Virus record (IMG/VR): IMGVR_UViG_2896589216_000003 | Source: a virus | Taxonomy: Duplodnaviria > Heunggongvirae > Uroviricota > Caudoviricetes | Direction: 5' to 3' (one strand) | DNA length: 32,297 bases | Shown here: positions 1-32,297 of the stretch, one piece after another | Position numbering within the stretch: position 1 is the stretch's first letter | Layout of the letters: each line of letters starts with the position of its first letter | Translations under genes and position numbers: made by a program | The notes under the pieces: model-generated | What the model was told of the DNA's origin: nothing | What the model saw: only the letters and a program-made list of their open reading frames with translations | Databases searched by the model: none

Positions 1-1053
1 TTACGGGGTAATGCCAACCGCTGCCGCCACTTTGTCGCCACTTGGCAGCGTTGCCAGAGGATTGAAACGGAGCGCCGTTTCCAGATGATCCAGTGCCAGA
101 TGTGCGTAACGCATAGTCATTTTTATATCGTGGTGTCCGAGAATTTTTTGTAAGGCCAGAATGTTTCCACCCGACATCATGAAGTGCGCCGCAAACGTAT
201 GGCGCAGAACGTGTGTGAGTTGACCGCGAGGGAGCACGATAGACGTTTTTTCCATCACGGATAAAAATTGAAAATAGCAGTCTGTGAAGAAATTGAACCC
301 ATCAAGCGCCATGATCTCTTCGTAAAGCTCTTTACTGATAGGGATGCTTCTGTTTTTCTTCCCCTTCGTTCTGACAAAGGTAATTCGGTATTTGGTCACC
401 TGTGAGCGGGTAAGATTTACGGCTTCACGCTAGCGTGCGCCTGTGCTTAAGCATATCTTAACTACCAGTGCCAGAATTGGGTCCTGACGTTTGCAATCAG
501 CCAGCAATTCAACAATCTGCTCATGGGTAAGCCATGCCATCTCTTTTTCTGCGATGGTGAATTTTCGCATGTTCTCCAGTGGGTTCGGATACGACCATTC
601 GCCCAGACGGGATAGTTCGCTAAAAACACTACTTAGATAGCTTTGCTCCAGGTTAATGGTGACCGGGCTTGCTCCTTTCTTCCATTTCTCGCTGAAGTAG
701 ATCTCGCCTGTCAGGCGTTTATCTCGATAGTGGGCAAACATTTTAGAGGTGAGATCGGTTGCAAGAGGATTGCCCAGAGCGTCAACCATCAACAGCAATT
801 TGTCATAGACATGCTGCCCAGCTGTCAGAGATTTACCATGTAGTTTGAACCATAGCTCAACCACGTCTTTCAGTGTTCGACGATCCACTGATTCACCCAG
901 CCAGGGCTTTGCTTCGGTTTCTTCCATCGTGTGGCGCTCAAAAGCCAGTGCTTCGCCTTTGGTGGCGAATTGTTTACGCACACGACGCCCACTTCGTCCG
1001 GCAGGGTAACATTCGCAAAGCCATTTCCCAGTGGTGAGTTTTCGTACTGCCAT
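1..1053 (-). pseudogene. int: P2-family tyrosine integrase interrupted by one in-frame TAG (430-432); 3' end (TAA) at window position 1-3
   Basis: ORFs 430..1209 and 1..399 are in the same frame. N-part ends ...LSTGAR then TAG; C-part has RHTFA...HHD...MRYAHL catalytic motifs. TAG sits where P2-type integrases have Trp (TGG). Start ATG 1051-1053 preceded by GGAGGG. Confidence 0.85.
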
Positions 1054-1241
1054 AAAAAATGCCCTCCAGTAGAGAGTATTTTTACTGTATGTATAACCAG
1101 TGTCAATGTATGAAATCCTACGACCATACATCTCACTGAAGCCATAATGAAGTTGGCTATTCTTTTTGCTATGTGAGCATGTAACTTTTGCGGTTAACCT
1201 GCGGCTCATTTTTATTTTAGACGCAGATATAAAAGCAAAAG

Positions 1242-1445
1242 TTATCGTGAGTTTTTAGTACAGATTTTTTTGGATTTACTAATAGTTCCATCATTGCAAA
1301 CAAATTTTCCATCGGAGGTACAGTGAGAGACACCTCCCTTTTTCCCAGAACAAGGATAATTTTTAGCATAGGTAGTTAGTGGGCTTAATAACAAAGAGCA
1401 TGATAAAGAGCATGATAAAACCACAAAAAATACTTTACCAAGCAT
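1242..1445 (-). CDS. small secreted cysteine-rich protein (signal peptide plus about 45-aa mature peptide with 4 Cys); moron between int and repressor
   Basis: Strong RBS GGAGGAAAC before ATG; hydrophobic N-terminus; AT-rich; perfect 12-bp tandem duplication at 1395-1418 inside the signal-peptide coding part (SCSLSCSL). Confidence 0.5.
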
Positions 1446-1460
1446 AGTTTCCTCCCGGTA

Positions 1461-2036
1461 TTATCTAACATATTTAACTGTTAAACTTATAATTTTACCA
1501 ATTATTTCAATGTCTTCTATCTTACAGTCGAAGGCTCTGTTTCCACCCTCGACGAAGATTCTTCCACCGGGTAAACGAGTAATGTCACGGATCGTTACTT
1601 CGCCATCAATACTTATTACCCATTTACCATCACGTATGTCATCAAATTCTTTATCACAAATAAATTCAGAATTGTTATCTGTGATGACAAAAGGTTTTTT
1701 AAACGTAGAGGGTAGAAATCCCTTATCAAAAATATAAAAACCGTCTTCACGCAAGGCACCATCAGATAATACATATTTAGCAACTTCCATAGTATTTGTA
1801 TTACCTGAAGTTTGCTTTGAACCATGTCCGGTTGTGAGCCAATTAAGCGAGGTGCCCGTTTCAAGGGCGCACTGGATTACCCATTCTGCTGGGAATGAGT
1901 CACGCATGTAGCGTGTGGCGAGTGTACTTTTAGAGATTCCTAAATGATCGCACAACGCCTGTCGAGTCTTGAATCCATAAGCTTCTACCATGCGCTCTAT
2001 GGCGCCTCGTCCGCCTTTCTCCAAATTCATGGTCAC
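1461..2036 (-). CDS. phage CI-type immunity repressor (186 CI-like: N-terminal HTH plus C-terminal domain)
   Basis: 191 aa; HTH-like segment RQALCDHLGISKSTLATRY; position and orientation next to int and divergent from the Apl/Cox-position gene. Confidence 0.75.
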   Translation of the reverse strand: MTMNLEKGGRGAIERMVEAYGFKTRQALCDHLGISKSTLATRYMRDSFPAEWVIQCALETGTSLNWLTTGHGSKQTSGNTNTMEVAKYVLSDGALREDGFYIFDKGFLPSTFKKPFVITDNNSEFICDKEFDDIRDGKWVISIDGEVTIRDITRLPGGRIFVEGGNRAFDCKIEDIEIIGKIISLTVKYVR

Positions 2037-2155
2037 TCCAAGTGAACTTTTATCTTGGCGATTTCACTGTGCGATCGTATGCTTATGGTGTTCACAAAAT
2101 ACAAACGATCCGTATTCGTCCTGATTAATCATCATTAAACGAGGAATGTTGCATC
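2037..2155. promoter_or_regulatory. immunity switch region between repressor and lytic-operon first gene (promoters and operators expected)
   Basis: Position only; contains inverted GTGAAC/GTTCAC elements and direct CGATCGTAT / CGATCCGTAT repeats. No operator assigned with certainty. Confidence 0.3.
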
Positions 2156-2377
2156 ATGAGACCTAACATTTCAATCACTCTTACCACGCCTCATGTGACT
2201 ATTGAACGCTATAGCGAGCTGACAGGGCTATCCATCGATACCATCAATGACATGTTGGCTGATGGACGCCTTATCCGTCACCGTCTGCGCAAAGATAAAA
2301 AACGCGAAAAAGTGATGATCAACATAGCAGCAATGACCGTTGATGCGCTTTCAGAATGCAATCTAAACCTTAATTAG
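2156..2377 (+). CDS. small HTH protein at the Cox/Apl position (putative excisionase / lytic-switch regulator)
   Basis: 73 aa; first rightward gene after the switch; HTH-like [21 protein letters not shown]. Confidence 0.5.
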
Positions 2378-2403
2378 TTCGATTCTGAAATACATCAGAG
2401 GCA

Positions 2404-2589
2404 TTGACCATGTTTGATTACCAAGTTTCCAAACATCCATATTTTGATGAAGCCTGTCGTGCATTTGCACTGCGCCACAATCTGGTGCAACTGGCAGAAC
2501 GTGCAGGCATGAATGTGCAGATTCTGCGGAACAAGCTGAACCCAGCTCAGCCTCATTTATTAACCGCACCAGAAATCTGGCTGCTTTGA
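2404..2589 (+). pseudogene. cII-like regulator, N-terminal 61 codons only; truncated by IS911 left end
   Basis: ORF stop codon TGA (2587-2589) is the first bases of the IS911 terminal repeat TGAAGTGGCACACTG; synteny with 186-type early operon. Confidence 0.55.
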
Positions 2590-2726
2590 AGTGGCACACT
2601 GAATTTGGCCACCTGAACAGAGGTGATATGCTCACCTCAGAACAACACAGGTGCTCCAATGAAAAAAAGAAATTTTAGCGCAGAGTTTAAACGCGAATCC
2701 GCTCAACTGGTTGTTGACCAGAAATA

Positions 2727-2735
2727 CACGGTGGC
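2727..2735. repeat. 9-bp target-site duplication CACGGTGGC, left copy, of IS1 copy 1
   Basis: Identical 9-mer at 3504-3512 immediately after the IS1 right end. Confidence 0.9.
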
Positions 2736-2790
2736 GGTGATGCTGCCAACTTACTGATTTAGTGTATGATGGTGTTTTTGAGGTGCTCCA

Positions 2791-3066
2791 GTGGCTTCTG
2801 TTTCTATCAGCTGTCCCTCCTGTTCAGCTACTGACGGGGTGGTGCGTAACGGCAAAAGCACTGCCGGACATCAGCGCTATCTCTGCTCTCACTGCCGTAA
2901 AACATGGCAACTGCAGTTCACTTACACCGCTTCTCAACCCGGTACGCACCAGAAAATTATTGATATGGCCATGAATGGCGTTGGATGCCGGGCAACTGCA
3001 CGCATTATGGGCGTTAGCCTCAACACGATTTTACGTCACTTAAAAAACTCAGGCCGCAGTCGGTAA
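2791..3066 (+). CDS. insA: IS1 InsA
   Basis: 91 aa, [42 protein letters not shown]... Confidence 0.95.
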
Positions 3067-3110
3067 CCTCGCGCATACAGCCGGGCAGTGACGTCATCGT
3101 CTGCGCGGAA

Positions 3111-4604
<1,494 letters not shown>

Positions 4605-4612
4605 CCACTTCA

Positions 4613-4783
4613 ACCGGCGATGGACTGTGTCTGCTGACCAAACGGCTGGAGCGCGGCCGCTTCGCCTGGCCGTCAGCCCGGGATGGCAAAGTGTTCCTCA
4701 CACCGGCACAGCTGGCGATGCTCCTTGAAGGTATCGACTGGCGGCAGCCTAAAAGACTGCTTACGTCCCTGACTATGTTGTAA
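4613..4783 (+). pseudogene. IS66-family tnpB, C-terminal fragment
   Basis: Begins directly at the IS911 right end with no start codon of its own. Confidence 0.7.
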
Positions 4784-4831
4784 GCCTCTTTATCCTGGTC
4801 GACGCTGAATGAGCCTGGTAATATACCCGGT

Positions 4832-6369
4832 ATGAGCAGCTCACTTCCTGACGATATCAATGCACTGAAACGTCTCCTTGCCGAACAGGAGGCGCTGAAC
4901 CGTGCCCTGCTGGAAAAGCTGAACGAGCGTGAACGCGAAATAGACCATCTGCAGGCACAGCTGGATAAGCTGCGCCGGATGAACTTCGGCAGCCGCTCCG
5001 AAAAAGTCTCCCGTCGTATCGCACAGATGGAAGCTGACCTGAAGGCACTTCAGAAAGAAAGTGATACCCTTACCGGTCGGGTTGACGACCCGGCCGTGCA
5101 GCGCCCGCTGCGTCAAACCCGCACCCGCAAACCGTTCCCCGAATCACTCCCCGCGATGAAAAACGGCTGCTGCCGGCAGCGTCATGCTGCCCGGAATGTG
5201 GAGGCTCACTGAGCTATCCGGGTGAGGATGCCGCCGAACAGCTGGAGTTGATGCGCAGCGTCTTCCGGGTTATCCGGACTGTACGTGAAAAGCATGCCTG
5301 TACTCAGTGCGATGCCATCGTGCAGGCCCCCGCGCCTTCACGGCCCATCGAGCGGGGTATCGCAGGACCGGGGCTGCTGGCCCGCGTGCTGATCTCAAAG
5401 TATGCAGAGCACACCCCGCTGTACCGCCAGTCTGAAATGTACGGCCGCCAGGGCGTGGAGCTGAGTCGTTCACTGCTGTCGGGCTGGGTGGATGCATGCT
5501 GCCGGCTACTGTCACCGCTGGAAGAAGCGCTTCAGGACTATGTGCTGACTGACGGTAAGCTCCATGCTGATGACACGCCTGTCCCGGTGCTGTTGCCAGG
5601 CAATAAGAAAACGAAGACCGGGCGGTTATGGACCTACGTTCGTGACGACCGTAACGCCGGGTCAACGCTGGCGCCGGCGGTGTGGTTCGCTTACAGCCCG
5701 GACAGAAAAGGCATCCATCCGCAGACCCATCTTGCGGGGTTCAGTGGTGTACTGCAGGCGGATGCATACGCCGGGTTCAACGAGCTGTACCGGGATGGCC
5801 GGATAACGGAAGCCGCCTGTTGGGCTCACGCCCGCCGTAAAATCCACGATGTGCACGTTCGCACCCCGTCAGCCCTGACGGAGGAAGCGCTGAAACGGAT
5901 CGGCGAACTGTACGCCATCGAGGCAGAGATAAGGGGAATGACGGCGGAGCAGCGCCTTGCCGAACGTCAGTTGAAAACGAAACCGCTGCTGAAATCCCTG
6001 GAAAGCTGGCTGCGTGAAAAGATGAAAACCCTGTCGCGACACTCAGAACTGGCGAAAGCGTTCGCATACGCCCTGAACCAGTGGCCGGCGCTGACGTACT
6101 ATGCAGATGATGGCTGGGCTGAGGCGGACAATAATATCGCTGAAAATGCGTTGCGGATGGTCAGTCTGGGCCGCAAAAACTACCTGTTCTTCGGTTCGGA
6201 TCATGGAGGAGAGCGGGGAGCGCTGCTGTACAGCCTGATCGGGACGTGCAAACTGAACGGAGTGGAGCCAGAAAGCTACCTCCGCTATGTACTTGACGTC
6301 ATAGCCGACTGGCCGATAAACCGGGTCGGCGAACTGCTCCCCTGGCGCGTAGCACTGCCGACTGAATAA
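4832..6369 (+). pseudogene. IS66-family transposase TnpC, frameshifted at the C-run 5149-5152
   Basis: ORF 4832..5212 ends ...[16 protein letters not shown]; the other frame continues [23 protein letters not shown]... straight into ORF 5248..6369. Confidence 0.8.
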
Positions 6370-6407
6370 CACATCCCCGTCAATACGGTTCTTGCTGCAC
6401 GCTTACC

Positions 6408-7304
6408 ATTGACGGGCGTGGTCTGGCTGGCGAGATCAGCAAGGAAACGGGTAAATCCCTGCGTGATAACGCTGAATACGTTAATCCCTGGGCGTCTCTG
6501 CATCGTGTTCAGCAATTCCGCTTCTTTGGTATTCCAGGGCGTCAGGCTTACCGTGAACTGCGGTTGTTGGCTGGTCAGGCGGCAAGGCAGCAGGGTGACA
6601 AAAAAGCAGGTGCGCCGGTACTGGATAACCCGCGCCTTGATGCCATCCTGGCTGCTGCTGATGCTGGCTGTTTTGCCACCTACATTATGAGGCAGGGCGG
6701 CGTGCTGGTTCCTCGCAAATATCACTTGATCAGAACCGCTTATGAAATCAATGAAGAGCCGACCGCCTATGGCGATCACGGTATTCGTATTTATGGCATC
6801 TGGTCACCCATTGCAGAAGGCAAGATCTGCACTCATGCAGTGAAGTGGAAAATGGTTCGTAAAGCCGTTGACGTTCAGGAGGCGGCAGCCGACCAGGGCG
6901 CTTGCGCCCCTTGGACTCGTGGCAATAACTGTCCCCTTGCTGAAAATTTGAACCAACAGGAGAAAGATAAATCAGCTGATGGGAACCCCAGAACGGACAT
7001 TACCAGCATGGATGACAAGGAGTTGCACGATTACCTGCACAGTATGAGCAAAAAAGAGCGCCGGGAACTGGCAGCAAGGTTACGCCTGGTGAAACCGAAA
7101 CGGCGTAAAGACTACAAACAGCGAATTACAGACCATCAGCGACTGCAGCTCGTGTATGAGCTGAAGTCCAGAGGATTTGATGGCAGCGAGAAAGAGGTCG
7201 ATTTACTCCTTCGCGGAGGCAGTATTCCGTCAGGAGCAGGCCTGCGTATCTTCTATCGGAACCAGCGTTTGCAGGAAGATGATCAGTGGCGGAACCTGTA
7301 TTAA
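6408..7304 (+). pseudogene. phage early-region protein, C-terminal fragment, 5'-truncated by the IS66-family element (by synteny probably the replication gene A-type protein)
   Basis: Reading frame is open from the IS end with no start codon; lies between the early region and the tum-like cassette. Identity not verified. Confidence 0.35.
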
Positions 7305-7387
7305 TTACGCGGGTTAACAATTCGTGCTCTTAATAATACCAGGCATATCAGGCTGATGAACGTAAAAAAACGTTTTACATCAGTAAG

Positions 7388-7396
7388 ATTATTATA
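7388..7396. repeat. 9-bp target-site duplication ATTATTATA, left copy, of IS1 copy 2
   Basis: Identical 9-mer at 8165-8173. Confidence 0.9.
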
Positions 7397-7411
7397 GGTA
7401 ATGACTCCAAC

Positions 7412-7915
7412 TCACTGATAGTGTTTTATGTTCAGATAATGCCCGATGACCTTGTCATGCAGCTCCACCGATTTTGAGAACGACAGTGACTTCCGTCCCA
7501 GCCTTGCCAGATGTTGTCTCAGATTCAGATTATGTCGCTCAATGCGCTGAGTGTAACGCTTGCTGATAACGTGCAGCTTTCCCTTCAGGCGTGATTCATA
7601 CAGCGGCCAGCCATCCGTCATCCATACCACGACCTCAAAGGCCGACAGCAGGCTCAGAAGACGCTCCAGTGTGGCCAGAGTGCGTTCACCGAAGACGTGC
7701 GCCACAACCGTCCTCCGTATCCTGTCATACGCGTAAAACAGCCAGCGCTGACGTGATTTAGCACCGACGTAGCCCCACTGTTCGTCCATTTCAGCGCAGA
7801 CAATCACATCACTGCCCGGTTGTATGCGCGAGGTTACCGACTGCGGCCTGAGTTTTTTAAGTGACGTAAAACCGTGTTGAGGCCAACGCCCATAATGCGT
7901 GCACTGGCGCGACAT
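7412..7915 (-). CDS. insB: IS1 InsB frame (variant isoform)
   Basis: Identical to the copy-3 InsB ORF. Confidence 0.9.
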
Positions 7916-8109
7916 CCGACGCCATTCATGGCCATATCAATGATTTTCTGGTGCGTACCGGGCTGAGAGGCGGTGTAAGTGAACTGTAGTTGCCATGTTT
8001 TACGGCAATGAGAGCAGAGATAGCGCTGATGTCCGGCAGTGCTTTTGCCGTTACGCACCACGCCTTCAGTAGCGGAGCAGGAAGGACATCTGATGGAAAT
8101 GGAAGCCAC
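7834..8109 (-). CDS. insA: IS1 InsA (variant isoform)
   Basis: [37 protein letters not shown]... Confidence 0.9.
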
Positions 8110-8164
8110 GCAAGCACCTTAAAATCACCATCATACACTAAATCAGTAAGTTGGCAGCATTACC

Positions 8165-8173
8165 ATTATTATA
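8165..8173. repeat. 9-bp target-site duplication ATTATTATA, right copy, of IS1 copy 2
   Basis: Matches 7388-7396. Confidence 0.9.
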
Positions 8174-8175
8174 TA

Positions 8176-8191
8176 CTGTAAATATAAACAG
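8176..8191 (+). promoter_or_regulatory. LexA (SOS) box CTGTAAATATAAACAG upstream of the tum/DinI-like cassette
   Basis: Matches CTGT-N8-ACAG with an AT-rich centre (20-mer TACTGTAAATATAAACAGTG); overlaps a -10-like TATAAA; 44 bp before the ATG at 8235. Confidence 0.6.
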
Positions 8192-8234
8192 TGGTTATGC
8201 ATGCAGTATTGCGTGTGGTGTCATAGGAGGAAAG

Positions 8235-8423
8235 ATGCAGGACTATTTTTTGGAGTCTTTGAAGCTCCAGCGCATTGATTTTTTTCTTAAGCTTGTAGCG
8301 GCTAGTGAGTGTAGTGATGAAGAGAAGGGGCTGGCTCTGCAGTGGGTTTCTGAATTGACTGATGAACTCATGGCAAAAATCAGAACCCACGAATACAACC
8401 GCTCAATGGATGTCATCAGCTGA
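8235..8423 (+). CDS. small protein, first gene of the SOS-controlled cassette (possible antirepressor N-part, Tum-like by position)
   Basis: ATG 8235 preceded by AGGAGG; 62 aa; the longer upstream start (8151) would overlap the IS1 end and LexA box. Confidence 0.5.
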   Translation: MQDYFLESLKLQRIDFFLKLVAASECSDEEKGLALQWVSELTDELMAKIRTHEYNRSMDVIS

Positions 8424-8433
8424 GGTGACTTTT

Positions 8434-8667
8434 ATGCGCATTGAAATAATGATCGATAAAGAGCAGAAGATTAGCCAGTCTACCCTGGACGCTCTTGAAT
8501 CCGAGCTTTACCGCAATCTGCGCCCTCTGTATCCCAAAACGGTAATTCGTATCCGCAAAGGTAGCTCTAACGGTGTGGAACTTACCGGATTGCAACTGGA
8601 CGAAGAAAGAAAACAAGTGATGAAAATTATGCAGAAGGTGTGGGAAGACGACAGCTGGCTGCATTAA
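8434..8667 (+). CDS. DinI-family protein (186 Tum C-domain-like)
   Basis: MRIEIMIDKEQKISQSTLDALESELYRNL...KQVMKIMQKVWEDDSW aligns with DinI (MRIEVTIAK...DALAGELSRR...ILQETWESADDW); RBS GAGG before ATG 8434. Confidence 0.75.
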   Translation: MRIEIMIDKEQKISQSTLDALESELYRNLRPLYPKTVIRIRKGSSNGVELTGLQLDEERKQVMKIMQKVWEDDSWLH

Positions 8668-8802
8668 GAAACGTTGCTGGCGTCTGAACTAGCTTCTGGC
8701 GTCAGCAAGGTTGAACAACGAGCCCTTGCGAGGCGTTAGCTCTGTAGTGCATGTCTATGCCGCATGAGATCGCATGATCGTTTGAGGATCGTTTTTGCTA
8801 AG

Positions 8803-8827
8803 GCCCGCCAGAACTGGCGGGCTTTTG
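8803..8827 (+). terminator. rho-independent terminator after the DinI-like gene
   Basis: GCCCGCCA-gaac-TGGCGGGC stem followed by TTTTG. Confidence 0.65.
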
Positions 8828-8889
8828 CGTAGATCATGCAGGTGCATGAAAACCACTACATAAAGCGGGCAGGCGTGGCGGGGATACGA

Positions 8890-8917
8890 TTGCGCGCTAG
8901 GTATAAGTGTGTAAAAT
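8890..8917 (+). promoter_or_regulatory. candidate sigma70 promoter for the ATPase/HNH module
   Basis: TTGCGC ... TG-adjacent TAAAAT about 40 bp upstream of ATG 8960; weak, by eye only. Confidence 0.25.
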
Positions 8918-8959
8918 AATTCCAAAATAAATCATCACTAATGAAGTGAGAGGGTAATA

Positions 8960-10609
8960 ATGTTAGTCAAGAAAAATAAAAATTATAGTTTATATTTTTT
9001 AATTACAAATAATCAACAGATATCTGATTCTGGTAATTATATAAAAATAGTCCCATCAAGAAGCGATTGGAATGATTTTGGATATTTGAGTAGAGTCGAA
9101 ATATCTATTTTTAATAAAAAAGAGTGTAAGGATATAATTTCACTGAATGGTTATATTGGTTTTTTGAATTCAGAGGAGGAACGAAATGGAAAAGCAGAAC
9201 TGATAAGGCGAGTGAAAAAAAAGGAAGAATCTAATTTAAAGGATGAGGGGTTTAATGATTATTTTGTCATGCTTCAGGATATGAATAATTATCGAAGACT
9301 AGTAAGATTTTTTGGGGTGAATGAATCCAAATATATATTAAATTTCATTAATGATGTTGTTTCTAAGAAAAGTGACGCTAGTGCAGAGAATTTGAGGAAA
9401 AAAGCAATCTCTTCTGATATCTTTAATAAATCTTTCATTAGAGAGTCTGAGTCGTATTTTACTTTCAAAAATGCAGGAACAGTTCTTTCCGGTATTCAAT
9501 ATGAGGAGTTGGGTAATTTATCACAGCACATCAAGATTAGCTATTCGAATAAAGTTAATGAAGAAGATGTATCTTATGTTTTTAATTTTGATCACGAGCA
9601 TGATTTACCAAAAAGAATTTCCATAATTATAGGCGAGAATGGTGTAGGAAAAAGCCAAACGCTTAGAGAAATCGCATTGGCTGCGATTAAAGGAAAGGAT
9701 AATTTGGTGGCTGTAGTTGATTCTAACGGTGTGAGCATTGAAGAACGAATTCAAATTAGTAGGCTCATTGCTTTTTCTCCAACAAATGAAAGTAAGTGTT
9801 CATTTCCAACCGATAAAAGAATAAAATCATTGATATGGTACAAAAGATTGACTTTAAATCGTGAATCAAAATCCAAATTAAACTTGAATGATTTAATAGT
9901 GCAACTAGCGAGGAGTAACGACGCTATCGGCTATAATCAAAGGTGGAATATATTTGTTGATGCACTGAGTGTTCTAAATAGTAACAACGATTTAGTAATC
10001 AAATGTGGCGGTGAAAATTCACCATTTGTTAAATTAAATGAGCTTAATTCTCGAGGCGAAGAATCTAGACTATCATTATATTCTGAAATTATTCTCTCTG
10101 GCGAGCCTTTGAGGCTTATTGAAAATAAATGTTACCCTTTGAGTAGTGGGGAAATATCGTTTATTAAGTTTTGTGTACAAGTTTGTTTGTATATTGAGAA
10201 TGGGACTCTTCTATTAATAGATGAGCCAGAAACACATCTCCATCCTTCATTTATTAATAAATTTATGGCATTGCTTGATAATTTATTAGAAAAGACAGGC
10301 TCTTCAGCTATCATAGCAACGCATTCGGTTTATCTTGTTCGGGAGGTTTTTAAGGAGCAAGTGACAATACTCAGAAGACGAGATGATGGGGTAATTGTTA
10401 GCGAAAAACCGAGATTGAGTACTTTTGGGGCGAATATAGGAAATATCTCATATTTTGTTTTCGGTGAGAGTGAACCAACTCAAATTTTAAATAAAGTAAA
10501 AAACAATATAATTGCAAAGAATATGTCTTGGGATGATGTTGAATCTAAATATAGCGAGGACTTATCACTTAATGTATTAACTGCGTTGAGAAATGAAATG
10601 GGCAATTGA
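8960..10609 (+). CDS. ABC/OLD-type (AAA_21-like) ATPase with about 215-aa N-terminal domain of unknown function; candidate defence protein
   Basis: 549 aa; Walker A GENGVGKS (aa 225-232), signature-like LSSGE (394-398), Walker B/D-loop LLLIDEPETHLHP (417-429), H-loop ATHS (453-456); RBS GAGAGGG; strongly AT-rich. Confidence 0.8.
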   Translation: MLVKKNKNYSLYFLITNNQQISDSGNYIKIVPSRSDWNDFGYLSRVEISIFNKKECKDIISLNGYIGFLNSEEERNGKAELIRRVKKKEESNLKDEGFNDYFVMLQDMNNYRRLVRFFGVNESKYILNFINDVVSKKSDASAENLRKKAISSDIFNKSFIRESESYFTFKNAGTVLSGIQYEELGNLSQHIKISYSNKVNEEDVSYVFNFDHEHDLPKRISIIIGENGVGKSQTLREIALAAIKGKDNLVAVVDSNGVSIEERIQISRLIAFSPTNESKCSFPTDKRIKSLIWYKRLTLNRESKSKLNLNDLIVQLARSNDAIGYNQRWNIFVDALSVLNSNNDLVIKCGGENSPFVKLNELNSRGEESRLSLYSEIILSGEPLRLIENKCYPLSSGEISFIKFCVQVCLYIENGTLLLIDEPETHLHPSFINKFMALLDNLLEKTGSSAIIATHSVYLVREVFKEQVTILRRRDDGVIVSEKPRLSTFGANIGNISYFVFGESEPTQILNKVKNNIIAKNMSWDDVESKYSEDLSLNVLTALRNEMGN

Positions 10610-11474
10610 AATGAATAAATTAAAAAGACCTGTTTTTAAAGATTATTCTGCATTTAAAAAACTATCTGCAAATAAGAGATTAAAACATCATTCTGTTCTG
10701 AATGGACAGGATACATTTATACTTAATGCATATAGATCGTACATAAAGAATAAAGGGTATCTTAATGTCAATTCTTGTGGCGTATTGAGTAACAATATTG
10801 CTGAAGCTTTGAGATATTATTATAACAATCCCGCAAAGTGTTTATCTATAATTGATGATATAAGAGCAGCTAATTCTAACTCTCTATGTCCAATGTGTGG
10901 TTCAATGCATAGCGGGACTTTGGATCATGTTTTACCCAAGGAAAACTATCCAGAATTTTCTTTATTCACTAAGAATTTGGTTCCTGCTTGCAAATGTAAT
11001 ACTTTCAAAAGTACTACTATAGCTAATTCTGCAGGCCATCGGATGCTGCATCCATATTTTGATAATATATTAAAACAAAGATTAATATGTGCTAATTTTT
11101 CTAAATTAGGGCGAACACCTACAATTGATGTAAAAATCATAATTGACCCAATGTCACCAGAATATAACAATGTTAAGTATCATCTTGATAATGTTGTTAT
11201 CAAGAATAATATTAAGGGGTATTTGTCTGAACAATGGGAGTCGTTTTACTTATATCCTGAGCTTGTTATTAGAGGACTGAATAAGAGTCTTTCTACTTAT
11301 AGCGATGTATATGAGTTGTTGACTCGCGAGTTGTTGCTGTTGGATGAAAAACATAAAGGTAAAAATAATTGGAATTCGGTTTTTGTAGCTGGGTTAATTC
11401 GACCTGATGTGATTAGGTGGATACTCTGTGAATTACATTTAGGTAACAGAAGTCCAGACGGTCGTCTCATATGA
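10593..11474 (+). CDS. HNH / His-Me-finger nuclease-like protein, partner of the ATPase
   Basis: CPMC-x8-DH-x20-CKCN ... H-x3-H (aa 99-153); overlaps the upstream gene by 17 nt (alternative in-frame ATG at 10611); same AT-rich composition. Confidence 0.7.
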   Translation: MKWAIEMNKLKRPVFKDYSAFKKLSANKRLKHHSVLNGQDTFILNAYRSYIKNKGYLNVNSCGVLSNNIAEALRYYYNNPAKCLSIIDDIRAANSNSLCPMCGSMHSGTLDHVLPKENYPEFSLFTKNLVPACKCNTFKSTTIANSAGHRMLHPYFDNILKQRLICANFSKLGRTPTIDVKIIIDPMSPEYNNVKYHLDNVVIKNNIKGYLSEQWESFYLYPELVIRGLNKSLSTYSDVYELLTRELLLLDEKHKGKNNWNSVFVAGLIRPDVIRWILCELHLGNRSPDGRLI

Positions 11475-11484
11475 TTTTTTGCAT

Positions 11485-11510
11485 CTTCAGCGTGTATCTG
11501 CACGCTGAAG
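11485..11510. repeat. perfect 10-bp inverted repeat (CTTCAGCGTG-tatctg-CACGCTGAAG) in the AT-rich spacer between the HNH gene and portal end; cos-proximal region
   Basis: Seen directly; T6 run upstream, A-rich downstream; not a canonical terminator in either direction. Confidence 0.4.
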
Positions 11511-11581
11511 AAATTCATAAAAACTGCTGCCTATTAATAAATTTTTTTAGCTGAGTTAAAGAACCTCATTTAGTGATTACG

Positions 11582-12615
11582 TTAAGTAGCTAGTTTATAA
11601 CTATCAAATTTAACAATGTTCTCACTTACCAATTTATTTATTTCCATCATTCTTTTTTGTAACGGTATTAACTCGTTACGTACAAACACCAGGCTCGCCT
11701 TCTCCACATCCCCAAACCCCCGACATTATTAGGCATAATCCCCATCATTTGCGGTGGCACACGATGCGCCGCCATCATGTCATCCCGGCTCACGTTCTTG
11801 ATGTTCAGAAACTCATCCTTCGCCGCGACTTCTGACAACGGGATGATCTGAAGCCCGTCCTTTTTGCCGTTAGGCGAGTACATAAACAGATTGCGGAAGT
11901 TACCTGGTCCTTTGGCGCTTTTCATCGCATTGCGGAGGTTGTTCACATCCTCCTGGTTTTGCGCGGCATCGGTCATGTACATGATGAAGCCTGCATGACT
12001 GCCGTTAATGTAATACTATCGGCGGAACAGCGTGGCGGACTCGTTGAGCAGGGCTGACGGAATGGCAGAAAGGTAACCTGGCAGGCCGTAGATCTCTTGG
12101 TTGATGTCCGGTTCCATCAGATGAAAGATGCTTCCTTTCGTGAACTGATACGGCTGCGTGGTCATGCCGTATTGCACAAACCAGTAGGTATCCAGGTCTA
12201 ATCCGCGTCGGGTGTATTTTGCCAGAGCAGGCTCAAGAGCGATGACCTCTCCGAACCGGTTTGTGCGTTTCTCCAGGTAAGCGTTACCAAATACCAGATA
12301 ATCCTGCACAAAACGTGAAAAAGCCTGCTGGCTGAGCAGCGGGTGAGGGATGTAGGTACTGATCAGAATGTTGCATTTCACCGCAATTGGTGAACTGTGA
12401 TGCACGGCGGCGCGGAAGGTGCGCGCCAGTCCGTCAAAACTCACTGGCGGCTCATACCAGCGATCTGTCTGTACGCATTCCACATAGTCCAGTAGTTCAC
12501 GGCGGTCCAGAACCGGAACGGGATCGCCGAAGCTGAATGCTTCGGCTGAAGTCTGGTTTTTATGCTGGGTCTGTTTCGTCGCCGCAGCGCGGTTCTTCTT
12601 ACTCTTTCCCATCAA
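11582..12615 (-). pseudogene. Q: portal protein (P2 gpQ-like) with in-frame TAG (12016-12018) and a 1-bp frameshift near 11714-11716
   Basis: N-part ...LNESATLFRR then TAG, continuing in the same frame (LYINGSHAGFIMY...); C-terminal ...PNNVGGLGMWRRR* shifts frame, the other frame gives GDVEKASLVFVRNELIPLQ... to stop at 11582. Confidence 0.8.
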
Positions 12616-14378
12616 AAAATCTCCACAATATTGCTGGTATTGGCGGACTCGCCCTGCAGCGGTTCGTTAAACAGTGCGTGCATTGTTGCCCAGGCCAGAT
12701 CGGCATGGCTGGCTTCTTCGCTGCGGCTGGCTTCATAGGTCGGGCGGTTGCCGCTGGCGGTGGTGGCGCGACGGATTGCCATGAATGACTGCGCAATGTC
12801 GGTGTGCCCGGCGTCAAACTCAAGACGGCGGTGGCTGATAATGTCGTAGGCCTTGAGTACCAGGGCGTTTTTAACGTTGGGGTTGTAGACAAACTCCCGG
12901 ACGGCAGGAAAAAACGCTTTCACGTTCTCGTAAACCCCGTGACCAACGCCGGTTGAGTCGATGCCGATATAGGTCACGTTGTACTGTTCAGTCAGTTTTT
13001 TGATGGCGTAAGCCTGGGCGCGAAAGTCCATTCCGCGCCACTGGTGACGCTCAAGAATGCGGAACTTACCGCCTGGCACGGCTGGCGGTGCCACCACCAC
13101 GCATCCGGCGCTGTCGCCGTTCTGCGTACCTTTTGCCGGGTCATAACCGATCCACACTTCGCGCCAGCCAAACGGGCGCAGGGCCAGTGCATGAAAGTCG
13201 GTCCAGACTTCCCAGCTGTCCACCATGCACGCCTGCAATTCGCTGAGCGGGAACACGGACGCGAGATCGTCCACGAACTCGCACATCAGCAGGTTCTGGT
13301 ATTCGTCAGGGCTGTACTCCATGCGCAACTGGTCAAGGTCGAACAGGTTACAGGCGCCGCGCACCGCATCTTCCACGGTGACTATCTGGCGGTATTGCCC
13401 GTCTGCGCACAGCAGGCCGGGGGCCAGATTGCTGTGGGACAGGTCGATGTCCACCTTGTCAGCTTTGTTGCGCCCACGGTTGAACAGCGCACCGGACCAG
13501 AACGGATAAGCACTGTGGGTCAGACTGGATGGTGTGGAAAAATAGGTCTGCCGCCATTTCTTGTGAATAGCCATACCAGAAGCCACTTTGCGTAGCTCCT
13601 GAAATTTCGGTATCCAGAAATATTCATCCAGATACAGGTTACCGTGATAACTCTGGGCAGTGCGGGCATTGGTGCCGAGGAAATACAGTGTGGCCCCGTT
13701 GGGAAGCACCATCGGATCGCCTTTCAGCTCCACCTCCACTTCTTTGGCAAAGTCGATGATGTACTGTTTGAAGACGTGGGCCTGTGCCTTACTGGCAGAA
13801 AGGAAAATCTGGTTACGTCCGGTAAGCAGGGCGTCAATCAGGGCTTCACGGGCAAAATAGAAGGTCGCGCCGATCTGGCGTGACTTCAGCAGGTTGCGGA
13901 TGCGGTTGGTTTTTCCGGCTTCCCACCAGTGGCGCTGGTAGTTGAACATGGAGGAATGGAAATTTTTTTCCAGCTTCTCAATCTGGTCATCGGTGAAAAC
14001 ATTCTTTTCAGGCTGACGGCGTGGGCCTTTGTTGCGGTTGGCGACGTTAGGGTTTAAGTCGGCTTCGTTGCCGCCATTGTTAAACTTGCCGATCCGCGCG
14101 TGGCGCTCAGACTGGCGCGCCAGCAGGTCAATATCTTTGAAATCTTTCCCTTCTTTGTGCTCCTTCATGATGAGCTGGCAGTAGCGTGCGGCGGTGGTGA
14201 GCTGCATCTGATCCAGAGGCCCATAGTCACCCCACTTGTCGCGTTTTTTCCAGCTGTAAACGGTTGCAACTTTCTCGCCCAGCATTTCAGCAATGCGGGC
14301 TACGCGGTATCCCTGAAAGTACAGCAGCATGGCCTGCCGACGGGGATCGAGATCTGCGGGTGTCAGTGTGGTGTTCAT
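12612..14378 (-). CDS. P: terminase large (ATPase) subunit, P2 gpP-like
   Basis: 588 aa, apparently intact; divergent from the O-N-M operon as in P2. Confidence 0.85.
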   Translation of the reverse strand: MNTTLTPADLDPRRQAMLLYFQGYRVARIAEMLGEKVATVYSWKKRDKWGDYGPLDQMQLTTAARYCQLIMKEHKEGKDFKDIDLLARQSERHARIGKFNNGGNEADLNPNVANRNKGPRRQPEKNVFTDDQIEKLEKNFHSSMFNYQRHWWEAGKTNRIRNLLKSRQIGATFYFAREALIDALLTGRNQIFLSASKAQAHVFKQYIIDFAKEVEVELKGDPMVLPNGATLYFLGTNARTAQSYHGNLYLDEYFWIPKFQELRKVASGMAIHKKWRQTYFSTPSSLTHSAYPFWSGALFNRGRNKADKVDIDLSHSNLAPGLLCADGQYRQIVTVEDAVRGACNLFDLDQLRMEYSPDEYQNLLMCEFVDDLASVFPLSELQACMVDSWEVWTDFHALALRPFGWREVWIGYDPAKGTQNGDSAGCVVVAPPAVPGGKFRILERHQWRGMDFRAQAYAIKKLTEQYNVTYIGIDSTGVGHGVYENVKAFFPAVREFVYNPNVKNALVLKAYDIISHRRLEFDAGHTDIAQSFMAIRRATTASGNRPTYEASRSEEASHADLAWATMHALFNEPLQGESANTSNIVEIF

Positions 14379-14424
14379 GGCACAAACCTACAGCCTTGAA
14401 TGAAGGCTTTCCCCGCCTGCGGTT

Positions 14425-14442
14425 TGTGTGGTTGTCGGTACA
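14425..14442. promoter_or_regulatory. Ogr-type late-promoter activator site TGT-N12-ACA in the P/O divergent control region
   Basis: TGTGTGGTTGTCGGTACA; centre about 87 bp upstream of the O start codon. Confidence 0.45.
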
Positions 14443-14520
14443 AATACCGCGCATTGTTTCACTGCCCCTATCACCGCAACCATAAGGCTCCAGTAAGTTT
14501 TTTCTAACGGAGCACGGCTC

Positions 14521-15354
14521 ATGACAGTGAAAGCAAAGCGTTTTCGCATCGGGGTGGAAGGTGCCACCACCGACGGACGCGAAATCCAGCGTGAATGGCT
14601 GGAACAGATGGCAGCCAGCTATAACCCGGCGGTGTATACCGCGCTGATTAACCTTGAGCACATCAAGTCTTATCTGCCGGACAGCACCTTTAACCGCTAC
14701 GGCAAGGTGACGGCGCTGTTTGCTGAAGAAATCACGGAAGGTCCGCTGGCAGGCAAGATGGCGCTGTATGCTGACGTTGAGCCAACGGAGTCCCTGGTGG
14801 AACTGGTGAAAAAAGGCCAGAAATTATTCACCTCTATGGAAGTCAGCCCGAAGTTCGCTGATACGGGCAAAGCCTACCTGGTCGGCCTGGCTGCCACTGA
14901 TGACCCTGCCAGTCTGGGCACTGAAATGCTGACATTCAGCGCCAGTGCAGCCCATAACCCGCTGGCAAACCGCAAGCAGAATCCCGCCAATCTCTTTACC
15001 GCCGCAGAGGAAACGGTGATCGAACTGGAAGAAGTCCAGGACGACAAACCGTCCCTGTTTGCCCGCGTCACGGCGCTGTTTACCAAAAAAGAGCAGTCCG
15101 ATGACGCCCGGTTCTCTGATGTGCATAAGGCCGTGGAGCTGGTCGCCACTGAGCAGCAGAACCTGAGCGCACGCACCGAAAAATCCCTGTCTGAGCAGGA
15201 AGAACGCCTGTCTGAGCTGGAGACTGCCCTGCAGGCACAGCAAACCGCCTTTAACGAACTGGTGGACAAGCTGAGTCATGAAGACAGCCGCCAGGACTAC
15301 CGCCAGCGTGCAACAGGCGGTAACGCCCCCGCTGACACTCTGACCAATTGCTGA
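14521..15354 (+). CDS. O: capsid scaffolding protein, P2 gpO-like
   Basis: 277 aa; first gene of the late head operon. Confidence 0.85.
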   Translation: MTVKAKRFRIGVEGATTDGREIQREWLEQMAASYNPAVYTALINLEHIKSYLPDSTFNRYGKVTALFAEEITEGPLAGKMALYADVEPTESLVELVKKGQKLFTSMEVSPKFADTGKAYLVGLAATDDPASLGTEMLTFSASAAHNPLANRKQNPANLFTAAEETVIELEEVQDDKPSLFARVTALFTKKEQSDDARFSDVHKAVELVATEQQNLSARTEKSLSEQEERLSELETALQAQQTAFNELVDKLSHEDSRQDYRQRATGGNAPADTLTNC

Positions 15355-15370
15355 TGGAGCACAAAACCTG

Positions 15371-16429
15371 ATGAAGAAGAATACCCGCTTTGCTTTTAAC
15401 GCTTACCTGCAGCAACTGGCGCGTCTGAACGGTGTGGCAGTTGAAGAACTGTCCAGCAAGTTCACCGTAGAGCCGTCCGTGCAGCAGACGCTGGAAGACC
15501 AGATCCAGCAGTCCGCCGCTTTCCTGACTCTGATTAACGTCACGCCAGTGACTGAGCAGTCCGGTCAGCTGCTGGGGTTGGGAGTTGGCAGCACCATTGC
15601 CGGAACCACTGATACCACTGCGAAAGAGCGTGAACCTGTCGATCCGACGCTGATGGTCGATGTGGAATATAAATGCGAGCAGACCAACTTTGACACGGTG
15701 CTGACCTACGCGAAGCTGGACCTGTGGGCGAAGTTTCAGGATTTTCAGGTGCGTATCCGTGACGCCATCGTGAAACGTCAGGCACTGGACCGCATCATGA
15801 TCGGCTTTAATGGCGTGAAGCGTGCGAAAACCTCCAACCGTAGCGAAAACCCGCTGCTGCAGGATGTGAATAAAGGCTGGCTGCAGAAAATCCGTGAGGA
15901 TGCACCGGATCACGTCATGGGCAGCACCACCACGGGCGGTGAAACCACACCGGGCGCAGTGAAAGTCGGGAAAGGTGGCGAATATGCCAACCTGGACGCC
16001 GTGGTGATGGATGCCGTCAATGAGCTTATCGACGTGGTCTACCAGGACGATGACGATCTGGTGGTGATTTGCGGTCGTGAACTGCTGTCTGACAAGTATT
16101 TCCCGCTGGTCAACAAAGAGCAGGAAAACAGTGAAAAACTGGCTGCCGATATGATCATCAGTCAGAAACGCATGGGTGGCCTGCAGGCCGTGCGTGCGCC
16201 GTTCTTCCCGCCGAATGCGCTGCTGATCACCCGTCTGGATAACCTGTCCATCTACTGGCAGGAAGACACCCGCCGCCGTTCAGTTATCGACAACCCGAAA
16301 CGTGACCGGATTGAAAACTTTGAATCCGTTAACGAAGCCTATGTGGTTGAGGACTACCGCTGCGCCGCACTGGTGGAAAACATCCAGATTAGTGATTTCA
16401 GCGCCGCCGCAGCCGAAACCGGAGCGTAA
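15371..16429 (+). CDS. N: major capsid protein, P2 gpN-like
   Basis: 352 aa; ...RFAFNAYLQQLARLNG...FTVEPSVQQTL... P2 N-type N-terminus. Confidence 0.9.
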   Translation: MKKNTRFAFNAYLQQLARLNGVAVEELSSKFTVEPSVQQTLEDQIQQSAAFLTLINVTPVTEQSGQLLGLGVGSTIAGTTDTTAKEREPVDPTLMVDVEYKCEQTNFDTVLTYAKLDLWAKFQDFQVRIRDAIVKRQALDRIMIGFNGVKRAKTSNRSENPLLQDVNKGWLQKIREDAPDHVMGSTTTGGETTPGAVKVGKGGEYANLDAVVMDAVNELIDVVYQDDDDLVVICGRELLSDKYFPLVNKEQENSEKLAADMIISQKRMGGLQAVRAPFFPPNALLITRLDNLSIYWQEDTRRRSVIDNPKRDRIENFESVNEAYVVEDYRCAALVENIQISDFSAAAAETGA

Positions 16430-16432
16430 TCC

Positions 16433-17083
16433 ATGAGCCTGAGTCCCGCACGGCAGCATCGCCTGCGCGTTCAGGCTGAACAGGCCGCCCGTGAGGGTGG
16501 CAGTGTTCGCCACGCATCGGGCTATGACCTGATGCTGCTGCAACTGGCGGAAGACCGCCGCCGTCTCAAGGGCGTTCAGTCCACGGTCAAAAAAGCGGAA
16601 ATCAAAGTGGAGCTGCTGCCGAAGTACGCCGCCTGGGCGGAGGGTGTCCTGGCTGCCGGAGGCGCTCAACAGGATGACGTGCTGATGTACGTGATGTTGT
16701 GGCGCATTGATGCCGGAGATTATGCCGGGGCGCTGGAGATCTGGCGTCATGCCCTGCGTCATGGATGGGTGATGCCGCTGGGCAACCGCAACGTGCAGAC
16801 CGTGCTGACAGAGGAAATGGCAGATGCAGCGCAGAGCGCAATGCTTGCCGCCACCGGCTTTGATGCCGATCTGTTGCTGCAGACGCTGGAGCTGACAGAC
16901 GGTCTGGATATGCCGGACCAGTCACGGGCACGTCTGCATAAAGCGATTGGCGCGGTCCTGAGTGAAAGCAATCCGGCTTCCGCCCTTAATCATCTCAACC
17001 ATGCGTTACAGCTCGATCCCCGCTGTGGCGTGAAAAAAGACAAACAGCAGCTGGAGCGCAGACTGCGCAATGACAGCCGCTGA
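16433..17083 (+). CDS. M: terminase small/endonuclease subunit, P2 gpM-like
   Basis: 216 aa; follows N as in P2. Confidence 0.75.
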   Translation: MSLSPARQHRLRVQAEQAAREGGSVRHASGYDLMLLQLAEDRRRLKGVQSTVKKAEIKVELLPKYAAWAEGVLAAGGAQQDDVLMYVMLWRIDAGDYAGALEIWRHALRHGWVMPLGNRNVQTVLTEEMADAAQSAMLAATGFDADLLLQTLELTDGLDMPDQSRARLHKAIGAVLSESNPASALNHLNHALQLDPRCGVKKDKQQLERRLRNDSR

Positions 17084-17178
17084 CAGAACGTGCCCCCGCG
17101 CACGGGCGGCACGGGGTGGCGAAAGGCACAGCCACATCAAAACCCCGTCCATCGCCCTTTATTTCAGGAGAAAGCAGC

Positions 17179-17625
17179 ATGAAGTTTGTTGCGCCAGAAC
17201 AGGCACCGGAACAGGCGGAAATCATTAGAAATACGCCGTTCTGGCCTGATGTGGACCTGTCGGAGTTTCGCAGTGTCATGCGCACTGACGGCACGGTGAC
17301 GCAGCCGCGTTTAAAGTAGGTTGCACTGTCGGCAATTTCGGAGGTTAACGCAGAGCTGTATGAATTTCGCAGACGCCAGCAGATGCTGGGGTATGCGTCG
17401 GAACAGCTGGACGGGAAAAGTGAGCGCATTCAGCACTATTTCAACGCGGTTTACTGCTGGGCTCGCGCCATGCTCAACGAACGTTTCCAGGACTATGACG
17501 CCACGGCATCCGGTGCGAAGCGGGGCGAAGAACTGGCGGAAGCAAGCGGTGATTTGTGGCGTGACGCCCGCTGGGCCATCAGCCGGGTGCAGGACGCGCC
17601 GCACTGCACAGTGGAGCTTATCTGA
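17179..17625 (+). pseudogene. L: head completion/stabilisation protein (P2 gpL-like) with in-frame TAG at 17317-17319
   Basis: ATG 17179 with AGGAG RBS; ...VTQPRLK then TAG then VALSAISEVNAELYEF... in the same frame, ending ...RDARWAISRVQDAPHCTVELI. Confidence 0.75.
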
Positions 17626-17828
17626 TGAAAGTGCGTGCGCATCAGTATGACACGGTGGACGCGCTTTGCTGGCGTCATTACGGGCGCACGCAGGGTGTCA
17701 CGGAGCAGGTACTGAAGGCAAATCCGGGGCTTGCCGAATACGGCCCCTTTGTACCTCACGGGCTGCAGGTGGAGCTGCCGGACATTCCGACCACCACCAC
17801 CGTGCAGACCGTCCAGCTATGGGACTGA
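17625..17828 (+). CDS. X: tail protein X, P2 gpX-like
   Basis: 67 aa; ...YGRTQGVTEQVLKANPGL... gpX-like. Confidence 0.8.
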   Translation: MKVRAHQYDTVDALCWRHYGRTQGVTEQVLKANPGLAEYGPFVPHGLQVELPDIPTTTTVQTVQLWD

Positions 17829-17831
17829 ATT

Positions 17832-18047
17832 ATGACGCTTGAGCGAATCAGCGCCTTTATCACGTATTGCATCGCCGTCGTGCTGGCCTGGCTGGGCGAT
17901 TTGTCCATCAAGGATGCCTCAACGCTGGGCGGCCTGATGATTGGTGTGCTGATGCTGGCTATCAACTGGTACTACAAACACAAAGCCTACCAGCTTCTGC
18001 GCGACGGGCAGATCTCGCGGGAGGACTATGAATCCATCAATCGTTAA
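17832..18047 (+). CDS. putative holin
   Basis: 71 aa, two hydrophobic segments and charged C-terminus; immediately upstream of the endolysin. Confidence 0.6.
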   Translation: MTLERISAFITYCIAVVLAWLGDLSIKDASTLGGLMIGVLMLAINWYYKHKAYQLLRDGQISREDYESINR

Positions 18048-18540
18048 ACGCTGCCTTGTCGGGGCCGTGCTGGCTATTGCTGCCACGCTGCCGGGTTTTC
18101 AGCAGCTTCACACCTCCGTGGAGGGACTGAAACTGATTGCCGATTACGAAGGTTGTCGTCTGCAGCCGTATCAGTGCAGCGCGGGTGTCTGGACCGACGG
18201 TATTGGTAATACGTCGGGCGTCATTCCCGGCAAAACCATTACGGAGCGACAGGCAGCAGAAGGGCTGATCTCCAACGTGCTGCGTGTGGAGCGGGCGCTT
18301 GAAAGGTGTGTGAAGCAACAGCCGCCGCAGAAGGTGTATGACGCTGCGGTGTCGTTTGCCTTCAACGTGGGTACGGGCAATGCCTGCAGTTCCACGCTGG
18401 TGAAATTGCTCAATCAGCGGCGCTGGGCGGATGCGTGCCGACAGTTGCCGCGCTGGGTTTATGTGAAAGGTGTTTTTAATCAGGGGCTGGATAACCGCCG
18501 TGCGCGGGAGATGGCCTGGTGTTTACAGGGAGCAAACTGA
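18028..18540 (+). CDS. K: endolysin (phage lysozyme, P2 gpK-like) with N-terminal signal-anchor (SAR-type)
   Basis: 170 aa; N-terminal LVGAVLAIAATLPGF; lysozyme-like core. Confidence 0.8.
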   Translation: MNPSIVKRCLVGAVLAIAATLPGFQQLHTSVEGLKLIADYEGCRLQPYQCSAGVWTDGIGNTSGVIPGKTITERQAAEGLISNVLRVERALERCVKQQPPQKVYDAAVSFAFNVGTGNACSSTLVKLLNQRRWADACRQLPRWVYVKGVFNQGLDNRRAREMAWCLQGAN

Positions 18541-18541
18541 A

Positions 18542-18919
18542 ATGAAAAAGAAATTAATCAGCGGGCTGTTTCTGATGTTATGGATGGCGCTGTTAATCGC
18601 AGCAATAGTGTATCCGCAGGGGATTTTTCCGGTACTGGCAGCGTCCGGCGTTTGGGTAGCCTGTTTACTGACATGGGCGGTAATTCCGGTAGCACTGGCT
18701 TCGTTAATTAAGAATGGCCCGCTCTGGCAGGAGTTGAGGGCATCTTTACTGAAGACAATTACCCGAAAAGAAAACGTATTTATCAGCTGGGTGATACGAT
18801 TGCTGATTGTCGTCAGTCTCGCCTGGACGGGGTGGGCCATTACCCTGGTCTTTTATCTGCTGACCGTTATTGCCTTCTGGATCACCCGTAATCAGATGGC
18901 GCAACAGGTAGCCGCATGA
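18542..18919 (+). CDS. lysA: LysA-like membrane protein (lysis timing)
   Basis: ATG 18542 (MKKKLISGLFLML...); four predicted transmembrane segments. Confidence 0.6.
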   Translation: MKKKLISGLFLMLWMALLIAAIVYPQGIFPVLAASGVWVACLLTWAVIPVALASLIKNGPLWQELRASLLKTITRKENVFISWVIRLLIVVSLAWTGWAITLVFYLLTVIAFWITRNQMAQQVAA

Positions 18920-19344
18920 ACCGGTTGCTGCTGGTTGTGCTGGCGTTATTATTGGCGGCGCTGGGCTGGCAGACGTGGCGGCTGGCTGATGCCAGCCAGA
19001 CCATCAGCACGCAGGCAGACGAGCTGCAGAGCAAAAGCCAGGCACTGGCAAAGAGCAACAGCCAGCTTATCAGCCTGTCCATTCTGACTGAAACCAATAA
19101 CCGGGAGCAGGCGCGGCTCTATGCCGAAGCAGAACAGACCAGTGTACTGCTGAGACAACGACAACGCCGGATTGAGGAACTGAAACGTGAGAACGAGGAT
19201 TTACGTCGCTGGGCTGATACTCCTTTGCCTGCTGACATTATCCGGCTGCGGGAACGTCCGGCACTCACCGGAGGTGCAGCTTACCGTCAGTGGTTGTCCG
19301 CGAGTGACGCCGTGTCGGCTGGAGCAGGCAGCGCCGCGCACTAA
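18916..19344 (+). CDS. lysB: LysB, Rz-like inner-membrane spanin
   Basis: 142 aa; N-terminal TM then coiled-coil-like region. Confidence 0.7.
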   Translation: MNRLLLVVLALLLAALGWQTWRLADASQTISTQADELQSKSQALAKSNSQLISLSILTETNNREQARLYAEAEQTSVLLRQRQRRIEELKRENEDLRRWADTPLPADIIRLRERPALTGGAAYRQWLSASDAVSAGAGSAAH

Positions 19345-19477
19345 CGGTGATCTGAATGCGTTGCTGGATGAAACGGAGGCCGCCTGGGCGGTCTGTGCAG
19401 ACAAAGTGGACATGATTATTGCGTGTCAGGAGCGAAATAGTGAACAAACCACAATCCCTGCGCCACGCCCTCAATAA
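19187..19477 (+). CDS. lysC: LysC, Rz1-like outer-membrane lipoprotein spanin, embedded in the +1 frame of lysB
   Basis: Lipobox LLTLSGC; overlaps the lysB 3' half. Confidence 0.65.
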   Translation: MRTRIYVAGLILLCLLTLSGCGNVRHSPEVQLTVSGCPRVTPCRLEQAAPRTNGDLNALLDETEAAWAVCADKVDMIIACQERNSEQTTIPAPRPQ

Positions 19478-19871
19478 AGCAGTGCCTTATGTCCGTAATA
19501 ACCCGGACAAACTGCATCTGTTTGTGGATAACGGTTCGCTGGTTGCCTCCGGGGCTAGCTCCATGTCATGGGAGTACCGCTACACCCTGAACGTGGTGAT
19601 TGAAGATTTCAGCGGCGACCAGAATCTGCTGATGGCCCCGGTTTTGCTGTGGCTGCGGGATAACCAGCCCGATGCGATCAATAACCCGGCGTTACGGGAA
19701 AAGCTATTCACCTTTGAGGTGGATATTCTGCGCAACGATGTCTGTGATATCAGCCTTAACCTGCAACTGACGGAGCGTGTGCTGGTCAGCACTGACGGCA
19801 GTGTGTCGAACGTTGAAGCGGTAGCGGAACCTGATGAACCTGAAGAAATGTGGACGGTGAAACGTGGCTGA
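19419..19871 (+). CDS. R: tail completion protein, P2 gpR-like (true start may be slightly downstream)
   Basis: ...LHLFVDNGSL...YRYTLNVVIEDFSGD...LLWLRDNQPD... Confidence 0.75.
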   Translation: MRVRSEIVNKPQSLRHALNKAVPYVRNNPDKLHLFVDNGSLVASGASSMSWEYRYTLNVVIEDFSGDQNLLMAPVLLWLRDNQPDAINNPALREKLFTFEVDILRNDVCDISLNLQLTERVLVSTDGSVSNVEAVAEPDEPEEMWTVKRG

Positions 19872-20265
19872 ATTGCAGAAGGTGGACGACTGGCTGAGTG
19901 CATTATTGGCGAATCTGGAGCCAGCCGCAAGAAGCCGCATGATGCGCCAGCTGGCGCAGGAACTGCGCCGGACACAGCAGCAGAATATCAGGATGCAGCG
20001 CAATCCAGATGGCAGCAGTTATGAGCCGCGCAGGGTAACAGCACGCAGCAAAAAGGGGCGCATCAAACGTCAGATGTTTACAAAGCTGCGCACCACAAAA
20101 TACCTGAAAACTGCAGCCAGCGCCGATTCTGCCAGCGTACAGTTTGAAGGTAGGGTGCAGCGCATTGCCCGTATTCACCATTACGGCTTGAGTGATCGCG
20201 TCAGTCGAAAAGGTATTTATACCATCTATGCGAAAAGGCAGTTATTAGGTTTTAATGTCCGGTAA
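19864..20265 (+). pseudogene. S: tail completion protein, P2 gpS-like, 3'-truncated by IS1 copy 3
   Basis: Stop codon TAA (20263-20265) is formed by IS1 terminal bases; ...YAKRQLLGFNVR*. Confidence 0.7.
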
Positions 20266-20315
20266 TGCTGCCAACTTACTGATTTAGTGTATGATGGTGA
20301 TTTTAAGGTGCTTGC

Positions 20316-20591
20316 GTGGCTTCCATTTCCATCAGATGTCCTTCCTGCTCCGCTATTGAAGGCGTGGTGCGTAACGGCAAAAGAACTGCCGGACATCAGC
20401 GCTATCTCTGCTCTCATTGCCGTAAAACATGGCAACTACAGTTCACTTACACCGCCTCTCAGCCCGGTACGCACCAGAAAATCATTGATATGGCCATGAA
20501 TGGCGTCGGATGTCGCGCCAGTGCACGCATTATGGGCGTTGGCCTCAACACGGTTTTACGTCACTTAAAAAACTCAGGCCGCAGTCGGTAA
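20316..20591 (+). CDS. insA: IS1 InsA (variant isoform)
   Basis: [37 protein letters not shown]... Confidence 0.9.
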
Positions 20592-21013
20592 CCTCGCGCA
20601 TACAACCGGGCAGTGATGTGATTGTCTGCGCTGAAATGGACGAACAGTGGGGCTACGTCGGTGCTAAATCACGTCAGCGCTGGCTGTTTTACGCGTATGA
20701 CAGGATACGGAGGACGGTTGTGGCGCACGTCTTCGGTGAACGCACTCTGGCCACACTGGAGCGTCTTCTGAGCCTGCTGTCGGCCTTTGAGGTCGTGGTA
20801 TGGATGACGGATGGCTGGCCGCTGTATGAATCACGCCTGAAGGGAAAGCTGCACGTTATCAGCAAGCGTTACACTCAGCGCATTGAGCGACATAATCTGA
20901 ATCTGAGACAACATCTGGCAAGGCTGGGACGGAAGTCACTGTCGTTCTCAAAATCGGTGGAGCTGCATGACAAGGTCATCGGGCATTATCTGAACATAAA
21001 ACACTATCAGTAA
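20510..21013 (+). CDS. insB: IS1 InsB frame (variant isoform)
   Basis: 167-aa ORF identical to that of copy 2. Confidence 0.9.
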
Positions 21014-21023
21014 GTTGGCAGCA

Positions 21024-21560
21024 TTACCATGCAGCCCTCACAATATAGTTAAAAGCGACATTTCGTGGGCGTGTTTCATTCGCACCTGCAGGTTTAGTCG
21101 TTGCCGCAACAACACCACCCTCTGTAATAGCCGGGTTGGGAATTGGGTAATTATCGAAGTCAATGGCCGGAGACAGGGGCGTGATTTGTTTTAAAATCGT
21201 GGTGCCTGTAAAACTTTCCAGAGTCTGGTCGTTAGTTCGTGAAGTCCAGATTCCCCAATAGTGGTTATGACTGACAATCGCACCGTCCTGAAGCGTTAAT
21301 AATCCCCTTCCGTTATCCACTCCACGTCCGTCATCCCAGCCACGAATAAACTCACCGCGTAAATCAGGCAATTTATTTGTCGGGTAAGCCTTTGCCAGTT
21401 CCGGGTATTCTTCAGCAGAAAAAGCCGCACCATTGCATTTCAGCCAGCCTGTCGGCGGAGTGGCTGAAGGCCACGGAACAGGCACACCAACAGGTAATGC
21501 AGAGCCTTCTCCCAAACCAACGTTTAAGAAAATGCAGAGATAATGGCTAACTGGCATCAT
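21024..21560 (-). pseudogene. tail-fibre variable C-terminal cassette (inverted-orientation segment of a Gin/Pin-type shufflon), truncated by IS1 copy 3
   Basis: ...PVGVPVPWPSATPPTGWLKCNGAAFSAEEYPELAKAYPTNKLPDLRGEFIRGWDDGRGVDNGRG... conserved tail-fibre junction motif; ORF begins at the crossover-like site and runs into the IS1 end. Confidence 0.65.
21507..21532. promoter_or_regulatory. gix/hix/cix-like 26-bp imperfect palindrome: candidate invertase crossover site
   Basis: TTCTCCCAAACCAACGTTTAAGAAAA resembles gix (TTATCCAAAACCTCGGTTTACAGGAA); sits at the 5' end of the tail-fibre cassette next to the invertase gene. Confidence 0.5.
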
Positions 21561-21587
21561 CCCAGGTTTTTATTCAGGGGATTGATC

Positions 21588-22154
21588 ATGCTTATTGGCT
21601 ATGTACGCGTGTCAACAAATGACCAGAACACCGATTTGCAACGTAATGCACTGAACTGCGCGGGATGTGAGCGGATTTTTGAGGATAAAATCAGTGGCAC
21701 TAAGCCCGACAGACCGGGGCTTAAAAAACTGCTCAGGACACTATCGGCAGGAGACACGCTGGTTGTCTGGAAGCTGGACAGACTGGGACGCAGTATGCGG
21801 CATCTTGTTACGCTGATAGAAGAGTTGCGCCAGCGTGGTGTGAATTTCCGAAGCCTGACTGACAGTATTGATACCAGTACCCCAATGGGCCGTTTCTTTT
21901 TTCACGTCATGGGGGCTCTGGCTGAAATGGAACGTGAACTGATAGTTGAACGTACCAGAGCAGGGCTGGCTGCAGCTCGTGCCAAAGGCAGAGTAGGTGG
22001 ACTCCGTCCTAAGTTGACCACCGAACAGTGGGCACAGATTGGACGTTTACTCGAGGCCGGAGAATCAAGACAGCGTATTGCACTGATTTTTGATGTGGGC
22101 GTTTCTACCATTTATAGAAAATTTCCGGCGAATGAGAGCAATGAATCGCCCTGA
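21588..22154 (+). CDS. serine DNA invertase (Gin/Hin/Pin/Cin family)
   Basis: MLIGYVRVSTNDQNTDLQRNAL...LVVWKLDRLGRSM...SLTDSIDTSTPMGRFFFHVMGALAEMERELI... near-identical in pattern to Gin. Confidence 0.9.
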   Translation: MLIGYVRVSTNDQNTDLQRNALNCAGCERIFEDKISGTKPDRPGLKKLLRTLSAGDTLVVWKLDRLGRSMRHLVTLIEELRQRGVNFRSLTDSIDTSTPMGRFFFHVMGALAEMERELIVERTRAGLAAARAKGRVGGLRPKLTTEQWAQIGRLLEAGESRQRIALIFDVGVSTIYRKFPANESNESP

Positions 22155-22202
22155 GTCAGTATTATTTTGATTTTTCCTGTAAGCGGACAAATACCGTCAT
22201 TT

Positions 22203-22220
22203 TGTGTGAATAACGACACA
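22203..22220. promoter_or_regulatory. Ogr-type late-promoter activator site TGT-N12-ACA upstream of FI
   Basis: TGTGTGAATAACGACACA; centre about 85 bp upstream of the FI start codon. Confidence 0.45.
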
Positions 22221-22296
22221 ACTGCGCTTAGCTGTTTGTCAGGCACAATCACTTCAACATAGGGCGAAGCCTAATCCAATCAGGAGGTTCGCCACT

Positions 22297-23469
22297 ATGG
22301 CTCAGGATTACCACCACGGGGTGCGCGTTGTTGAAGTCAACGAAGGCACCCGATCCATTACCACGGTGAGCACCGCCATCGTGGGTATGGTCTGCACGGG
22401 CGATGATGCCGATGCAAAAATGTTTCCTCTTAATAAACCTGTGCTGATCACTGATGTGCTGACCGCCAGCGGTAAAGCGGGTGAGTCTGGCACGCTGGCC
22501 CGTTCGCTGGATGCCATCGCTGACCAGGCAAAACCCGTGACCGTTGTTGTGCGTGTGCCGCAGGGTGAAACGGAAGAAGAAACCACAACCAATATCATTG
22601 GCGCAGTGACCGCCGAGGGTAAAAAAACAGGTATGAAAGCCCTGTTATCTGCCCAGTCACAGCTCGGCGTTAAACCGCGCATTCTCGGCGTGCCAGGTCA
22701 CGACACGAAGGCGGTAGCTACTGAGTTGCTGAGCGTGGCGCAAAGCCTGCGTGGATTTGCTTACCTGTCAGCGTATGGTTGCAAGACGGTGCAGGAAGCA
22801 ATCACTTACCGTGAAAACTTCAGTCAGCGTGAAGGAATGCTGATCTGGCCCGACTTTACTGGCTGGGACACGGTGCTGAATGCCGAAGCAACGGCTTATG
22901 CCACCGCCCGTGCGCTCGGTCTGCGCGCTAAAATTGATGAGCAGACCGGATGGCACAAAAGCCTGTCCAACGTGGGCGTGAACGGTGTCACCGGAATTTC
23001 TGCTGATGTGTTCTGGGATCTGCAGAACCCGGCAACCGATGCAGGTCTGCTTAACCAGAACGATATCACCACGCTTATCCGCAAAGACGGTTTCCGCTTC
23101 TGGGGTTCCCGCTGTCTGAGCGATGATCCGCTCTTTGCCTTCGAAAACTACACCCGCACGGCGCAGGTGCTGATGGACACGATGGCAGAAGCGCACATGT
23201 GGGCGGTGGACAAACCGCTGAACCCGTCGCTGGCCCGCGACATTATCGAAGGTATCCGCGCCAAAATGCGTAGCCTGGTCAGTCAGGGCTATCTCATTGG
23301 TGGTGATTGCTGGCTGGACGAGTCGGTGAACGATAAAGACACGCTGAAAGCCGGGAAACTCACCATCGATTACGACTACACGCCAGTGCCGCCACTTGAA
23401 AACCTGATGCTGCGTCAGCGCATCACCGATCAGTACCTGGTGAATTTCTCCAGCCAGGTCAGCGCGTAA
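22297..23469 (+). CDS. FI: contractile tail sheath protein, P2 gpFI-like
   Basis: 390 aa; RBS AGGAGG; [17 protein letters not shown]... Confidence 0.9.
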
Positions 23470-23478
23470 GGGGACAAC

Positions 23479-23994
23479 ATGGCTTTACCACGCAAATTAA
23501 AACACCTGAACCTGTTTAACGACGGGAACAACTGGCAGGGGATCGTTGAGTCGCTGACGCTGCCGAAATTCACCCGCAAATATGAGAAGTATCGCGGCGG
23601 CGGTATGCCCGGAGCGGTGGATGTGGATCTGGGACTGGATGACAGTGCACTGGATACAGAATTTTCCATTGGTGGTACTGAACTGCTGCTGTTTAAGCAG
23701 ATGGGCAAAGCCACGGTGGATGGCATCCAGCTGCGCTTTACCGGCTCTATTCAGCGTGATGATACCGGGGAAGTGCAGGCCGTGGAGCTTGTGGTGCGTG
23801 GACGTCACAAAGAAGTAGATTCCGGCGAGTGGAAGACGGGCGAAAGCAACACTACCAAAGTGACCAGTACCAACAGCTACGCGAAGCTGACCATCAATGG
23901 TGAGGTGCTCTATGAAGTGGACCTGATCAACATGGTGGAAATTGTGGACGGTGTGGACCTGATGGAAGCGCACCGCAACGCCCTCGGCCTCTGA
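23479..23994 (+). CDS. FII: tail tube protein, P2 gpFII-like
   Basis: 171 aa; MALPRKLKHLNLFNDGNNWQG... Confidence 0.9.
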   Translation: MALPRKLKHLNLFNDGNNWQGIVESLTLPKFTRKYEKYRGGGMPGAVDVDLGLDDSALDTEFSIGGTELLLFKQMGKATVDGIQLRFTGSIQRDDTGEVQAVELVVRGRHKEVDSGEWKTGESNTTKVTSTNSYAKLTINGEVLYEVDLINMVEIVDGVDLMEAHRNALGL

Positions 23995-24048
23995 TGTATC
24001 TGAACGGCGCGGAATGCCGCGCCAGAACCTAATTTACAGGACAACAAA

Positions 24049-24351
24049 ATGAGCGATAAGCAGACTGAAAAGACCATTCAACTGGATACTCCCATCATGC
24101 GCGGTAAAACAGAAATTACCGAAATTGTGTTGCGTAAACCGCAGTCCGGTGCGCTGCGCGGCACACGCCTGCAGGCCATTATGGATATGGATGTGAACGC
24201 GATGATGACCGTGATCCCCCGCATCTCCAGTCCGGCACTGACTGCACAGGAAATTGCAGAGATGGACCCGGCAGATCTCACTGCCATGTCGGTTGAGGTT
24301 GTCACTTTTTTGTTGAAGAAGTCGGTGCTTGCCGGTTTACCGACAGCCTGA
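24049..24351 (+). CDS. E: tail assembly chaperone, P2 gpE-like (E' extension to 24485 by -1 frameshift)
   Basis: 100 aa; the -1 frame is open from the slippery site to TGA 24483-24485 (...IFHWPPSVTDVMPLTEVLEWRDKAIQRSGASHE*). Confidence 0.85.
   Translation: MSDKQTEKTIQLDTPIMRGKTEITEIVLRKPQSGALRGTRLQAIMDMDVNAMMTVIPRISSPALTAQEIAEMDPADLTAMSVEVVTFLLKKSVLAGLPTA
24306..24312 (+). promoter_or_regulatory. programmed -1 frameshift slippery heptamer TTTTTTG (E to E+E')
   Basis: T6G seen at the 3' end of E with an open -1 frame after it; matches the conserved P2-family tail chaperone frameshift. Confidence 0.7.
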
Positions 24352-24477
24352 CGGTTGACGATCTGGTGGCTGATATCGCCACCATCTTTCACTGGCCGCC
24401 ATCCGTTACTGACGTTATGCCGCTGACCGAAGTGCTGGAATGGCGGGATAAAGCGATTCAGAGAAGCGGGGCCAGCC

Positions 24478-27400
24478 ATGAGTGACAATAACCTGCGTCT
24501 GCAGGTGATTCTTAATGCGGTTGACAAACTCACCCGCCCATTTCGATCCGCGCAGGCCAGTTCAAGAGAACTGGCTGCTGCTGTCAAAAAATCCCGCGAT
24601 GCAATAAAGCAGCTTGATCAGGCCGGGAGCAGTCTGGACAGCTTCCGAAAGCTGCAGGCAGAAAATCAGAAATTAGGCGACAGGCTGAACTATGCCCGCC
24701 AGCGTGCAAATTTGCTCAGTCAGGAACTGGGAGCGATGGGGCCGCCTTCGCAACGTCAGGTTGTTGCTCTGGGCCGTCAACGGCTGGCTGTTCAGCGCCT
24801 GGAAGAACGCCAGAAAAAGCTGCAGCAGCAGACGGCGCTTGTGCGTGCAGAACTTTATCGTGCTGGTATTTCAGCTAATGATGGCGCCAGTGCGACGGCC
24901 CGCATTACCCGTGAAACGATGCGTTATAACAGGCAGCTTTCTGAGCAGGAAGCGAGGTTACGACGTGTCGGGGAGCAACAGCGAAAAATGCACGCCGCCC
25001 GGGGGCTTACGCCAGGCGTCTTGAGGTAAGGGATCGTATTGCAGGTGCCGGAGCCACCACCACGGCTGCAGGGCTGGCAATGGGCGCACCAGTGATGGCG
25101 GCAGTAAAAAGCTATACCAGCATGGAAGATGCCATGAAAGGTGTGGCAAAGCAGGTCAATGGTCTGCGTGACGATAATGGCAACCGCACTGCGCGTTTTT
25201 ACGAAATGCAGGGTGCCATCAAGGCTGCCAGCGAACAGTTGCCGATGGAAAACGGTGCTGTGGACTTCGCCGCACTGGTTGAAGGTGGTGCGCGCATGAA
25301 CGTCGCAAACCCTGACGACAGCTGGGAAGACCAGAAACGTGACCTGCTGGCCTTCGCCAGCACGGCGGCAAAGGCGGCAACAGCCTTTGAACTGCCAGCG
25401 GATGAACTGTCAGAAAGTCTGGGGAAAATCGCCCAGCTCTACAAAATCCCTACCCGCAATATTGAGCAGCTCGGTGATGCGCTGAACTATCTGGATGATA
25501 ACGCCATGTCGAAAGGGGCGGACATCATTGATGTCATGCAACGCCTGGGCGGTGTGGCTGACCGTCTGGATTATCGTAAAGCGGCGGCGCTGGGTTCCAC
25601 CTTCCTGACACTCGGCGCTGCGCCTGAGGTTGCAGCCAGTGCAGCAAACGCGATGGTGCGTGAATTGTCCATTGCCACCATGCAAAGCAAGAGTTTCTTT
25701 GAAGGGATGAATCTGCTGAAACTCAATCCAGAAGTGATTGAAAAGCAGATGACGAAGGATGCGATGGGAACTATCCAGCGGGTGCTGGAGAAGGTGAATG
25801 CGCTGCCACAGGATAAGCGCCTGTCTGCCATGACCATGTTGTTTGGTAAAGAGTTTGGCGATGACGCAGCGAAACTGGCAAACAACCTGCCGGAACTTCA
25901 GCGCCAGTTAAAACTGACTGCGGGCAATGATGCGCTCGGTTCCATGCAGAAAGAATCCGACATCAACAAGGATTCACTTTCTGCTCAGTGGTTGCTGGTC
26001 AAAACCGGAGCACAGAACACCTTCAGCAGCCTGGGGGAAACGCTGCGCCAGCCGCTGATGGATATTCTGTACACGGTGAAAAGCGTCACGGGGGCGTTGC
26101 GTCGCTGGGTGGAAGCTAACCCGGAACTGACGGGCACTCTGATGAAAGTAGCCGCTGTGGTAGCTGCCGTTACCGTGGGCCTCGGCACCTTAGAGGTGGC
26201 GCTGGCTGCAGTGCTGGGGCCGCTGGCAGTCATCCGTCTGGGATTCTCTGTGCTGGGTATCAAAACGTTACCTTCCGTTACGGCAGCAGTAACCCGAACC
26301 AGCAACGCGTTGTCCTGGCTGGCTGGCGCACCACTGGCACTGCTGCGACGCGGGCTTGCTTCATCGGGCAACGCTGCAGGTTTACTTACTGCGCCGTTGT
26401 CGTCTTTGCGCCGCACGGCATCACTGACGGGAAATGTCCTGAAAACTGTAGCAGGTGCGCCGGTTGCACTTTTGCGGGTCTGGATTATCCGGTTTACGTG
26501 CGGTTGCTGTGATGTTTATGAATCCACTGGCGGTACTACGCGGCGGACTGGCTGCCACAGGCACGGTGCTGCGTATGCTCGCATCCGGTCCACTGGCGAT
26601 GCTGCGCGTTGCCCTGTATGCCGTCTCTGGTCTGTTAGGTGCTCTGCTCAGTCTGATAGGTCTTGTGGTTACTGCACTGGCGGGTGTGGCGCTGGTTGTC
26701 TGGAAATACTGGCAGCCCATCACCACATTTCTCGGTGGCGTGGTGGAAGGATTCAAAGCGGCGGCAGGTCCTGTCAGTGCCGCGTTCGAACCGCTTAAGC
26801 CTGTGTTCCAGTGGATTGGCGACAAAGTACAGGCGCTGTGGGGCTGGTTTACTGATCTGCTGACGCCCGTTAAGTCGACCTCTGCCGAACTGCAGAGTGC
26901 AGCGGCAATGGGGCGACGATTCGGGGAGGCTCTGGCGGAAGGGCTGAATATGGTCATGCATCCGCTGGACTCCCTGAAATCCGGCGTTTCCTGGTTGCTG
27001 GAGAAACTTGGCATTGTCAGTAAAGAGGCCGCAAAGGCGAAACTGCCGGAAAGCGTGACGCGTCAGCAACCTGCGACGGTGAATGCAGACGGTAAAGTGA
27101 TGATGCCATCGGGTGGTTTTCCGTCATGGGGATATGGCTTTGCGGGGATGTATGACAGCGGCGGGTATATCCCGCGCGGGCAGTTTGGCATCGTCGGTGA
27201 AAACGGGCCGGAAATTGTTAACGGCCCGGCAAATGTGACCAGCCGGAGAAATACAGCTGCACTGGCTGCCGTTGTTGCCGGAATGATGGGTGTTGCTGCT
27301 ACGCCAGCAGAGCTTCCACCGTTGCACCCTTTGGCACTTCCCGCGAAAGGCGGTGAAGCGATGGTGAGTCGTGCAGCCACTGTGCCGCCCGTTCAACGGA

Positions 27401-27555
27401 TTGAGGCACCGATGCAGATCATCATTCAAACGCAGCCAGGACAAAGTGCGCAGGATATTGCGCGGGAGGTGGCCCGCCAGCTTGATGAACGTGAACGCAG
27501 GCTGAAGGCAAAAGCCAGGAGTAACTACAGCGATCAGGGGGGATACGACGCATGA
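24478..27555 (+). pseudogene. T: tail tape measure protein (P2 gpT-like) with two frame discontinuities (about 24999-25005 and about 26483-26511); genuine lesions or sequencing errors
   Basis: Three ORFs (24478..25029, 25080..26798, 26455..27555) tile the gene in frames 1/0/1; first break is in a G5 run; ORF2 tail reads as out-of-frame nonsense. Confidence 0.7.
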
Positions 27556-28037
27556 TGATGGTGCTGGGATTGTACGTGTTTATGCTGCGCACCGTGCCGT
27601 ATCAGGAGCTGCAGTATCAACGCAGCTGGCGACATGCGGCAAACAGCCGGGTAAACCGACGCCCGTCAACGCAGTTTCTGGGACCGGACAACGACATGCT
27701 GACGCTTTCTGGTGTTCTTATGCCGGAGGTAACGGGCGGCAGGCTGTCGTTGCTGGCTCTGGAGCAGATGGCAGAACAGGGAAAAGCATGGCCCCTGATT
27801 GAAGGCAGCGGCACGATTTACGGCATGTATGTGATTGAGGGACTGAATCAGACTAAAACGGAGTTTTTCCGCGACGGTATGCCGCGCCGGATTGAGTTCA
27901 CCCTGTCGCTAAAACGCGTGGATGAATCCCTGTCCGATATGTTCGGTGATCTCAGTGCGCAACTGAATAATCTGCAGGGAACGGCAACATCTGCCTTAAG
28001 CGATATCAGTAAAACGGTGGGAGGGCTGCTGTCGTGA
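27552..28037 (+). CDS. U: tail protein, P2 gpU-like
   Basis: 161 aa; position after T. Confidence 0.85.
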   Translation: MMMVLGLYVFMLRTVPYQELQYQRSWRHAANSRVNRRPSTQFLGPDNDMLTLSGVLMPEVTGGRLSLLALEQMAEQGKAWPLIEGSGTIYGMYVIEGLNQTKTEFFRDGMPRRIEFTLSLKRVDESLSDMFGDLSAQLNNLQGTATSALSDISKTVGGLLS

Positions 28038-29134
28038 ATTTCAGCTCTGAACTGCTTAACAAAGGCAACAAAACTCCGGCATTCAGCATCAGTATTGAAG
28101 GCAGGGATATCACCACTGTGCTGGACAACCGCCTGATGGGGCTGACGCTGACGGATAACCGGGGCTTTGAGGCGGACCAGCTTGATCTGGAGCTGGACGA
28201 CGCCGATGGAAAAATCGTGCTGCCGCGCCGTGGGGCTGTCATTACGCTGGCGCTGGGCTGGAAGGGACAGCCGCTTTTCCCGAAAGGGGCATTCACGGTG
28301 GACGAGATTGAACACACTGGCGCACCGGATCGCCTGACTATCCGGGCGCGAAGTGCTGATTTTCGTGAAACGCTGAATACCCGCCGTGAAAAGTCGTGGC
28401 ACAAGACCACCGTTGGGGAAGTGGTGAAGGAAATAGCTGCGCGGCACAAACTGAAGATGGCATTGGGTGAAGACTTGTCGGATAAACTCGTGGAGCATAT
28501 AGACCAGACTAATGAGAGTGACGGCAGTTTTTTGATGCGGCTGGCGCGCCAGTACGGTGCTATTGCGTCGGTGAAAAATGGCAATCTGTTATTCATCCGG
28601 CAGGGGCAGGGTAAAAGCGCCAGCGGTAAACCACTACCGGTGATCACTATCACACGCAAGGACGGCGACAGTCACCGCTTTACCCTGGCAGATCGCGGAG
28701 CTTACACGGGCGTCATTGCCAGCTGGTTGCATACCCGCGAACCCGCGAAGAAAGAAAGCACCACTGTGAAGCGTAAGCGCAGGACTAAGAAGCAGAAGAA
28801 AGAGCCGGAAGCGAAGCAGGGCGATTACCTGGTGGGTACGGATGAAAACGTGCTGGTACTTAATCGCACTTATGCCAACCGGAGCAACGCCGAACGGGCA
28901 GCGAAAATGCAGTGGGAACGCCTGCAACGCGGCGTTGCATCATTCTCGCTACAACTGGCGGAAGGGCGGGCAGATCTCTACACAGAAATGCCTGTGAAGG
29001 TCAGTGGCTTTAAACAGCCGATAGATGATGCGGAATGGACCATTACGACTCTGACGCATACTGTCAGCCCGGATAACGGTTTTACGACCAGTCTGGAGCT
29101 TGAAGTGAGGATTGATGATTTCGAAATGGAATGA
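28034..29134 (+). CDS. D: tail protein, P2 gpD-like
   Basis: 366 aa; position after U, before ogr. Confidence 0.85.
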   Translation: MNFSSELLNKGNKTPAFSISIEGRDITTVLDNRLMGLTLTDNRGFEADQLDLELDDADGKIVLPRRGAVITLALGWKGQPLFPKGAFTVDEIEHTGAPDRLTIRARSADFRETLNTRREKSWHKTTVGEVVKEIAARHKLKMALGEDLSDKLVEHIDQTNESDGSFLMRLARQYGAIASVKNGNLLFIRQGQGKSASGKPLPVITITRKDGDSHRFTLADRGAYTGVIASWLHTREPAKKESTTVKRKRRTKKQKKEPEAKQGDYLVGTDENVLVLNRTYANRSNAERAAKMQWERLQRGVASFSLQLAEGRADLYTEMPVKVSGFKQPIDDAEWTITTLTHTVSPDNGFTTSLELEVRIDDFEME

Positions 29135-29224
29135 TTCTTCGCAATGGAGAACTTTTAAGTTTGCAAAATGGAATAATGCGGTATCATTATTGTGAATTTA
29201 GCAAAAATGGGGAGAACTCGAAAA

Positions 29225-29443
29225 ATGATGATTTGCCCACTGTGTGGAAGTGCCGCCCATACTCGCAGCAGTTTTCAGGTATCTTCATTGACCAAAGAGC
29301 GTTACAACCAGTGCCAGAACATTAACTGCAGCCATACTTTTGTTACCCATGAAACTTTTGTTCGTTCGATTGCAACGCCAAAAGAGTCAAATCCGGTTCA
29401 GCCGCATCCAATGAAATCAGGACAGGTGGCGCTCTCTCTTTGA
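29225..29443 (+). CDS. ogr: Ogr/Delta-type zinc-finger late-gene transcription activator
   Basis: 72 aa from ATG 29225 (RBS GGGGA); CPLCGSAAHTR...YNQCQNINCSHTF zinc-finger pattern as in P2 Ogr. Confidence 0.85.
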   Translation: MMICPLCGSAAHTRSSFQVSSLTKERYNQCQNINCSHTFVTHETFVRSIATPKESNPVQPHPMKSGQVALSL

Positions 29444-29529
29444 CGCTGCCGCCATTTTGTCGCCATCGTTAAAAAACAGTGCTTCTAACATCATGATTTT
29501 AAAAGGCATAAATTTCAGACAACAAAAAA

Positions 29530-29566
29530 CCCATCAACCTTGAACCGAAATGGCGGGGTTGATGGG
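29530..29566 (-). terminator. rho-independent terminator downstream of ybjL (minus-strand sense)
   Basis: CCCATCAACC ... GGTTGATGGG 10-bp stems with a 17-nt loop, followed on the minus strand by a T6 run. Confidence 0.5.
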
Positions 29567-29678
29567 CTCCACAAAATGGGGACATCAAAGAAAAGCAGTG
29601 GCACTAATTAAGACTGATGCCCTGCGGAAAAGTTCTGCGGTTGTGCAAAAAAATTTCATTTTCAGGGCAACTTCAGTT

Positions 29679-31364
29679 TTATCCTAATCCTGGCCATACC
29701 ATGACGATGATTGTCCCTGCCAGCGTCAGCAGGACGTTGGCGATTGCGTAGGTGCCCGCATAGCCCAGCGCAGGGATGTTACTGCGAGCTGTATCACTGA
29801 TGATCTCCATTGCCGGCGCGCAGGTGCGTGCGCCCATCATTGCGCCGAACAACAGTGCGCGGTTCATTCGCAATACATAAGCACCGAACAAGAAACAGAT
29901 AACCACGGGCACAAGACTGACAATTAATCCGGCAATCAACATCTGACCGCCAATCGCGGCCAGGCCGTTATTAATACCGCTACCGGCGCTCAGACCAACG
30001 CCTGCCATAAACACCATCAAGCCGAACTCTTTCACCATGCTTAATGCACCTTGCGGAATGTAACCGAAGGTCGGGTGGTTAGCACGCATAAAGCCCAGCA
30101 TAATTCCGGCGAATAACAACCCGGCAGCGTTCCCCATGCCGAAACTGAATGTGCTGAACTGGAAGGTGATCATCCCGATCATCAGCCCAATAACAAAGAA
30201 GGCGCAAAATGCCAGCAGGTCAGTGACCTGGCTGTGAATCGAGATAAAGCCGATGCGATCGGCAATGGTTTTTACGCGACGGGCATCACCGCTGACTTGT
30301 AAAACGTCACCTTTGTTAAGCACGACGTTGTCATCTATCGGCATCTCAATCTGGCTACGAATGACGCGGTTAAGGAAGCAACCGTGATCGGTCAACTTCA
30401 GTTGTGCGAGACGTTTACCTACAGCGTTATGGTTTTTAACGACCACTTCTTCAGTGACGATACGCATGTCGAGAAGGTCACGATCGAAAACTTCTTTACC
30501 GTTACGGAAGCTGGGATCGAGTCGGGCATGGGCGTCGGGATAGCCTACCAACGCTATTTCATCGCCCATTTGTAGCACGGCATCACCGTCTGGATTTGCC
30601 AGAATCCCGTTACGTCGAATACGTTCAATGTAGCAGCCGGTTTGTCGATAAATACCCAGTTCACGCAGATTTTTGCCGTCGGTCCAGGCCACCAGCTCCG
30701 GGCCGACGCGATAGGCGCGGATCACCGGTAAATAAACCTTACGGTTGGCATCAGTGTCCAGGCCACGTTCGCGGGCGATTTGCTGGGCGCTGGTCTGTAA
30801 GTCCTGATGCTGCAATTTCGGCAAGTAACGCGCACCAACAATCAAACTCACCAGACCGATTAAATAGGTTAAGGCATACCCGAGGCTCAGATTATCCAGT
30901 GCCAGTGAGAGCTGCCTGCTTTCCATGCCGGAATGACGCAGTGTATCGCCAGCACCGACCAGAACCGGTGTCGACGTCATAGAGCCTGCTAACATACCGG
31001 CCGTCAGGCCAATATCCCAGCCAAACAGCTTACCTAACCCTAAGGCGATCACCAGCGCACTGCCAACCATCACCAGTGCTAACATTAGGTAATTTTTCCC
31101 ATCGCGAAAAAAAATGGAAAAAAAGTTCGGTCCGGCTTCGACCCCGACGCAGAAAATAAACAGCATAAAGCCAAGATTAAGCGCATCGGTGTTAATGCTG
31201 AAATGTTGTTGGCCTAATAACAGCGATACGACTAAAACGCCAATGGAATTACCCAGTTGGATCGAACCAAGTCGTAACTTTCCGAGACATAGCCCAAGCG
31301 CGAGGACCACAAATAATAACAGAATGTAATTCCCATTTAACAATTCGGCGACGTTTATATTCAC
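29679..31364 (-). CDS. ybjL: putative transport protein YbjL (AAE-family transporter with TrkA-C domains); host gene
   Basis: 561 aa, [33 protein letters not shown]...; recognised as enterobacterial YbjL. Confidence 0.9.
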
Positions 31365-31633
31365 GGAGGCTAACTTCTTGTTTACTAGTAAGCTGTTGAA
31401 AGAAATGGTAATTTACGATAATGTTTTTTACCAGAATTCAGGGCGCAGATTCATTCAGCGCACCTAAACGATAGTAAAGTAACAATGTATTTTACTAGTG
31501 TAATCACATTAGGTATCAACGGCTATATGAATTGCGTTGGCCTATATTAGCATGGAATGCGAAGCGGCTTTATCTTACTGAACGCCACACTGGCGAAAAA
31601 TGTGTTCGATAGACGCAGTGTCAGGAGGAACGA

Positions 31634-32010
31634 GTGAAACATAAACAACGTTGGGCAGGGGCAATCTGCTGTTTTGTCCTCTTCATTGTGGTGTGCCTTT
31701 TTCTGGCGACGTACATGAAAGGCGCTTTTCGGGCTGCCGGGCATCCTGAAATCGGCTTGCTGTTTTTCATTCTTCCTGGAGCAGTTGCCAGTTTCTTTTC
31801 ACAGCGTAGAGAAGTCCTGAAACCTCTATTTGGCGCAATGCTGGCGGCACCCTGTTCAATGCTCATTATGCGGCTGTTTTTTTCACCGACGCGCTCATTC
31901 TGGCAAGAGCTGGCATGGTTACTAAGCGCGGTGTTCTGGTGTGCGCTGGGGCACTGTGTTTCTTATTTATCAGTAGTTTGTTTAAACCACAGCACAGAAA
32001 AAATCAGTAA
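31634..32010 (+). pseudogene. ybjM: inner-membrane protein YbjM with apparent 1-bp deletion in the G-run 31948-31951 (run-on ORF to 32167 otherwise)
   Basis: After ...FWCALG the alternative frame reads ALCFLFISSLFKPQHRKNQ* (hydrophobic, stops at 32008-32010 just before a hairpin); the annotated frame runs 128 bp into convergent grxA. Confidence 0.55.
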
Positions 32011-32029
32011 AGCCCTCAACGCGAGGGCT
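32011..32029 (-). terminator. hairpin between convergent ybjM and grxA (likely grxA terminator, possibly bidirectional)
   Basis: AGCCCTC-aacgc-GAGGGCT, followed on the minus strand by a T-rich tract. Confidence 0.5.
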
Positions 32030-32039
32030 TGTCAGACGA

Positions 32040-32297
32040 TCAGGCGTCCAGATTTTCTTTCACCCATGCAGCAAAATCGGTATAGCCGCCGATATGTTGC
32101 TGATCGACAAAAATCTGCGGCACGGTTTCTACGGGTTTACCTGCCTTTTGTGGTAGATCTTCTTTAGTGATCCCTTCCGCACGAATATCTACATACTGAT
32201 ACTGAAAATCATCGCGTTCATTGCTCAATTTCTCAGCCAGATCTTTTGCACGCACACAGTAAGGGCAACCCGAACGACCAAAAATAACGGTTTGCAT
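32040..32297 (-). CDS. grxA: glutaredoxin 1
   Basis: 85 aa, MQTVIFGRSGCPYCVRAKDLAEKL..., CPYC active site; start codon is at the window end. Confidence 0.9.
   Translation of the reverse strand: MQTVIFGRSGCPYCVRAKDLAEKLSNERDDFQYQYVDIRAEGITKEDLPQKAGKPVETVPQIFVDQQHIGGYTDFAAWVKENLDA

Follow-up and report, generated by a model that had tools for sequence, protein, structure and literature searches.

Three in-frame amber codons in a cryptic P2-like prophage of Shigella, very probably products of ordinary pseudogenisation

Cryptic or defective P2-like prophages are known from Escherichia coli and Shigella, the P2-related remnant of E. coli B being one example, and the decay of Shigella genomes is known to combine expansion of insertion sequences with accumulation of pseudogenes. 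The stretch of DNA analysed here (32,297 nucleotides, referred to as the window) carries a remnant of this type. It shares with the cryptic P2-like prophages their gene order (int, C, cox, A, Q P O N M L X, lysis, tail to D, ogr), a fixed att site, inactivation by point mutation, IS insertion and deletion, and the retention of some cargo genes. There is no difference of kind, although the set of lesions (W208*, K199*, Q47* and the layout of IS1, IS911 and IS66-family elements) is specific to the present Shigella clade. The features of Shigella genome decay are likewise found, namely multiple copies of IS1, IS911 and IS66-family elements, deletions mediated by IS elements and pseudogenes made by nonsense or frameshift mutation, in neighbouring host genes too, except that it is a prophage that decays here rather than host metabolic genes.

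The window was compared with the intact prophage of E. coli UPEC-245U (NZ_CP049845.1, locus L001), the closest intact relative, which occupies the same chromosomal site; the 50 coding sequences annotated in this reference were projected codon by codon onto the window. The two are collinear and 99.2–99.9% identical. Positions 1–20609 are matched at 100% identity by CP026832.1, which is S. dysenteriae 14 ATCC 49346, and the source assembly is of the PacBio type (PMC10132075). The prophage is integrated between rcdA (ybjK) and ybjL. Its genes comprise int, C and cox, A, a Q–P block divergent from O–N–M–L–X, the lysis genes, R–S, the tail genes FI–FII–E–T–U–D and ogr, and the called genes match the Pfam families Phage_GPA, Phage_portal, Terminase_6, Phage_GPO_N, Phage_cap_P2, Phage_GPL, Phage_sheath_1, Phage_GPD and Ogr_Delta. 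By gene set and gene order the element is a P2-like (Peduoviridae-type) prophage.

A sequence-only reading had placed premature TAG codons in int, in the portal gene Q and in the head-completion gene L, and all three are present in frame at the positions and on the strands it gave.

1–1053, minus strand: int, P2-type tyrosine integrase pseudogene, 99.7% identical to the intact int of the reference
430–432, minus strand: first amber, int W208*, TGG to TAG (G>A transition), directly after ...LSTGAR
11582–12612, minus strand: portal (gpQ) pseudogene, with one amber and a 1-bp deletion
12016–12018, minus strand: second amber, portal K199*, AAG to TAG (A>T transversion), after ...ATLFRR
17179–17625, plus strand: head-completion (gpL) pseudogene, with one amber and an 18-bp in-frame deletion at 17399
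17317–17319, plus strand: third amber, L Q47*, CAG to TAG (C>T transition), after ...QPRLK

Alignment to the intact homologues of the reference gives TGG (Trp), AAG and CAG as the ancestral codons, each one base away from TAG. The projection contains exactly these three nonsense substitutions and no TAA or TGA in the aligned prophage genes, in agreement with the claim that all premature stops are TAG. The accompanying description of the three genes as otherwise full length holds for int, which is complete except for its one nonsense codon, and fails for the other two: the portal gene is frameshifted after approximately codon 299 by the 1-bp deletion (at 11716/11717, in a C/G homopolymer) and L has lost 18 bp. 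The int amber splits the N-terminal part of the integrase from its C-terminal catalytic part; residues 1–207 match the Pfam family Int_N and the C-terminal piece matches Phage_integrase. In the portal 198 of 343 residues precede the stop, and in gpL 46 of 154; Phage_portal matches both portal pieces weakly and Phage_GPL matches both gpL pieces.

The ambers stand among numerous other lesions, next to one well preserved segment.

2587–4612, strand not given: IS911 (IS3 family) inserted into the cII-like gene and itself interrupted by an IS1 variant at 2736–3503, with the 9-bp target duplication CACGGTGGC
4613–6406, strand not given: 5'-truncated IS66-family element (ISEc22-like), its tnpC split by a 1-bp deletion
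6407–7304, plus strand: C-terminal remnant of the replication endonuclease gene A, codons 506–804 (reference positions 1518–2415 only)
7397–8164, strand not given: IS1 insertion with the 9-bp target duplication ATTATTATA
8960–11474, plus strand: intact two-gene cargo encoding a 549-aa AAA ATPase and a 293-aa HNH nuclease
20261–21028, strand not given: IS1 without a target duplication, marking an adjoining deletion
24478–27555, plus strand: tail tape-measure (gpT) pseudogene, frameshifted by −1 at 25001 and by +1 at 26476, both in runs of G

The disrupted genes are int, Q, L, T and A, and the insertion load amounts to five IS elements or remnants (three IS1, IS911 and the IS66-family remnant), together with two large deletions and several frameshifts. 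Relative to the sister strain CP026807.1, approximately 2.7 kb has been deleted (dam', the N-terminal fragment of A and the 5' end of the IS66-family element). The early and replication region is mostly gone, from the C-terminus of cII through the N-terminus of A. The deletion beside the IS1 at 20261–21028 comprises the end of S, a DUF5677 cargo gene and the baseplate and tail-fibre genes V, W, J, I and most of H; the remaining C-terminal segment of H (21029–21520) is inverted with respect to the reference. The element is a defective remnant rather than an active phage able to excise, replicate and form particles. Its best-preserved part is the cargo pair, which is similar to PDC-M01 and Septu (PtuA) and whose exact ATPase is present in 1221 blocks of the assembly collection. 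Host genes in the neighbourhood are also nonsense or frameshift pseudogenes (dacC W280*, mdfA-like, yliJ-like, ybjM and potH).

Given the PacBio source, the TAG codons could be sequencing or assembly errors of a PacBio-only assembly. All four frameshifts in the window sit in homopolymer runs and may be errors of this kind: the Q frameshift recurs in PacBio assemblies of two L-allele lineages (L014 versus L018, L028 and L030), a pattern suggestive of systematic error or repeated slippage, and the −1 frameshift of gpT is confined to the PacBio CP0268xx assemblies, whereas its +1 frameshift is common to six other assemblies, drafts included. The ambers, however, are substitutions and not homopolymer indels. 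The exact 207-residue truncated integrase is present in 186 blocks of the assembly collection and the exact 198-residue truncated portal in 1377, CP000036.1 among them. Since the exact alleles recur in many independent assemblies, including drafts, error is rejected for the three substitutions as an extremely unlikely explanation.

The distribution of the ambers is nested. The portal amber is found in each of the 19 related Shigella loci in which its site is covered, and the int amber in all seven related Shigella loci that were fetched through other genes (among them L019, L022, L023, L026, L029 and L030); loci L002–L011 were retrieved by means of the truncated int itself and stand outside this count. 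Both are clade-wide. The L amber is restricted to a sub-lineage, where it is seen in at least eight assemblies and is always paired with the 18-bp deletion, and CAG is kept at L47 in S. boydii Sb227 (CP000036.1) and several other assemblies that already bear the portal amber. This nesting indicates that the ambers arose in at least two separate mutational episodes, that in L on a different branch from those in int and Q. Locus L008 has the int TAG and yet an intact portal Lys, but it was rejected as proof that the int amber came first among the lesions: its int has differences at nine other sites and its host flank is ∼1% diverged, so that TGG>TAG may have recurred there independently. A separate scan of genome contigs with a 36-mer at the portal site (N at the variable base) gave a single match, on a MAG contig of 4.5 kb in which the Lys allele is intact, and so gave no taxonomic spread.

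The same distribution bears on the suggestion that the prophage derives from a laboratory amber-mutant phage stock, in which multiple am mutations had been selected with the help of a suppressor host. A set of ambers in three classic phage genes does resemble a multiply marked laboratory phage, and like laboratory amber mutants it consists of single-base changes to UAG, which affect the integrase, portal and head-completion genes. In contrast to these, the ambers described here are natural, fixed and nested in wild isolates and lie beside non-suppressible lesions, with no suppressor evident. The alleles are fixed in the chromosomes of many natural Shigella isolates, which differ in serotype and were sequenced in different projects; the prophage occupies a natural attachment site in the chromosome and shows the kind of IS decay that is typical of Shigella. 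The portal change is, moreover, a transversion, whereas classical mutagens typically give GC>AT transitions. Finally, the L amber is limited to a sub-lineage of the wild isolates with the other two, and the three therefore do not come from one stock. A laboratory origin was rejected on this ground and its probability is negligible.

That all three stops are TAG had been regarded as suggestive but not statistically strong, and the latter judgement is borne out. The expected share of TAG among nonsense hits was calculated from codon usage and the substitution spectrum, using four generic models and the spectrum measured in the window (40 GC>AT against 14 AT>GC changes). It is 0.40–0.51 with the generic models and 0.50 with the measured spectrum, and TAG:TAA:TGA is expected at ∼0.50:0.28:0.22 for the prophage genes. 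The share of about one half for TAG comes from CAG and TGG, common codons that a single GC>AT transition converts into it. The probability of three TAG in three is 0.06–0.13 and that of three alike 0.13–0.16; approximately 2.0–2.2 nonsense hits are expected among 45–50 coding substitutions, against three observed. Three of three is within the expectation from chance and codon usage.

These figures also bear on the proposal that a natural amber-suppressor tRNA is or was present in the Shigella lineage, such that UAG would be partly read through and preferentially tolerated and TAG enriched in prophage and host genes alike. Besides the three of three in the window, a pooled tally of all independent nonsense events across the clade, in the prophage and 10-kb host flanks, gives seven TAG, two TGA and no TAA, the further TAG events being A Q669*, dacC W280*, potH S109* and ybjC L7*, so that host genes (dacC and potH) are included. 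The tally leans towards TAG (P ≃ 0.09 for at least seven of nine, P ≃ 0.05 for no TAA in nine), but three of the nine are events selected post hoc, and for the other six, which were unselected (four TAG, two TGA), P = 0.35. Given codon usage and spectrum, TAG is not in significant excess over TAA and TGA in any of these sets (P = 0.13 for the window, 0.09 pooled, 0.35 unselected). Premature stops other than TAG, which the sequence-only reading had named as evidence against such a bias, are absent inside the window but occur in the same prophage of sister lineages, as TGA at Trp43 of P (L020) and at Trp208 of int (L004). ARAGORN, run on the window only, found no tRNA genes, and a literature search on natural amber suppressors and on the frequencies of the three stop types in Shigella pseudogenes yielded nothing of use.

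The state of the prophage also argues against a system that depends on suppression. Two of the amber genes are not otherwise intact, essential modules are missing, and the remnant is non-functional whatever the ambers do, given the IS elements, the frameshifts and the lost baseplate, fibre and replication genes. Since it is dead regardless, no selection could separate TAG from TAA or TGA in it. A suppressor in the lineage, present or past, is accordingly a very unlikely explanation. The related idea that the S. dysenteriae/S. boydii clade had a natural amber-suppressor tRNA for part of its history, with the 7:2:0 tally as a first hint, is hardly more than a slim prospect. A suppressor background is unsupported and, as a dead prophage tolerates any stop codon without one, unnecessary; its exclusion is by argument.

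The presence of in-frame TAG codons within recognisable phage genes might further recall the stop-codon-recoded phages, in which TAG is reassigned to a sense codon. Only three such codons occur here, however, all of them absent from the reference, which is 99.4–99.8% identical, and the window is free of suppressor tRNA. TAG is also the normal terminator of three of the 50 reference genes, including a cox-like gene that is retained in the window. Recoding was rejected on this comparison, and its probability is practically nil.

The three TAG codons are thus very probably independent loss-of-function point mutations, accumulated neutrally in a cryptic P2-like Shigella prophage. For each there is a sense codon one step away and an intact allele in relatives; the number and type of stops fit the supply expected from neutral mutation, and the IS elements, deletions and frameshifts supply other lesions in quantity. 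Of the origins proposed from the sequence alone, ordinary pseudogenisation of a dying prophage is the one with strong support. The prophage would no longer have been selected as a phage in the Shigella clade, and nonsense mutations would then have built up, presumably neutrally and without read-through, during vertical descent, the L amber being added on a branch separate from that of the int and portal ambers. Truncation would leave an integrase without its C-terminal catalytic part and a shortened portal and gpL. Alongside the ambers lie IS insertions, IS-mediated deletions and frameshifts, each of which alone would kill the phage. The TAG-only outcome would then reflect mutation supply and not biology.

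If the clade had in fact had a suppressor in the past, a genome-wide excess of TAG would be expected among its nonsense pseudogenes, and such an excess, if true, would suggest natural suppression in the lineage of a pathogen, a result of moderate interest. The finding otherwise has little importance beyond annotation. It carries the caution that, with E. coli-type codon usage and a GC>AT bias, about half of new nonsense codons should be TAG, and the observation of 'all ambers' in a few pseudogenes is therefore no evidence of suppression. The three ambers could serve as lineage markers and, together with the IS elements and deletions, they record how a P2-like prophage decayed step by step within a Shigella clade.

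Translation of the integrase (int), portal (Q) and head completion (L) genes bears out an in-frame TAG in each, and Pfam searches with the amber-split fragments matched Int_N and Phage_integrase (int), Phage_portal (Q) and Phage_GPL (L). Among complete Escherichia coli genomes, the nearest intact relative is carried by strain UPEC-245U (NZ_CP049845.1): a P2-like prophage of 34 kb that sits between rcdA and ybjL, as the prophage of the window does, has every gene annotated as intact and is 99.2-99.9% identical to the window across the aligned blocks. When its 50 coding sequences are projected onto the window, three nonsense substitutions appear and no others.

430-432, minus strand: int amber W208*, TGG>TAG, after ...ICLSTGAR
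12016-12018, minus strand: portal Q amber K199*, AAG>TAG, after ...ESATLFRR
17317-17319, plus strand: gpL amber Q47*, CAG>TAG, after ...VTQPRLK

At each of these positions the near-identical relative reads a sense codon. The neighbouring residues given in the sequence-only reading, and its statement that each stop is one substitution from a sense codon, are correct, and the alignment to an intact homologue that it proposed establishes TGG, AAG and CAG as the ancestral codons. The three-amber observation is real. The description of these genes as otherwise full-length fails for the portal, which has an additional 1-bp deletion at 11716/7, and for L, from which 18 bp are missing in frame at 17399.

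Window positions 1-20609 are 100% identical to CP026832.1, the PacBio assembly that PMC10132075 lists under Shigella dysenteriae 14 ATCC 49346. The prophage is badly degraded; its insertions and remnants, and an intact cargo, are as follows.

From 2587: IS911, inserted in a cII-like gene and itself split by IS1
2736-3503: first IS1, inside IS911, with a 9-bp target duplication
4613-6406: IS66-family element, 5'-truncated
6407-7304: remnant of replication gene A, last 299 codons only
7397-8164: second IS1, with target duplication
8960-11474, plus strand: two-gene cargo, 549-residue AAA_15/AAA_21 ATPase and 293-residue HNH nuclease, fully intact
20261-21028: third IS1, without target duplication

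The third IS1 is the mark of a deletion in which the end of S, all of V, W, J and I and most of H were lost. It borders the C-terminal segment of H in inverted orientation (IS1 and H segment together span 20261-21520), suggesting an IS1-mediated adjacent deletion that affected the invertible tail-fibre segment in one of its orientations; the adjoining Cin/Gin-type invertase gene (21588-22154) is intact, with R139L. The cargo has the A/DinI region on one side and the portal on the other, and matches Septu PtuA and, in PADLOC, the candidate system PDC-M01 (3e-55 for A, 1e-33 for B); its exact ATPase sequence occurs in 1221 blocks of the public assembly collection, and the pair may be the reason that the remnant is kept. 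Between C and int, a 12-bp tandem duplication at 1381-1404 (AAAGAGCATGAT twice), shared by several relatives, lengthens a small YdcA-like ORF from 63 to 67 residues.

The tape-measure gene T carries one -1 and one +1 frameshift, and ybjM, a host gene, lacks one base at 31948 and has H27Y relative to the closest E. coli relative. All frameshifts in the window (11716, 25001, 26476, 31948 and 5149) lie in C or G homopolymers, and may be long-read assembly errors instead of real lesions. PacBio CP026xxx assemblies of both L-intact and L-amber lineages carry the portal frameshift; only CP0268xx assemblies show the -1 changes in T and ybjM. The T +1 change looks real, since draft assemblies share it. 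Sequencing error is excluded for the three amber substitutions because independent assemblies reproduce them.

By exact protein look-up, the truncated integrase was found in 186 blocks of the collection and the truncated portal in 1377, including CP000036.1 of S. boydii Sb227. The three sites were scored in all fetched loci; ten of these (L002-L011) were retrieved with the truncated integrase itself and are uninformative on the frequency of its amber. The portal amber is present in every related Shigella locus covering the portal site, and the int amber in every one that spans the int site and was reached via another gene. The L amber is confined to a subset, always with the 18-bp deletion, and CAG is kept at codon 47 in Sb227 and several other loci. 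The distribution is nested; therefore the origins of the ambers lie on two or more separate branches of a natural clade, which excludes a single laboratory amber stock as their source.

Locus L008 (logan ERR13187157) has the int TAG (TGG>TAG at Trp208) with an intact portal Lys codon. This may be a recurrence, because nine further differences place its int on a clearly different haplotype, and its host flank is ~1% diverged. In L004 (logan SRR5943232), with a similarly diverged flank, codon 208 is TGG>TGA. Trp208 looks like one codon hit recurrently in other backgrounds, for which a look-up by truncated protein selects. A 4.5-kb contig labelled 'MAG: Bacillota bacterium' (JAEYLX010000057.1), with a P2-like portal identical over the searched 36-mer and the intact Lys allele, is probably a piece of an enterobacterial prophage that was placed in the wrong bin.

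Enumeration of all single-base routes to stops in the reference prophage genes gave an expected TAG share between 0.40, under a uniform model, and 0.51, under a transition-rich one, so that three of three being TAG has a probability of 0.06-0.13 across generic mutation models. Substitutions from reference to window comprise 39 transitions and 25 transversions, with 40 GC>AT vs 14 AT>GC, the asymmetry expected if most changes fell on an unconstrained Shigella branch. Under this empirical spectrum the shares are 0.50 TAG, 0.28 TAA and 0.22 TGA, the probability of three TAG is 0.13 and that of three alike 0.16. Nonsense should make up 4.4% of coding substitutions, or ~2 among the ~45 seen (observed, 3). 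Both stop number and stop type fit unconstrained mutation.

Scanning all fetched loci added TAG events in A (Q669*) of related prophages and, in host flanks of L002-L011 and L031-L038 outside the window, in dacC (W280*, TGG>TAG), potH (S109*, TCG>TAG) and ybjC (L7*, TTG>TAG). These flanks also hold several frameshifts (mdfA-like, GST-like, yliI). Within the window, in the host segment beside the prophage (31634-32297), grxA has Q49P relative to the closest E. coli relative, and the exact GrxA variant occurs in 447 blocks. Further TAA or TGA stops had been proposed as evidence against a TAG bias: none was found in the aligned prophage genes of the window, and TGA occurs in sister lineages (P W43* in CP026828.1; int W208 in L004), hence in this prophage family. 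Pooled independent events (7 TAG, 2 TGA, 0 TAA) lean towards TAG (P ~0.09); for the six events free of post hoc selection, P = 0.35.

This lean is what a host amber suppressor might leave; the sequence-only reading had raised an amber-suppressing background alongside amber-mutant stocks. A suppressor is unsupported. It is also unnecessary, because no selection favouring TAG over other stops would act on a prophage that has lost replication, baseplate and fibre genes. Recoding of TAG to sense is rejected, given that the window contains no tRNA gene, TAG ends 3 of the reference's 50 genes, of which the window retains one, and the intact relative has sense codons.

Three single-base changes create UAG codons with truncated predicted products. 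Tyrosine recombinases carry their nucleophilic Tyr near the C-terminus; the int product ends at residue 207 and cannot excise the prophage, because the C-terminal part bearing the Phage_integrase match is missing. The prophage would thereby have been fixed in place, and its remaining functions would then have decayed neutrally, in the manner typical of Shigella genomes, through point mutations, slippage at homopolymers, and IS insertions and deletions. The alternative of pseudogenisation in a dying prophage is upheld, with IS elements, deletions, frameshifts and stop number and type as expected. The three-amber finding is ordinary.

Follow-up and report, generated by a model that had tools for sequence, protein, structure and literature searches.

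Background

Escherichia coli K-12 YdcA is a 57-aa predicted periplasmic protein (bioRxiv 10.1101/2024.02.12.579971), and the literature places its gene next to rydC. Deletion of ydcA in E. coli W led to sensitivity to 300 mM 3-hydroxypropionate, with normal growth when 3-hydroxypropionate was absent, and the gene was reported to be acid-induced under YdcI (PMC7642389). The nearest match of known structure that we obtained for the protein studied here, Dis2 (Lpg0823), is pinned by disulfides and sits close to the outer membrane as part of the Legionella Dot/Icm machine. Dis2 is dispensable, and its role is unestablished (PMC12716638).

The record of phage 186 describes a leftward 'lysogenic operon' consisting of cI, int and orf69, driven by pL and by the CII-activated pE, in which cI and int overlap by 1 nt and leave no gap. 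In lambda, rexAB is cargo co-transcribed with the repressor. A moron, in the sense of Hendrix and colleagues, is an autonomous cargo unit with its own promoter and terminator.

Here we examine a small gene between int and cI in a 32,297-nt stretch of viral DNA (IMG/VR record IMGVR_UViG_2896589216_000003, hereafter the window), which a sequence-only reading had interpreted as a moron encoding a secreted, cysteine- and lysine-rich peptide. This gene is probably a functional YdcA-family member that a 186-like prophage in a Shigella chromosome carries as cargo within its lysogenic operon. The family, to which no function is assigned, recurs as temperate-phage cargo, following the repressor directly in three or more P2-like lineages, and ydcA-like proteins occur in many enterobacterial lysogens. 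We regard the interest of the locus as modest; it lies in this repeated wiring behind P2-type repressors, in a missed ORF of phage HP2 and in a possible kinship with Dis2.

Results

A conserved coding gene of the YdcA family

The window matched CP026832.1 exactly over the 5445 bp compared. The features of the locus are collected in Table 1. The ORF of interest comprises 67 codons from an ATG, with a GGGAGG Shine-Dalgarno sequence 5 nt before it, confirming the coordinates and the strong ribosome-binding site described earlier. It begins 15 nt past the cI stop codon (1461–1463) and ends 188 nt before the start of int at 1053, giving a cI–int interval of 407 bp made up of the gene and a spacer. 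The CI repressor is annotated as 189 aa in relatives and, on the phage 186 layout, its gene would come first in the leftward lysogenic operon to which the ydcA-like gene belongs. GC content across the ORF was 0.34–0.35 versus 0.45–0.52 in int, so the description of the gene as AT-rich unlike its neighbours held on the int side; the adjoining C-terminal half of cI was just as AT-rich (0.32–0.37), and on that side the description failed.

Table 1 Features of the ydcA-like locus, in window coordinates
Feature	Position	Strand	Basis
P2/186-type integrase, pseudogene	1..1053	minus	ORF list, Pfam Int_N
Spacer between ydcA-like gene and int, 188 nt	1054..1241	minus	
ydcA-like gene, 67 aa	1242..1445, stop codon included	minus	ORF list, NF007463, phrog_6000, PF27300, pN/pS
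Mature domain, residues 28–67, cysteines C32, C42, C50, C62	1245..1364	minus	family alignment, AlphaFold2
Signal-peptide coding part, residues 1–27	1365..1445	minus	family alignment
Perfect 12-bp tandem duplication, AGAGCATGATAA x2	1395..1406 + 1407..1418		Tandem Repeats Finder
cI/ydcA-like junction, 15 nt, with GGGAGG ribosome-binding site	1446..1460	minus	sequence
186-type CI repressor gene, intact	1461..~2030–2036	minus	Pfam Phage_CI_repr + Phage_CI_C

Comparison of alleles over the mature part gave 5–11 synonymous versus 1–2 non-synonymous differences (pN/pS 0.04–0.05). This shows that the ORF is a conserved coding gene under strong purifying selection, and thus a real gene.

The gene is also already known, as the exact protein is in NCBI and the family has both Pfam and NCBIfam models; it is catalogued as YdcA (NF007463, PF27300, phrog_6000), and the view of it as an orphan does not stand. 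The window protein scored 103.8 bits against the NCBIfam equivalog NF007463 (PRK10040.1-2; cutoff 93), covering model positions 2–58 of 58, and fell under the cutoffs of the other two models of the PRK10040 set, NF007462 and NF007464. It matched phrog_6000 at E = 1e-30, and Pfam PF27300 (YdcA) is on record for the exact 67-aa protein and for its cluster representative. A Pfam copy predating PF27300 gave no match to the ORF because the family is newer than that copy. In RefSeq, the 63-aa E. coli CDS is named 'YdcA family protein' or 'hypothetical protein'.

Of 5426 complete E. coli genomes, 695 contained DNA corresponding to the int-to-cI region at 90–97% identity; there the prophage order is int, ydcA-like, CI, cox-like, cII, fil and the prophage adjoins rcdA. 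An exhaustive profile search of 1.84 billion representatives returned 470 clusters (50% identity) at E ≤ 0.001, some of them with two or three tandem domains. Two other family labels were rejected. The NCBIfam match to the lpg1681 family was non-significant (E = 0.076), and lpg1681 is a 105-aa protein with two transmembrane helices (PMC6598767). 'Conjugal transfer protein', the UniRef name of some 63-aa members, was treated as an annotation artefact, since T4SS genes were absent beside the plasmid-borne homologues examined.

A predicted Sec signal and a four-cysteine mature domain

To describe the protein we aligned 72 YdcA-family members and predicted the signal peptide from the (-3,-1) rule together with the family comparison. 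The N-terminus of the family is 15–32 residues long (mode 22–23) and free to vary in sequence, with a net positive charge in 69/72 members and an uncharged stretch of 15–25 residues. Ala occupies position -1 in 69/72 and a small residue position -3 in all 72. By these features, the N-terminus across the family is a classic predicted Sec signal of the cleavable kind. The window protein has a net positive N-terminus and T-Y-A at -3 to -1, and signal peptidase I is predicted to cut after Ala27 (TYA/KNYP).

The predicted mature peptide carries 8 Lys and 1 Arg versus 2 Asp, and four Cys. The mature part had earlier been put at ~45 aa with four Cys and many Lys; the four Cys and the lysine richness (8 Lys) held, and the length is revised to 40 aa. 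Four Cys occur in 71/72 family members, in a motif whose positions are invariant or nearly so, and C32, C42, C50 and C62 of the window protein align with the family's invariant cysteines. AlphaFold2 was confident for the mature core only (pLDDT 87–91 at residues 31–60). The window protein has the layout of the YdcA family, with a cleavable signal followed by a basic domain of ~36–40 aa containing four conserved Cys. The proposal of a gene for a small Sec-exported peptide rich in Cys and Lys is thereby supported as concerns a real coding gene, with the export signal a prediction.

Among PDB entries, the top match was Dis2, a component of the Legionella Dot/Icm outer-membrane cap, at E = 5.6e-6 with the full-alignment profile; it was still on top with a mature-only profile (E = 9.7e-4). 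Foldseek with the AlphaFold2 model also ranked Dis2 first (probability 0.85–0.94, 38% identity, E = 0.14). The window protein is a single domain with no T4SS genes nearby, and the similarity is at the level of the motif only. On these profile and model comparisons, shared ancestry with Dis2 would be a borderline call. By analogy, the match offers reasonable evidence that this type of domain may be exported and disulfide-bonded.

Cargo within the repressor operon

Since cI and int overlap in 186, the ydcA-like gene and the spacer behind it constitute an insertion into the operon. The site is thus occupied here and empty in 186, and the insert has a deviant GC content of 0.34–0.35, as expected of a moron. 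We then looked for signals of autonomous expression. A consensus scan found no minus-strand sigma-70-like site upstream of the ORF; the sole nearby minus-strand promoter-like site (1441–1412) lies inside the ORF, and the 15-nt junction to cI is too short to house a promoter. The same scan found no minus-strand terminator-like site directly after the ORF stop, the sole one (1076–1062) lying ~165 nt downstream of the ORF and just before the start of int. The promoter of the lysogenic operon was not located within the window by consensus scan.

With neither a promoter nor a terminator of its own found by the scan, and with a start only 15 nt behind cI in the lysogenic operon, the gene does not fit the classic self-contained moron proposed for it. 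A better description is cargo that has entered the repressor operon and would be made whenever the repressor is.

The spacer was considered as a separate functional element and rejected, as its conservation equalled that of the flanks across 49 unique relatives; Rfam returned nothing in the 188 nt. A plus-strand terminator-like hairpin at 1188–1204 is built on G-T pairs, and would therefore fold more poorly on the transcribed (minus) strand.

Recurrence behind P2-type repressors and in other contexts

The arrangement was constant among the 80 best IMG/VR relatives. All 80 had cI followed after 18 nt by the ydcA-like gene, a spacing identical to that in the window, and 78 had int 181–191 nt further downstream; no int match was found in the remaining two. 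Beyond these, Haemophilus phages HP2 and S2 carry an unannotated 60-aa YdcA-family ORF between cI and orf1(S). In HP2, the ATG of this ORF shares 1 nt with the cI stop, and the ORF precedes orf1(S) and int within what is annotated as the pL operon. When a more diverse set of viral contigs was compared, 14 HP2-like ones shared this cI-linked placement, and a third P2-like lineage (5 contigs) had a YdcA-like gene downstream of cI and 101 nt upstream of int.

Relatives also place other genes in the gap between cI and int. In E. coli NGF1, a 443-aa KAP-family NTPase (1642–2973) matching the PADLOC candidate PDC-S20 (E = 2e-171) takes the place of the usual spacer separating the ydcA-like gene from int. 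Phage vB_EcoM-813R9 has a DUF4041/T5orf172 protein in the gap, and Klebsiella phage 4LV2017 a 349-aa hypothetical protein. With 186 gapless and the cargo of its relatives so varied, the suggestion that the interval between integrase and repressor is a cargo site proved correct.

YdcA-family genes were found in further settings: in the tail-gene region of Moraxella Mcat phages, in an Acinetobacter Vieuvirus phage whose copy is unannotated, in an apparent nin-type region of a Citrobacter lambdoid prophage (flanked by replication-type genes and rusA), on Acinetobacter and Rhizobium plasmids, and as a stand-alone chromosomal member in a non-prophage context in Moraxella bovoculi. In Acinetobacter phage Ab11510-phi, an unannotated 61-aa YdcA-family ORF with a GTG start (2917–3102) lies just upstream of a 108-aa ORF, and the surrounding genes are annotated as hypothetical proteins only. 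No conserved partner gene emerged from the YdcA-family loci compared. A partner-gene reading was rejected on the ORFs downstream of the M. bovoculi and HP2 copies, which are unrelated (BLASTP E = 1.0) and have no Pfam family in common.

State and location of the prophage

Close to the end of the phage-like region that is distant from int, Rfam identified a RybB sRNA gene (29521–29599, minus strand; 105 bits); on the opposite side, rcdA is situated immediately past int. With rybB at one end and rcdA at the other, this seems to be a 186-like (P2-family) prophage integrated between rcdA and rybB, adjoining the 3' end of rybB. A quick search found no exact att core repeat of at least 12 nt.

Several of its genes are damaged. 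An in-frame TAG at 430–432 (codon 208) splits the 350-aa ORF of int, which is intact in E. coli relatives, and in 8/8 Shigella genomes int is either split or uncalled as a gene. cII is truncated after 61 codons (2404–2589) by an IS3-family element that is itself interrupted by IS1 (2791–3488). The IS3-family element occupies the cII interruption in 8/8 Shigella genomes, among which further IS content varies, and absence of the nested IS1 from the sister Shigella genomes indicates that decay is ongoing. An IS66-family element follows at 4832–6369 and a second IS1 at 7412–7915.

Other parts of the prophage held further features. A two-gene pair at 8960–11474 (plus strand) encodes a 549-aa AAA_21/AAA_15 ATPase and a 293-aa partner, which match A and B of the PADLOC candidate PDC-M01 (E = 3e-55 and 1e-33). 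The pair is separated from the packaging genes by a few hundred bases, a position that would correspond roughly to the P2 old/tin accessory hotspot. Immediately 3' of the large terminase gene (12612–14378), ORFs on the minus strand at 12016–12892 fall into two pieces of 199 and 97 aa, where a P2-type portal gene would be expected. The 199-aa piece had no Pfam match at E ≤ 1e-5; the two pieces may be another frameshifted prophage gene.

A 12-bp duplication in the signal peptide

The signal peptide of the window protein contains a repeat, SCSL-SCSL, in its hydrophobic core, encoded by the 12-bp tandem duplication (Table 1). Tandem Repeats Finder reported it at 1393–1419 (period 12, 2.2 copies, 100% match). 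A perfect tandem match of 15 positions is expected ~3e-5 times in 32 kb (4^-15 x 32297), so chance cannot explain it. The allele of E. coli ECCWS199 is identical at every base minus one 12-bp unit, which makes the duplication a true insertion. The SCSLSCSL duplication noticed in the sequence-only reading was therefore borne out by both the repeat finder and relatives that lack one unit. AAA stands on both sides of the unit and extends the repeat register to 1393–1419, and the duplication is the product expected of replication slippage at this microhomology.

The exact 67-aa sequence is named from Shigella only (S. dysenteriae and 'MULTISPECIES Shigella'; 143 contigs). Eight Shigella genomes carried the duplicated allele at the same chromosomal site. 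Among the E. coli matches listed, full-length ones spanned 393–395 bp versus 407 (best identity 96.8%), and at the duplication junction the best were two-piece alignments (41 bp versus 53). The duplication was likewise absent from the 80 best IMG/VR viral contigs. Rather than characterising the gene as a whole, the duplication marks an allele seen in a single lineage, that of Shigella.

With the duplication, the signal peptide is 27 residues long instead of 23 and its uncharged stretch 23 instead of 19, both within the upper part of the family ranges (15–32 and 15–25). Neither Pro at -6 nor the T-Y-A cleavage site is altered by the insertion. We therefore read it as most likely neutral or nearly so, fixed in a Shigella lineage along with a decaying prophage. 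A contingency or phase-variable repeat was rejected, as one-copy and two-copy alleles only were seen and a 12-bp unit is unable to switch the frame. An apparent third repeat in a 71-aa cluster member was rejected as well, being a frameshift in an A7 run near the 3' end. This run (~1254–1260 in the window) is frameshifted in some E. coli alleles, giving a 71-aa product without the fourth Cys, which makes the homopolymer a second mutational hotspot in the gene.

Alternatively, the duplication might impair export, for example by creating an uncleaved anchor, with the ORF heading, like the remainder of the prophage, towards pseudogene status. Gene decay is well known in Shigella genomes, int has its premature TAG, nested IS elements disrupt cII and more IS elements lie elsewhere in the prophage, and the uncharged stretch has moved to the upper end of the family range, all of which fit such a remnant. 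Against it, the insertion preserves the reading frame, 8/8 Shigella genomes keep the ORF intact despite differing IS content nearby, signal peptides of 26–32 residues are known in other family members, and Pro at -6 and the T-Y-A site are unchanged. We consider this account unlikely, and retain a functional YdcA-family gene, although with the prophage defective here the gene may no longer matter to its present host.

Discussion

Proposed function and alternatives

As cargo of the repressor operon, the ydcA-like gene would be transcribed with cI in the lysogen from pL/pE-type promoters. Its product would be exported by Sec and cut after Ala27, and its four Cys would then be oxidised (DsbA) to two disulfides in the periplasm, giving a compact, strongly basic peptide of ~40 aa kept in the cell envelope. 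There, the mature peptide would most likely bind an anionic or outer-membrane-associated partner and alter some envelope property to the lysogen's benefit, such as acid or organic-acid tolerance or interference with incoming DNA or phage. Such a product would not be a diffusible toxin.

A more specific version casts the protein as a superinfection-exclusion or anti-DNA-entry factor, made with the repressor and acting at the inner face of the outer membrane by blocking a receptor or a DNA-translocation machine. Its placement beside cI in the lysogenic operon of three P2-like lineages speaks for this, as do the defence-type cargo in the gap of relatives (the KAP NTPase matching PDC-S20 and the DUF4041/T5orf172 protein) and the recurrence of the family as cargo in unrelated temperate phages (Moraxella Mcat, Acinetobacter Vieuvirus, a Citrobacter lambdoid prophage). 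However, PADLOC-DB returned 0 families at E ≤ 0.01, Dis2 is dispensable and without an established role (PMC12716638), and the chromosomal, non-prophage family member is better fitted by a housekeeping envelope role than by exclusion. Exclusion is thus improbable as the function. A broader speculation, in which YdcA mini-proteins would be widespread and unrecognised repressor-linked cargo that acts in the periplasm on the inner side of the outer membrane, in the region occupied by Dis2 in the Dot/Icm machine, and there blocks DNA entry or hardens the envelope, with SCSL perhaps serving as a membrane tether in Shigella, seems to us quite unlikely.

Very unlikely is the secreted toxin or bacteriocin-like peptide, inhibiting neighbouring bacteria, that was suggested from the sequence. 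The product is small, cationic and Cys-rich, has an N-terminal leader and is carried on a mobile element, as such a peptide would be. Yet its leader, an ordinary Sec signal whose cleavage site is of the A-x-A type, delivers to the periplasm only, and the neighbours are cI and int, both here and in 78/80 of the best viral contigs, where a bacteriocin or microcin locus would have immunity and dedicated export or processing genes alongside; no immunity, ABC-exporter or processing gene adjoins the gene here or in relatives. No bacteriocin-family match was found in Pfam, PADLOC or PDB. The stand-alone chromosomal copy of M. bovoculi and the literature position of K-12 ydcA next to rydC also argue against a toxin, and deleting ydcA in E. 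coli W left growth normal when 3-hydroxypropionate was absent (PMC7642389).

That the protein is a lipoprotein, with a Cys of the repeated SCSL lipidated and the lipobox altered by the duplication, is hardly credible: a Cys does lie in the hydrophobic segment (LSC) and one Yersinia homologue is labelled 'Lipoprotein' by its source, but the 63-aa and 67-aa forms, without and with the duplication, both lack the [LVI][ASTVI][GAS]C lipobox and any PROSITE PS51257-type pattern, and 51/72 family members have no Cys in the signal peptide, whereas Ala at -1 is conserved.

Comparison with known systems

A putative envelope protein of the YdcA family carried as repressor-operon cargo can be set beside four other systems. 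With K-12 YdcA (b1419) and the rest of the family it shares a predicted Sec signal of ~20–27 aa followed by a basic mature domain of ~36–40 aa with four Cys. K-12 ydcA is chromosomal and next to rydC, whereas the window copy is prophage-borne in the cI–int operon and differs from K-12 YdcA and the family by the 4-aa SCSL insertion in its signal peptide.

Dis2 and the window protein have in common the motif CS.K.GG[VI]..C...G..VCN[DN]G..S, and Dis2 is likewise an exported protein held by disulfides (PMC8486379). They differ in that Dis2 has two tandem lobes with five disulfides and is a T4SS part, whereas the window protein is a single domain with phage genes as neighbours.

The HP2/S2 ORF resembles the window gene in being a YdcA-family member that shares the strand of cI and precedes int in the lysogenic (pL) operon of a P2-like phage. 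Unlike the window gene, it overlaps the cI stop by 1 nt at its start, its signal peptide resembles those of Pasteurellaceae homologues, and a second secreted protein, orf1(S), comes next; the CI of these phages is 32% identical to the window CI.

Finally, lambda rexAB provides a parallel in arrangement, being accessory genes directly behind cI that need no separate promoter to be expressed in the lysogen. The two are unrelated in sequence, and the products contrast, with cytoplasmic or inner-membrane abortive-infection proteins in lambda and a predicted periplasmic mini-protein in the Shigella prophage.

Follow-up and report, generated by a model that had tools for sequence, protein, structure and literature searches.

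Apparent frameshifts at four G/C runs in a defective Shigella dysenteriae 14 prophage probably reflect PacBio consensus error

Results

Four of the five frame breaks in a defective P2-like prophage of Shigella dysenteriae 14 and its host flank appear to be products of sequencing rather than of decay. Judging from comparisons of the sequence alone, we put at roughly 90% the probability that the single-base losses at positions 5149, 11717, 25001 and 31948 are consensus errors of an unpolished PacBio-only assembly, in which long G/C homopolymers would have been called one base short and thereby produced apparent frameshifts. The losses repair to exact database matches, are associated with one sequencing batch, are incongruent with the phylogeny and depend on run length; these observations together point to the PacBio consensus step as the likely place where they arose. 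Three TAG codons and one gained base in the same region are real (Table 1).

The window, by which we mean the whole 32,297-nucleotide stretch analysed, contains the prophage adjoining ybjL-ybjM-grxA and is 100% identical to CP026832.1, S. dysenteriae 14 ATCC 49346. According to papers citing Kim et al. [quoted passage not shown] The identity to CP026832.1 and the statements of these citing papers place the window in a PacBio assembly without short-read polishing. The orthogonal comparators were near-identical strains, not ATCC 49346 itself, and the platforms of Logan contigs are presumed, hence "short-read-type" below. None of the comparators is identical to the window, which has two private SNPs (17152 and 21564). 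Real markers, namely SNPs and the gained G at 26476, cleanly split the relatives into lineages A and B.

Table 1. Frame-disrupting features of the window and their proposed reading
Feature	Coordinates	Strand	Change and reading
Integrase W208*	430..432	-	TGG to TAG vs intact prophage; genuine
tnpC C4 run, truncated ISEc22 (IS66-family) copy	5149..5152	+	True length most likely C5
Portal C5 run (G5 on coding strand)	11717..11721	-	True length probably C6; apparent frameshift
Portal K199*	12016..12018	-	AAG to TAG; genuine
Head completion Q47*	17317..17319	+	CAG to TAG; genuine
Tape measure G5 run	25001..25005	+	True length probably G6; apparent -1 frameshift
Tape measure G3 run (G2 in intact relatives)	26476..26478	+	+1 frameshift, lineage-fixed; genuine
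Host ybjM G4 run	31948..31951	+	True length probably G5; apparent frameshift, 177-aa read-through product

Four losses in long G/C runs are repaired by one base

The first-pass annotation, made from the sequence alone, had reported five frame breaks and assigned four of them to single-base losses in homopolymers. All five are present, and the four are one-base losses in G/C runs. The run positions given for tnpC, the tape measure and ybjM were exact; the portal indel had been placed in an A3 run at 11714-11716 and belongs instead to the adjacent C run. The true length of each affected run is at least 5. Since G/C runs of this length cover only 73 of 32,301 bases (0.23%), the placement of all four losses within them is far beyond chance. 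The alternative frames had been described as sensible protein, and adding one base at each site gave proteins with exact matches in the collection, Logan and ENA assemblies among them. Products in the shifted frame occur almost exclusively on long-read genomes, nearly all of this batch; the exceptions, both at the tape measure, are a noisy Logan contig and a contig below 2 kb.

At the portal site, the repaired 133-aa fragment was found on 293 contigs and the shifted 104-aa product on four. C6 is present in 10 assemblies, among them short-read-type contigs from lineage A and from lineage B, and in every relative outside the batch; C5 is restricted to four CDC PacBio genomes. The TAG codon at K199 would therefore be, on the artefact reading, the sole break of the portal gene in the real chromosome.

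The tape measure G6 is present in 773-aa products on 28 contigs, with a further 164 for a sibling allele. The shifted 183-aa product was found in 13 batch genomes in addition to the two exceptional contigs. The 13 genomes with G5 are complete genomes of the CP0267xx-CP0268xx series and come from lineages that real markers tell apart. The Logan contig, ERR14938997, was treated as unreliable because, within 10.4 kb, other G, A and T runs in it also differ in length by one base and there is another one-base insertion. Four Logan contigs carry a prophage of ~3% divergence and were taken as uninformative, with G5 at the equivalent of 25001 in all four and G5 at a second G6 run in three.

The tnpC site in a multi-copy insertion sequence

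The C4 run divides tnpC into frames at 4832-5212 and 5248-6369. Repaired TnpC is exactly the ISEc22 transposase and was found on 39 contigs; the shifted N-terminal fragment was found on 18, of which 14 exceed 1 Mb and none comes from Logan or ENA. Because the IS is present in multiple copies, short-read assemblies do not resolve this site. It is conceivable that only the portal, tape measure and ybjM losses are artefacts and that C4 in tnpC is genuine, the allele of a defective ISEc22 copy. In several long-read genomes and on a plasmid, many copies of ISEc22 carry C4, and the copy in the window, already truncated and lacking tnpA and most of tnpB, would be free to decay. We consider this division unlikely: every C4 carrier is a long-read-type assembly, C5 is found at the orthologous copy in each of the six other long-read genomes covering the site, and three siblings have private C-run deletions within the same 1.5 kb of tnpC, a different one in each, with 0 to 2 substitutions. 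An intact 512-aa tnpC is found in CP026807, CP026828 and PSSQ01. Consensus error at this site as at the others thus remains the preferred reading, and in the real chromosome the tnpC of this remnant probably forms one uninterrupted frame. The recurrence of C4 at IS copies could also mean a real defective IS lineage, which counts against the artefact reading.

TAG codons and a gained G are fixed in the lineage

The TAG substitutions had been set apart as a class less likely to be artefactual, and this was borne out, as all three are shared with independent short-read assemblies. The truncated 207-aa integrase is found on 155 contigs (NCBI, Logan and ENA). The 198-aa portal product is found on at least 1000 contigs, its TAG codon being common to all Shigella assemblies compared. 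Q47* in the head completion gene is found in both lineage A and lineage B, short-read-type contigs among them; an 18-bp deletion, also shared, follows it at 17399.

The second tape measure break had been described as lacking a homopolymer at the junction. The break itself stands, but it consists of one extra base in a short G run. All assemblies of lineage A have the gain, NCTC and short-read-type contigs among them; it is absent from lineage B and from the intact uropathogenic E. coli (UPEC) prophage. Through it the frame lost at 25001 is regained. As a 572-aa product occurs on complete genomes only, the gained G was considered as the suspect break of the two; this was rejected, as the 773-aa short-read products have both the gained G and G6. 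On the artefact reading, the gain would be the only break in the tape measure gene of the real chromosome.

These four changes behave as lineage-fixed pseudogene mutations, and the locus resembles other Shigella pseudogenes and degraded P2-like prophages in its nonsense codons, fixed +1 frameshift, IS insertions and deletions. The prophage also carries IS1, IS911-like and ISEc22 insertions.

Short runs follow the sequencing batch rather than the phylogeny

Comparison with close genomes, proposed in the first-pass annotation as a check, showed the longer run at the portal, tape measure and ybjM in independent assemblies of other strains belonging to the same lineages. Sibling CDC genomes and short-read or NCTC assemblies had no substitutions over 13-20 kb, with differences confined to these G runs. 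CP026823 differs from AKNG01000051 (19,366 bp compared) and from SRR5006044 only at 25001 and 31948. The same two runs are the only differences between CP026805 and either SRR5018263 or NCTC UYIT01000009, which are identical to each other. Within the batch, CP026807 and CP026823 have no substitutions and differ only in two C runs. G5 at 25001 and C5 at 11717 each occur in batch genomes of both lineages.

The losses are single-base homopolymer deletions whose rate rises with run length. In 13 batch genomes, 4 of 3637 G/C runs of three bases were one base short (0.1%), as were 11 of 713 runs of four (1.5%), 11 of 88 runs of five (12.5%) and 16 of 27 runs of six (59%); a single gain in G/C-run length was counted, in CP026842. 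None of 6915 A/T runs of three to six bases in these genomes was one base short, and neither was any of 4111 G/C runs in 16 other assemblies.

A comparable case is the first closed genome of Clostridium autoethanogenum, an unpolished PacBio RS II-only assembly with 243 Sanger-confirmed under-called homopolymers, where single-base deletions only were found, concentrated in homopolymers of at least 4 (PMC4687164). Shared with that case are the annotated frameshifts, which Illumina or Sanger data lack, and an assembly from PacBio reads alone. It differs in that the losses here are confined to G/C runs, that some sites recur across most of the batch (25001 in 10 of 10), and that the ybjM site shows an unexplained lineage association.

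On a rival reading, genuine reductive decay, the four deletions arose by slipped-strand mutation and became fixed in the strain, as one would expect of a pseudogene-rich pathogen and a defective prophage. Decay of the prophage is real, as the changes described above attest, and the window's private SNPs make private indels possible. Decay at these four runs is nevertheless highly improbable. It would need repeated gain or reversal with zero substitutions in at least two sub-lineages, its deletions occur in one sequencing batch only, and their rate tracks G/C run length while A/T runs are untouched. The short runs follow the batch and not the phylogeny, which disfavours inherited decay. Unlike Shigella reductive decay, the losses at 5149, 11717, 25001 and 31948 are not inherited along lineages, as judged by independent assemblies and SNP phylogeny, and at the sites resolvable in short reads they are missing from independent near-identical assemblies.

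The ybjM site

Intact Y27 YbjM is found on 317 contigs and the shifted Y27 product on five, all NCBI. G5 is the run length in otherwise identical contigs from NCTC, AKNG and Logan, and among 5,274 complete E. coli genomes the 81-mer with G4 matches exactly in only one. Under the artefact reading, ybjM would be intact in the real chromosome. The shift had also been considered as a real lineage marker, as it co-segregates with the gained G at 26476 in the batch and 177-aa products occur on 58 contigs; this was rejected because the 58 contigs come from another lineage, one that lacks the prophage, and because G5 is found in the short-read and NCTC contigs of lineage A. In that prophage-free lineage the same run truly lost a G, so genuine mutation at this tract does occur, which favours decay and counts against the artefact reading.

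Within the batch, the loss is found in five of six lineage-A genomes and none of five lineage-B genomes with identical local sequence. A simple context-driven error leaves this skew unexplained, which also counts against the artefact reading. A lineage-specific DNA modification close to the G run and perturbing polymerase kinetics, or a tract heterogeneous within cultures, might underlie the under-call, although we give this very little credence.

That the runs are programmed slippery or phase-variable contingency sites, both lengths coexisting in cultures, has a negligible chance of being correct: G tracts can be hypermutable, and programmed frameshifting is well established in P2-like phages and in IS1 and IS3 elements such as occur elsewhere in the window, but in intact relatives, among them the UPEC prophage, and likewise in the repaired products, there is a single frame per gene with no conserved two-frame layout, no tract-length polymorphism was seen in the 16 non-batch assemblies, and the four genes are functionally unrelated.

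Discussion

Taken together, repair, batch association and run-length dependence support homopolymer-length sequencing error as the source of several apparent pseudogenes here, as the first-pass annotation had suspected. The result is an ordinary one and its value is in quality control only. A public closed S. dysenteriae 14 "reference" lists ybjM, a transposase and two phage genes as frameshifted, most likely wrongly. Pseudogene counts, cgMLST alleles and reductive-evolution studies that draw on the PacBio genomes of Kim et al. would be inflated by G/C-run deletions, which, as estimated from this locus, affect about 1 in 8 G/C runs of five and more than half of those of six. The genuine decay of the prophage stands, in its three TAG codons, the gained G at 26476 and its IS insertions.

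Single-base indels and genuine damage in the prophage

The window carries its defective P2-like prophage between rcdA (ybjK) and ybjL-ybjM-grxA, and L001, the intact prophage of E. coli UPEC-245U, lies at the same site with 99.6% identity. CP026832.1 is 100% identical to the window over positions 1668-21982; ShigaPass (PMC10132075) gives it as a sequence produced by PacBio from Shigella dysenteriae 14 ATCC 49346, citing Kim et al. Base-by-base comparison of the prophage and host part with L001 yielded exactly four single-base indels, which are listed below with the tnpC break. G/C runs with a true length of at least 5 make up 0.23% of the window and hold all four losses (4/4), which rules out chance. 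The run coordinates of the first-pass annotation held for three sites; at the portal, the indel sits in the C run beside the A3 run that had been named. The second tape-measure break, described there as lying outside any homopolymer, is present but is actually a +1 in a GG pair.

Features of the window and of the ybjM comparison contigs
Feature	Position	Context	Comparison
tnpC break	5149-5152	C4 run	
C lost	11717	minus-strand portal gene	window C5, L001 C6
G lost	25001	tape measure gene	window G5, L001 G6
G gained	26476	tape measure gene	window G3, L001 G2
G lost	31948	ybjM	window G4, L001 G5
IS911-like (IS3-family) element carrying an IS1	2587-4612	interrupts phage CII gene; IS1 at 2736-3503, flanked by 9-bp duplication cacggtggc	extra relative to L001
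Truncated ISEc22 (IS66-family)	from 4613	only tnpC and 3' end of tnpB kept; truncated within tnpB, abutting the IS911-like element	extra relative to L001
IS1	7397-8164	intergenic, after repA; 9-bp duplication attattata	extra relative to L001
IS1	20261-21028	in place of baseplate and tail-fibre genes	extra relative to L001
Inverted piece of tail-fibre region	21029-21523	after the preceding IS1, adjoining Cin/Hin-type recombinase gene	
ybjM, prophage-free lineage	10001-10534 (locus)	contigs L023, L025, L026	

Relative to L001, deletions have removed early, baseplate and tail-fibre genes, and three TAG codons interrupt the integrase (W208*), portal (K199*) and head completion (Q47*) genes. These codons had been set apart as a separate class less likely to be artefactual, and this holds up. 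The truncated integrase product is on 155 contigs (NCBI, Logan and ENA) and the truncated portal product on at least 1000, S. flexneri records among them. Since the TAG codons and the second tape-measure frameshift are real, the defect of the prophage is real as well.

Other differences accompany this damage. About 2.7 kb kept by sibling genomes (tnpA, most of tnpB, the repA N-terminal part and dam) is absent from the window. Compared with the intact UPEC prophage, the head completion gene has an 18-bp in-frame deletion at 17399 that is also found in short-read-type contigs and looks real, and a small hypothetical gene has a 12-bp tandem duplication (1393-1404) that recurs in 3/3 other CDC PacBio genomes compared. 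Two substitutions, at 17152 and 21564, are private to the window among more than 12 relatives; both are intergenic and may be either strain markers or errors.

Repaired products and matched genomes

One base was added at each of the four loss sites, the resulting proteins were looked up, and contigs with repaired forms were compared with the batch genomes (the PacBio genomes of Kim et al. 2018). The shifted portal product (104 aa) occurs on 4 contigs, all complete CP0268xx-series genomes, and the repaired fragment of 133 aa is exact on 293. The portal run is C6 in 10 assemblies, and C5 only in the window, CP026823, CP026825 and CP026840; C6 was also read in five short-read-type contigs belonging to the CP026840 lineage. 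For ybjM, the shifted product with Y27 (177 aa) was found on 5 contigs, from NCBI only, and the repaired intact protein carrying the lineage marker Y27 on 317 (NCBI, Logan and ENA).

The shifted N fragment of the tape measure (183 aa) is on 15 contigs: 13 complete CP0267xx-CP0268xx genomes, one contig of less than 2 kb, and Logan ERR14938997, which has additional homopolymer indels besides G5 at 25001. Window repair at 25001 gives a protein equal to P0034, the 773-aa tape measure product of the window's own allele, found on 28 contigs; the sibling allele P0033 is on 164. Both begin at the natural start, read through G6 at 25001 and end in the frame set by +G at 26476, so the 26476 break is old and real and the 25001 break is the batch-specific one. 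In this assembly the -1 at 25001 and the +1 at 26476 cancel, and the last third of the gene (26455-27555) thereby regains its original frame. Once repaired, the real gene would give the 773-aa truncated product followed by an out-of-frame tail.

Near-identical pairs differ at the same runs. CP026823 shows 0 substitutions over 19,366 aligned bases against AKNG01000051, a draft of S. dysenteriae 225-75, and over 13,157 bases against Logan SRR5006044; from each it differs solely in two G runs, those at 25001 and 31948. CP026805 likewise shows 0 substitutions against Logan SRR5018263 (14,033 bases) and NCTC UYIT01000009 (20,554 bases), which do not differ from each other, and departs from each at the same two G runs. 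CP026807, a batch genome and the longest contig to carry the tape measure, portal and YbjM products in repaired form, has 0 substitutions against CP026823, with two C runs the sole differences. The Logan runs agree among themselves, with the drafts and with the NCTC assembly, and on that basis were treated as presumably independent.

Real markers (+G at 26476 plus a set of SNPs) separate two lineages: A, with the window, CP026823, CP026805, CP026842, CP026825, NCTC, AKNG and several Logan runs, and B, with CP026840, CP026731, CP026866, CP026814, CP026797 and several Logan runs. Batch genomes with G5 at 25001 and with C5 at 11717 are found in A as well as in B, but 0 non-batch genomes of either lineage have these variants, which thus track batch, not descent.

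Run-length dependence of the losses

With the repaired window as reference, every homopolymer of at least 3 bases was scored in each covering assembly (13 batch, 16 other).

Homopolymer runs called one base short
Run	Batch	Other
G/C, 3	4/3637	0/3341
G/C, 4	11/713	0/671
G/C, 5	11/88	0/74
G/C, 6	16/27	0/25
A/T, 3-6	0/6915	0/6940

The batch has one G/C-run length gain, in CP026842. The dependence on run length, being steep, base-specific and deletion-only, is of the kind that an under-calling consensus gives rise to. It also matches a published case, a genome assembled from PacBio RS II data only, in which 243 under-called homopolymers were confirmed by Sanger sequencing (PMC4687164). The window has 4 of its 14 G/C runs of at least 5 shortened. 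One-base G/C-run deletions number 12 in 26 kb of CP026825 (3 substitutions) and 11 in 17 kb of CP026842 (15 substitutions). Consensus quality in CP026825.1 and CP026842.1 is much below that of the window's genome, and their deletions split terminase, AAA ATPase, tube, gpD, capsid and other genes.

The first-pass suspicion of homopolymer errors is thus borne out by the repair test, the matched pairs, the tracking with batch and the run-length error rates. On these sequence comparisons, the frameshifts at least at the three checkable sites are very probably assembly artefacts (probability about 0.9), and it is likely that all four are. Host ybjM is most likely intact. As a feature this is an ordinary one, of value for quality control only.

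Alternative explanations for individual sites

The artefact call is weakest at tnpC, where we still consider it probable. ISEc22 is present in multiple copies, which short-read assemblies collapse. The 126-aa TnpC N fragment is on 18 contigs, NCBI only (14 of them longer than 1 Mb), and an exact-product look-up found none among Logan or ENA contigs; the repaired 512-aa protein, under the name 'IS66-like element ISEc22 family transposase [Shigella]', is on 39. The orthologous ISEc22 copy has C5 at 5149 in 6/6 other long-read genomes, with tnpC intact at 512 aa in 3/6; CP026823, CP026825 and CP026840 each have a private C-run deletion in tnpC, at a different place. The C4 allele was found again at many IS copies of other long-read genomes, as could be expected of a recurrent error site or of a real lineage of defective IS copies.

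Four Logan contigs (SRR19634193, SRR22550175, SRR19634191, SRR19634182) carry a P2-like prophage about 3% divergent, with G5 at the 25001-equivalent run in 4/4, G5 at the 27537-equivalent run in 3/4 and no other indels. Their G5 could reflect a similar under-call or real variation.

Within the batch, the ybjM loss is in 5/6 genomes of lineage A and 0/5 of lineage B, and the sequence within ~90 bp is identical. This bias could come from the sequencing run or its chemistry, from coverage or from DNA modification; the first of these is plausible, since lineage-A assemblies are generally richer in errors. A true G4 at this run occurs in a separate prophage-free Shigella/E. coli lineage, on many Logan and ENA contigs of 20-50 kb that show no further indels, so the artefact in the window mimics a mutation that happened elsewhere. 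The G4 81-mer is exact in 1/5,274 complete E. coli genomes.

Follow-up and report, generated by a model that had tools for sequence, protein, structure and literature searches.

Separate origins of two inverted IS1 copies in a decaying P2/186-type prophage of Shigella dysenteriae serotype 14

Two near-identical IS1 elements in inverted orientation bracket 12.1 kb of prophage DNA in the 32,297-bp stretch analyzed here (the window). The left element (copy 2, 7397–8164, minus strand) is flanked by a target duplication and the right one (copy 3, 20261–21028, plus strand) is not. This arrangement raises the question of whether the two elements form a unit, as the arms of a transposon or the products of one rearrangement, or arrived independently, and how copy 3 came to lie beside a gap in the tail genes. 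With a probability of roughly 90%, we attribute the locus to decay driven by insertion sequences, comprising an old deletion at copy 3 and a recent simple insertion of copy 2.

The prophage and its IS1 elements

In Shigella dysenteriae serotype 14 ATCC 49346, the window constitutes a defective P2/186-type prophage, integrated between rcdA (ybjK) and ybjL. Its sequence matches CP026832.1, the record for this strain, at 100% identity; that record is described as a PacBio sequence (PMC10132075). Pfam families and the annotation of the reference prophage L001, to which the DNA is 99.2–99.9% identical over aligned blocks, reveal the P2/186-type (Peduovirinae) gene order Q-P / O-N-M-L-X-lysis-R-S ... 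FI-FII-E-T-U-D-ogr, and the prophage of E. coli UPEC-245U (99.6% identical) is an intact relative without insertion sequences. Terminase gene P on the minus strand and O, N, M, L, X, holin, lysozyme, LysA, LysB/C, and R on the plus strand lie within 12612–19871; sheath FI, tube FII, E/E', tape measure T, U, D, and ogr (22297–29443, plus strand) complete the prophage on the right, where ybjL follows. The window lacks the full essential gene set of a functional phage of this type. The int gene is a pseudogene (W208*), as are the portal gene Q (11582–12612, minus strand), with a nonsense codon at 12018 and a 1-nt deletion at 11717, and L, with Q47* at 17317 and an 18-nt deletion; T has two frameshifts, at 25001 and 26476, replication gene A is interrupted, and the genes from S to G are deleted.

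The prophage appears to have been taken apart stepwise by insertion sequences. An element that we take to be of IS911 type (IS3 family) from its OrfA sequence (2587–4609, plus strand; Pfam rve and HTH_Tnp_1) stands in place of early genes (the 3' part of cII, fil, and the genes that follow). A 5'-truncated IS66-family element (4610–6406, plus strand) lies inside replication gene A and is joined to the right end of the IS911-type element by a further 2,739-bp deletion in this strain, as seen against the sister genome L012. In other lineages, this prophage has IS-associated deletions that differ from these.

Members of the IS1 family are about 768 bp long, have imperfect terminal inverted repeats of roughly 23 bp starting with GGT(G/A)ATG, contain insA and insB' frames separated by an A6C frameshift motif, and create direct target duplications of 8–9 bp. 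The window holds three such elements, each of 768 bp with ends GGTGATG/GGTAATG, frames for a 91-aa InsA and a 167-aa InsB, and the motif TTAAAAAAC at IS1 positions 305–313; the product matches Pfam Zn_ribbon_InsA, HTH_Tnp_IS1, and DDE_Tnp_IS1. Length and ends, frames and motif, and target duplication all assign them to the family, the duplications being CACGGTGGC for copy 1 (2736–3503, plus strand; the canonical type, situated in orfA of the IS911-type element) and ATTATTATA for copy 2, with none at copy 3.

Repeat finding returned copies 2 and 3 as inverted arms of 768 nt each, 99% complementary and 12,096 nt apart, which is far outside chance expectation. On alignment, 6 of the 768 nucleotides differ, at IS1 positions 96 and 124 (in insA), 752 (the insB stop codon, TGA versus TAA), and 759–761 (in the right terminal repeat), and the longest unbroken identity is 627 bp. 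Translation gives identical InsB proteins and InsA proteins that differ by T14I and S23R (2 of 91 residues), in full agreement with the original prediction, made from the sequence alone, which had also described the inverted layout around 12.1 kb. That prediction regarded the two copies as variants distinct from copy 1, and they do differ from it at 69–73 positions (about 91% identity); the variant is, however, a very common isoform, and 3,866 E. coli records contain copies of 99% identity or more.

Copy 2 and the bracketed segment

A perfect 9-bp duplication, ATTATTATA, stands on both sides of copy 2 (7388–7396 and 8165–8173), and the empty site with one ATTATTATA is present in L001 and in sister Shigella genomes, which bears out the earlier description of copy 2 as a simple insertion. 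Its insA and insB are intact. Four sister genomes (L012, L016, L017, and L018) have the copy-3 junction and an empty copy-2 site, and copy 2 occurs in 1 of 20 contigs bearing the neighboring A-fragment ORF, a census of contigs with one exact 200-aa ORF that further copy-2 strains may have escaped. The truncated-S ORF that marks the copy-3 junction, by comparison, was found in 345 index blocks, including 16 contigs of more than 1 Mb; the junction itself is common to at least 16 contigs of megabase size, from genomes that are complete or nearly so, and all of the matches listed for truncated S have identical junctions and are collinear with the window. For the S. boydii Sb227 lineage, a search via the sheath protein for the IS1 junction on the right returned only the window's lineage, and the sole right junction for the Sb227 clade comes from genome L014. 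Copy 3 is thus the older element, common to a whole Shigella clade, and copy 2 is recent and seen only in this strain. They are no matched pair and were acquired at different times, and since two separate events produced it, their inverted layout is a historical accident. Five private substitutions of copy 3 are absent from copy 2, which, being also private to this strain, came from another genomic IS1. We propose a separate, recent, and ordinary transposition of the common isoform into an AT-rich 9-bp target.

That target lies just upstream of the LexA box of a tum/DinI-like operon. The 20-bp sequence TACTGTAAATATAAACAGTG (8174–8193, plus strand), which we take to be LexA-box-like from the known LexA consensus, abuts the duplication and precedes a 62-aa ORF and a DinI-like gene (8235–8667, plus strand; PF06183), an analogue of the tum region of phage 186 that had been labeled an SOS cassette. 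An AAA ATPase (549 aa) and an HNH nuclease (293 aa) follow (8960–11474, plus strand) and constitute a defense pair that matches the PADLOC candidate PDC-M01A/B; the ATPase is related to PtuA of Septu. With the head and lysis genes beyond them, the segment contains what had been predicted for it. Scanning the empty copy-2 site for promoters revealed no consensus promoter, and any influence of copy 2 over the LexA-box operon is speculative. An intact defense pair inside a dead prophage fits the idea that host-useful cargo outlasts the phage, a theme that is already familiar.

Replicative intramolecular transposition duplicates an insertion sequence and inverts the DNA between the copies, as with IS26. 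Near-identical inverted copies around a segment are the expected product, and a single event of this kind could in principle have generated copies 2 and 3. This origin is refuted for practical purposes by the direct duplication that copy 2 bears on both of its own sides, by the collinearity of the 12.1-kb segment with both flanks in the IS-free reference, and by the sister genomes that have copy 3 without copy 2, in addition to the lack of copy 3's substitutions in copy 2.

IS1 also forms composite transposons with its copies in either orientation, direct in Tn9 and inverted in Tn1681. The 13.6-kb unit bounded by copies 2 and 3 resembles these in having two copies with intact insA, insB, and ends, as a composite would need, around a cargo, here with a defense gene pair. 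Unlike Tn9 and Tn1681, however, it was built in situ by two events and shows no sign of movement. Its outer flanks, ATTATTATA and ATGCAGCCC, do not form a unit-level duplication, a single prophage aligns collinearly with its interior and both flanks, and the two IS1 copies were acquired separately. Among E. coli genomes, the unit was not seen at any second location; coverage of the segment reaches 80% in only three records, of which H1, on inspection, is an IS-free prophage, and H2 and H3 have only P2-type prophage genes in their annotation. Arrival or movement of the whole unit with its defense pair as a composite transposon was rejected because copy 2 has a duplication of its own, L001 is collinear, and sister genomes lack copy 2; we consider it very improbable.

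An artefact of assembly deserves mention, as copy 2 is present in one assembly only and Shigella genomes are rich in insertion sequences and difficult to assemble. Against this, CP026832 is described as a PacBio sequence (PMC10132075), misassembly does not produce a perfect 9-bp duplication at an AT-rich target, which is instead the hallmark of a real IS1 insertion, and the copy-3 junction recurs in many independent assemblies. The chance that copy 2 or the whole arrangement is artefactual therefore seems minimal.

The original prediction further proposed that the inverted repeats are a substrate for recombinational inversion. This is sound in principle, given the 627 bp of perfect identity, and copies 2 and 3 are a potential RecA substrate for a 12.1-kb inversion; no sign was found that one has happened. 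The segment 8165–20260 is in the ancestral orientation relative to the IS-free reference, and neither BLAST collinearity nor four look-ups anchored on truncated S, the ATPase, the A fragment, and the H fragment returned an inverted isomer, a search of low power with one genome carrying both copies. We think it improbable that the 13.6-kb unit is active in this strain, whether by RecA-mediated flipping in some cells or by Tn1681-like composite transposition; if it were, transposition would bring the PDC-M01 (Septu-like) pair and a LexA-controlled DinI-like operon to plasmids.

The copy-3 deletion and the frozen fiber switch

On its left, copy 3 truncates the tail-completion gene S (19864–20260, plus strand), which keeps codons 1–132 of 147 and runs on into the IS1 as a 133-aa ORF. 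On its right, it adjoins a 478-bp fragment of the fiber gene H (21029–21506, minus strand), the 3' end encoding the variable part (residues 350–513; PF07484 Collar) and a remnant of an invertible segment. The flanks of copy 3, TTAATGTCC and ATGCAGCCC, differ, so that there is no target duplication. All three features had been foreseen. Relative to the intact prophage of E. coli UPEC-245U, copy 3 replaces 5,984 bp, and this deletion explains why it has no duplication.

Mapping onto L001 places window positions 6407–7396 at 15020–16009, 8165–20260 at 16001–28115 (the 9-bp overlap being the copy-2 duplication), 21029–21523 at 33227→32733 in inverted orientation, and 21507–31044 at 34578–44115. 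The interval 28116–34577 of L001 is annotated with the 3' end of S, a DUF5677 gene, V, W, J, I, H, tfa, an alternative tfa, and an alternative H C-terminus. When L001 is taken as its flipped isomer, the deletion is contiguous, at 5,984 bp. The lost DNA held the last 15 codons of S, the DUF5677 cargo gene, V, W, J, I, most of H, and G, and tblastn of the whole window with the reference proteins detected no V, W, J, I, G, DUF5677, or alternative tfa. V, W, J, I, the constant part of H, and G are therefore missing, as had been claimed from the window; that list was incomplete, as the DUF5677 cargo gene and an alternative fiber cassette are also gone.

The edge of the inverted block falls exactly on 26-bp crossover sites. 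L001 has two in inverted orientation (32724–49 and 34578–603), and the sole site left in the window is TTCTCCCAAACCAACGTTTAAGAAAA (21507–21532, plus strand). Beside it stands an intact ORF for a serine DNA invertase of 188 aa (21588–22154, plus strand; Resolvase PF00239 and HTH_7 PF02796), which differs from that of L001 by one residue, R138L. The organization of L001 is that of the Hin/Gin/Cin/Pin switches (the G segment of Mu, the C segment of P1, and the P segment of e14), with a serine invertase beside a segment that is bounded by 26-bp inverted sites and holds alternative fiber C-termini and tfa genes. The window differs from these in having one site instead of two, in the loss of about three quarters of the segment, in being frozen in the flipped state, and in R138L. 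The H remnant is inverted because the segment was flipped at the time of the deletion, and the switch is frozen because the deletion took one of the two crossover sites. Judged by its sequence, the switch is a remnant and no functional member of the Hin/Gin type, its serine invertase notwithstanding.

Origin of the deletion

We consider it most likely, if by no means certain, that the deletion arose by intramolecular transposition of a single IS1, known as adjacent deletion. With the fiber segment in its flipped state, 5,984 bp next to an IS1 were lost; the loss begins at codon 133 of S, takes in the DUF5677 cargo gene, V, W, J, I, and the constant part of H, and ends at the H/G boundary inside the flipped segment. 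In such an event, the transposase would link one end of the element to a nearby target and the intervening DNA would be discarded, leaving a lone IS1 without target duplication. This is what the junction displays, with one element, no duplication, and a contiguous loss relative to an intact relative. Classical IS1-promoted deletions of the gal region were reportedly described by Reif and Saedler, and replicative IS1 deletions are said to have been studied by Turlan and Chandler. Copy 3 resembles IS1-promoted adjacent deletions in being a lone intact element at the junction of a local multi-kb loss; unlike the classical cases, the event is historical and deduced from its end product.

A tentative second explanation is RecA-dependent recombination between two direct IS1 copies, one in S and the other at the flipped H/G boundary. 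The resulting hybrid would be bordered on the left as the first copy was and on the right as the second was. This explanation predicts the same product, a single IS1 without duplication and with unrelated 9-mers at its flanks. The private substitutions of copy 3 lie near both ends (96 and 124; 759–761), which is compatible with a mosaic. IS1 is enriched and IS-linked inversions are frequent in Shigella (PMC8072062), and the usual causes of absent duplications are adjacent deletion and recombination between insertion sequences, the latter often removing them (PMC11708052). Recombination, however, requires two independent IS1 insertions within 6 kb beforehand, and neither single insertion turned up among complete genomes, in RefSeq E. 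coli, or in species-representative genomes and JGI metagenomes. The right terminal repeat of copy 3, which carries the sequence of the left repeat (CAG at 21018–21020), was considered as a recombination scar and rejected; a different IS1 backbone, flanked by an ordinary 9-bp duplication, has this end too, which makes it a functional polymorphism and no sign of a second parent. For adjacent deletion, the parent allele (IS1 with its duplication at the S or the H/G site and the tail genes present) did not appear in complete genomes or RefSeq E. coli, its exact junction patterns gave 0 hits in species-representative genomes and JGI metagenomes, and none was seen among the neighbors of the H fragment.

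Decay of this kind is well-known biology, a case of ordinary genome erosion and not of a new system. In PMC8072062, which cites Hawkey et al. 2020 on the subject, IS-driven decay of Shigella prophages and genomes looks much the same, with insertions and deletions by IS1, IS3-family, and IS66-family elements and many pseudogenes. Nothing substantive sets the present case apart, other than that it is one specific, apparently undescribed locus. It offers a clean, datable example of the dismantling of a prophage by IS1, with an old clade-wide deletion, a frozen fiber switch, and a recent strain-private insertion, in which an absent target duplication can be explained via an intact relative. As short-read contigs break at both IS1 copies, the locus is a warning for assembly and typing schemes in S. 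dysenteriae and S. boydii; outside annotation, its significance is slight.

As a separate observation, the right terminal repeat of copy 3 is converted to the left-repeat sequence, and the same is seen on a 91%-divergent IS1 backbone in E. coli plasmids. These sequences hint at recurrent intra-element conversion that may yield perfect-ended IS1 variants.

Erosion of the tail region at copy 3

Over the 20.6 kb and 17.3 kb open to comparison, the window matches CP026832.1 at every base; this record was obtained by PacBio sequencing from S. dysenteriae serotype 14 ATCC 49346 (PMC10132075). The locus is a classic example of how IS elements erode a prophage, found in a Shigella genome already published; the phenomenon is known, and copies 2 and 3 of IS1 are not a functional pair. 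What is added here is the exact content of the deletion, the flipped and frozen state of the fibre switch, and the relative dating of the two copies.

All three IS1 copies, numbered from left to right, are 768 bp long: copy 1 at 2736-3503 (plus strand), copy 2 at 7397-8164 (minus) and copy 3 at 20261-21028 (plus). Repeat finding and alignment confirmed the original prediction that copies 2 and 3 are near-identical and mutually inverted, with 12,096 bp between them. Their six mismatches fall at IS1 coordinates 96 and 124 (insA), 752 (the insB stop, TGA versus TAA) and 759-761 (the right terminal repeat), and the longest uninterrupted identity is 627 bp; on translation, InsB is the same in both, and the InsA products are distinguished by T14I and S23R. 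Copy 1 is more distant, with 69-73 mismatches to either copy and a longest identical run of 51-53 bp. The isoform of copies 2 and 3 is widespread, copies at least 99% identical being present in 3,866 E. coli records, and near-identity is therefore expected between any two of its copies.

When complete E. coli genomes were searched by megablast with the bracketed segment, one IS-free relative was found, the intact prophage L001 of E. coli UPEC-245U, which lies between rcdA and ybjL and matches with 100% coverage and 99.6% identity. Window positions 1-2586, 6407-7396, 8165-20260 and 21507-31044 correspond to L001 8455-11028, 15020-16009, 16001-28115 and 34578-44115, respectively, while 21029-21523 corresponds to L001 33227 to 32733 in inverted orientation. 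The second and third blocks overlap by 9 bp (L001 16001-16009). This overlap is the duplication ATTATTATA found on both sides of copy 2 (7388-7396 and 8165-8173), which shows that copy 2 simply inserted in otherwise undisturbed sequence, as predicted. The flanks of copy 3, TTAATGTCC and ATGCAGCCC, are unrelated, which bears out the claim that this copy lacks a duplication.

To the left of copy 3, the tail gene S ends after codon 132 of 147. The corresponding L001 interval, 28116-34577, encodes the 3' end of S, a DUF5677 gene on the opposite strand, V, W, J, I, H, the tail-fibre assembly gene G, a second assembly gene and, on the opposite strand, an alternative H C-terminus, followed by a serine invertase. 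When the window was searched by tblastn with all eleven reference proteins, the only matches were to S residues 1-132, H residues 350-513 (minus strand), the first 17 residues of the alternative H, a match that spans a crossover site, and the invertase. The predicted absence of V, W, J, I, the constant part of H, and G therefore stands, none of them occurring elsewhere in the prophage.

In L001, 26-bp imperfect inverted repeats lie at 32724-32749, inside H, and at 34578-34603, adjoining the invertase; they have the TTCTC..A.ACC...GT pattern characteristic of Hin/Gin/Cin/Pin sites. The inverted block of the window stops exactly at a crossover site, 21507-21532, which is the sole one remaining. 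Given this boundary and the single remaining site, the deletion is contiguous only if the segment was flipped at the time of the event. In the flipped isomer, the loss amounts to 5,984 bp: L001 from 28116 as far as the left crossover site, together with the part of the flipped segment that runs from the right site, at about 34577, back to 33228. The fibre switch in the window is thus flipped and frozen. In its invertase (21588-22154), the substitution R138L has turned the GGRRPKL motif into GGLRPKL; the residue concerned is the minor-groove arginine of Hin and Gin. The substitution occurs in every genome of the lineage without the second crossover site, and the arginine is retained in L014, of the S. 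boydii lineage, and in L001. This pattern is consistent with relaxed selection after loss of the switch.

Mechanism and relative age

A missing duplication around an intact IS is classically caused either by adjacent deletion through intramolecular transposition or by recombination between two IS copies (PMC11708052), and both fit the copy-3 data. We favour adjacent deletion, at a probability of roughly 0.55: a single IS1 would have removed the 5,984 bp by intramolecular transposition. This reading is preferred because it needs one prior insertion, against two within 6 kb for recombination between two IS1 copies, which accounts for the unrelated flanks equally well and which we regard as a possible but weaker candidate. 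A parent allele, with a single IS1, its target duplication and the tail genes still present, would read ...CATTACC-TTAATGTCC-AATCTATTGAG for insertion in S, or CTGCGTTATTCATT-ATGCAGCCC-GGTAATG for insertion at H/G; none was found in complete genomes, RefSeq E. coli, species-representative genomes or JGI metagenomes.

At 21018-21020, in its right terminal repeat, copy 3 reads CAG rather than AGT; its last 23 nt (21006-21028) thereby match the left end perfectly in inverted orientation, with GGTAATGCTGCC... at both ends. The CAG end is present in all orthologous copies (L002-L009) and absent from other copies of the isoform. Among 5,426 E. coli genomes, the 30-nt right end occurs at seven places on six plasmids, all plasmid-borne, in elements (including those of L032, L033 and L035) with a 91%-divergent IS1 backbone. 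We considered this end as the scar of a second IS1 and rejected the idea, since at a locus shared by two plasmids (L032 and L035) the same end occurs on an element with a normal 9-bp duplication, CATGTCAGC. The end is therefore a functional polymorphism, uninformative on the deletion.

Copy 3 is old. The exact 133-aa truncated S product is indexed in 345 blocks, including at least 16 contigs longer than 1 Mb, and eight complete-genome loci are collinear with window 9865-30265 and have the same two copy-3 junctions and unusual right end; the picture was unchanged when the H fragment or the sheath gene served as anchor. Copy 2 is recent. Among 20 contigs with the adjoining A-fragment ORF, 13 of them longer than 1 Mb, only CP026832.1 has an IS1 at the copy-2 site, and four sister Shigella genomes (L012, L016, L017 and L018) have the copy-3 junction with an empty copy-2 site. 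Nor was copy 2 copied from copy 3, because it lacks the five substitutions private to the latter. The copy-2 duplication, the collinearity with L001 and this staggered acquisition exclude two further histories, namely that the pair arose by replicative inversion and that the unit came in whole as a composite transposon.

In Shigella, inversions are well documented to arise when RecA recombines inverted IS copies; of 114 reconstructed inversions, 103 fell on branches of this genus (PMC8072062). Judged by its 627 bp of perfect identity, the pair would qualify as such a substrate. The assembled orientation of the bracketed segment is ancestral, and no second genome with both copies was found among those available. 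Inversion, if it occurs, would change the strand of the defence pair and the LexA-box operon, with little other obvious consequence because the prophage is defunct.

Bracketed cargo and decay in sister lineages

The cargo between copies 2 and 3 is as originally described. Directly after the copy-2 duplication and upstream of the DinI-like operon lies a LexA-box-like sequence, TACTGTAAATATAAACAGTG (8174-8193); a 62-aa ORF and the DinI-like gene, an intact ATPase and HNH pair (8960-11474, PADLOC), and head, packaging and lysis genes are also within the segment. The best PADLOC matches of the pair are PDC-M01A/B (E = 3e-55 and 1e-33), and the ATPase also matches Septu PtuA models. The pair is intact in most lineages despite the decay of the surrounding phage genes; shorter ATPase ORFs, of 418 and 507 aa, occur in L009/L028 and L030, respectively. 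At the copy-2 boundary (8155-8193), the native GTAAGA that lay 17 nt upstream of TATAAA (8183-8188) has been replaced by TTACCA from the end of IS1, and a hybrid promoter is conceivable; in the empty site, a simple promoter scan gave no hit. In another sister genome, L019/L025 (CP026840.1), an independent IS1 of the same isoform (L019 9137-9904), with an 8-bp duplication, AGCGGGCA, separates the DinI-like gene from the defence ATPase. The DinI-like/defence region of this prophage has been struck repeatedly.

Relative to L001, the window also carries int W208* (431), a frameshift (11717) and a nonsense mutation (12018) in the portal gene Q, Q47* (17317) and an 18-nt deletion (17399) in L, and two frameshifts (25001 and 26476) in the tape-measure gene T. 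Loss of the cII-to-dam region accompanies an IS911-type element, itself interrupted by IS1 copy 1, and an IS66-family element sits in replication gene A. The window shares the IS911 insertion and the portal nonsense mutation with the S. boydii Sb227 lineage (L015, CP000036.1). In that lineage (L013, L015 and L020, ~21390), S is intact and a different IS1 junction follows it after 23 bp, at L001 28185. In L014, an IS1 (14576-15343) lies between L001 21371 and 33731 with the fibre segment unflipped, and the deletion is larger, from the terminase gene to the fibre-assembly gene. With its right junction taken from L014, the boydii-lineage deletion would run from L001 28185 to about 33731. Each lineage retains DNA deleted in the other; the tail genes were therefore deleted independently, from a prophage that was defective already, and the tail module was lost in parallel in sister lineages.

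Positions 2587-6406 form a nested IS cluster, in which copy 1 lies in the IS911-type orfA, flanked by the duplication CACGGTGGC, and the IS911-type element is fused at 4610-4612 to the interior of the IS66-family element. Compared with the sister genome L012, this fusion marks an extra, strain-specific deletion of 2,739 bp, in which dam, the A N-terminal part and the left end of the IS66-family element were lost and which looks like an IS911-adjacent deletion. Beside the CI repressor gene, a small YdcA-like gene contains a 12-nt insertion relative to L001, AAAGAGCATGAT (1393-1404), which gives a product of 67 instead of 63 aa; both lengths occur among Shigella loci.

Follow-up and report, generated by a model that had tools for sequence, protein, structure and literature searches.

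Positions 8174-8667 of the 32,297-nt stretch of DNA that was analyzed (the window) very probably represent the SOS (tum) operon of a P2-family prophage of the Fels-2/186 type, with an IS1 element in its promoter. Two small proteins are predicted from this operon, a TumA-type antirepressor homologue (ORF1) and the DinI-family protein TumB (ORF2); this two-gene form of tum is the Fels-2/PSP3 variant and has already been described. New relative to the known tum systems is the IS1-split promoter with its replacement -35, as one strain-specific twist. The coordinates of the features are collected in Table 1.

Table 1. Coordinates of the tum operon, of the elements of its interrupted promoter and of the CI repressor gene in the window.
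Feature	Position	Strand	Remarks
CI repressor, 186-type, 189 aa, intact	1461-2030	-	Pfam: Phage_CI_repr, E 2.7e-33; Phage_CI_C, E 2.7e-29
Native tum -35, TTTACA, displaced	7374-7379	+	distance to its -10 increased by 768 bp
IS1 target-site duplication, left copy, 9 bp	7388-7396		ATTATTATA
IS1 copy 2, 768 bp	7397-8164	-	99.6% identical to an element annotated as IS1F in a phage record
insB	7412-7915	-	within IS1 copy 2
insA	7834-8109	-	within IS1 copy 2
insA-proximal inverted repeat (IRL)	8142-8164		within IS1 copy 2
Outward -35-like hexamer, TTGGCA	8151-8156	+	part of the IS1 inverted repeat; possible -35 for a hybrid promoter
IS1 target-site duplication, right copy, 9 bp	8165-8173		ATTATTATA; forms most of the promoter spacer
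LexA box 1	8174-8193	+	TACTGTAAATATAAACAGTG; presumed -10 (TACTGT) in its first six bases
LexA box 2	8189-8208	+	CAGTGGTTATGCATGCAGTA; 5-nt overlap with box 1; partly degenerate in the window lineage
RBS of ORF1, AGGAGG	8225-8230	+	
ORF1, 62 aa, TumA-type antirepressor homologue	8235-8423	+	ATG at 8235, stop at 8421-8423
ORF2, 77 aa, TumB, DinI-family	8434-8667	+	ATG at 8434, stop at 8665-8667
Terminator-like GC-rich hairpin followed by UUUU	8800-8829	+	-25.1 kcal/mol, z -4.98 (RNA fold)

Genome context

The prophage is located between rcdA and ybjL of a Shigella-type chromosome. A C-terminal fragment of the replication gene A ends at position 7304 and is followed by the cassette, and synteny with the intact relative is kept. 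In phage 186, which has this type of CI, p95-tum likewise comes directly after gene A. Along its whole length, the 186-type CI repressor of the window shares 99.5% identity with that of the intact relative; it is the presumed target of ORF1. The first-pass annotation of this DNA had described a CI-like repressor as adjacent to the cassette; the gene lies 6.1 kb upstream, in a gene order that is as in the intact relatives. A gene pair of the PDC-M01 (Septu-like) type is found downstream of ORF2.

The prophage is non-viable: int carries a nonsense codon, the region from cII to A is replaced by IS elements, the portal gene is frameshifted, and baseplate genes are deleted. It was dead before IS1 hit the tum promoter, and CI, Apl, TumA and TumB are its sole intact regulatory remnant. 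The IS1 event was therefore of little consequence for the phage, because functions for replication, integration and morphogenesis were already lost.

LexA operator

LexA box 1 is the sole site in the 32-kb window with no more than three mismatches to the 20-mer consensus, where none is expected by chance (100 shuffles). It is also the single match in the window to the pattern CTGT-N8-ACAG; this uniqueness adds little alone, because chance alone would give 0.47 matches to this looser pattern (at least one match in 36 of 100 shuffles). The sequence of box 1 is identical in Fels-2, E. coli HS, UPEC-245U and S. boydii Sb227. Phages 186 and PSP3 have LexA boxes of their own at the equivalent position, and box 1 of the window is placed as are the annotated LexA site and -10 of the 186 promoter p95. 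The near-consensus LexA box that had been noticed in front of the cassette, and its overlap with a -10-like hexamer, were confirmed; a second, overlapping box (box 2) had been missed.

Box 2 has seven mismatches to the consensus in the window and five in Fels-2, and relative to the Fels-2 and HS prophages it shows an extra change, from ACAG to GCAG. This change is older than the IS1 insertion, since it is common to the sister genomes with an empty site (below). By DNA search and alignment, the 39-nt operator was found to be alike to the double SOS box of colicin genes, with 36 of 39 positions identical for Fels-2 and 32 of 39 for the window. Box 2 of Fels-2 is identical to the colicin box 2: the colicin-type form, CAGTGGTTAT...ACAGTA, is complete in Fels-2 and has drifted to CAGTGGTTATGCATGCAGTA in the window. 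No paper was retrieved by full-text search with the string of colicin box 2. Judged by its sequence, the tum operator resembles the two overlapping SOS boxes of the colicin type, with a box 2 that is partly degenerate in the window, and LexA would be expected to bind there.

Predicted proteins

ORF1 is the 62-aa reading frame with an AGGAGG ribosome-binding site that had already been recognized in the first pass. It is 100% identical to a protein of UPEC-245U and 98% identical to Fels-2 STM2728 and to E. coli HS ECHS_RS04495. In a PHROG profile search, ORF1 matched phrog_698 (E 3.6e-38), a family listed by PHROGs under function unknown, and two families that are matched also by the N-terminus of Tum (E 2.4e-8 and 0.0022); conversely, residues 1-70 of 186 Tum matched the family of ORF1 (E 5.9e-6). 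Comparison of the ORF1 family with the Tum family by hhalign gave a probability of 95.4% (E 1.8e-8), with residues 2-44 on residues 2-44 and no gaps. Pairwise BLASTP of ORF1 gave no similarity to 186 Tum or PSP3 TumA, and the homology to Tum thus rests on profiles. At this level, homology of ORF1 to the N-terminal part of 186 Tum is supported.

A phmmer search of ORF1 against 1.8 billion representatives yielded 66 mostly small relatives, from which a diverse alignment was built, and zero full-length fused Tum proteins. ORF1 had no match in Pfam or PADLOC, and a sequence search of the PDB was empty even at E 10. The AlphaFold2 model of ORF1 is a two-helix hairpin (pLDDT 88), for which Foldseek against the PDB retrieved generic helical hairpins only, none with E <= 0.001; this search was uninformative on function. 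For the prophage DuoHS of E. coli HS, deletion of 'tum' (ECHS_RS04495) or a lexA(Ind-) allele abolishes the lysis induced by mitomycin C. The deletion establishes that the gene is required for induction and does not by itself demonstrate binding of CI by its product; for the window element, we infer an interaction of ORF1 with CI.

ORF2 matches the Pfam family DinI (PF06183) along the entire profile (positions 1-63 of 63; E 6.6e-23, 81.3 bits, cut-off 24.2) and, with residues 1-75, the structure of E. coli DinI (PDB 1GHH, E 2.7e-6). It is 100% identical to the DinI-family protein of Fels-2, 78% to TumB of PSP3 and 41% to the C-terminal half of 186 Tum. From its membership in the DinI family, ORF2 is expected to modulate RecA filaments. 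The alignment with DinI had been proposed in the first-pass annotation for an ORF of 78 aa; the family stands, and the length is 77 aa (78 codons with the stop). The proposal that the Tum function is split into two ORFs was upheld by alignment of both to 186 Tum, in which ORF2 matched pairwise and ORF1 by profiles only.

IS1 insertion and promoter elements

IS1 copy 2 is present in the window together with two other IS1 copies. Its insertion point is the 17-bp spacer of the tum promoter; it left the two LexA boxes and the two ORFs intact. The empty site is found in three near-identical genomes (flank identities of 100% and 99.96-99.98%), in which the two flanks overlap by exactly the 9 bp and one copy of ATTATTATA is present; the window sequence is placed next to S. 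boydii Sb227-like assemblies. The junction of IS1 and promoter has no exact match in species-representative genomes, and it is crossed by none of the best 40 E. coli matches listed. The distance between IS1 and the LexA box had been given as 11 bp, which holds for the CTG core; the distance to the 20-mer is 9 bp.

Where the promoter is uninterrupted (Fels-2, E. coli HS, UPEC-245U), TTTACA is located 17 bp upstream of TACTGT. This layout parallels the annotated p95 of 186, with TTCACA as -35, a distance of 18 bp, and TACTGT, the first 6 nt of its LexA box, as -10. In the window, the sequence at the -35 position is supplied by the end of IS1, as had been supposed: the native TTTACA is displaced, and TTGGCA is found at the equal distance of 17 bp from TACTGT. 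By MAFFT alignment, the IS1 hexamer falls on the column of the native TTTACA, and each of the two hexamers agrees with the -35 consensus in 5 of 6 bases. The inverted repeat that contains TTGGCA is bound by the IS1 protein InsA. The promoter has also lost an A-rich tract, originally upstream of the native -35 and now moved off by 768 bp.

An outward-directed -35 is known from the inverted repeat of IS1, and it forms hybrid promoters with a resident -10 when correctly spaced (PMC8764528; PMC9330008). The spacing required (16-18 bp) is present here at the level of sequence, and the TTGGCA/TACTGT pair may be active as such a promoter. A simple sigma-70 scanner predicted no plus-strand promoter, either in the IS1 allele or in the intact relative; it does not call the putative hybrid promoter because TACTGT, the presumed -10, agrees with the consensus in just 3 of 6 bases. 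An alternative -10, TATTAT (8167-8172), is without a usable -35 in either configuration. Transcription of IS1 itself runs away from the cassette, since insA and insB are on the minus strand.

Probable end of the operon

The terminator-like hairpin downstream of ORF2 (Table 1) is likely the end, or a partial end, of the SOS operon; the partial terminator t95a of 186 is located at the equivalent place. A second strong hairpin is predicted at about 8670-8712 (-23.5 kcal/mol, z -4.44), without a U-run. A hairpin at 8412-8429, spanning the ORF1 stop and the RBS of ORF2, was considered as a coupling element and dropped, as it is no stabler than shuffled sequence (z -0.94). Rfam gave nothing in the region 7300-9100.

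Comparison with known systems

The cassette is carried by about 8% of complete E. coli genomes. The window encodes the same two genes as Fels-2 (STM2728/STM2726.1) and has LexA box 1, the RBS and the position after gene A in common with both Fels-2 and DuoHS, as well as an early region with 186-type CI, CII and Fil. DuoHS in addition has the same rcdA-ybjL insertion site and a DinI-like neighbour beside tum. The window prophage differs from these two in its IS1-interrupted promoter with a replaced -35, in being defective, and in its PDC-M01 cargo.

In PSP3, tum is likewise split in two behind a LexA box and after gene A; tumA is annotated as 'similar to 5' end 186 tum; UV induction of prophage', with tumB beside it. 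PSP3 TumA is about 22% identical to ORF1, and the two families (phrog_1993 and phrog_698, respectively) are linked at profile level only. The split of tum is not new; it is described as known in PMC3121763, where antirepressor activity is attributed to the upstream PSP3 gene by way of a personal communication cited second-hand. PSP3 and 186 have one LexA box each, whereas the window has two.

Phage 186 resembles the window in the order of an antirepressor part and a DinI-like part, and in a LexA box over a TACTGT -10; in 186, however, both parts are fused to a Tum protein of 146 aa, to residues 1-70 of which ORF1 is about 20% identical. The DinI-like part is also made alone in 186 from an internal GTG start (Tum95.5), and the 186 operon continues with a partial terminator followed by a variable gene. 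The 186 record annotates Tum as an inhibitor of DNA binding by CI.

The genes for colicin N and for tRNase-colicins resemble the window in their upstream operator, whereas their core promoters and downstream genes are unrelated. The double SOS box of colicin genes binds two LexA dimers, and colicin promoters showed no detectable basal expression (PMC2994835). The IS1 hybrid promoters of bla-TEM, acrEF and afaA combine an outward IS1 -35 with a resident -10, as in the window geometry; unlike these, the insertion in the window did not switch on a silent gene but exchanged one -35 for another of similar quality, and the resident -10 is inside a LexA operator.

Proposed function and alternatives

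In the intact relatives, a weak sigma-70 promoter (TTTACA, 17 bp, TACTGT) would be covered by two overlapping LexA boxes, and cleavage of LexA after DNA damage would allow the two small proteins, TumA and TumB, to be made. TumA, as a 62-aa helical hairpin, would bind the 186-type CI and remove it from its operators, which would open lytic development, and the DinI-like TumB may modulate the activity of the RecA filament and hence the SOS signal. With IS1 in the spacer, the native -35 and the A-rich tract have been moved by 768 bp, and TTGGCA would have taken over at 17 bp. The likeliest outcome, which we hold with middling confidence, is a hybrid promoter that is still repressed by LexA, is changed in strength, and is possibly also sensitive to InsA.

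That IS1 instead killed the promoter and left the cassette as a silent relic in a decaying prophage, with ORFs that are intact from recency alone, is possible and in our view somewhat doubtful. Silencing would fit the 768-bp displacement of the native -35 and upstream A-tract, the weak -10 with no consensus-like plus-strand promoter detected, and the many other IS-mediated lesions in the prophage; the insertion is absent from the near-identical sisters and so is recent, which left no time for decay of the ORFs, and the hybrid -35 could be occluded by InsA, which would be supplied by the numerous IS1 copies in genomes of this kind. On the other hand, TTGGCA is as close to the consensus as the native hexamer at the same spacing, and functional IS1 hybrid promoters are documented in exactly this geometry (PMC8764528; PMC9330008). 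A constitutive, LexA-independent cassette, through read-out transcription from IS1 or a strong promoter that escapes the operator, is improbable: the orientation of insA and insB directs transcription away from the cassette, and both boxes are at or downstream of the presumed -10, so that a promoter with the IS1 -35 would still be covered. Upstream IS insertions do often activate genes (PMC8764528; PMC9330008), and box 2 is weakened in the window lineage, but that change predates the insertion.

There is little likelihood, too, that the remnant of CI, TumA and TumB has been kept and re-wired, with a working, SOS-inducible and InsA-tuned IS1 promoter and products that serve the host. Were it so, TumB would be an extra DinI for the host, TumA a trans-acting inducer of incoming or co-resident Fels-2-type phages, and partial read-through would put the PDC-M01 defence genes under SOS control, as for orf97 in 186. 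It is very unlikely that ORF1 is an unrelated small protein and the cassette a phage-borne dinI with a passenger gene. The missing Pfam family and BLAST similarity to Tum, the PHROGs listing and an odd UniRef name would suit such a passenger; the in-register profile match to Tum 2-44, PHROG matches in both directions, a gene position and operon partner that are conserved across relatives, and the block of prophage SOS induction upon deletion of the 98%-identical HS gene argue against it and for the TumA-type assignment.

Significance and annotation

The finding is of little weight beyond annotation. The IS1 event represents a natural swap of the -35, with identical spacing, in an SOS promoter for which a near-isogenic empty-site allele exists, and this allele pair would lend itself to a simple test of IS1 hybrid promoters and of dual control by InsA and LexA. 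The double operator common to Fels-2-type tum and colicin genes hints at the transfer of a tight operator module between plasmids and phages, and this module could help to explain a low spontaneous induction of Fels-2-type prophages.

The RefSeq records inspected list the 62-aa gene as 'hypothetical protein'; a suitable name for its product is TumA-type antirepressor of Fels-2-like prophages. A relative that is 89% identical to ORF1 bears the UniRef name 'levan regulatory protein'.

The tumA-tumB operon

The cassette, composed of a TumA-type gene (ORF1) and a DinI-family (TumB) gene (ORF2), can be assigned by sequence comparison to the known Fels-2/PSP3-type tumA-tumB SOS operon; what sets this locus apart is only that IS1 recently inserted into a Shigella-type prophage that was already dead, by which the native -35 element appears to have been exchanged for one from IS1 with the spacing unchanged (candidate hybrid promoter).

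Features of the cassette and the surrounding prophage (window coordinates unless a comparison locus, L, is named)
Feature	Coordinates	Strand	Remarks
int	1-1053	-	in-frame stop at 430-432
CI repressor	1461-2030	-	intact; both 186-type CI Pfam domains
IS-derived stretch	2587-6406		IS1, IS911, ISEc22 material
IS1 copy 1	2736-3503		flanked by CACGGTGGC
Native -35, TTTACA	7374-7379
IS1 copy 2	7397-8164	-	768 bp; insA and insB on minus strand
IS1-borne -35-like hexamer, TTGGCA	8151-8156		from IS1 inverted repeat
tum operator, similar to colicin SOS box	8170-8211; L003 2236-2285; L017 and L018 ~1201-1245		36/39; Fels-2-type
LexA box 1	8174-8193		TACTGTAAATATAAACAGTG
LexA box 2	8189-8208		overlaps box 1
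RBS AGGAGG	8225-8230		before ORF1
ORF1	8235-8423		62 codons
ORF2	8434-8667		77 codons; starts ten bases past ORF1 stop
Strong hairpin	~8670-8712		3' of ORF2; -23.5 kcal/mol
Strong hairpin, then UUUU	8800-8829		3' of ORF2; -25.1 kcal/mol
Candidate anti-phage gene pair	8960-11474	+	between DinI-like and portal genes
Portal gene (Q)	11585-12612	-	frameshifted near 11710-11719
IS1, third copy	20261-21028		opposite orientation to copy 2
Inverted segment	21029-21523		495 bp; adjoins third IS1

ORF2 matches the whole Pfam profile PF06183 (DinI; E 6.6e-23) and the solved structure of E. coli DinI (1GHH; E 2.7e-6). Its identity is 100% with the DinI-family protein from Salmonella phage Fels-2, 78% with PSP3 TumB and 41% with the C-terminal half of 186 Tum. 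For ORF1 no Pfam family was found, and pairwise BLASTP detected no similarity to 186 Tum or PSP3 TumA; its likeness to Tum is apparent with profile methods. ORF1 falls into phrog_698 (E 3.6e-38), with further matches to phrog_8554 (E 2.4e-8) and phrog_1993 (E 0.0022), the latter defined by PSP3 TumA, and residues 1-70 of 186 Tum match the same three profiles (phrog_698: E 5.9e-6, positions 6-44 on 6-44). Alignments were built for the ORF1 family (29 sequences, identity down to 32%) and the Tum family, and hhalign placed positions 2-44 of one on 2-44 of the other without gaps (95.4% probability, E 1.8e-8); a common pattern, (Q/E)R(I/V)x(L/M)xxRL(V/T)AxxxCxxxx(K/R)E(L/I)AL, is visible by eye. 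An AlphaFold2 model of ORF1 is a two-helix hairpin (pLDDT 88), for which Foldseek returned nothing specific. A relative 89% identical to ORF1 carries the UniRef label 'Levan regulatory protein'.

The first-pass annotation had proposed a Tum-like antirepressor module split over two ORFs, the first of 62 aa with an AGGAGG ribosome-binding site and the second a DinI-like protein of 78 aa. The split module is supported by the ORF1 profile match and the DinI/TumB match of ORF2, and the first ORF and its RBS were found as described; the family of the second ORF stands, its length does not (77 codons), and alignment to 186 Tum holds pairwise for ORF2 and at the profile level for ORF1.

The two-gene split of tum is already in the literature (Lemire et al., PMC3121763), where antirepressor activity is ascribed, on the strength of a personal communication, to the upstream gene of PSP3. 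The PSP3 record describes tumA as 'similar to 5' end 186 tum; UV induction of prophage' and tumB as 'similar to dinI and 3' end of 186 tum'. In 186, p95-tum lies in the equivalent place, directly past gene A; the GenBank entry for 186 marks a LexA site, the first six bases of which (TACTGT) are the -10, and states that Tum 'inhibits CI DNA binding'. 186 also yields the DinI-like part alone, from an internal GTG start (Tum95.5); in function, the split and fused forms are close. Prophage DuoHS of E. coli HS has the identical rcdA-ybjL insertion site, and its 'tum' (ECHS_RS04495), a 62-aa gene 5' of the DinI-like gene, is 98% identical to ORF1; deletion of this gene abolished mitomycin C-induced lysis, as did lexA(Ind-) (PMC12055606). 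The cassette is widespread: a query that starts within IS1 and runs past the cassette downstream was covered to at least 80% in 447 of 5,426 complete E. coli genomes. Among sequenced phages, the two-gene version occurs no less often than the fusion.

The LexA operator

The near-consensus LexA box claimed earlier is present: box 1 is the sole site with no more than three mismatches to the LexA consensus in the 32,297 bp scanned (0 expected from 100 dinucleotide-preserving shuffles). It is also the single CTGT-N8-ACAG site of the window, a uniqueness that adds little because 0.47 such sites are expected by chance. Box 2 has diverged to 7 mismatches from the consensus in the lineage of the window; among them is a change of ACAG to GCAG at 8203 that is also found in near-identical sister genomes with an empty IS1 site.

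The operators of 186 and PSP3 have a single LexA box each, in contrast to the double box of the Fels-2 type. A 50-nt Fels-2 promoter probe matched 1,105 plasmid records, for the most part from small mobilizable plasmids, and in the two records inspected the match lay about 40 bp 5' of a colicin N gene or a tRNase-type colicin gene. The colicin double SOS box and the Fels-2 operator are identical at 36 of 39 aligned positions, and box 2 (CAGTGGTTATATGTACAGTA) is identical in both, which suggests an operator module common to colicin plasmids and P2-family phages and moving between them. In colicin operons such overlapping boxes are bound by two LexA dimers (PMC2994835).

Some relatives with intact gene A (L008 and L016, near 2215) have TGCTGT instead of TACTGT at the -10/LexA box, which costs the presumed -10 its second-position A and leaves CTGT, the core of the LexA half-site, in place; in another (L011, near 2215) the box centre AAATAT is changed to AAGTAT. 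Both variants may be promoter-down changes that lower inducibility.

IS1 insertion in the promoter

The uninterrupted promoter of Fels-2, HS, UPEC-245U and S. boydii Sb227 (cgTTTTACAtcagtaagattattataTACTGTAAATATAAACAGTG) comprises TTTACA, 17 bp and TACTGT, comparable to p95 of 186 (TTCACA, 18 bp, TACTGT). In the window the spacer is interrupted by IS1 copy 2, flanked by a 9-bp direct repeat (ATTATTATA), and the native -35 with the preceding A-rich tract is displaced 768 bp farther off. Between the IS1-borne TTGGCA and TACTGT lie 8 bases of IS1 and the 9-bp duplication, a 17-bp spacer as in the native promoter; MAFFT likewise aligned the IS1 end on the native -35, in agreement with the earlier proposal that IS1 now supplies this position. 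The proposed distance of 11 bp from IS1 to the box is correct when counted to the CTG core; for the quoted 20-mer it is 9 bp.

A hybrid promoter that is still LexA-controlled appears somewhat more likely than a promoter silenced by the insertion. Silencing would be compatible with a simple consensus promoter scanner recognising neither the IS1 nor the intact allele; against it stand TTGGCA at 17 bp from TACTGT and documented cases in which the outward -35 of the IS1 inverted repeat formed hybrid promoters at correct -10 spacing (PMC8764528; also PMC9330008, there citing Prentki et al. 1986). The hybrid promoter is preferred also because insA and insB face away from the cassette, which makes read-out transcription into it unlikely, and because both LexA boxes are still at or downstream of the -10. 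InsA binds IS1 ends, and thus the hybrid promoter might be repressed by InsA.

Prophage context and timing of the insertion

The window is a P2-family prophage. Its intact relative in E. coli UPEC-245U (~99.2-99.9% identical over aligned segments) lies between rcdA and ybjL, with the order int, CI, apl-like, CII, fil, several small genes, dam, A, the 62-aa gene, DinI-like, AAA ATPase and HNH endonuclease, Q, P, O, N and the rest. In the window CI, the apl-like gene, ORF1 and ORF2 are intact. The int gene is a pseudogene because of an in-frame stop at codon 208 (context STGAR*REA); cII is truncated at residue 59, and from that point to A residue 505 the prophage sequence has given way to insertion-sequence material, including IS1 copy 1 (just 91% identical to copy 2), IS911-like sequence and ISEc22 (IS66-family; transposase split into 126 aa and 373 aa). 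The portal gene gave two tblastn pieces in different frames. Relative to the UPEC-245U prophage, baseplate and tail-fibre genes amounting to ~6 kb have been lost or inverted, in association with the third IS1 (99.2% identical to copy 2).

On the two sides of IS1 copy 2, assemblies CP026807, CP045784 and CP026823 match the window at 100% and 99.96-99.98% identity; their site is empty, with a 9-bp flank overlap corresponding to the duplication; the insertion is therefore recent. Since these three already have ISEc22 in gene A, it also postdates the loss of replication. Among the best 40 E. coli matches listed, none crosses the IS1 junction and all start at window 8165; an exact junction search of species-representative genomes gave no match.

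The hairpins past ORF2 resemble t95a, a partial terminator in 186, which the 186 SOS transcript passes into orf97, a gene blocking 186 infection; in the window the slot of orf97 is filled by a Septu-like ATPase and nuclease pair (PADLOC PDC-M01A/B). This candidate anti-phage system consists of an AAA_21/AAA_15 ATPase (549 aa) and a 293-aa ORF whose counterpart in the relative is annotated as HNH endonuclease; in PADLOC the pair matches PDC-M01A (E 3e-55) and PDC-M01B (E 1e-33) best and Septu PtuA more weakly. The ATPase gene is present in assemblies including S. boydii Sb227 (CP000036). A sister genome (CP026840.1; L015, 2137-2904) has an independent IS1 between the DinI-like and ATPase genes (equivalent to window 8864-8873), so this short AT-rich region has taken more than one IS1 insertion. 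A 100%-identical ORF1 also occurs in another record, where the upstream sequence diverges from ~18 nt before the ATG, hinting that the ORF1 promoter was rearranged again elsewhere.

What the first reader, a model, noticed from the sequence alone, without database searches (positions are those of the whole stretch)
8900..11680. Sharp compositional island (AT-rich, A/T-ending codons) embedded in a GC-rich prophage
By eye the segment from about 8.9 to 11.7 kb is dominated by A/T runs and AAA/AAT/ATT codons, whereas the DinI-like gene upstream and portal/terminase downstream are GC-rich. A second small AT-rich patch is the secreted-peptide gene at 1242-1445. This marks recently acquired cargo distinct from the phage backbone. 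I did not compute GC values.
Basis: seen in the sequence. Interest (0 to 1): 0.5.

Follow-up and report, generated by a model that had tools for sequence, protein, structure and literature searches.

The report
Septu-like defence cassette in P2 hotspot
The AT-rich island is real: it is a two-gene ATPase-plus-nuclease cassette, most likely an anti-phage defence system, sitting in the already described cargo hotspot next to the DNA-packaging site of P2-like prophages, so it is an ordinary, already catalogued feature.

Summary
Observation confirmed. Window 8898-11655 has GC 0.316 against 0.530 elsewhere, and GC3 0.25-0.26 against 0.55-0.69 in backbone genes. Comparison with relatives gives a sharp left edge at 8897/8898 and a graded right edge at about 11632-11655.

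The island is a translationally coupled two-gene operon. The first gene (8960-10609) encodes an ABC-type ATPase. The second (10611-11474) encodes an HNH nuclease whose closest solved folds are PtuB nucleases of Septu and retron-Septu. PADLOC's best match is the candidate system PDC-M01, followed by Septu PtuA.

The cassette starts 8 bp after the cos cohesive end, between cos and the portal gene. That is inside the published gpA-gpQ defence hotspot of P2-like phages (Rousset et al. 2022). The same protein pair is system #155 in their Table S5B, untested and commented "NLR-like"; my data contradict that comment.

Other cargos at this site, including P2 tin-old, also have GC 0.33-0.35, so low GC does not show recent acquisition.

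The surrounding prophage is a dead remnant with four IS1 copies or fragments, IS3- and IS66-family elements, and stops in the integrase, portal and gpL genes. The cassette is intact and its family is under purifying selection (dN/dS about 0.1).

Verdict: already known, low interest.

The parts
8797..8828 (+). GC-rich hairpin followed by TTTTG, downstream of the DinI-like gene. It is a probable intrinsic terminator that would insulate the cassette from early-operon transcription.
   Evidence: Inverted repeat I3, 15-nt arms, 87% complementary. Conserved in all five aligned relatives. The terminator role is inferred.
8872..8890 (.). cos cohesive-end sequence GGCGTGGCGGGGATACGAT, followed by the conserved TGCGCGCT (8891-8898).
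   Evidence: Corresponds to the annotated cosL of P2, GGCGAGGCGGGGAAAGCAC followed by TGCGCGCT. Conserved in all relatives up to the breakpoint.
8898..11655 (+). Variable AT-rich cargo segment (GC 0.316) in the cos-to-portal sub-site of the P2 gpA-gpQ hotspot.
   Evidence: Homology to relatives with other cargo ends at 8897 and resumes at 11632-11655. Composition. No flanking direct or terminal inverted repeats.
8950..8954 (+). Shine-Dalgarno-like GAGGG, 5 nt upstream of the ATPase start codon.
   Evidence: Read directly from the sequence.
8960..10609 (+). 549-aa ABC-type ATPase (PDC-M01A / PtuA-like). An N-terminal domain of about 218 aa with no family match precedes the ABC core.
10611..11474 (+). 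287-aa PtuB-like HNH nuclease (PDC-M01B). Its start lies 1 nt after the ATPase stop, which implies translational coupling. The mechanical ORF start at 10593 is not used by most homologs.
11484..11511 (.). Perfect 12-bp stem-loop between the convergent HNH and portal genes. It is a probable transcript-end or stabilising structure and lacks a T-tract.
   Evidence: MFE -20.8 kcal/mol, z = -4.8, 0 of 200 shuffles as stable. Function inferred.
11585..12612 (-). Portal (gpQ) pseudogene that bounds the island. About the last 17-24 codons lie inside the variable AT-rich segment.
   Evidence: tblastn against the intact UPEC portal gives two frames and one in-frame stop. There is a 1-nt deletion at 11717 and a substitution at 12018. 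The gradual loss of identity at the 3' end is shown.

Best explanation
The island is a horizontally exchanged two-gene anti-phage cassette of the Septu type, carried as non-essential cargo in the cos-proximal hotspot of a P2-like prophage.

Shown:
- It lies between the cos cohesive end and the portal gene, where related phages carry other cargo.
- It encodes an ABC-type ATPase, followed 1 nt later by an HNH nuclease with a PtuB-like fold.
- The pair is conserved and adjacent across Proteobacteria, inside and outside prophages.
- Both genes evolve under strong purifying selection.

Inferred by analogy with characterised Septu and retron-Septu PtuAB:
- The ATPase oligomerises and holds the HNH subunit through its C-terminal region.
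- The complex stays inactive in uninfected, ATP-replete cells.
- An infection cue, possibly read by the uncharacterised N-terminal domain of about 218 aa, releases the nuclease.
- The nuclease then cleaves host or phage nucleic acid (tRNA-Tyr or DNA in the characterised systems), which stops phage multiplication at the cost of growth arrest.

The low GC reflects the AT-rich gene pool that circulates through such hotspots by recombination in the conserved flanks. It does not date the insertion.
For: Location:
- The cos motif at 8872-8890 matches P2 cosL. The cargo starts 8 bp after it and ends inside the portal 3' end.
- This is the gpA-gpQ hotspot described in PMC9122126. The same two proteins are listed there as Table S5B system #155, with 12 occurrences.

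Identity:
- PADLOC best hits are PDC-M01A at 3e-55 and PDC-M01B at 1e-33, then PtuA at 1e-31 across nearly the full length of the ATPase.
- Other authors found that PDC-M01 calls duplicate Septu calls (PMC11811056).
- The ATPase family has invariant Walker A, ABC signature LSSGE, Walker B and H-loop motifs.
- The HNH family has invariant CxxC...DH...N...CxCN...H residues.
- hhalign of B against a curated Septu PtuB gives probability 93%, E 2.6e-7.

Module conservation:
- The genes are adjacent, in the same order, with gaps or overlaps of 1-8 nt in Cupriavidus (beside SIR2+HerA), Providencia and a Scandinavium P2-like prophage.
- dN/dS is 0.089 for the ATPase and 0.108 for the HNH gene.

Mechanism precedent:
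- Septu needs the PtuA Walker A/B and PtuB H-N-H residues and cleaves the tRNA-Tyr variable loop (PMC13096335).
- The EcSeptu complex is 6:2 PtuA:PtuB, its nuclease is inhibited by ATP, and PtuB binds the PtuA C-terminal domain (as summarised in PMC12640716).
Against: - No experiment on this pair was found.
- Similarity to solved or curated Septu proteins is confined to the catalytic cores. PDB sequence hits to PtuA are marginal (E 1.7e-3) and absent for PtuB.
- The NCBIfam PtuA equivalog scores 41 bits against a cutoff of 500.
- Walker A lies at residue 225, behind a domain of about 218 aa, whereas the Walker A lysine of Septu Ec-B88 PtuA is K43.
- No convincing promoter was found upstream, so expression is unproven.
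- In this window the cassette's intactness among 5-9 prophage lesions is compatible with chance (P 0.45-0.64).
Confidence: 0.68

Rival explanations
1. It is an NLR-like (STAND NTPase) sensor with a nuclease effector, as commented in the published catalogue. The ATPase would oligomerise on binding a phage protein, like Avs/NLR systems.
For: Rousset et al. Table S5B annotates system #155 as 'AAA_21/AAA_15/AAA_25/NB-ARC | HNH_5 ... [quoted passage not shown] Pfam gives sub-threshold NACHT, nSTAND and NTPase5 hits.
Confidence: 0.04
2. It is a restriction-like ATPase-HNH enzyme that recognises and cuts incoming phage DNA directly, with no abortive or tRNA-targeting step. That would resemble restriction-associated AAA ATPases more than Septu.
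For: The best NCBIfam hit is TIGR04435, 'restriction system-associated AAA family ATPase' (1.3e-20). Stand-alone EcSeptu is reported to nick plasmid DNA (PMC12640716). HNH nucleases are commonly DNases.
Against: The TIGR04435 hit scores 73.6 bits against a cutoff of 300 and covers only residues 392-506. No methyltransferase or specificity gene is adjacent in any of the four contexts examined. The B fold is closest to PtuB, not to restriction HNH enzymes.
Confidence: 0.15
3. It is a selfish or phage-serving element rather than a defence system. It could be an HNH homing or packaging endonuclease placed next to cos, portal and terminase, as in HK97-like phages, or an addiction (toxin-antitoxin) module that stabilises the prophage.
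For: The HNH gene lies within 2.6 kb of cos and next to the portal and terminase genes. Pfam names AAA_21 'putative AbiEii toxin, Type IV TA system'.
Against: Related P2-like phages have the same cos, portal and terminase but lack the cassette. The pair also occurs outside prophages, in Cupriavidus and Providencia chromosomes. The ATPase and HNH genes always travel together. The island has no flanking repeats or homing-site signature.
Confidence: 0.04
4. In this genome the cassette is silent, functionless baggage. It would be an unexpressed AT-rich insert in a dead prophage that happens not to have been hit by mutations yet.
For: The prophage is heavily degraded. The chance that 5-9 lesions miss a 2.5-kb target is 0.45-0.64. 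No scored promoter lies upstream. AT-rich foreign DNA is commonly silenced in enterobacteria (general knowledge, not tested here).
Against: The ATPase and HNH proteins are 99.8% and 100% identical to those of the intact UPEC prophage. The exact sequences recur on 694 and 995 contigs. The family-level dN/dS is about 0.1.
Confidence: 0.09

Closest known systems
cos-proximal gpA-gpQ defence hotspot of P2-like phages (Rousset et al. 2022, PMC9122126), Table S5B system #155
   Same: The flanks are the same (DinI-like gene, cos, portal gpQ). The two protein sequences match those listed as #155, and the near-identical UPEC ATPase WP_112048222 appears in Table S5A. Relatives carry different cargo at the site.
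   Different: The catalogue calls it 'NLR-like', whereas the ATPase is ABC-type. In P2 itself the cargo (tin, old) lies on the gpA side of cos, while here it lies on the portal side, 8 bp after the cohesive end. The system was not among those the paper tested.
Septu (PtuA ABC ATPase + PtuB HNH nuclease; Doron et al. 2018; EcSeptu structures 8EE4/8EE7; Septu Ec-B88, PMC13096335)
   Different: Structure-based identity is only about 14-15% for B and 15-18% for A. The ATPase has an extra N-terminal domain of about 218 aa before Walker A, whereas the Walker A lysine of Ec-B88 PtuA is K43. B is 287 aa against about 200-250 aa for PtuB chains. The trigger and the substrate are unknown.
PADLOC candidate system PDC-M01 (unpublished candidate set of Payne et al. 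2021)
   Same: Both proteins match PDC-M01A and PDC-M01B best, over nearly their full length, and the genes are adjacent.
   Different: PDC-M01 is a bioinformatic candidate with no described mechanism. Its calls overlap Septu calls in other genomes (PMC11811056).
Type I-A retrons / retron-Septu (Retron-Eco7/Ec78, Eco4/Ec83)
   Different: No reverse transcriptase ORF lies in or beside the island or beside the homologous pairs examined. Rfam finds no RNA-family match in the island. The NCBIfam retron PtuA equivalog scores 41 bits against a cutoff of 500.
P2 Old (ABC ATPase fused to a TOPRIM nuclease), the classical cargo of this hotspot
   Same: It belongs to the same hotspot, is also AT-rich (0.341), and follows the same logic of an ABC ATPase coupled to a nuclease. 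An OLD-family structure appears among the ATPase's PDB sequence hits (6p74).
   Different: Old is a single polypeptide with a TOPRIM nuclease, encoded on the other side of cos and on the opposite strand. Here there are two proteins and an HNH nuclease.

Membership tests
P2-like cos-proximal (gpA-gpQ) hotspot cargo | Lies between the replication gene gpA and the portal gene gpQ, adjacent to cos. | tested here: met
   The gpA remnant ends at 7301, cos is at 8872-8890, the cargo spans 8898-11655 and the portal spans 11585-12612.
P2-like cos-proximal (gpA-gpQ) hotspot cargo | Conserved flanks with unrelated gene content among related phages. | tested here: met
   Flanks are 95-98% identical in 813R9, p13P477T-2 and 4LV2017, each with different cargo. 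The left flank is in 1281 E. coli genomes and the island in 3.
P2-like cos-proximal (gpA-gpQ) hotspot cargo | The gene arrangement is listed in the published hotspot catalogue. | tested here: met
   Both sequences are found in Table S5B, row 155, of PMC9122126.
Septu (PtuA/PtuB) | Adjacent, co-oriented ATPase gene followed by an HNH nuclease gene. | tested here: met
   The genes span 8960-10609 and 10611-11474 with the junction TGAAATG. The same arrangement is seen in three distant loci.
Septu (PtuA/PtuB) | PtuA is an ABC/SMC-type ATPase with Walker A and Walker B motifs that are essential for defence. | tested here: met
   Walker A, LSSGE signature, Walker B and H-loop are invariant, and the fold is ABC-type. 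Whether the motifs are essential was not testable.
Septu (PtuA/PtuB) | The ATPase matches PtuA family models. | tested here: inconclusive
Septu (PtuA/PtuB) | PtuB is an HNH nuclease with the catalytic H-N-H residues and the PtuB fold. | tested here: met
Septu (PtuA/PtuB) | PtuA and PtuB assemble into a complex (6:2 in EcSeptu) whose nuclease is inhibited by ATP. | not testable with these tools
   This needs co-expression and purification, or a multimer prediction.
Septu (PtuA/PtuB) | Confers resistance to phage infection. | not testable with these tools
   No published test of this pair was found.
PADLOC PDC-M01 | Adjacent genes matching the PDC-M01A and PDC-M01B HMMs. | tested here: met
   3.2e-55 (residues 27-539) and 1.2e-33 (residues 8-270); these are the best hits for both proteins.
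NLR-like / STAND NTPase defence proteins | A STAND NTPase domain (NACHT / NB-ARC) above the family threshold. | tested here: not met
Type I-A retron (retron-Septu) | A reverse transcriptase gene and an msr/msd ncRNA adjacent to PtuAB. | tested here: not met
   The island holds only the two ORFs. The only Rfam gathering-threshold hit in the window is RybB, which is elsewhere. No RT lies next to the homologous pairs. A novel ncRNA would not be detected by Rfam.
Phage packaging HNH (HK97-type terminase-associated) | An HNH required by, and co-inherited with, the terminase/portal module. | tested here: not met
   Relatives share the portal and terminase at 95% identity but lack the HNH gene. The HNH family also occurs in non-phage contexts with the ATPase.

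The most novel reading that the evidence does not exclude
The PDC-M01 clade is not simply 'another Septu'. Its conserved N-terminal domain of about 218 aa, which has no Pfam match and did not align to any solved structure, could be a new infection sensor. That would give the ATPase-HNH pair a trigger or substrate different from characterised Septu. Its placement 8 bp from the left cohesive end, with the portal's C-terminal codons swapped along with it, could reflect a specific cassette-exchange route at the cos-to-Q sub-site.
Probability: 0.2. Interest if true: 0.45.

Novelty: already known. Interest (0 to 1): 0.2.

Why it matters
It matters little beyond bookkeeping. The finding is a textbook instance of an AT-rich defence cassette in the P2 cos-proximal hotspot, and the exact gene pair is already in a published catalogue and in PADLOC's candidate models.

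Three small points add value:
- The catalogue's 'NLR-like' label should read ABC ATPase plus PtuB-like HNH, that is, Septu-like.
- The cargo lies on the portal side of cos, unlike P2's tin and old.
- The cassette is widespread in Shigella-named assemblies, inside a dead prophage, so it is a cheap and untested candidate for a phage-resistance determinant in Shigella.

Tried and rejected
- Megablast of the island against the phage collection found no match.
- A profile search of the ATPase family against the PDB returned only UvrA.
- Pfam found nothing for the ATPase N-terminal 218 aa, even at E = 10.
- The promoter scan found no more sites than shuffled sequence, and none just upstream of 8960.
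- I looked for flanking direct or inverted repeats that would indicate transposition or site-specific insertion and found none.
- I asked whether the cassette's intactness in a decayed prophage shows selection; it is not significant (P 0.45-0.64).
- Li et al. 2024 (PMC12318543) could not be read, so its results are cited only as summarised in PMC12640716.
- The literature search by protein accession returned nothing.
Full report
**1. The observation**

- The sliding-window profile shows GC falling from about 0.45-0.47 (8251-9000) to 0.30-0.35 across 8751-11750, then recovering to 0.53 by 11751.
- Using homology breakpoints as limits (8898-11655), the island has GC 0.316 against 0.530 for the rest of the window. 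No other 2.76-kb window falls below 0.435, giving z = -6.6.
- The two ORFs inside have GC3 of 0.260 and 0.252, and 74-75% of their codons end in A or T. The corresponding figures are 0.55-0.69 and 31-45% for DinI, terminase, gpO, gpN, gpM, the sheath gene and gpD.
It encodes a 67-aa Cys-rich protein with a hydrophobic N-terminus.
The backbone is about 53% GC, so 'GC-rich' is only true in relative terms.

**2. What is in the island**

- There are two + strand ORFs: 8960-10609 (549 aa) and 10593/10611-11474 (293/287 aa).
- Most homologs of the second protein start at the MNK... methionine, which places its start at 10611, 1 nt after the first gene's TGA (TGAAATG).
- A GAGGG Shine-Dalgarno sequence precedes 8960.
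- A conserved GC-rich hairpin followed by Ts lies upstream, after the DinI-like gene (8797-8828).
- A very stable hairpin follows the second gene (11484-11511; -20.8 kcal/mol, z = -4.8).
- No promoter could be called with confidence.

**3. The ATPase (549 aa)**

- PADLOC's best hits are PDC-M01A at 3e-55, then PtuA at 1e-31 across residues 32-535.
- Pfam gives AAA_21 (3e-16) and AAA_15, plus sub-threshold hits to NACHT, nSTAND and similar models that cover only the P-loop.
- An alignment of 33 homologs has an invariant Walker A (G225xNGxGKS232), ABC signature (L394SSGE398), Walker B (D421EPExHLH428) and H-loop (T454HS).
- Only about 210-245 residues align in those hits, and the N-terminal 218 residues have no Pfam match.

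**4. The nuclease (287 aa)**

- PADLOC gives PDC-M01B at 1e-33. Pfam finds nothing significant.
- The family alignment has invariant C93, C96, D105-H106, N122, C127, C129-N130 and H147. This is the HNH pattern with a four-cysteine zinc site.
- The model has pLDDT 87.3 and pTM 0.86.
- hhalign against a PtuB that Rousset et al. labelled Septu gives probability 93%, E 2.6e-7, over the HNH core. Similarity to a second PtuB and to a PtuA is weaker.

**5. The pair is a conserved module**

- Homologs of both proteins occur at 40-80% identity across Gamma-, Beta- and Alphaproteobacteria.
- The genes are adjacent, in the same order and tightly spaced in three loci: Cupriavidus, beside SIR2+HerA; Providencia, in a chromosomal context; and a Scandinavium P2-like prophage at the same hotspot.
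- No reverse transcriptase is adjacent in any of these loci. The only Rfam gathering-threshold hit in the window is RybB, which lies elsewhere.
- Between the window and the Scandinavium copy, dN/dS is 0.089 for the ATPase and 0.108 for the HNH gene. This is comparable to the terminase (0.062) and the capsid gene (0.129).
- The cassette's dS (1.14-1.26) is about twice the backbone's (0.64-0.66), so the cassette and the backbone have separate histories.

**6. Where the island sits**

- Alignment with P2-like relatives that carry other cargo places the left breakpoint at 8897/8898. The right breakpoint is at 11632-11655, inside the last codons of the portal gene.
- The P2 reference record starts with cosL GGCGAGGCGGGGAAAGCAC followed by TGCGCGCT. 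The window has GGCGTGGCGGGGATACGAT followed by TGCGCGCT at 8872-8898.
- The cargo therefore begins 8 bp after the cohesive end, on the portal side. In P2 the cos-to-Q interval is only 167 bp, and the cargo genes tin and old lie on the gpA side of cos.
- No repeats flank the island. That fits cassette exchange by recombination in the conserved flanks.

**7. Comparison with what is known**

- Rousset et al. 2022 described the gpA-gpQ, cos-proximal region of E. coli P2-like phages as a defence hotspot, with 1,650 gene arrangements (PMC9122126).
[quoted passage not shown] Table S5A lists WP_112048222, the near-identical ATPase of the UPEC prophage.
- The system was not among those they tested, and I found no paper that cites the accessions.
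- PDC-M01 is an unpublished PADLOC candidate whose calls overlap Septu calls (PMC11811056).
- PHROGs has both proteins as families of unknown function.
- My data contradict the 'NLR-like' label and support a divergent, stand-alone Septu-like system.
- Characterised Septu and retron-Septu systems need the PtuA Walker motifs and the PtuB HNH residues. They form PtuA-PtuB complexes through the PtuA C-terminal domain and are reported to be inhibited by ATP. Depending on the system, they cleave tRNA-Tyr, ssDNA or plasmid DNA (PMC13096335 and PMC12640716). I infer the mechanism here by analogy with those systems.

**8. Is the cargo 'recently acquired'?**

The evidence does not show that it is.
- Cargos at the same hotspot in four other elements, and P2's tin-old, have GC 0.33-0.35 against 0.51-0.55 for their backbones. 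The Providencia homolog pair has GC 0.28.
- Island and flanks differ from the UPEC copy by 0.33% and 0.26% respectively.
- The island is rare in complete E. coli genomes: 3 of 5426 carry it, against 1281 that carry the left flank.
- The exact proteins nevertheless occur on 694 and 995 contigs, mostly named Shigella.

**9. The surrounding prophage is a dead remnant**

Compared with the intact UPEC prophage, the window shows the following lesions.
- IS1, IS3-family and IS66-family elements at 2587-6404 replace everything from mid-CII to gpA residue 505.
- An IS1 of 768 bp with a 9-bp target duplication sits at 7397-8164.
- A further IS1 lies at about 20260-21030. It truncates gene S and is followed by only a tail-fibre fragment and an invertase before the sheath gene.
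- The integrase has an in-frame stop (position 431). The portal has a stop (12018) and a 1-nt deletion (11717). gpL has a stop and an 18-bp deletion (17399).
- The cassette proteins are 99.8% and 100% identical to the UPEC ones. Escaping 5-9 random lesions has probability 0.45-0.64, so this alone does not prove selection.

**10. Verdict**

The feature is real and sharply bounded, and its explanation is ordinary. It is a Septu-like ATPase-HNH defence cassette in the known P2 cos-proximal hotspot, already catalogued but never tested. Novelty: already known. Interest: about 0.2. The residual novelty lies in the uncharacterised N-terminal domain of the ATPase and in the untested function.

Noticed in passing
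window 2587-6404: A pile of insertion sequences replaces the prophage early region from mid-CII to about gpA residue 505. It comprises IS1 (InsA plus the DDE_Tnp_IS1 domain, about 2791-3488), an IS3-family element (3490-4604) and an IS66-family element (4832-6369, 99.4% identical to copies in Stx2 phages). The prophage therefore cannot replicate.
   Followed up: yes
window 7397-8164: A 768-bp IS1 insertion with a 9-bp target-site duplication, relative to the UPEC prophage, lies between the gpA remnant and the small gene upstream of DinI.
   Followed up: yes
window 20260-22154: Another IS1 transposase ORF (20510-21013) truncates gene S. The baseplate and tail-fibre genes (V, W, J, I, H) appear to be missing. 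What remains before the sheath gene is a minus-strand tail-collar fragment (21024-21560) and a resolvase/invertase gene (21543-22154).
   Followed up: partly
window 431; 11717 and 12018; 17179-17622 with 17399: There are point lesions relative to the intact UPEC copy: an in-frame stop in the integrase, a stop plus a 1-nt deletion in the portal gene, and a stop plus an 18-bp deletion in gpL. I could not distinguish true pseudogenisation from sequencing error, but together with the IS load it fits a Shigella-type genome.
   Followed up: partly
window 11585-11655: The last 17-24 codons of the portal gene lie inside the AT-rich variable segment and differ among relatives. It appears that the portal's C-terminal tail is exchanged together with the cargo.
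   Followed up: partly
window 8665-8749; L004 1089-1934; P2 (L009 2185-4881): The hotspot has a second sub-site on the gpA side of cos. It is empty here, holds about 845 bp in Klebsiella phage 4LV2017, and holds tin and old in P2. Some E. coli hits to the left flank are also split by about 700 bp at this position.
   Followed up: partly
window 1242-1445 (- strand): A small AT-rich ORF between the integrase and the CI repressor encodes a 67-aa Cys-rich protein with a signal-peptide-like N-terminus. It carries a 12-bp in-frame duplication (SCSL repeated to give SCSLSCSL) relative to the UPEC copy. It has no Pfam match.
   Followed up: partly
window 29521-29599 (- strand) and 29679-32167: RybB sRNA (Rfam, 105 bits) lies just outside the prophage right end, followed by an Asp-Al_Ex/TrkA_C permease gene and ybjM. 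In the UPEC genome the other side of the prophage is rcdA. The element is therefore integrated in the rcdA-rybB-ybjL region.
   Followed up: no
L005 863-3897 (Cupriavidus): The homologous ATPase-HNH pair sits directly beside a SIR2 + HerA defence pair, in a region whose GC (about 0.56-0.58) matches that of the pair. This looks like a defence island.
   Followed up: no

Follow-up and report, generated by a model that had tools for sequence, protein, structure and literature searches.

Two adjacent genes, named A and B here, lie on the + strand of a 32,297-nucleotide viral record (IMG/VR IMGVR_UViG_2896589216_000003; this whole stretch is referred to as the window). The features of the locus are as follows.

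8800..8826, + strand: terminator-like GC hairpin (GCCCGCC-AGAACT-GGCGGGC, then TTTT), 3' of a DinI-like gene
8948..8954, + strand: ribosome-binding site GAGAGGG, 5 nt before the gene A ATG, read from sequence
8960..10609, + strand: gene A (ORF1), 549-aa ABC-type ATPase of the PDC-M01A / lambda Ea59 family
8960..9514, + strand: N-terminal domain of gene A, aa 1-185, beta-rich then helical
9632..9655, + strand: Walker A / P-loop GENGVGKS of gene A, aa 225-232, with K231; G225, N227, G228, G230, K231 and S232 invariant (35 sequences)
10139..10153, + strand: ABC signature LSSGE of gene A, aa 394-398, invariant (35-sequence alignment)
10208..10246, + strand: Walker B and D-loop of gene A, LLLIDEPETHLHP, aa 417-429 (35-sequence alignment)
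10316..10327, + strand: H-loop ATHS of gene A, aa 453-456; T454, H455 and S456 invariant (35 sequences)
10611..11474, + strand: gene B (ORF2), 287-aa HNH (His-Me finger) nuclease of the PDC-M01B / lambda Ea31 family
10887..11057, + strand: HNH catalytic and zinc core of gene B, C93-x2-C96 ... D105-H106 ... N122 ... C127-x-C129-N130 ... H147-P-Y (287-aa numbering)

The initial annotation had described two co-oriented open reading frames of 549 and 293 aa, and both were found on the + strand, at 8960-10609 and 10593-11474. The 293-aa frame is the maximal ORF of gene B, read from an alternative upstream ATG at 10593. ATG 10611, 1 nt past the ORF1 stop at 10609, is the likely start, since it is the one annotated in RefSeq and conservation in the family begins at MNK. 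The frames had also been said to overlap; their tight coupling stands, but the 17-nt overlap holds solely for the 293-aa version of ORF2. The ribosome-binding site attributed to the module was recovered at the spacing listed above. A possible promoter had been proposed as well; in a sigma-70-like scan, site counts equalled the shuffled expectation and no site was located between 8827 and 8960, so this proposal was dropped. The sequence TTGCGC-N16-TAAAAT at 8890-8917 bears a weak resemblance to a promoter by eye only and is not claimed as one. The hairpin at 8800-8826 (dG -25.1 kcal/mol, z -4.98) was equalled by 0 of 200 shuffles and is a predicted terminator that would separate the module from upstream transcription. 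On the strength of this hairpin, a separate transcription unit can be argued for genes A and B.

GC content is 0.30-0.34 over 9001-11500, against 0.44-0.45 in the adjoining 500-nt bins and 0.53-0.62 farther away, in keeping with the earlier description of an AT-rich island among the flanking phage genes. The neighbours of the module are an IS1, an orf, DinI and the portal gene. Comparison with an intact, 99.7%-identical prophage and with the survey of Rousset et al. 2022 (PMC9122126), in which the gpA-gpQ position of P2-like prophages is a cargo hotspot, confirmed that the module is AT-rich cargo in this cos-proximal hotspot, that is, in the P2 old/tin position where it had been placed. The exact gene A ATPase is already present in the P2-hotspot table of that survey; its partner is labelled 'hypothetical' there because Pfam detects no HNH domain in ORF2. 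The host prophage is decayed, yet most of its retained genes are intact, at 99-100% identity. The survival of an intact operon in a decayed prophage had been taken as a sign of selection. This argument was rejected because the majority of retained genes are likewise intact: the phage DNA that remains, about 24 kb, contains four point lesions, and by simple arithmetic a 2.5-kb segment then has a chance of about 2/3 of being spared. Purifying selection on the module is shown instead by a dN/dS of about 0.1 relative to an 80%-identical relative.

All the ATPase motifs that had been read in ORF1 (Walker A, LSSGE, Walker B/D-loop and ATHS) are present and invariant across the 35-sequence alignment; in the Walker B/D-loop stretch the invariant residues are L417, L419, D421, E422, P423, E424, H426, L427, H428 and P429. 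The N-terminal domain has its own invariant positions (P32, N38, D39, F40, G67, M104, L105, Y111, R112, D132, S158, F159 and R161) and a dN/dS of 0.097. No match to it was obtained in Pfam or PDB searches. A profile of the domain run against 1.84 billion representatives gave 262 matches; among the 150 listed with positions, nearly all were proteins of about 530-580 aa with the domain at the N-terminus, or fragments. The domain thus appears confined to this family of ATPases, in which it is proposed to act as a sensor or regulator. Sequence and profile searches of the PDB with ORF1 returned generic ABC-core matches only, and the ORF1 model, compared with BFVD by Foldseek, matched generic ABC ATPases only (TM about 0.2-0.3), the N-terminal domain being unmatched. 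Similarity of the ATPase in sequence and fold to UvrA, Rad50 and SMC heads could suggest that the phage carries an ATPase-nuclease pair for DNA repair or recombination, of the SbcCD/Rad50-Mre11 or UvrA kind. That similarity is limited to the generic ABC core, however; there is no coiled-coil and no Mre11-type partner, the actual partner is PtuB-like, and the surroundings are those of mobile and defence-associated DNA, which together make such a role highly improbable.

In gene B, residues C93, C96, D105, H106, N122, C127, C129, N130 and H147 are invariant in 34 sequences (H106 in the 287-aa protein is H112 in the 293-aa maximal ORF). The HNH-like core originally read as CPMC/DH/CKCN/H-x3-H is therefore upheld, except that the first His of H-x3-H is not conserved. 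The core was aligned to the CxxC / EH / N / CxxCN of one P2-hotspot PtuB, and its His-to-Asn spacing of 16 residues is the same as that of H75/N91 in PtuB of Septu EcB88. Pfam detected no HNH domain in ORF2, and PDB sequence and profile searches with it gave nothing significant. The predicted fold matches PtuB, not small phage HNH proteins.

Both proteins were assigned to families by PADLOC over their full length. Gene A matched PDC-M01A model PDLC04242 at 3.2e-55 (residues 27-539 on profile positions 31-551 of 566), and four more PDC-M01A models at 1e-40 to 2e-50. Gene B matched PDC-M01B model PDLC04270 at 1.2e-33 (residues 8-270 on positions 3-263 of 280), and its 25 top PADLOC matches were all PDC-M01B models. 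In PHROGs, A and B matched 8066 and 18937, two phage families without annotated function. PDC systems are phage defence candidates in their authors' own description. Literature searches with RefSeq accessions and with ea59/ea31 found no functional study and no experiment on the family as a defence system. The module had been called a divergent Septu-like or an undescribed system. Septu does prove to be the nearest characterised relative, but the cassette is already catalogued (PDC-M01, PHROGs 8066/18937, the Rousset table, and lambda ea59-ea31) and hence is not an undescribed system.

Coupling of the two genes is strict: in 84 of 87 family loci A directly precedes B in the same orientation, and in 82 of these the two genes are -14 to +5 nt apart. 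The N-terminal domain is present in 72 of the 84, and no third conserved gene was seen across the family loci. Besides being AT-rich and mobile, the cassette has a patchy distribution. Among 5,426 complete genomes of E. coli it occurs in 3; in Shigella it is common, the exact A and B proteins being on about 700-1000 contigs. The portal gene is 107 nt away from the end of gene B, with the terminase just past it, a position that would suit an HK97 gp74-type packaging accessory aiding terminase at cos. This candidate was rejected on several counts: the 287-aa protein has the wrong size and a fold resembling PtuB rather than small phage HNH proteins, it is coupled to the ATPase in nearly all loci, the pair is found in non-phage settings such as Type I R-M operons and ICEs, and the cargo of other P2-like prophages at the same site is unrelated (1,650 arrangements recorded in PMC9122126). 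Distribution effectively refutes it. A selfish toxin-antitoxin or addiction cassette, in which toxin B is held by A and persistence results from post-segregational killing with no dedicated anti-phage role, would agree with the AT-rich, mobile and patchy character of the cassette, with the mention of AbiEii/type IV TA in the Pfam AAA_21 description and with the toxicity of unrestrained retron-associated PtuAB (PMC12819146). But repeated placement within Type I R-M operons and defence islands points to immunity, and stand-alone Septu defends without behaving as a simple TA system; toxin-antitoxin behaviour can also coexist with abortive-infection defence. Pure addiction is considered improbable.

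Lambda Ea59 and Ea31 both fall in the same PADLOC families (PDC-M01A/PDC-M01B) as A and B, and the A-B pair is, by sequence comparison, homologous to ea59-ea31. The lambda genes lie in the non-essential b region beside int/att and are expressed early during lytic growth. A lambda-specified endonuclease was reportedly described in older work (1982) as ATP-dependent and ssDNA-dependent; secondary citations point to Ea31/Ea59 as its probable identity. In the literature searched, ea59 and ea31 appear only as dispensable DNA for deletion. The purification of a lambda-specified endonuclease from infected cells is cited in PMC5241400. Taken with the early expression, the b-region location and the record of the family in PHROGs as two phage protein families, this could mean that A-B serves the lytic growth of the phage itself, attacking host or competitor nucleic acids or countering host defences, rather than protecting the lysogen. 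Against this, family members were found mostly outside recognisable phages, in bacterial chromosomes, ICEs, Type I R-M operons and defence islands (7 viral contigs versus 80 genome loci kept), and the terminator-like hairpin would insulate the cassette from the phage genes that precede it, a usual trait of cargo with its own expression. A lytic accessory role is judged unlikely, though less so than addiction.

The anti-phage function of the cassette is a candidate one. It is probable that this translationally coupled pair of the lambda Ea59/Ea31 type (PDC-M01), a likely distant sister of Septu, acts in anti-phage defence. We infer complex formation, trigger, substrate and phenotype as follows. 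By analogy with PtuAB, ATPase A would oligomerise and grip nuclease B via the helical domains of B, and nucleotide binding and hydrolysis by A would gate B. The nuclease activity of B would be freed on a cue from an infecting phage, which the N-terminal domain of A plausibly senses; the substrate may be DNA (nicked or cleaved) or a tRNA. Replication of the competing phage would be halted, probably with growth arrest of the cell. It is also conceivable, as a tentative proposal, that Ea59/Ea31 cassettes are more than divergent Septu and make up a branch with a function of its own, whose N-terminal domain would sense a nucleic-acid cue (e.g. ssDNA or intermediates of replication) and whose HNH nuclease would be switched on by ATP instead of being held back; this would fit the old description of the ATP- and ssDNA-dependent lambda endonuclease.

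An active cassette would validate PADLOC candidate PDC-M01, add to the Septu-like ATPase-HNH theme an architecture that has a putative sensor domain of its own, and tie a defence family to lambda ea59 and ea31. For the triggering of ABC-ATPase-gated HNH nucleases, lambda would be a tractable genetic system and the endonuclease of the older work a biochemical handle. If the ATP-activated branch were true, lambda, P2-like phages, ICEs and Type I R-M operons would share an unrecognised inter-phage weapon, and ea59 and ea31 of the b region would gain a function. The frequency of the cassette in Shigella means that it could influence phage susceptibility in phage therapy or typing. If inactive or merely Septu-like, it would be another entry among many P2-hotspot cargoes.

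Among known systems, Septu (PtuA/PtuB) is supported as the nearest characterised relative; the comparators were stand-alone PtuA/PtuB, structures 8EE4/8EE7 and E. coli Septu EcB88. A and B show remote homology and fold similarity to PtuA/PtuB, and the A-B family is probably a distant sister of Septu. Both ATPases are of the ABC type with Walker A, signature, Walker B and H-loop, and their Walker B regions align. In PtuA, Walker A is at the extreme N-terminus (lysine K43 in EcB88, about 35 in the P2-hotspot PtuA), whereas in gene A the 185-aa N-terminal domain precedes the ATPase and the lysine is K231. Walker A and Walker B are about 190 residues apart in gene A and about 270 in EcB88 PtuA; gene B is about 40 aa longer than PtuB, and its second zinc knuckle is CxC instead of CxxC. 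PADLOC models part PDC-M01 from Septu cleanly in both directions, and neither A nor B reached curated PtuA/PtuB thresholds: gene A scored 41.1 bits, over its C-terminal part only, against NCBIfam NF041760 (curated PtuA, cut-off 500), an equivalog model for the retron Ec78 type. The sole PADLOC 'PtuA' model matching gene A over its full length, PDLC00282, is in effect the Ea59 subfamily. Retron type I-A (Retron-Eco7/Ec78, Ec83 PtuA-PtuB) was rejected, as neither an RT nor an msr/msd ncRNA is adjacent; Rfam gave no family within 8165-11600. OLD, GajA and AriA share with gene A an AAA_15/AAA_21-type ABC ATPase with weak sequence and fold similarity of the core, and P2 old likewise is cargo, occupying the same hotspot. 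AriA, OLD and ATPase-Toprim models match gene A in the ATPase core only, and no Toprim match was found for A or B in Pfam, PADLOC or NCBIfam. OLD, Gabija and PARIS were rejected because Toprim is absent and the nuclease is a separate HNH protein; the domain order of ORF1, an N-terminal domain before the ATPase and no Toprim, indeed differs from OLD, GajA, AriA and PtuA, as first noted. The lambda pair is like A-B in gene order, sizes (ea59, 525 aa; ea31, 296 aa) and stop-start coupling, and N38, D39, G67, F68, L105, D132, S158 and R161 of the N-terminal domain are kept in the alignment with Ea59. Identity is only 23.5-23.7% to Ea59 and 37% to Ea31 over the HNH core, which places A-B in a different subfamily; the best PADLOC models are PDLC04242 and PDLC04270 for A and B versus PDLC04235 and PDLC04256 for Ea59 and Ea31. 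A-B occupies the P2 cos-proximal hotspot, and ea59-ea31 the lambda b region.

The cassette consists of two co-oriented genes sited between a DinI-like gene and the portal gene:

8434-8664, DinI-like gene, upstream neighbour of the cassette
8960-10609, + strand, ORF1 (A), ATPase, 549 aa
10593-11474, + strand, ORF2 (B), HNH nuclease, maximal ORF as called
10611-11474, + strand, ORF2 from the RefSeq start, 287 aa, where family conservation also begins

The GC content is 0.30-0.34 in the 9001-11500 interval and reaches 0.53-0.62 in phage genes lying further away; a close relative of the cassette in Scandinavium is AT-rich to an equal degree versus its own flanks. The AT-rich ATPase and HNH two-gene module described in the initial annotation was confirmed. 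A GC-rich hairpin followed by a T-run at 8800-8826 (dG -25.1 kcal/mol, z -5) and a ribosome-binding site, GAGAGGG, at 8948-8954 jointly frame a separate transcription unit; a promoter scan gave no site in the gap between them. Conservation of the P2 backbone stops near 8905, and about 1,224 E. coli records matched only the first ~205 nt of a query starting at 8700. The cassette itself was present in only three of 5,426 complete E. coli genomes. Its site is the gpA-gpQ hotspot, which in P2 holds old and tin and for which protection by several cargo systems has been shown (PMC9122126).

The prophage is P2-like and matches an intact one, integrated beside rcdA/ybjL in E. coli UPEC-245U, at 99.2-99.9% identity. 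Its decay, claimed in the initial annotation, was borne out by a nonsense codon, frameshifts, IS insertions and deletions. The features concerned, and the end of the prophage, are:

4-1053, - strand, integrase, nonsense codon at position 208
3111-3488, partial IS1 in the IS pile
3765-4604, IS3-family rve transposase in the IS pile
4832-5212 and 5248-6369, IS66-family genes in the IS pile
7397-8164, further IS1 copy, flanked by replication gene A and the small orf that precedes DinI
11585-12612, - strand, portal gene, frameshift near 11710-11719
about 20260-21030, further IS1 copy, associated with a deletion
24478-27552, + strand, tape-measure gene, two frameshifts, near 25002 and 26478
29521-29599, - strand, RybB sRNA (Rfam RF00110, 105 bits), just outside the ogr end

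The IS1/IS3/IS66 pile (2587-6404) takes the place of the early region and of codons 1-505 of the phage replication gene A; the early genes lost there are CII from aa 60, Fil, DUF5347, DUF2732, TraR and dam. The region for baseplate and tail fibres has been lost: the IS1-associated deletion at ~20260-21030 takes V, W, J and I, the end of S, most of H and the tail-fibre assembly genes, together with a DUF5677 cargo gene kept in the intact relative (locus L096, 14696-15715). RybB is followed by ybjL (29679-31364) and then ybjM, this stretch being chromosomal DNA that flanks the attachment site.

Selection had been proposed because the operon is intact in a decayed prophage. This argument failed: about two dozen other genes are equally intact (99-100% identity), and intactness of the cassette is uninformative, since four point lesions in ~24 kb give, by our own arithmetic, 0.4 expected in 2.5 kb. 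Versus the intact relative, only 5 nt of the cassette differ; at the protein level, a single residue of A is changed and B is identical. The case for selection is carried instead by the dN/dS values, calculated against an 80%-identical Scandinavium pair: 0.088 for A (0.097 for the N-domain, residues 1-185; 0.076 for the remainder) and 0.108 for B.

Full-length homologs of A and B (40-55% identity) were found across Gamma-, Beta- and Alphaproteobacteria, with more distant relatives in Verrucomicrobia, Geobacteraceae and Bacteriovoracaceae. In the homolog alignment, the Walker A (G225...K231-S232), signature LSSGE (394-398), Walker B/D-loop (D421-E-P-E...H-L-H-P429) and H-loop (T454-H-S) of ORF1 are invariant, as are a dozen further residues within its first 185 aa. 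In ORF2, C93/C96, D105-H106, N122, C127/C129-N130 and H147-P-Y are invariant; only half of the H-x3-H motif initially read there is conserved.

Loci were recovered through the B protein (87 loci). A lies directly upstream of B on the same strand in 84, and in 82 of these the spacing between A stop and B start is -14 to +5 nt (mode -4). No conserved third gene was found beside A-B among the recovered loci. At seven loci of a Rhizobium/Agrobacterium clade (L053, L055, L057, L058, L059, L067 and L076; e.g. L057 8910-9551), the gene directly 3' of B on the same strand encodes DUF2026; it may be a third component confined to this lineage, or simply a linked gene. Ten loci are co-directional with Type I R-M genes, typically as hsdR-hsdM-hsdS-A-B, with R-M subunits verified by Pfam. 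Seven loci from marine Gammaproteobacteria (L061, L062, L070, L072, L079, L082 and L087) have this order with the pair directly after the R-M genes, the A start adjoining or overlapping the hsdS stop; this arrangement suggests co-transcription. Elsewhere, the pair was seen in an ICE and in two islands, one bordered by an integrase and holding HipA and a ScoMcrA-like gene, the other holding GmrSD, a T5orf172 helicase and Eco57I.

Using PADLOC, ORF1 was assigned to PDC-M01A (3.2e-55, residues 27-539; PtuA models rank next) and ORF2 to PDC-M01B (1.2e-33, residues 8-270). Pfam gave only AAA_21/AAA_15 on ORF1 and no match on ORF2; scores against NCBIfam PtuA and TIGR02646 were far below cut-offs. 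In PHROGs, the two proteins fall in phrog_8066 and phrog_18937, both function-unannotated phage families. The PDC systems are 145 candidates derived by Payne et al. through 'guilt-by-embedding', and PDC-M01 calls overlap Septu calls in practice (PMC11811056). The ATPase was already catalogued in the P2-hotspot table of Rousset, its partner not being recognised as HNH; no sign of curation or test of the cassette was found.

In tblastn against phage genomes, lambda Ea59 matched residues 21-549 of ORF1 (23.5-23.7% identity, E 3e-13 to 6e-13), and lambda Ea31 matched the HNH core of ORF2 (37% identity, E 2e-8). The lambda genes (b region, L008 3510-5974 = NC_001416 24509-26973, PADLOC PDC-M01A/B) overlap by 4 nt, with ea59 (525 aa) first and ea31 (296 aa) second. 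Ea59 belongs over its full length to PDC-M01A (7e-202) and Ea31 to PDC-M01B (8e-112), and Ea59 has the N-domain motifs of ORF1. PDLC00282, the only PADLOC 'PtuA' model to match ORF1 full-length, also matches Ea59 full-length (3.7e-184), so it is in effect an Ea59 subfamily model. Lambda therefore carries a Septu-like ATPase-HNH pair. The cassette is a member of PDC-M01, the family of lambda Ea59/Ea31, and the suggestion of a possibly undescribed system was set aside; the main proposal, that the P2 hotspot holds a divergent, Septu-like candidate for defence, was supported within reach of computation.

The endonuclease purified from lambda-infected cells reportedly consists of Ea31 plus Ea59. 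In the literature searched, no paper was found tying ea59/ea31 to PDC-M01 or Septu, and the genes are treated solely as non-essential b-region genes, apart from two secondary mentions: a passage naming an 'ATP-dependent nuclease EA31' (PMC5714182) and one naming a lambda 'single-stranded-DNA-dependent endonuclease' (Benchimol et al. 1982, as cited in PMC5241400).

Sequence comparison with Pfam and the PDB gave no relative of the N-domain. A profile of this domain gave only 262 matches among 1.84 billion representative proteins; of the 150 matches with listed positions, nearly all were proteins of ~530-580 aa with the domain N-terminal, or fragments, and four were 705-812-aa variants. From this distribution, the domain appears specific to the Ea59-type ATPase family. 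The four variants (P0332, P0335, P0341 and P0359) are ATPases with an extra 155-290 residues ahead of the N-domain. The chief points of note are this putative sensor domain, which looks family-specific, and the link to lambda.

What is established here is how the cassette is built, its homology, the coupling of its genes, its context and its selection; the best-supported reading of the mechanism, an inferred one, is a PtuAB-like complex. An oligomeric ABC ATPase (A) would scaffold and gate the HNH nuclease (B), infection would unleash B, and the N-domain would be the obvious candidate sensor. In Septu, both enzymatic activities are required and the outcome is abortive-infection-like, with tRNA-Tyr cleaved (PMC13096335); for stand-alone PtuAB, DNA nicking that declines as ATP rises has also been reported (PMC12819146).

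Structure predictions were of moderate confidence (ORF1, pLDDT 77.7, pTM 0.69; ORF2, pLDDT 79, pTM 0.80). For comparison with Septu, a canonical pair of the same P2 hotspot was used (Rousset Table S5B no. 105). Its alignment with the cassette covered no more than 67 ATPase and 48 HNH columns, and PADLOC assigned this pair exclusively to PtuA/PtuB models; the two families are therefore related yet reciprocally distinct. Compared with Septu, ORF1 adds the 185-aa N-terminal domain, its Walker A lysine being at 231 versus 43 in Septu EcB88, and has a shorter Walker A-to-Walker B stretch, whereas the second zinc knuckle is CxC in ORF2 and CxxC in the Septu nuclease.

Follow-up and report, generated by a model that had tools for sequence, protein, structure and literature searches.

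A probable relic of a P2-like invertible tail-fibre segment at an IS1-associated deletion in a Shigella prophage

The locus described here occupies positions 21024-22154 of a 32,297-nt stretch of DNA (hereafter the window), and comprises four adjoining features: a tail-fibre cassette on the minus strand (21024-21506), a 26-bp crossover site (21507-21532), a short spacer (21533-21587), and a serine DNA invertase gene on the plus strand (21588-22154). On its left it runs into a complete IS1 element (20261-21028); on its right lies the tail sheath gene FI (22297-23469, plus strand), recognizable by its Pfam sheath domains. FI is the usual right neighbour of the invertase, and the same order is found in the P2-like prophages of Escherichia coli ATCC 8739 and Z226-7 and in phage pro483.

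The cassette is a silent, alternative C-terminal end of a tail fibre, of the Sv' receptor-binding type with a tail-collar domain, held in the ‘off’ orientation and pointing away from the late operon. In annotation it appears as a 178-aa minus-strand ORF (21024-21560; Pfam Collar, 9e-16) that does run into IS1, as the original prediction had it: the IS1 terminal repeat supplies both the final Trp codon and the stop (21024-21026). The same prediction described the cassette as truncated, and this does not hold, since all 177 codons of the silent ATCC 8739 cassette are present and collinear and IS1 begins at the stop codon. Within the former segment, the protein differs from that of ATCC 8739 by one amino acid; the cassette's identity to its silent counterpart in pro483 is 98.7%. 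Nor does the ORF begin at the palindrome, as had been supposed; its ATG (21558-21560) is a fortuitous one in the spacer, 26 nt outside the crossover site, and genuine coding starts at the inner half-site, which encodes GLGE. Residues 1-9 of the annotated ORF (MMPVSHYLC), encoded in the spacer outside the segment and different from the relatives, are not real fibre sequence. A promoter scan, which is weak evidence on this point, recovered no minus-strand promoter-like site upstream of the cassette ATG.

The crossover site is a gix/hix-like dyad, TTCTCCCAAACC-AA-CGTTTAAGAAAA. Of its 26 positions, 17 agree with Mu gixR, and E. coli Z226-7 has exactly the same sequence at its invertase-proximal site. 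The site stands 55 bp from the invertase start, compared with 51 bp in Mu. No other position in the window resembles it at three or fewer mismatches, where none is expected by chance. A half-site scan of the window, scoring eight conserved positions per half-site against shuffles, recovered it as the sole 16/16 match; the runners-up, at 12/16, lie at chance level, with about one such match expected. The likeness to known crossover sites is thus genuine and not due to chance. The mismatch search, the half-site scan with shuffles, and an inverted-repeat search returned no second site above chance in the 32-kb window, so that the predicted single gix-like site is confirmed, and no second, inverted site bounds an intact segment nearby. 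The counterpart site in ATCC 8739 pairs with an inverted partner 1.8 kb away.

The invertase gene encodes a full-length, 188-aa protein of the Gin/Hin family (Pfam Resolvase, 3.7e-53; HTH_7, 1.5e-13). Homologues support the start at ATG 21588, and length and start agree with the annotations in ATCC 8739 and Z226-7; the 203-aa ORF from 21543 on which the locus was first described is an upstream extension of this gene. The protein aligns with the Gin structure 3UJ3 (PDB; 2.5e-91, with Ser9 aligned) and shows 74% identity to Mu Gin across 184 residues; NCBIfam holds no equivalog model for it. It retains Ser9, the DRLGRS motif (64-69), the E-helix FFHVMGALAEMERELIVERT, and the HTH. Of the 24 nucleotide differences from the ATCC 8739 gene, 20 are synonymous, a ratio that reads as a signature of past purifying selection. 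Against the gene of the closest relative, Z226-7, which corresponds to WP_000905013, the sole difference in 567 nt is at position 22003, where CGC has become CTC; any Fis-dependent recombinational enhancer that the 5' part of the gene may hold in the relatives would consequently be kept here. The substitution changes codon 139 (22002-22004, plus strand), which is CGC (Arg) in all close relatives, to Leu, and falls in the minor-groove arm motif GGR. The description of the invertase as intact with all hallmark motifs therefore stands for its length, Ser9, DRLGRS, and HTH, but not for this invariant DNA-binding arginine.

Conservation at this position is strict among close relatives and high beyond them. 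Arginine is found in 120 of the 120 closest cluster representatives, in every other member examined of the invertase's own 90% cluster, and in 125 of 150 diverse 50%-identity representatives; the exceptions are mostly truncated proteins, and a few full-length distant serine recombinases carry Ala or Pro. Position 139 aligns with Gin R139 and with gamma-delta resolvase R142, and corresponds to Hin R140 by ungapped offset to the 1HCR peptide. The Gly-Arg arm that precedes the HTH in these enzymes (Hin G139-R140, Gin G138-R139) is not conserved here, where it reads G138-L139. The Gly-Arg pair enters the minor groove of the site, and is critical for binding by the native DNA-binding domain. In the literature searched, neither Hin R140 nor Gin R139 had been mutated directly. 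What bears on the question is a study of zinc-finger fusions in which the Gin arm was scanned with alanine; the native DNA-binding domain is replaced there, and the R139-equivalent is not among the residues whose loss reduced recombination more than 100-fold (PMC3985619). It follows that the arginine is not needed for catalysis itself, and the scan weakens the case for inactivation by R139L because the residue was not flagged there. On the strength of its position and conservation, R139L is nonetheless predicted most likely to weaken or abolish binding to the site. Inactivation of the enzyme as a whole is a likely, though by no means assured, consequence; alignment thus reveals a change that is arguably, and by prediction, inactivating. 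An arginine (Arg140) directly follows L139 and might partly stand in for the lost residue. The invertase ORF is open and identical in all carriers examined, with neighbouring genes broken in individual strains; this could hint at retention, but the lineage is too young to tell.

The IS1 element at the left edge of the locus (plus strand) is 768 bp long, with perfect 23-bp terminal inverted repeats, Pfam matches to InsA and IS1 transposase, and both insA (20316-20591) and the insB frame (20510-21013). Its flanks, TTAATGTCC and ATGCAGCCC, lack the 9-bp target duplication. The window has two more copies of IS1, and each of these shows a perfect one (CACGGTGGC around the copy at 2736-3503 and ATTATTATA around the copy at 7397-8164). 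The junction is therefore the scar of a deletion or recombination and not of a simple insertion. On its far side, the element cuts gpS (19864-20265, plus strand), the right-hand neighbour of gpR (19419-19871) and a tail completion and virion morphogenesis gene whose remaining product covers positions 2-132 of the 148-position Phage_tail_S profile in Pfam. About 16 C-terminal residues are lost relative to the intact 148-aa homologue of Z226-7, and the last codon and stop are taken from the IS1 end.

The missing DNA amounts to approximately 5.0 kb relative to Z226-7 and 6.6 kb relative to ATCC 8739. It held the end of S followed by V, W, J, and I, the whole of H (with the distal crossover site and the expressed cassette), and both chaperone genes. 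Neither blastn nor tblastn recovered homologues of V, W, J, I, H, tfa, or tfaE in the window. Together with the absent target duplication, this supports the original prediction that the partner site and the constant region of the fibre were lost with the IS1 deletion. The last 47 nt of the surviving gpS (20214-20260) differ from those of the E. coli relatives, with a related peptide (IYTIYAKRQLLGFN compared with PEVRYAERRLLGVN); the S allele of the Shigella prophage was therefore a mosaic before the IS1 event. Two candidate routes to the present junction were also considered and rejected. E. coli strain 64, which has an IS1 beside gpS, does not represent the ancestral state; its element inserted independently, in the intergenic stretch between S and V. 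An origin by inversion between the two oppositely oriented IS1 copies was rejected on comparison of the flanks in both orientations, as the other copies keep their own target duplications.

The window as a whole is a decayed P2-like (Peduovirus) prophage of the kind seen in Shigella assemblies, adjoined by the gene ybjL (29679-31364). It carries terminase, scaffold, capsid, and lysis genes, together with R, S, FI, FII, E, T, U, D, and ogr. Pfam matches and gene tables recover the P2-like late order P-O-N-M-L-X-holin-lysozyme-lysB/C-R-S, followed after the gap by FI-FII-E-T-U-D-ogr; this order is collinear with ATCC 8739 and Z226-7 except for the missing V-W-J-I-H-G.

Decay extends well beyond the fibre locus. 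The integrase gene (1-1209) now consists of two ORFs, an N-terminal one with Int_N only and a short C-terminal one, the portal gene (12016-12615) is reduced to a 199-aa ORF without a Pfam match plus a fragment, gpL is split in two (17179-17625), and the tape-measure gene lies in three ORFs (24478-27555). Which further genes are broken varies among Shigella assemblies; the sheath, D, and terminase genes are examples. The early region (2736-8164) has been replaced by a nest of insertion sequences: the IS1 copy at 2736-3503 (a 91% variant), an IS3-family transposase (3765-4604), IS66-family genes (4832-6369), and the inverted IS1 copy at 7397-8164, which is 99% identical to the element at the deletion junction. 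The 12-kb interval between these last two copies could invert by homologous recombination. Adjoining the portal remnant is a two-gene cargo (8960-11474), both ORFs of which look intact: one encodes a 549-aa AAA_21 ATPase (PADLOC PDC-M01A, 3e-55) and the other a 293-aa protein without a Pfam match (PDC-M01B, 1e-33). By these matches the pair is a candidate anti-phage defence system in a P2-type accessory hotspot. At the other end of the window, the ybjM ORF (31634-32167) has a called length of 177 aa in the window, CP026823, and CP026805, against 125 aa in other carrier assemblies, from which an extended reading frame in the window's sub-lineage follows.

The carriers of this locus are consistently Shigella. 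The exact chimeric cassette protein is present in public records as “MULTISPECIES: phage tail protein [Shigella]”, and the exact invertase sequence under the names Shigella dysenteriae or Shigella. The gpS-IS1-cassette junction and the invertase are identical in every context examined, all of them Shigella-named assemblies; the same junction recurs in at least 24 contigs from independent assemblies, several complete chromosomes among them, and was absent from the complete E. coli genomes searched. Complete chromosomes that carry the locus include CP026823, CP026805, CP026840, CP026842, and CP026828; aligned over 20.5 kb, the window and CP026823 show 5 mismatches. Because the junction is common to all carriers, including complete chromosomes, it is a fixed feature of a Shigella lineage, as is the prophage next to ybjL, and not an artefact of assembly.

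The intact arrangement can be read from the E. coli relatives and pro483, in which the full switch has the order S-V-W-J-I-H-tfa-(tfa'-Sv')-invertase-FI. In ATCC 8739, Z226-7, and pro483, S may be followed by cargo, H is followed by tfa, and tfaE and a 177-aa “phage tail protein” lie on the opposite strand ahead of the recombinase and FI. The ATCC 8739 prophage (NC_010468) adjoins ybjL, as does that of the window, and carries two inverted 25-26-bp sites 1831 nt apart, one inside H and the other beside the recombinase. When the segment is flipped in silico between the site centres, an in-frame, 513-aa H-Sv' fusion results, reading ...LTYLGLGE and then GSALPVGVPVPWPS... across the junction. A second ATCC 8739 assembly, NZ_CP033020, matches this flipped junction with 100% identity across 550 nt, and 380 E. 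coli genomes match it with a coverage of at least 80%; the switch of this P2-like group therefore inverts in nature. Inversions of tail fibres in P2-like prophages have also been detected experimentally, in EPEC E2348/69 (PMC4272514). The 1.85-kb segment (7624-9504 of the NC_010468 locus) lies in opposite orientations in the two ATCC 8739 assemblies, which is direct evidence that the P2-like switch is active.

These relatives provide the closest comparison for the locus. ATCC 8739 (at ybjL), pro483, and EPEC E2348/69 represent the same phage group, ATCC 8739 also shares the ybjL neighbour, and the right-hand neighbours FI-FII-E-T-U-D-ogr are common to them and the window. The window, however, keeps only the invertase-proximal third of the switch. 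It has lost the distal site together with the constant region of H, the second cassette, the two chaperone genes, and the genes for the baseplate, and its invertase carries R139L.

Tail-fibre inversion modules with a dedicated invertase are also known from the Mu G, P1 C, and e14 P segments, served by Gin, Cin, and Pin respectively. The resemblance to these that was first proposed for the locus is upheld, the window representing the invertase-proximal end of such a module. The layout is alike in having an opposite-strand silent cassette, a 26-bp site, a spacer of about 50 bp, and the invertase; it differs in phage type, P2-like here, in the single site, and in the presence of L139 where Gin has R139. 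Judged against the Gin/Hin/Cin/Pin systems more generally, the window has the small serine recombinase with an N-terminal catalytic domain and a C-terminal HTH, but in place of two inverted 26-bp sites bounding a segment it has only 21507-21532, and in place of a constant 5' fibre part with alternative 3' cassettes and chaperones it has one cassette. The locus descends from these Fis-dependent switches, in their P2-like form, but as it stands it lacks features that define a functional member of the group. The label “shufflon”, also applied to it originally, is a misnomer. Shufflons are multi-site systems of the R64 type, with more than two sfx repeats, in which the tyrosine recombinase Rci shuffles the C-termini of pilV; the window has a serine invertase, one site, and a tail-collar fibre end.

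The decay of phage inversion modules through IS elements is an established theme in Shigella. The Shigella invertase genes pinF (defective), pinB, and pinD are reported to belong to decayed inversion systems with IS elements and point mutations, and their origin is said to be e14-like or Mu-like, as against P2-like here. Orphan invertases in defective prophages, without an adjoining functional segment, likewise have counterparts in PinQ and PinR (of Qin and Rac, acting on e14) and in Fin of Fels-2, which reportedly inverts the Salmonella H segment. Experiments have shown those enzymes to be active, whereas the activity of the window enzyme is a matter of prediction, and a DNA-binding residue that is otherwise conserved is substituted in it. 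For PinQ, inversion of the e14 P segment in trans is documented (PMC12529663); a host-level effect of the PinQ type is a block of phage adsorption.

We consider the most probable reading, at roughly 80%, to be that the locus is what is left of the right end of an invertible tail-fibre segment in a P2-like prophage, decayed by an IS1-associated deletion and by R139L, and without present function. Where the switch is intact, the 3' end of H falls within a 1.85-kb segment framed by two inverted 26-bp sites; this segment holds two fibre ends to choose between, and a chaperone gene accompanies each. Flipping of the segment by the serine invertase next to it switches host range. In the window, an IS1-associated deletion of about 5-6.6 kb has taken the end of S and, with it, V, W, J, and I; the constant part of H went as well, as did the distal site, the expressed cassette, and the two chaperone genes. 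It left one crossover site, a complete but unexpressed alternative cassette, and the invertase gene; R139L most likely weakens or abolishes the binding of the leftover invertase to its site. With one site and no constant region, there can be no switching in cis and the cassette has no fusion partner. Because the cassette has neither a shaft to join nor a chaperone, and the prophage has no baseplate, the locus should not work. The anatomy of the locus, the deletion, the single site, the substitution with its conservation, and the natural flipping of relatives are observed directly; we infer the loss of function from the absences, and the impairment of the enzyme from the substituted residue. 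The system is of an already known kind, and its fate is one of ordinary genome decay.

The principal alternative is that the orphan invertase is still active, and works in trans on sites in other prophages of the same genome. The full-length ORF, with Ser9, DRLGRS, and the HTH intact, is compatible with such a role, as is the fact that the gene is one nucleotide removed from a relative whose family flips in nature, and Fin of Fels-2, as noted above, would be one precedent. Against this, the one nucleotide in question replaces the invariant minor-groove arginine, all carriers share R139L, with no active allele seen alongside the IS1 junction, and the 32-kb window offers no second site. PinQ provides a further precedent (PMC12529663), but on balance we regard action in trans as unlikely, if deserving of some weight. 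A more specific version of the idea would be that the L139 invertase and its single site have been kept in Shigella because the enzyme still recombines, perhaps with a relaxed or altered site preference conferred by the shifted Arg140, and drives inversions in other prophages or at secondary chromosomal sites. We think this quite improbable; if it were true, an effect at the level of the host, such as a block of phage adsorption of the PinQ type, would be possible.

Least probable of all, to the point of being nearly negligible, is that the junction is an artefact of assembly or annotation, or that the missing genes were merely moved by inversion between IS1 copies and not deleted. Two inverted copies, near-identical and 12 kb apart, could in principle recombine in this way. 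The recurrence of the junction across independent assemblies and complete chromosomes, in the numbers given above, speaks against an artefact, however, and the perfect target duplication of the inverted copy at 7397-8164 means that no flanks have been exchanged; moreover, none of the missing genes is found elsewhere in the window.

If the locus is the relic that we favour, two annotations in these Shigella genomes, a “phage tail protein” of 178 aa and a “recombinase family protein”, would mark remnants of a dead host-range switch, and would not indicate working phase variation. This matters little beyond annotation. The Shigella allele is, at the same time, a natural R139L variant that lies one nucleotide from its Z226-7 relative, and could offer a ready-made test of this residue in a native invertase.
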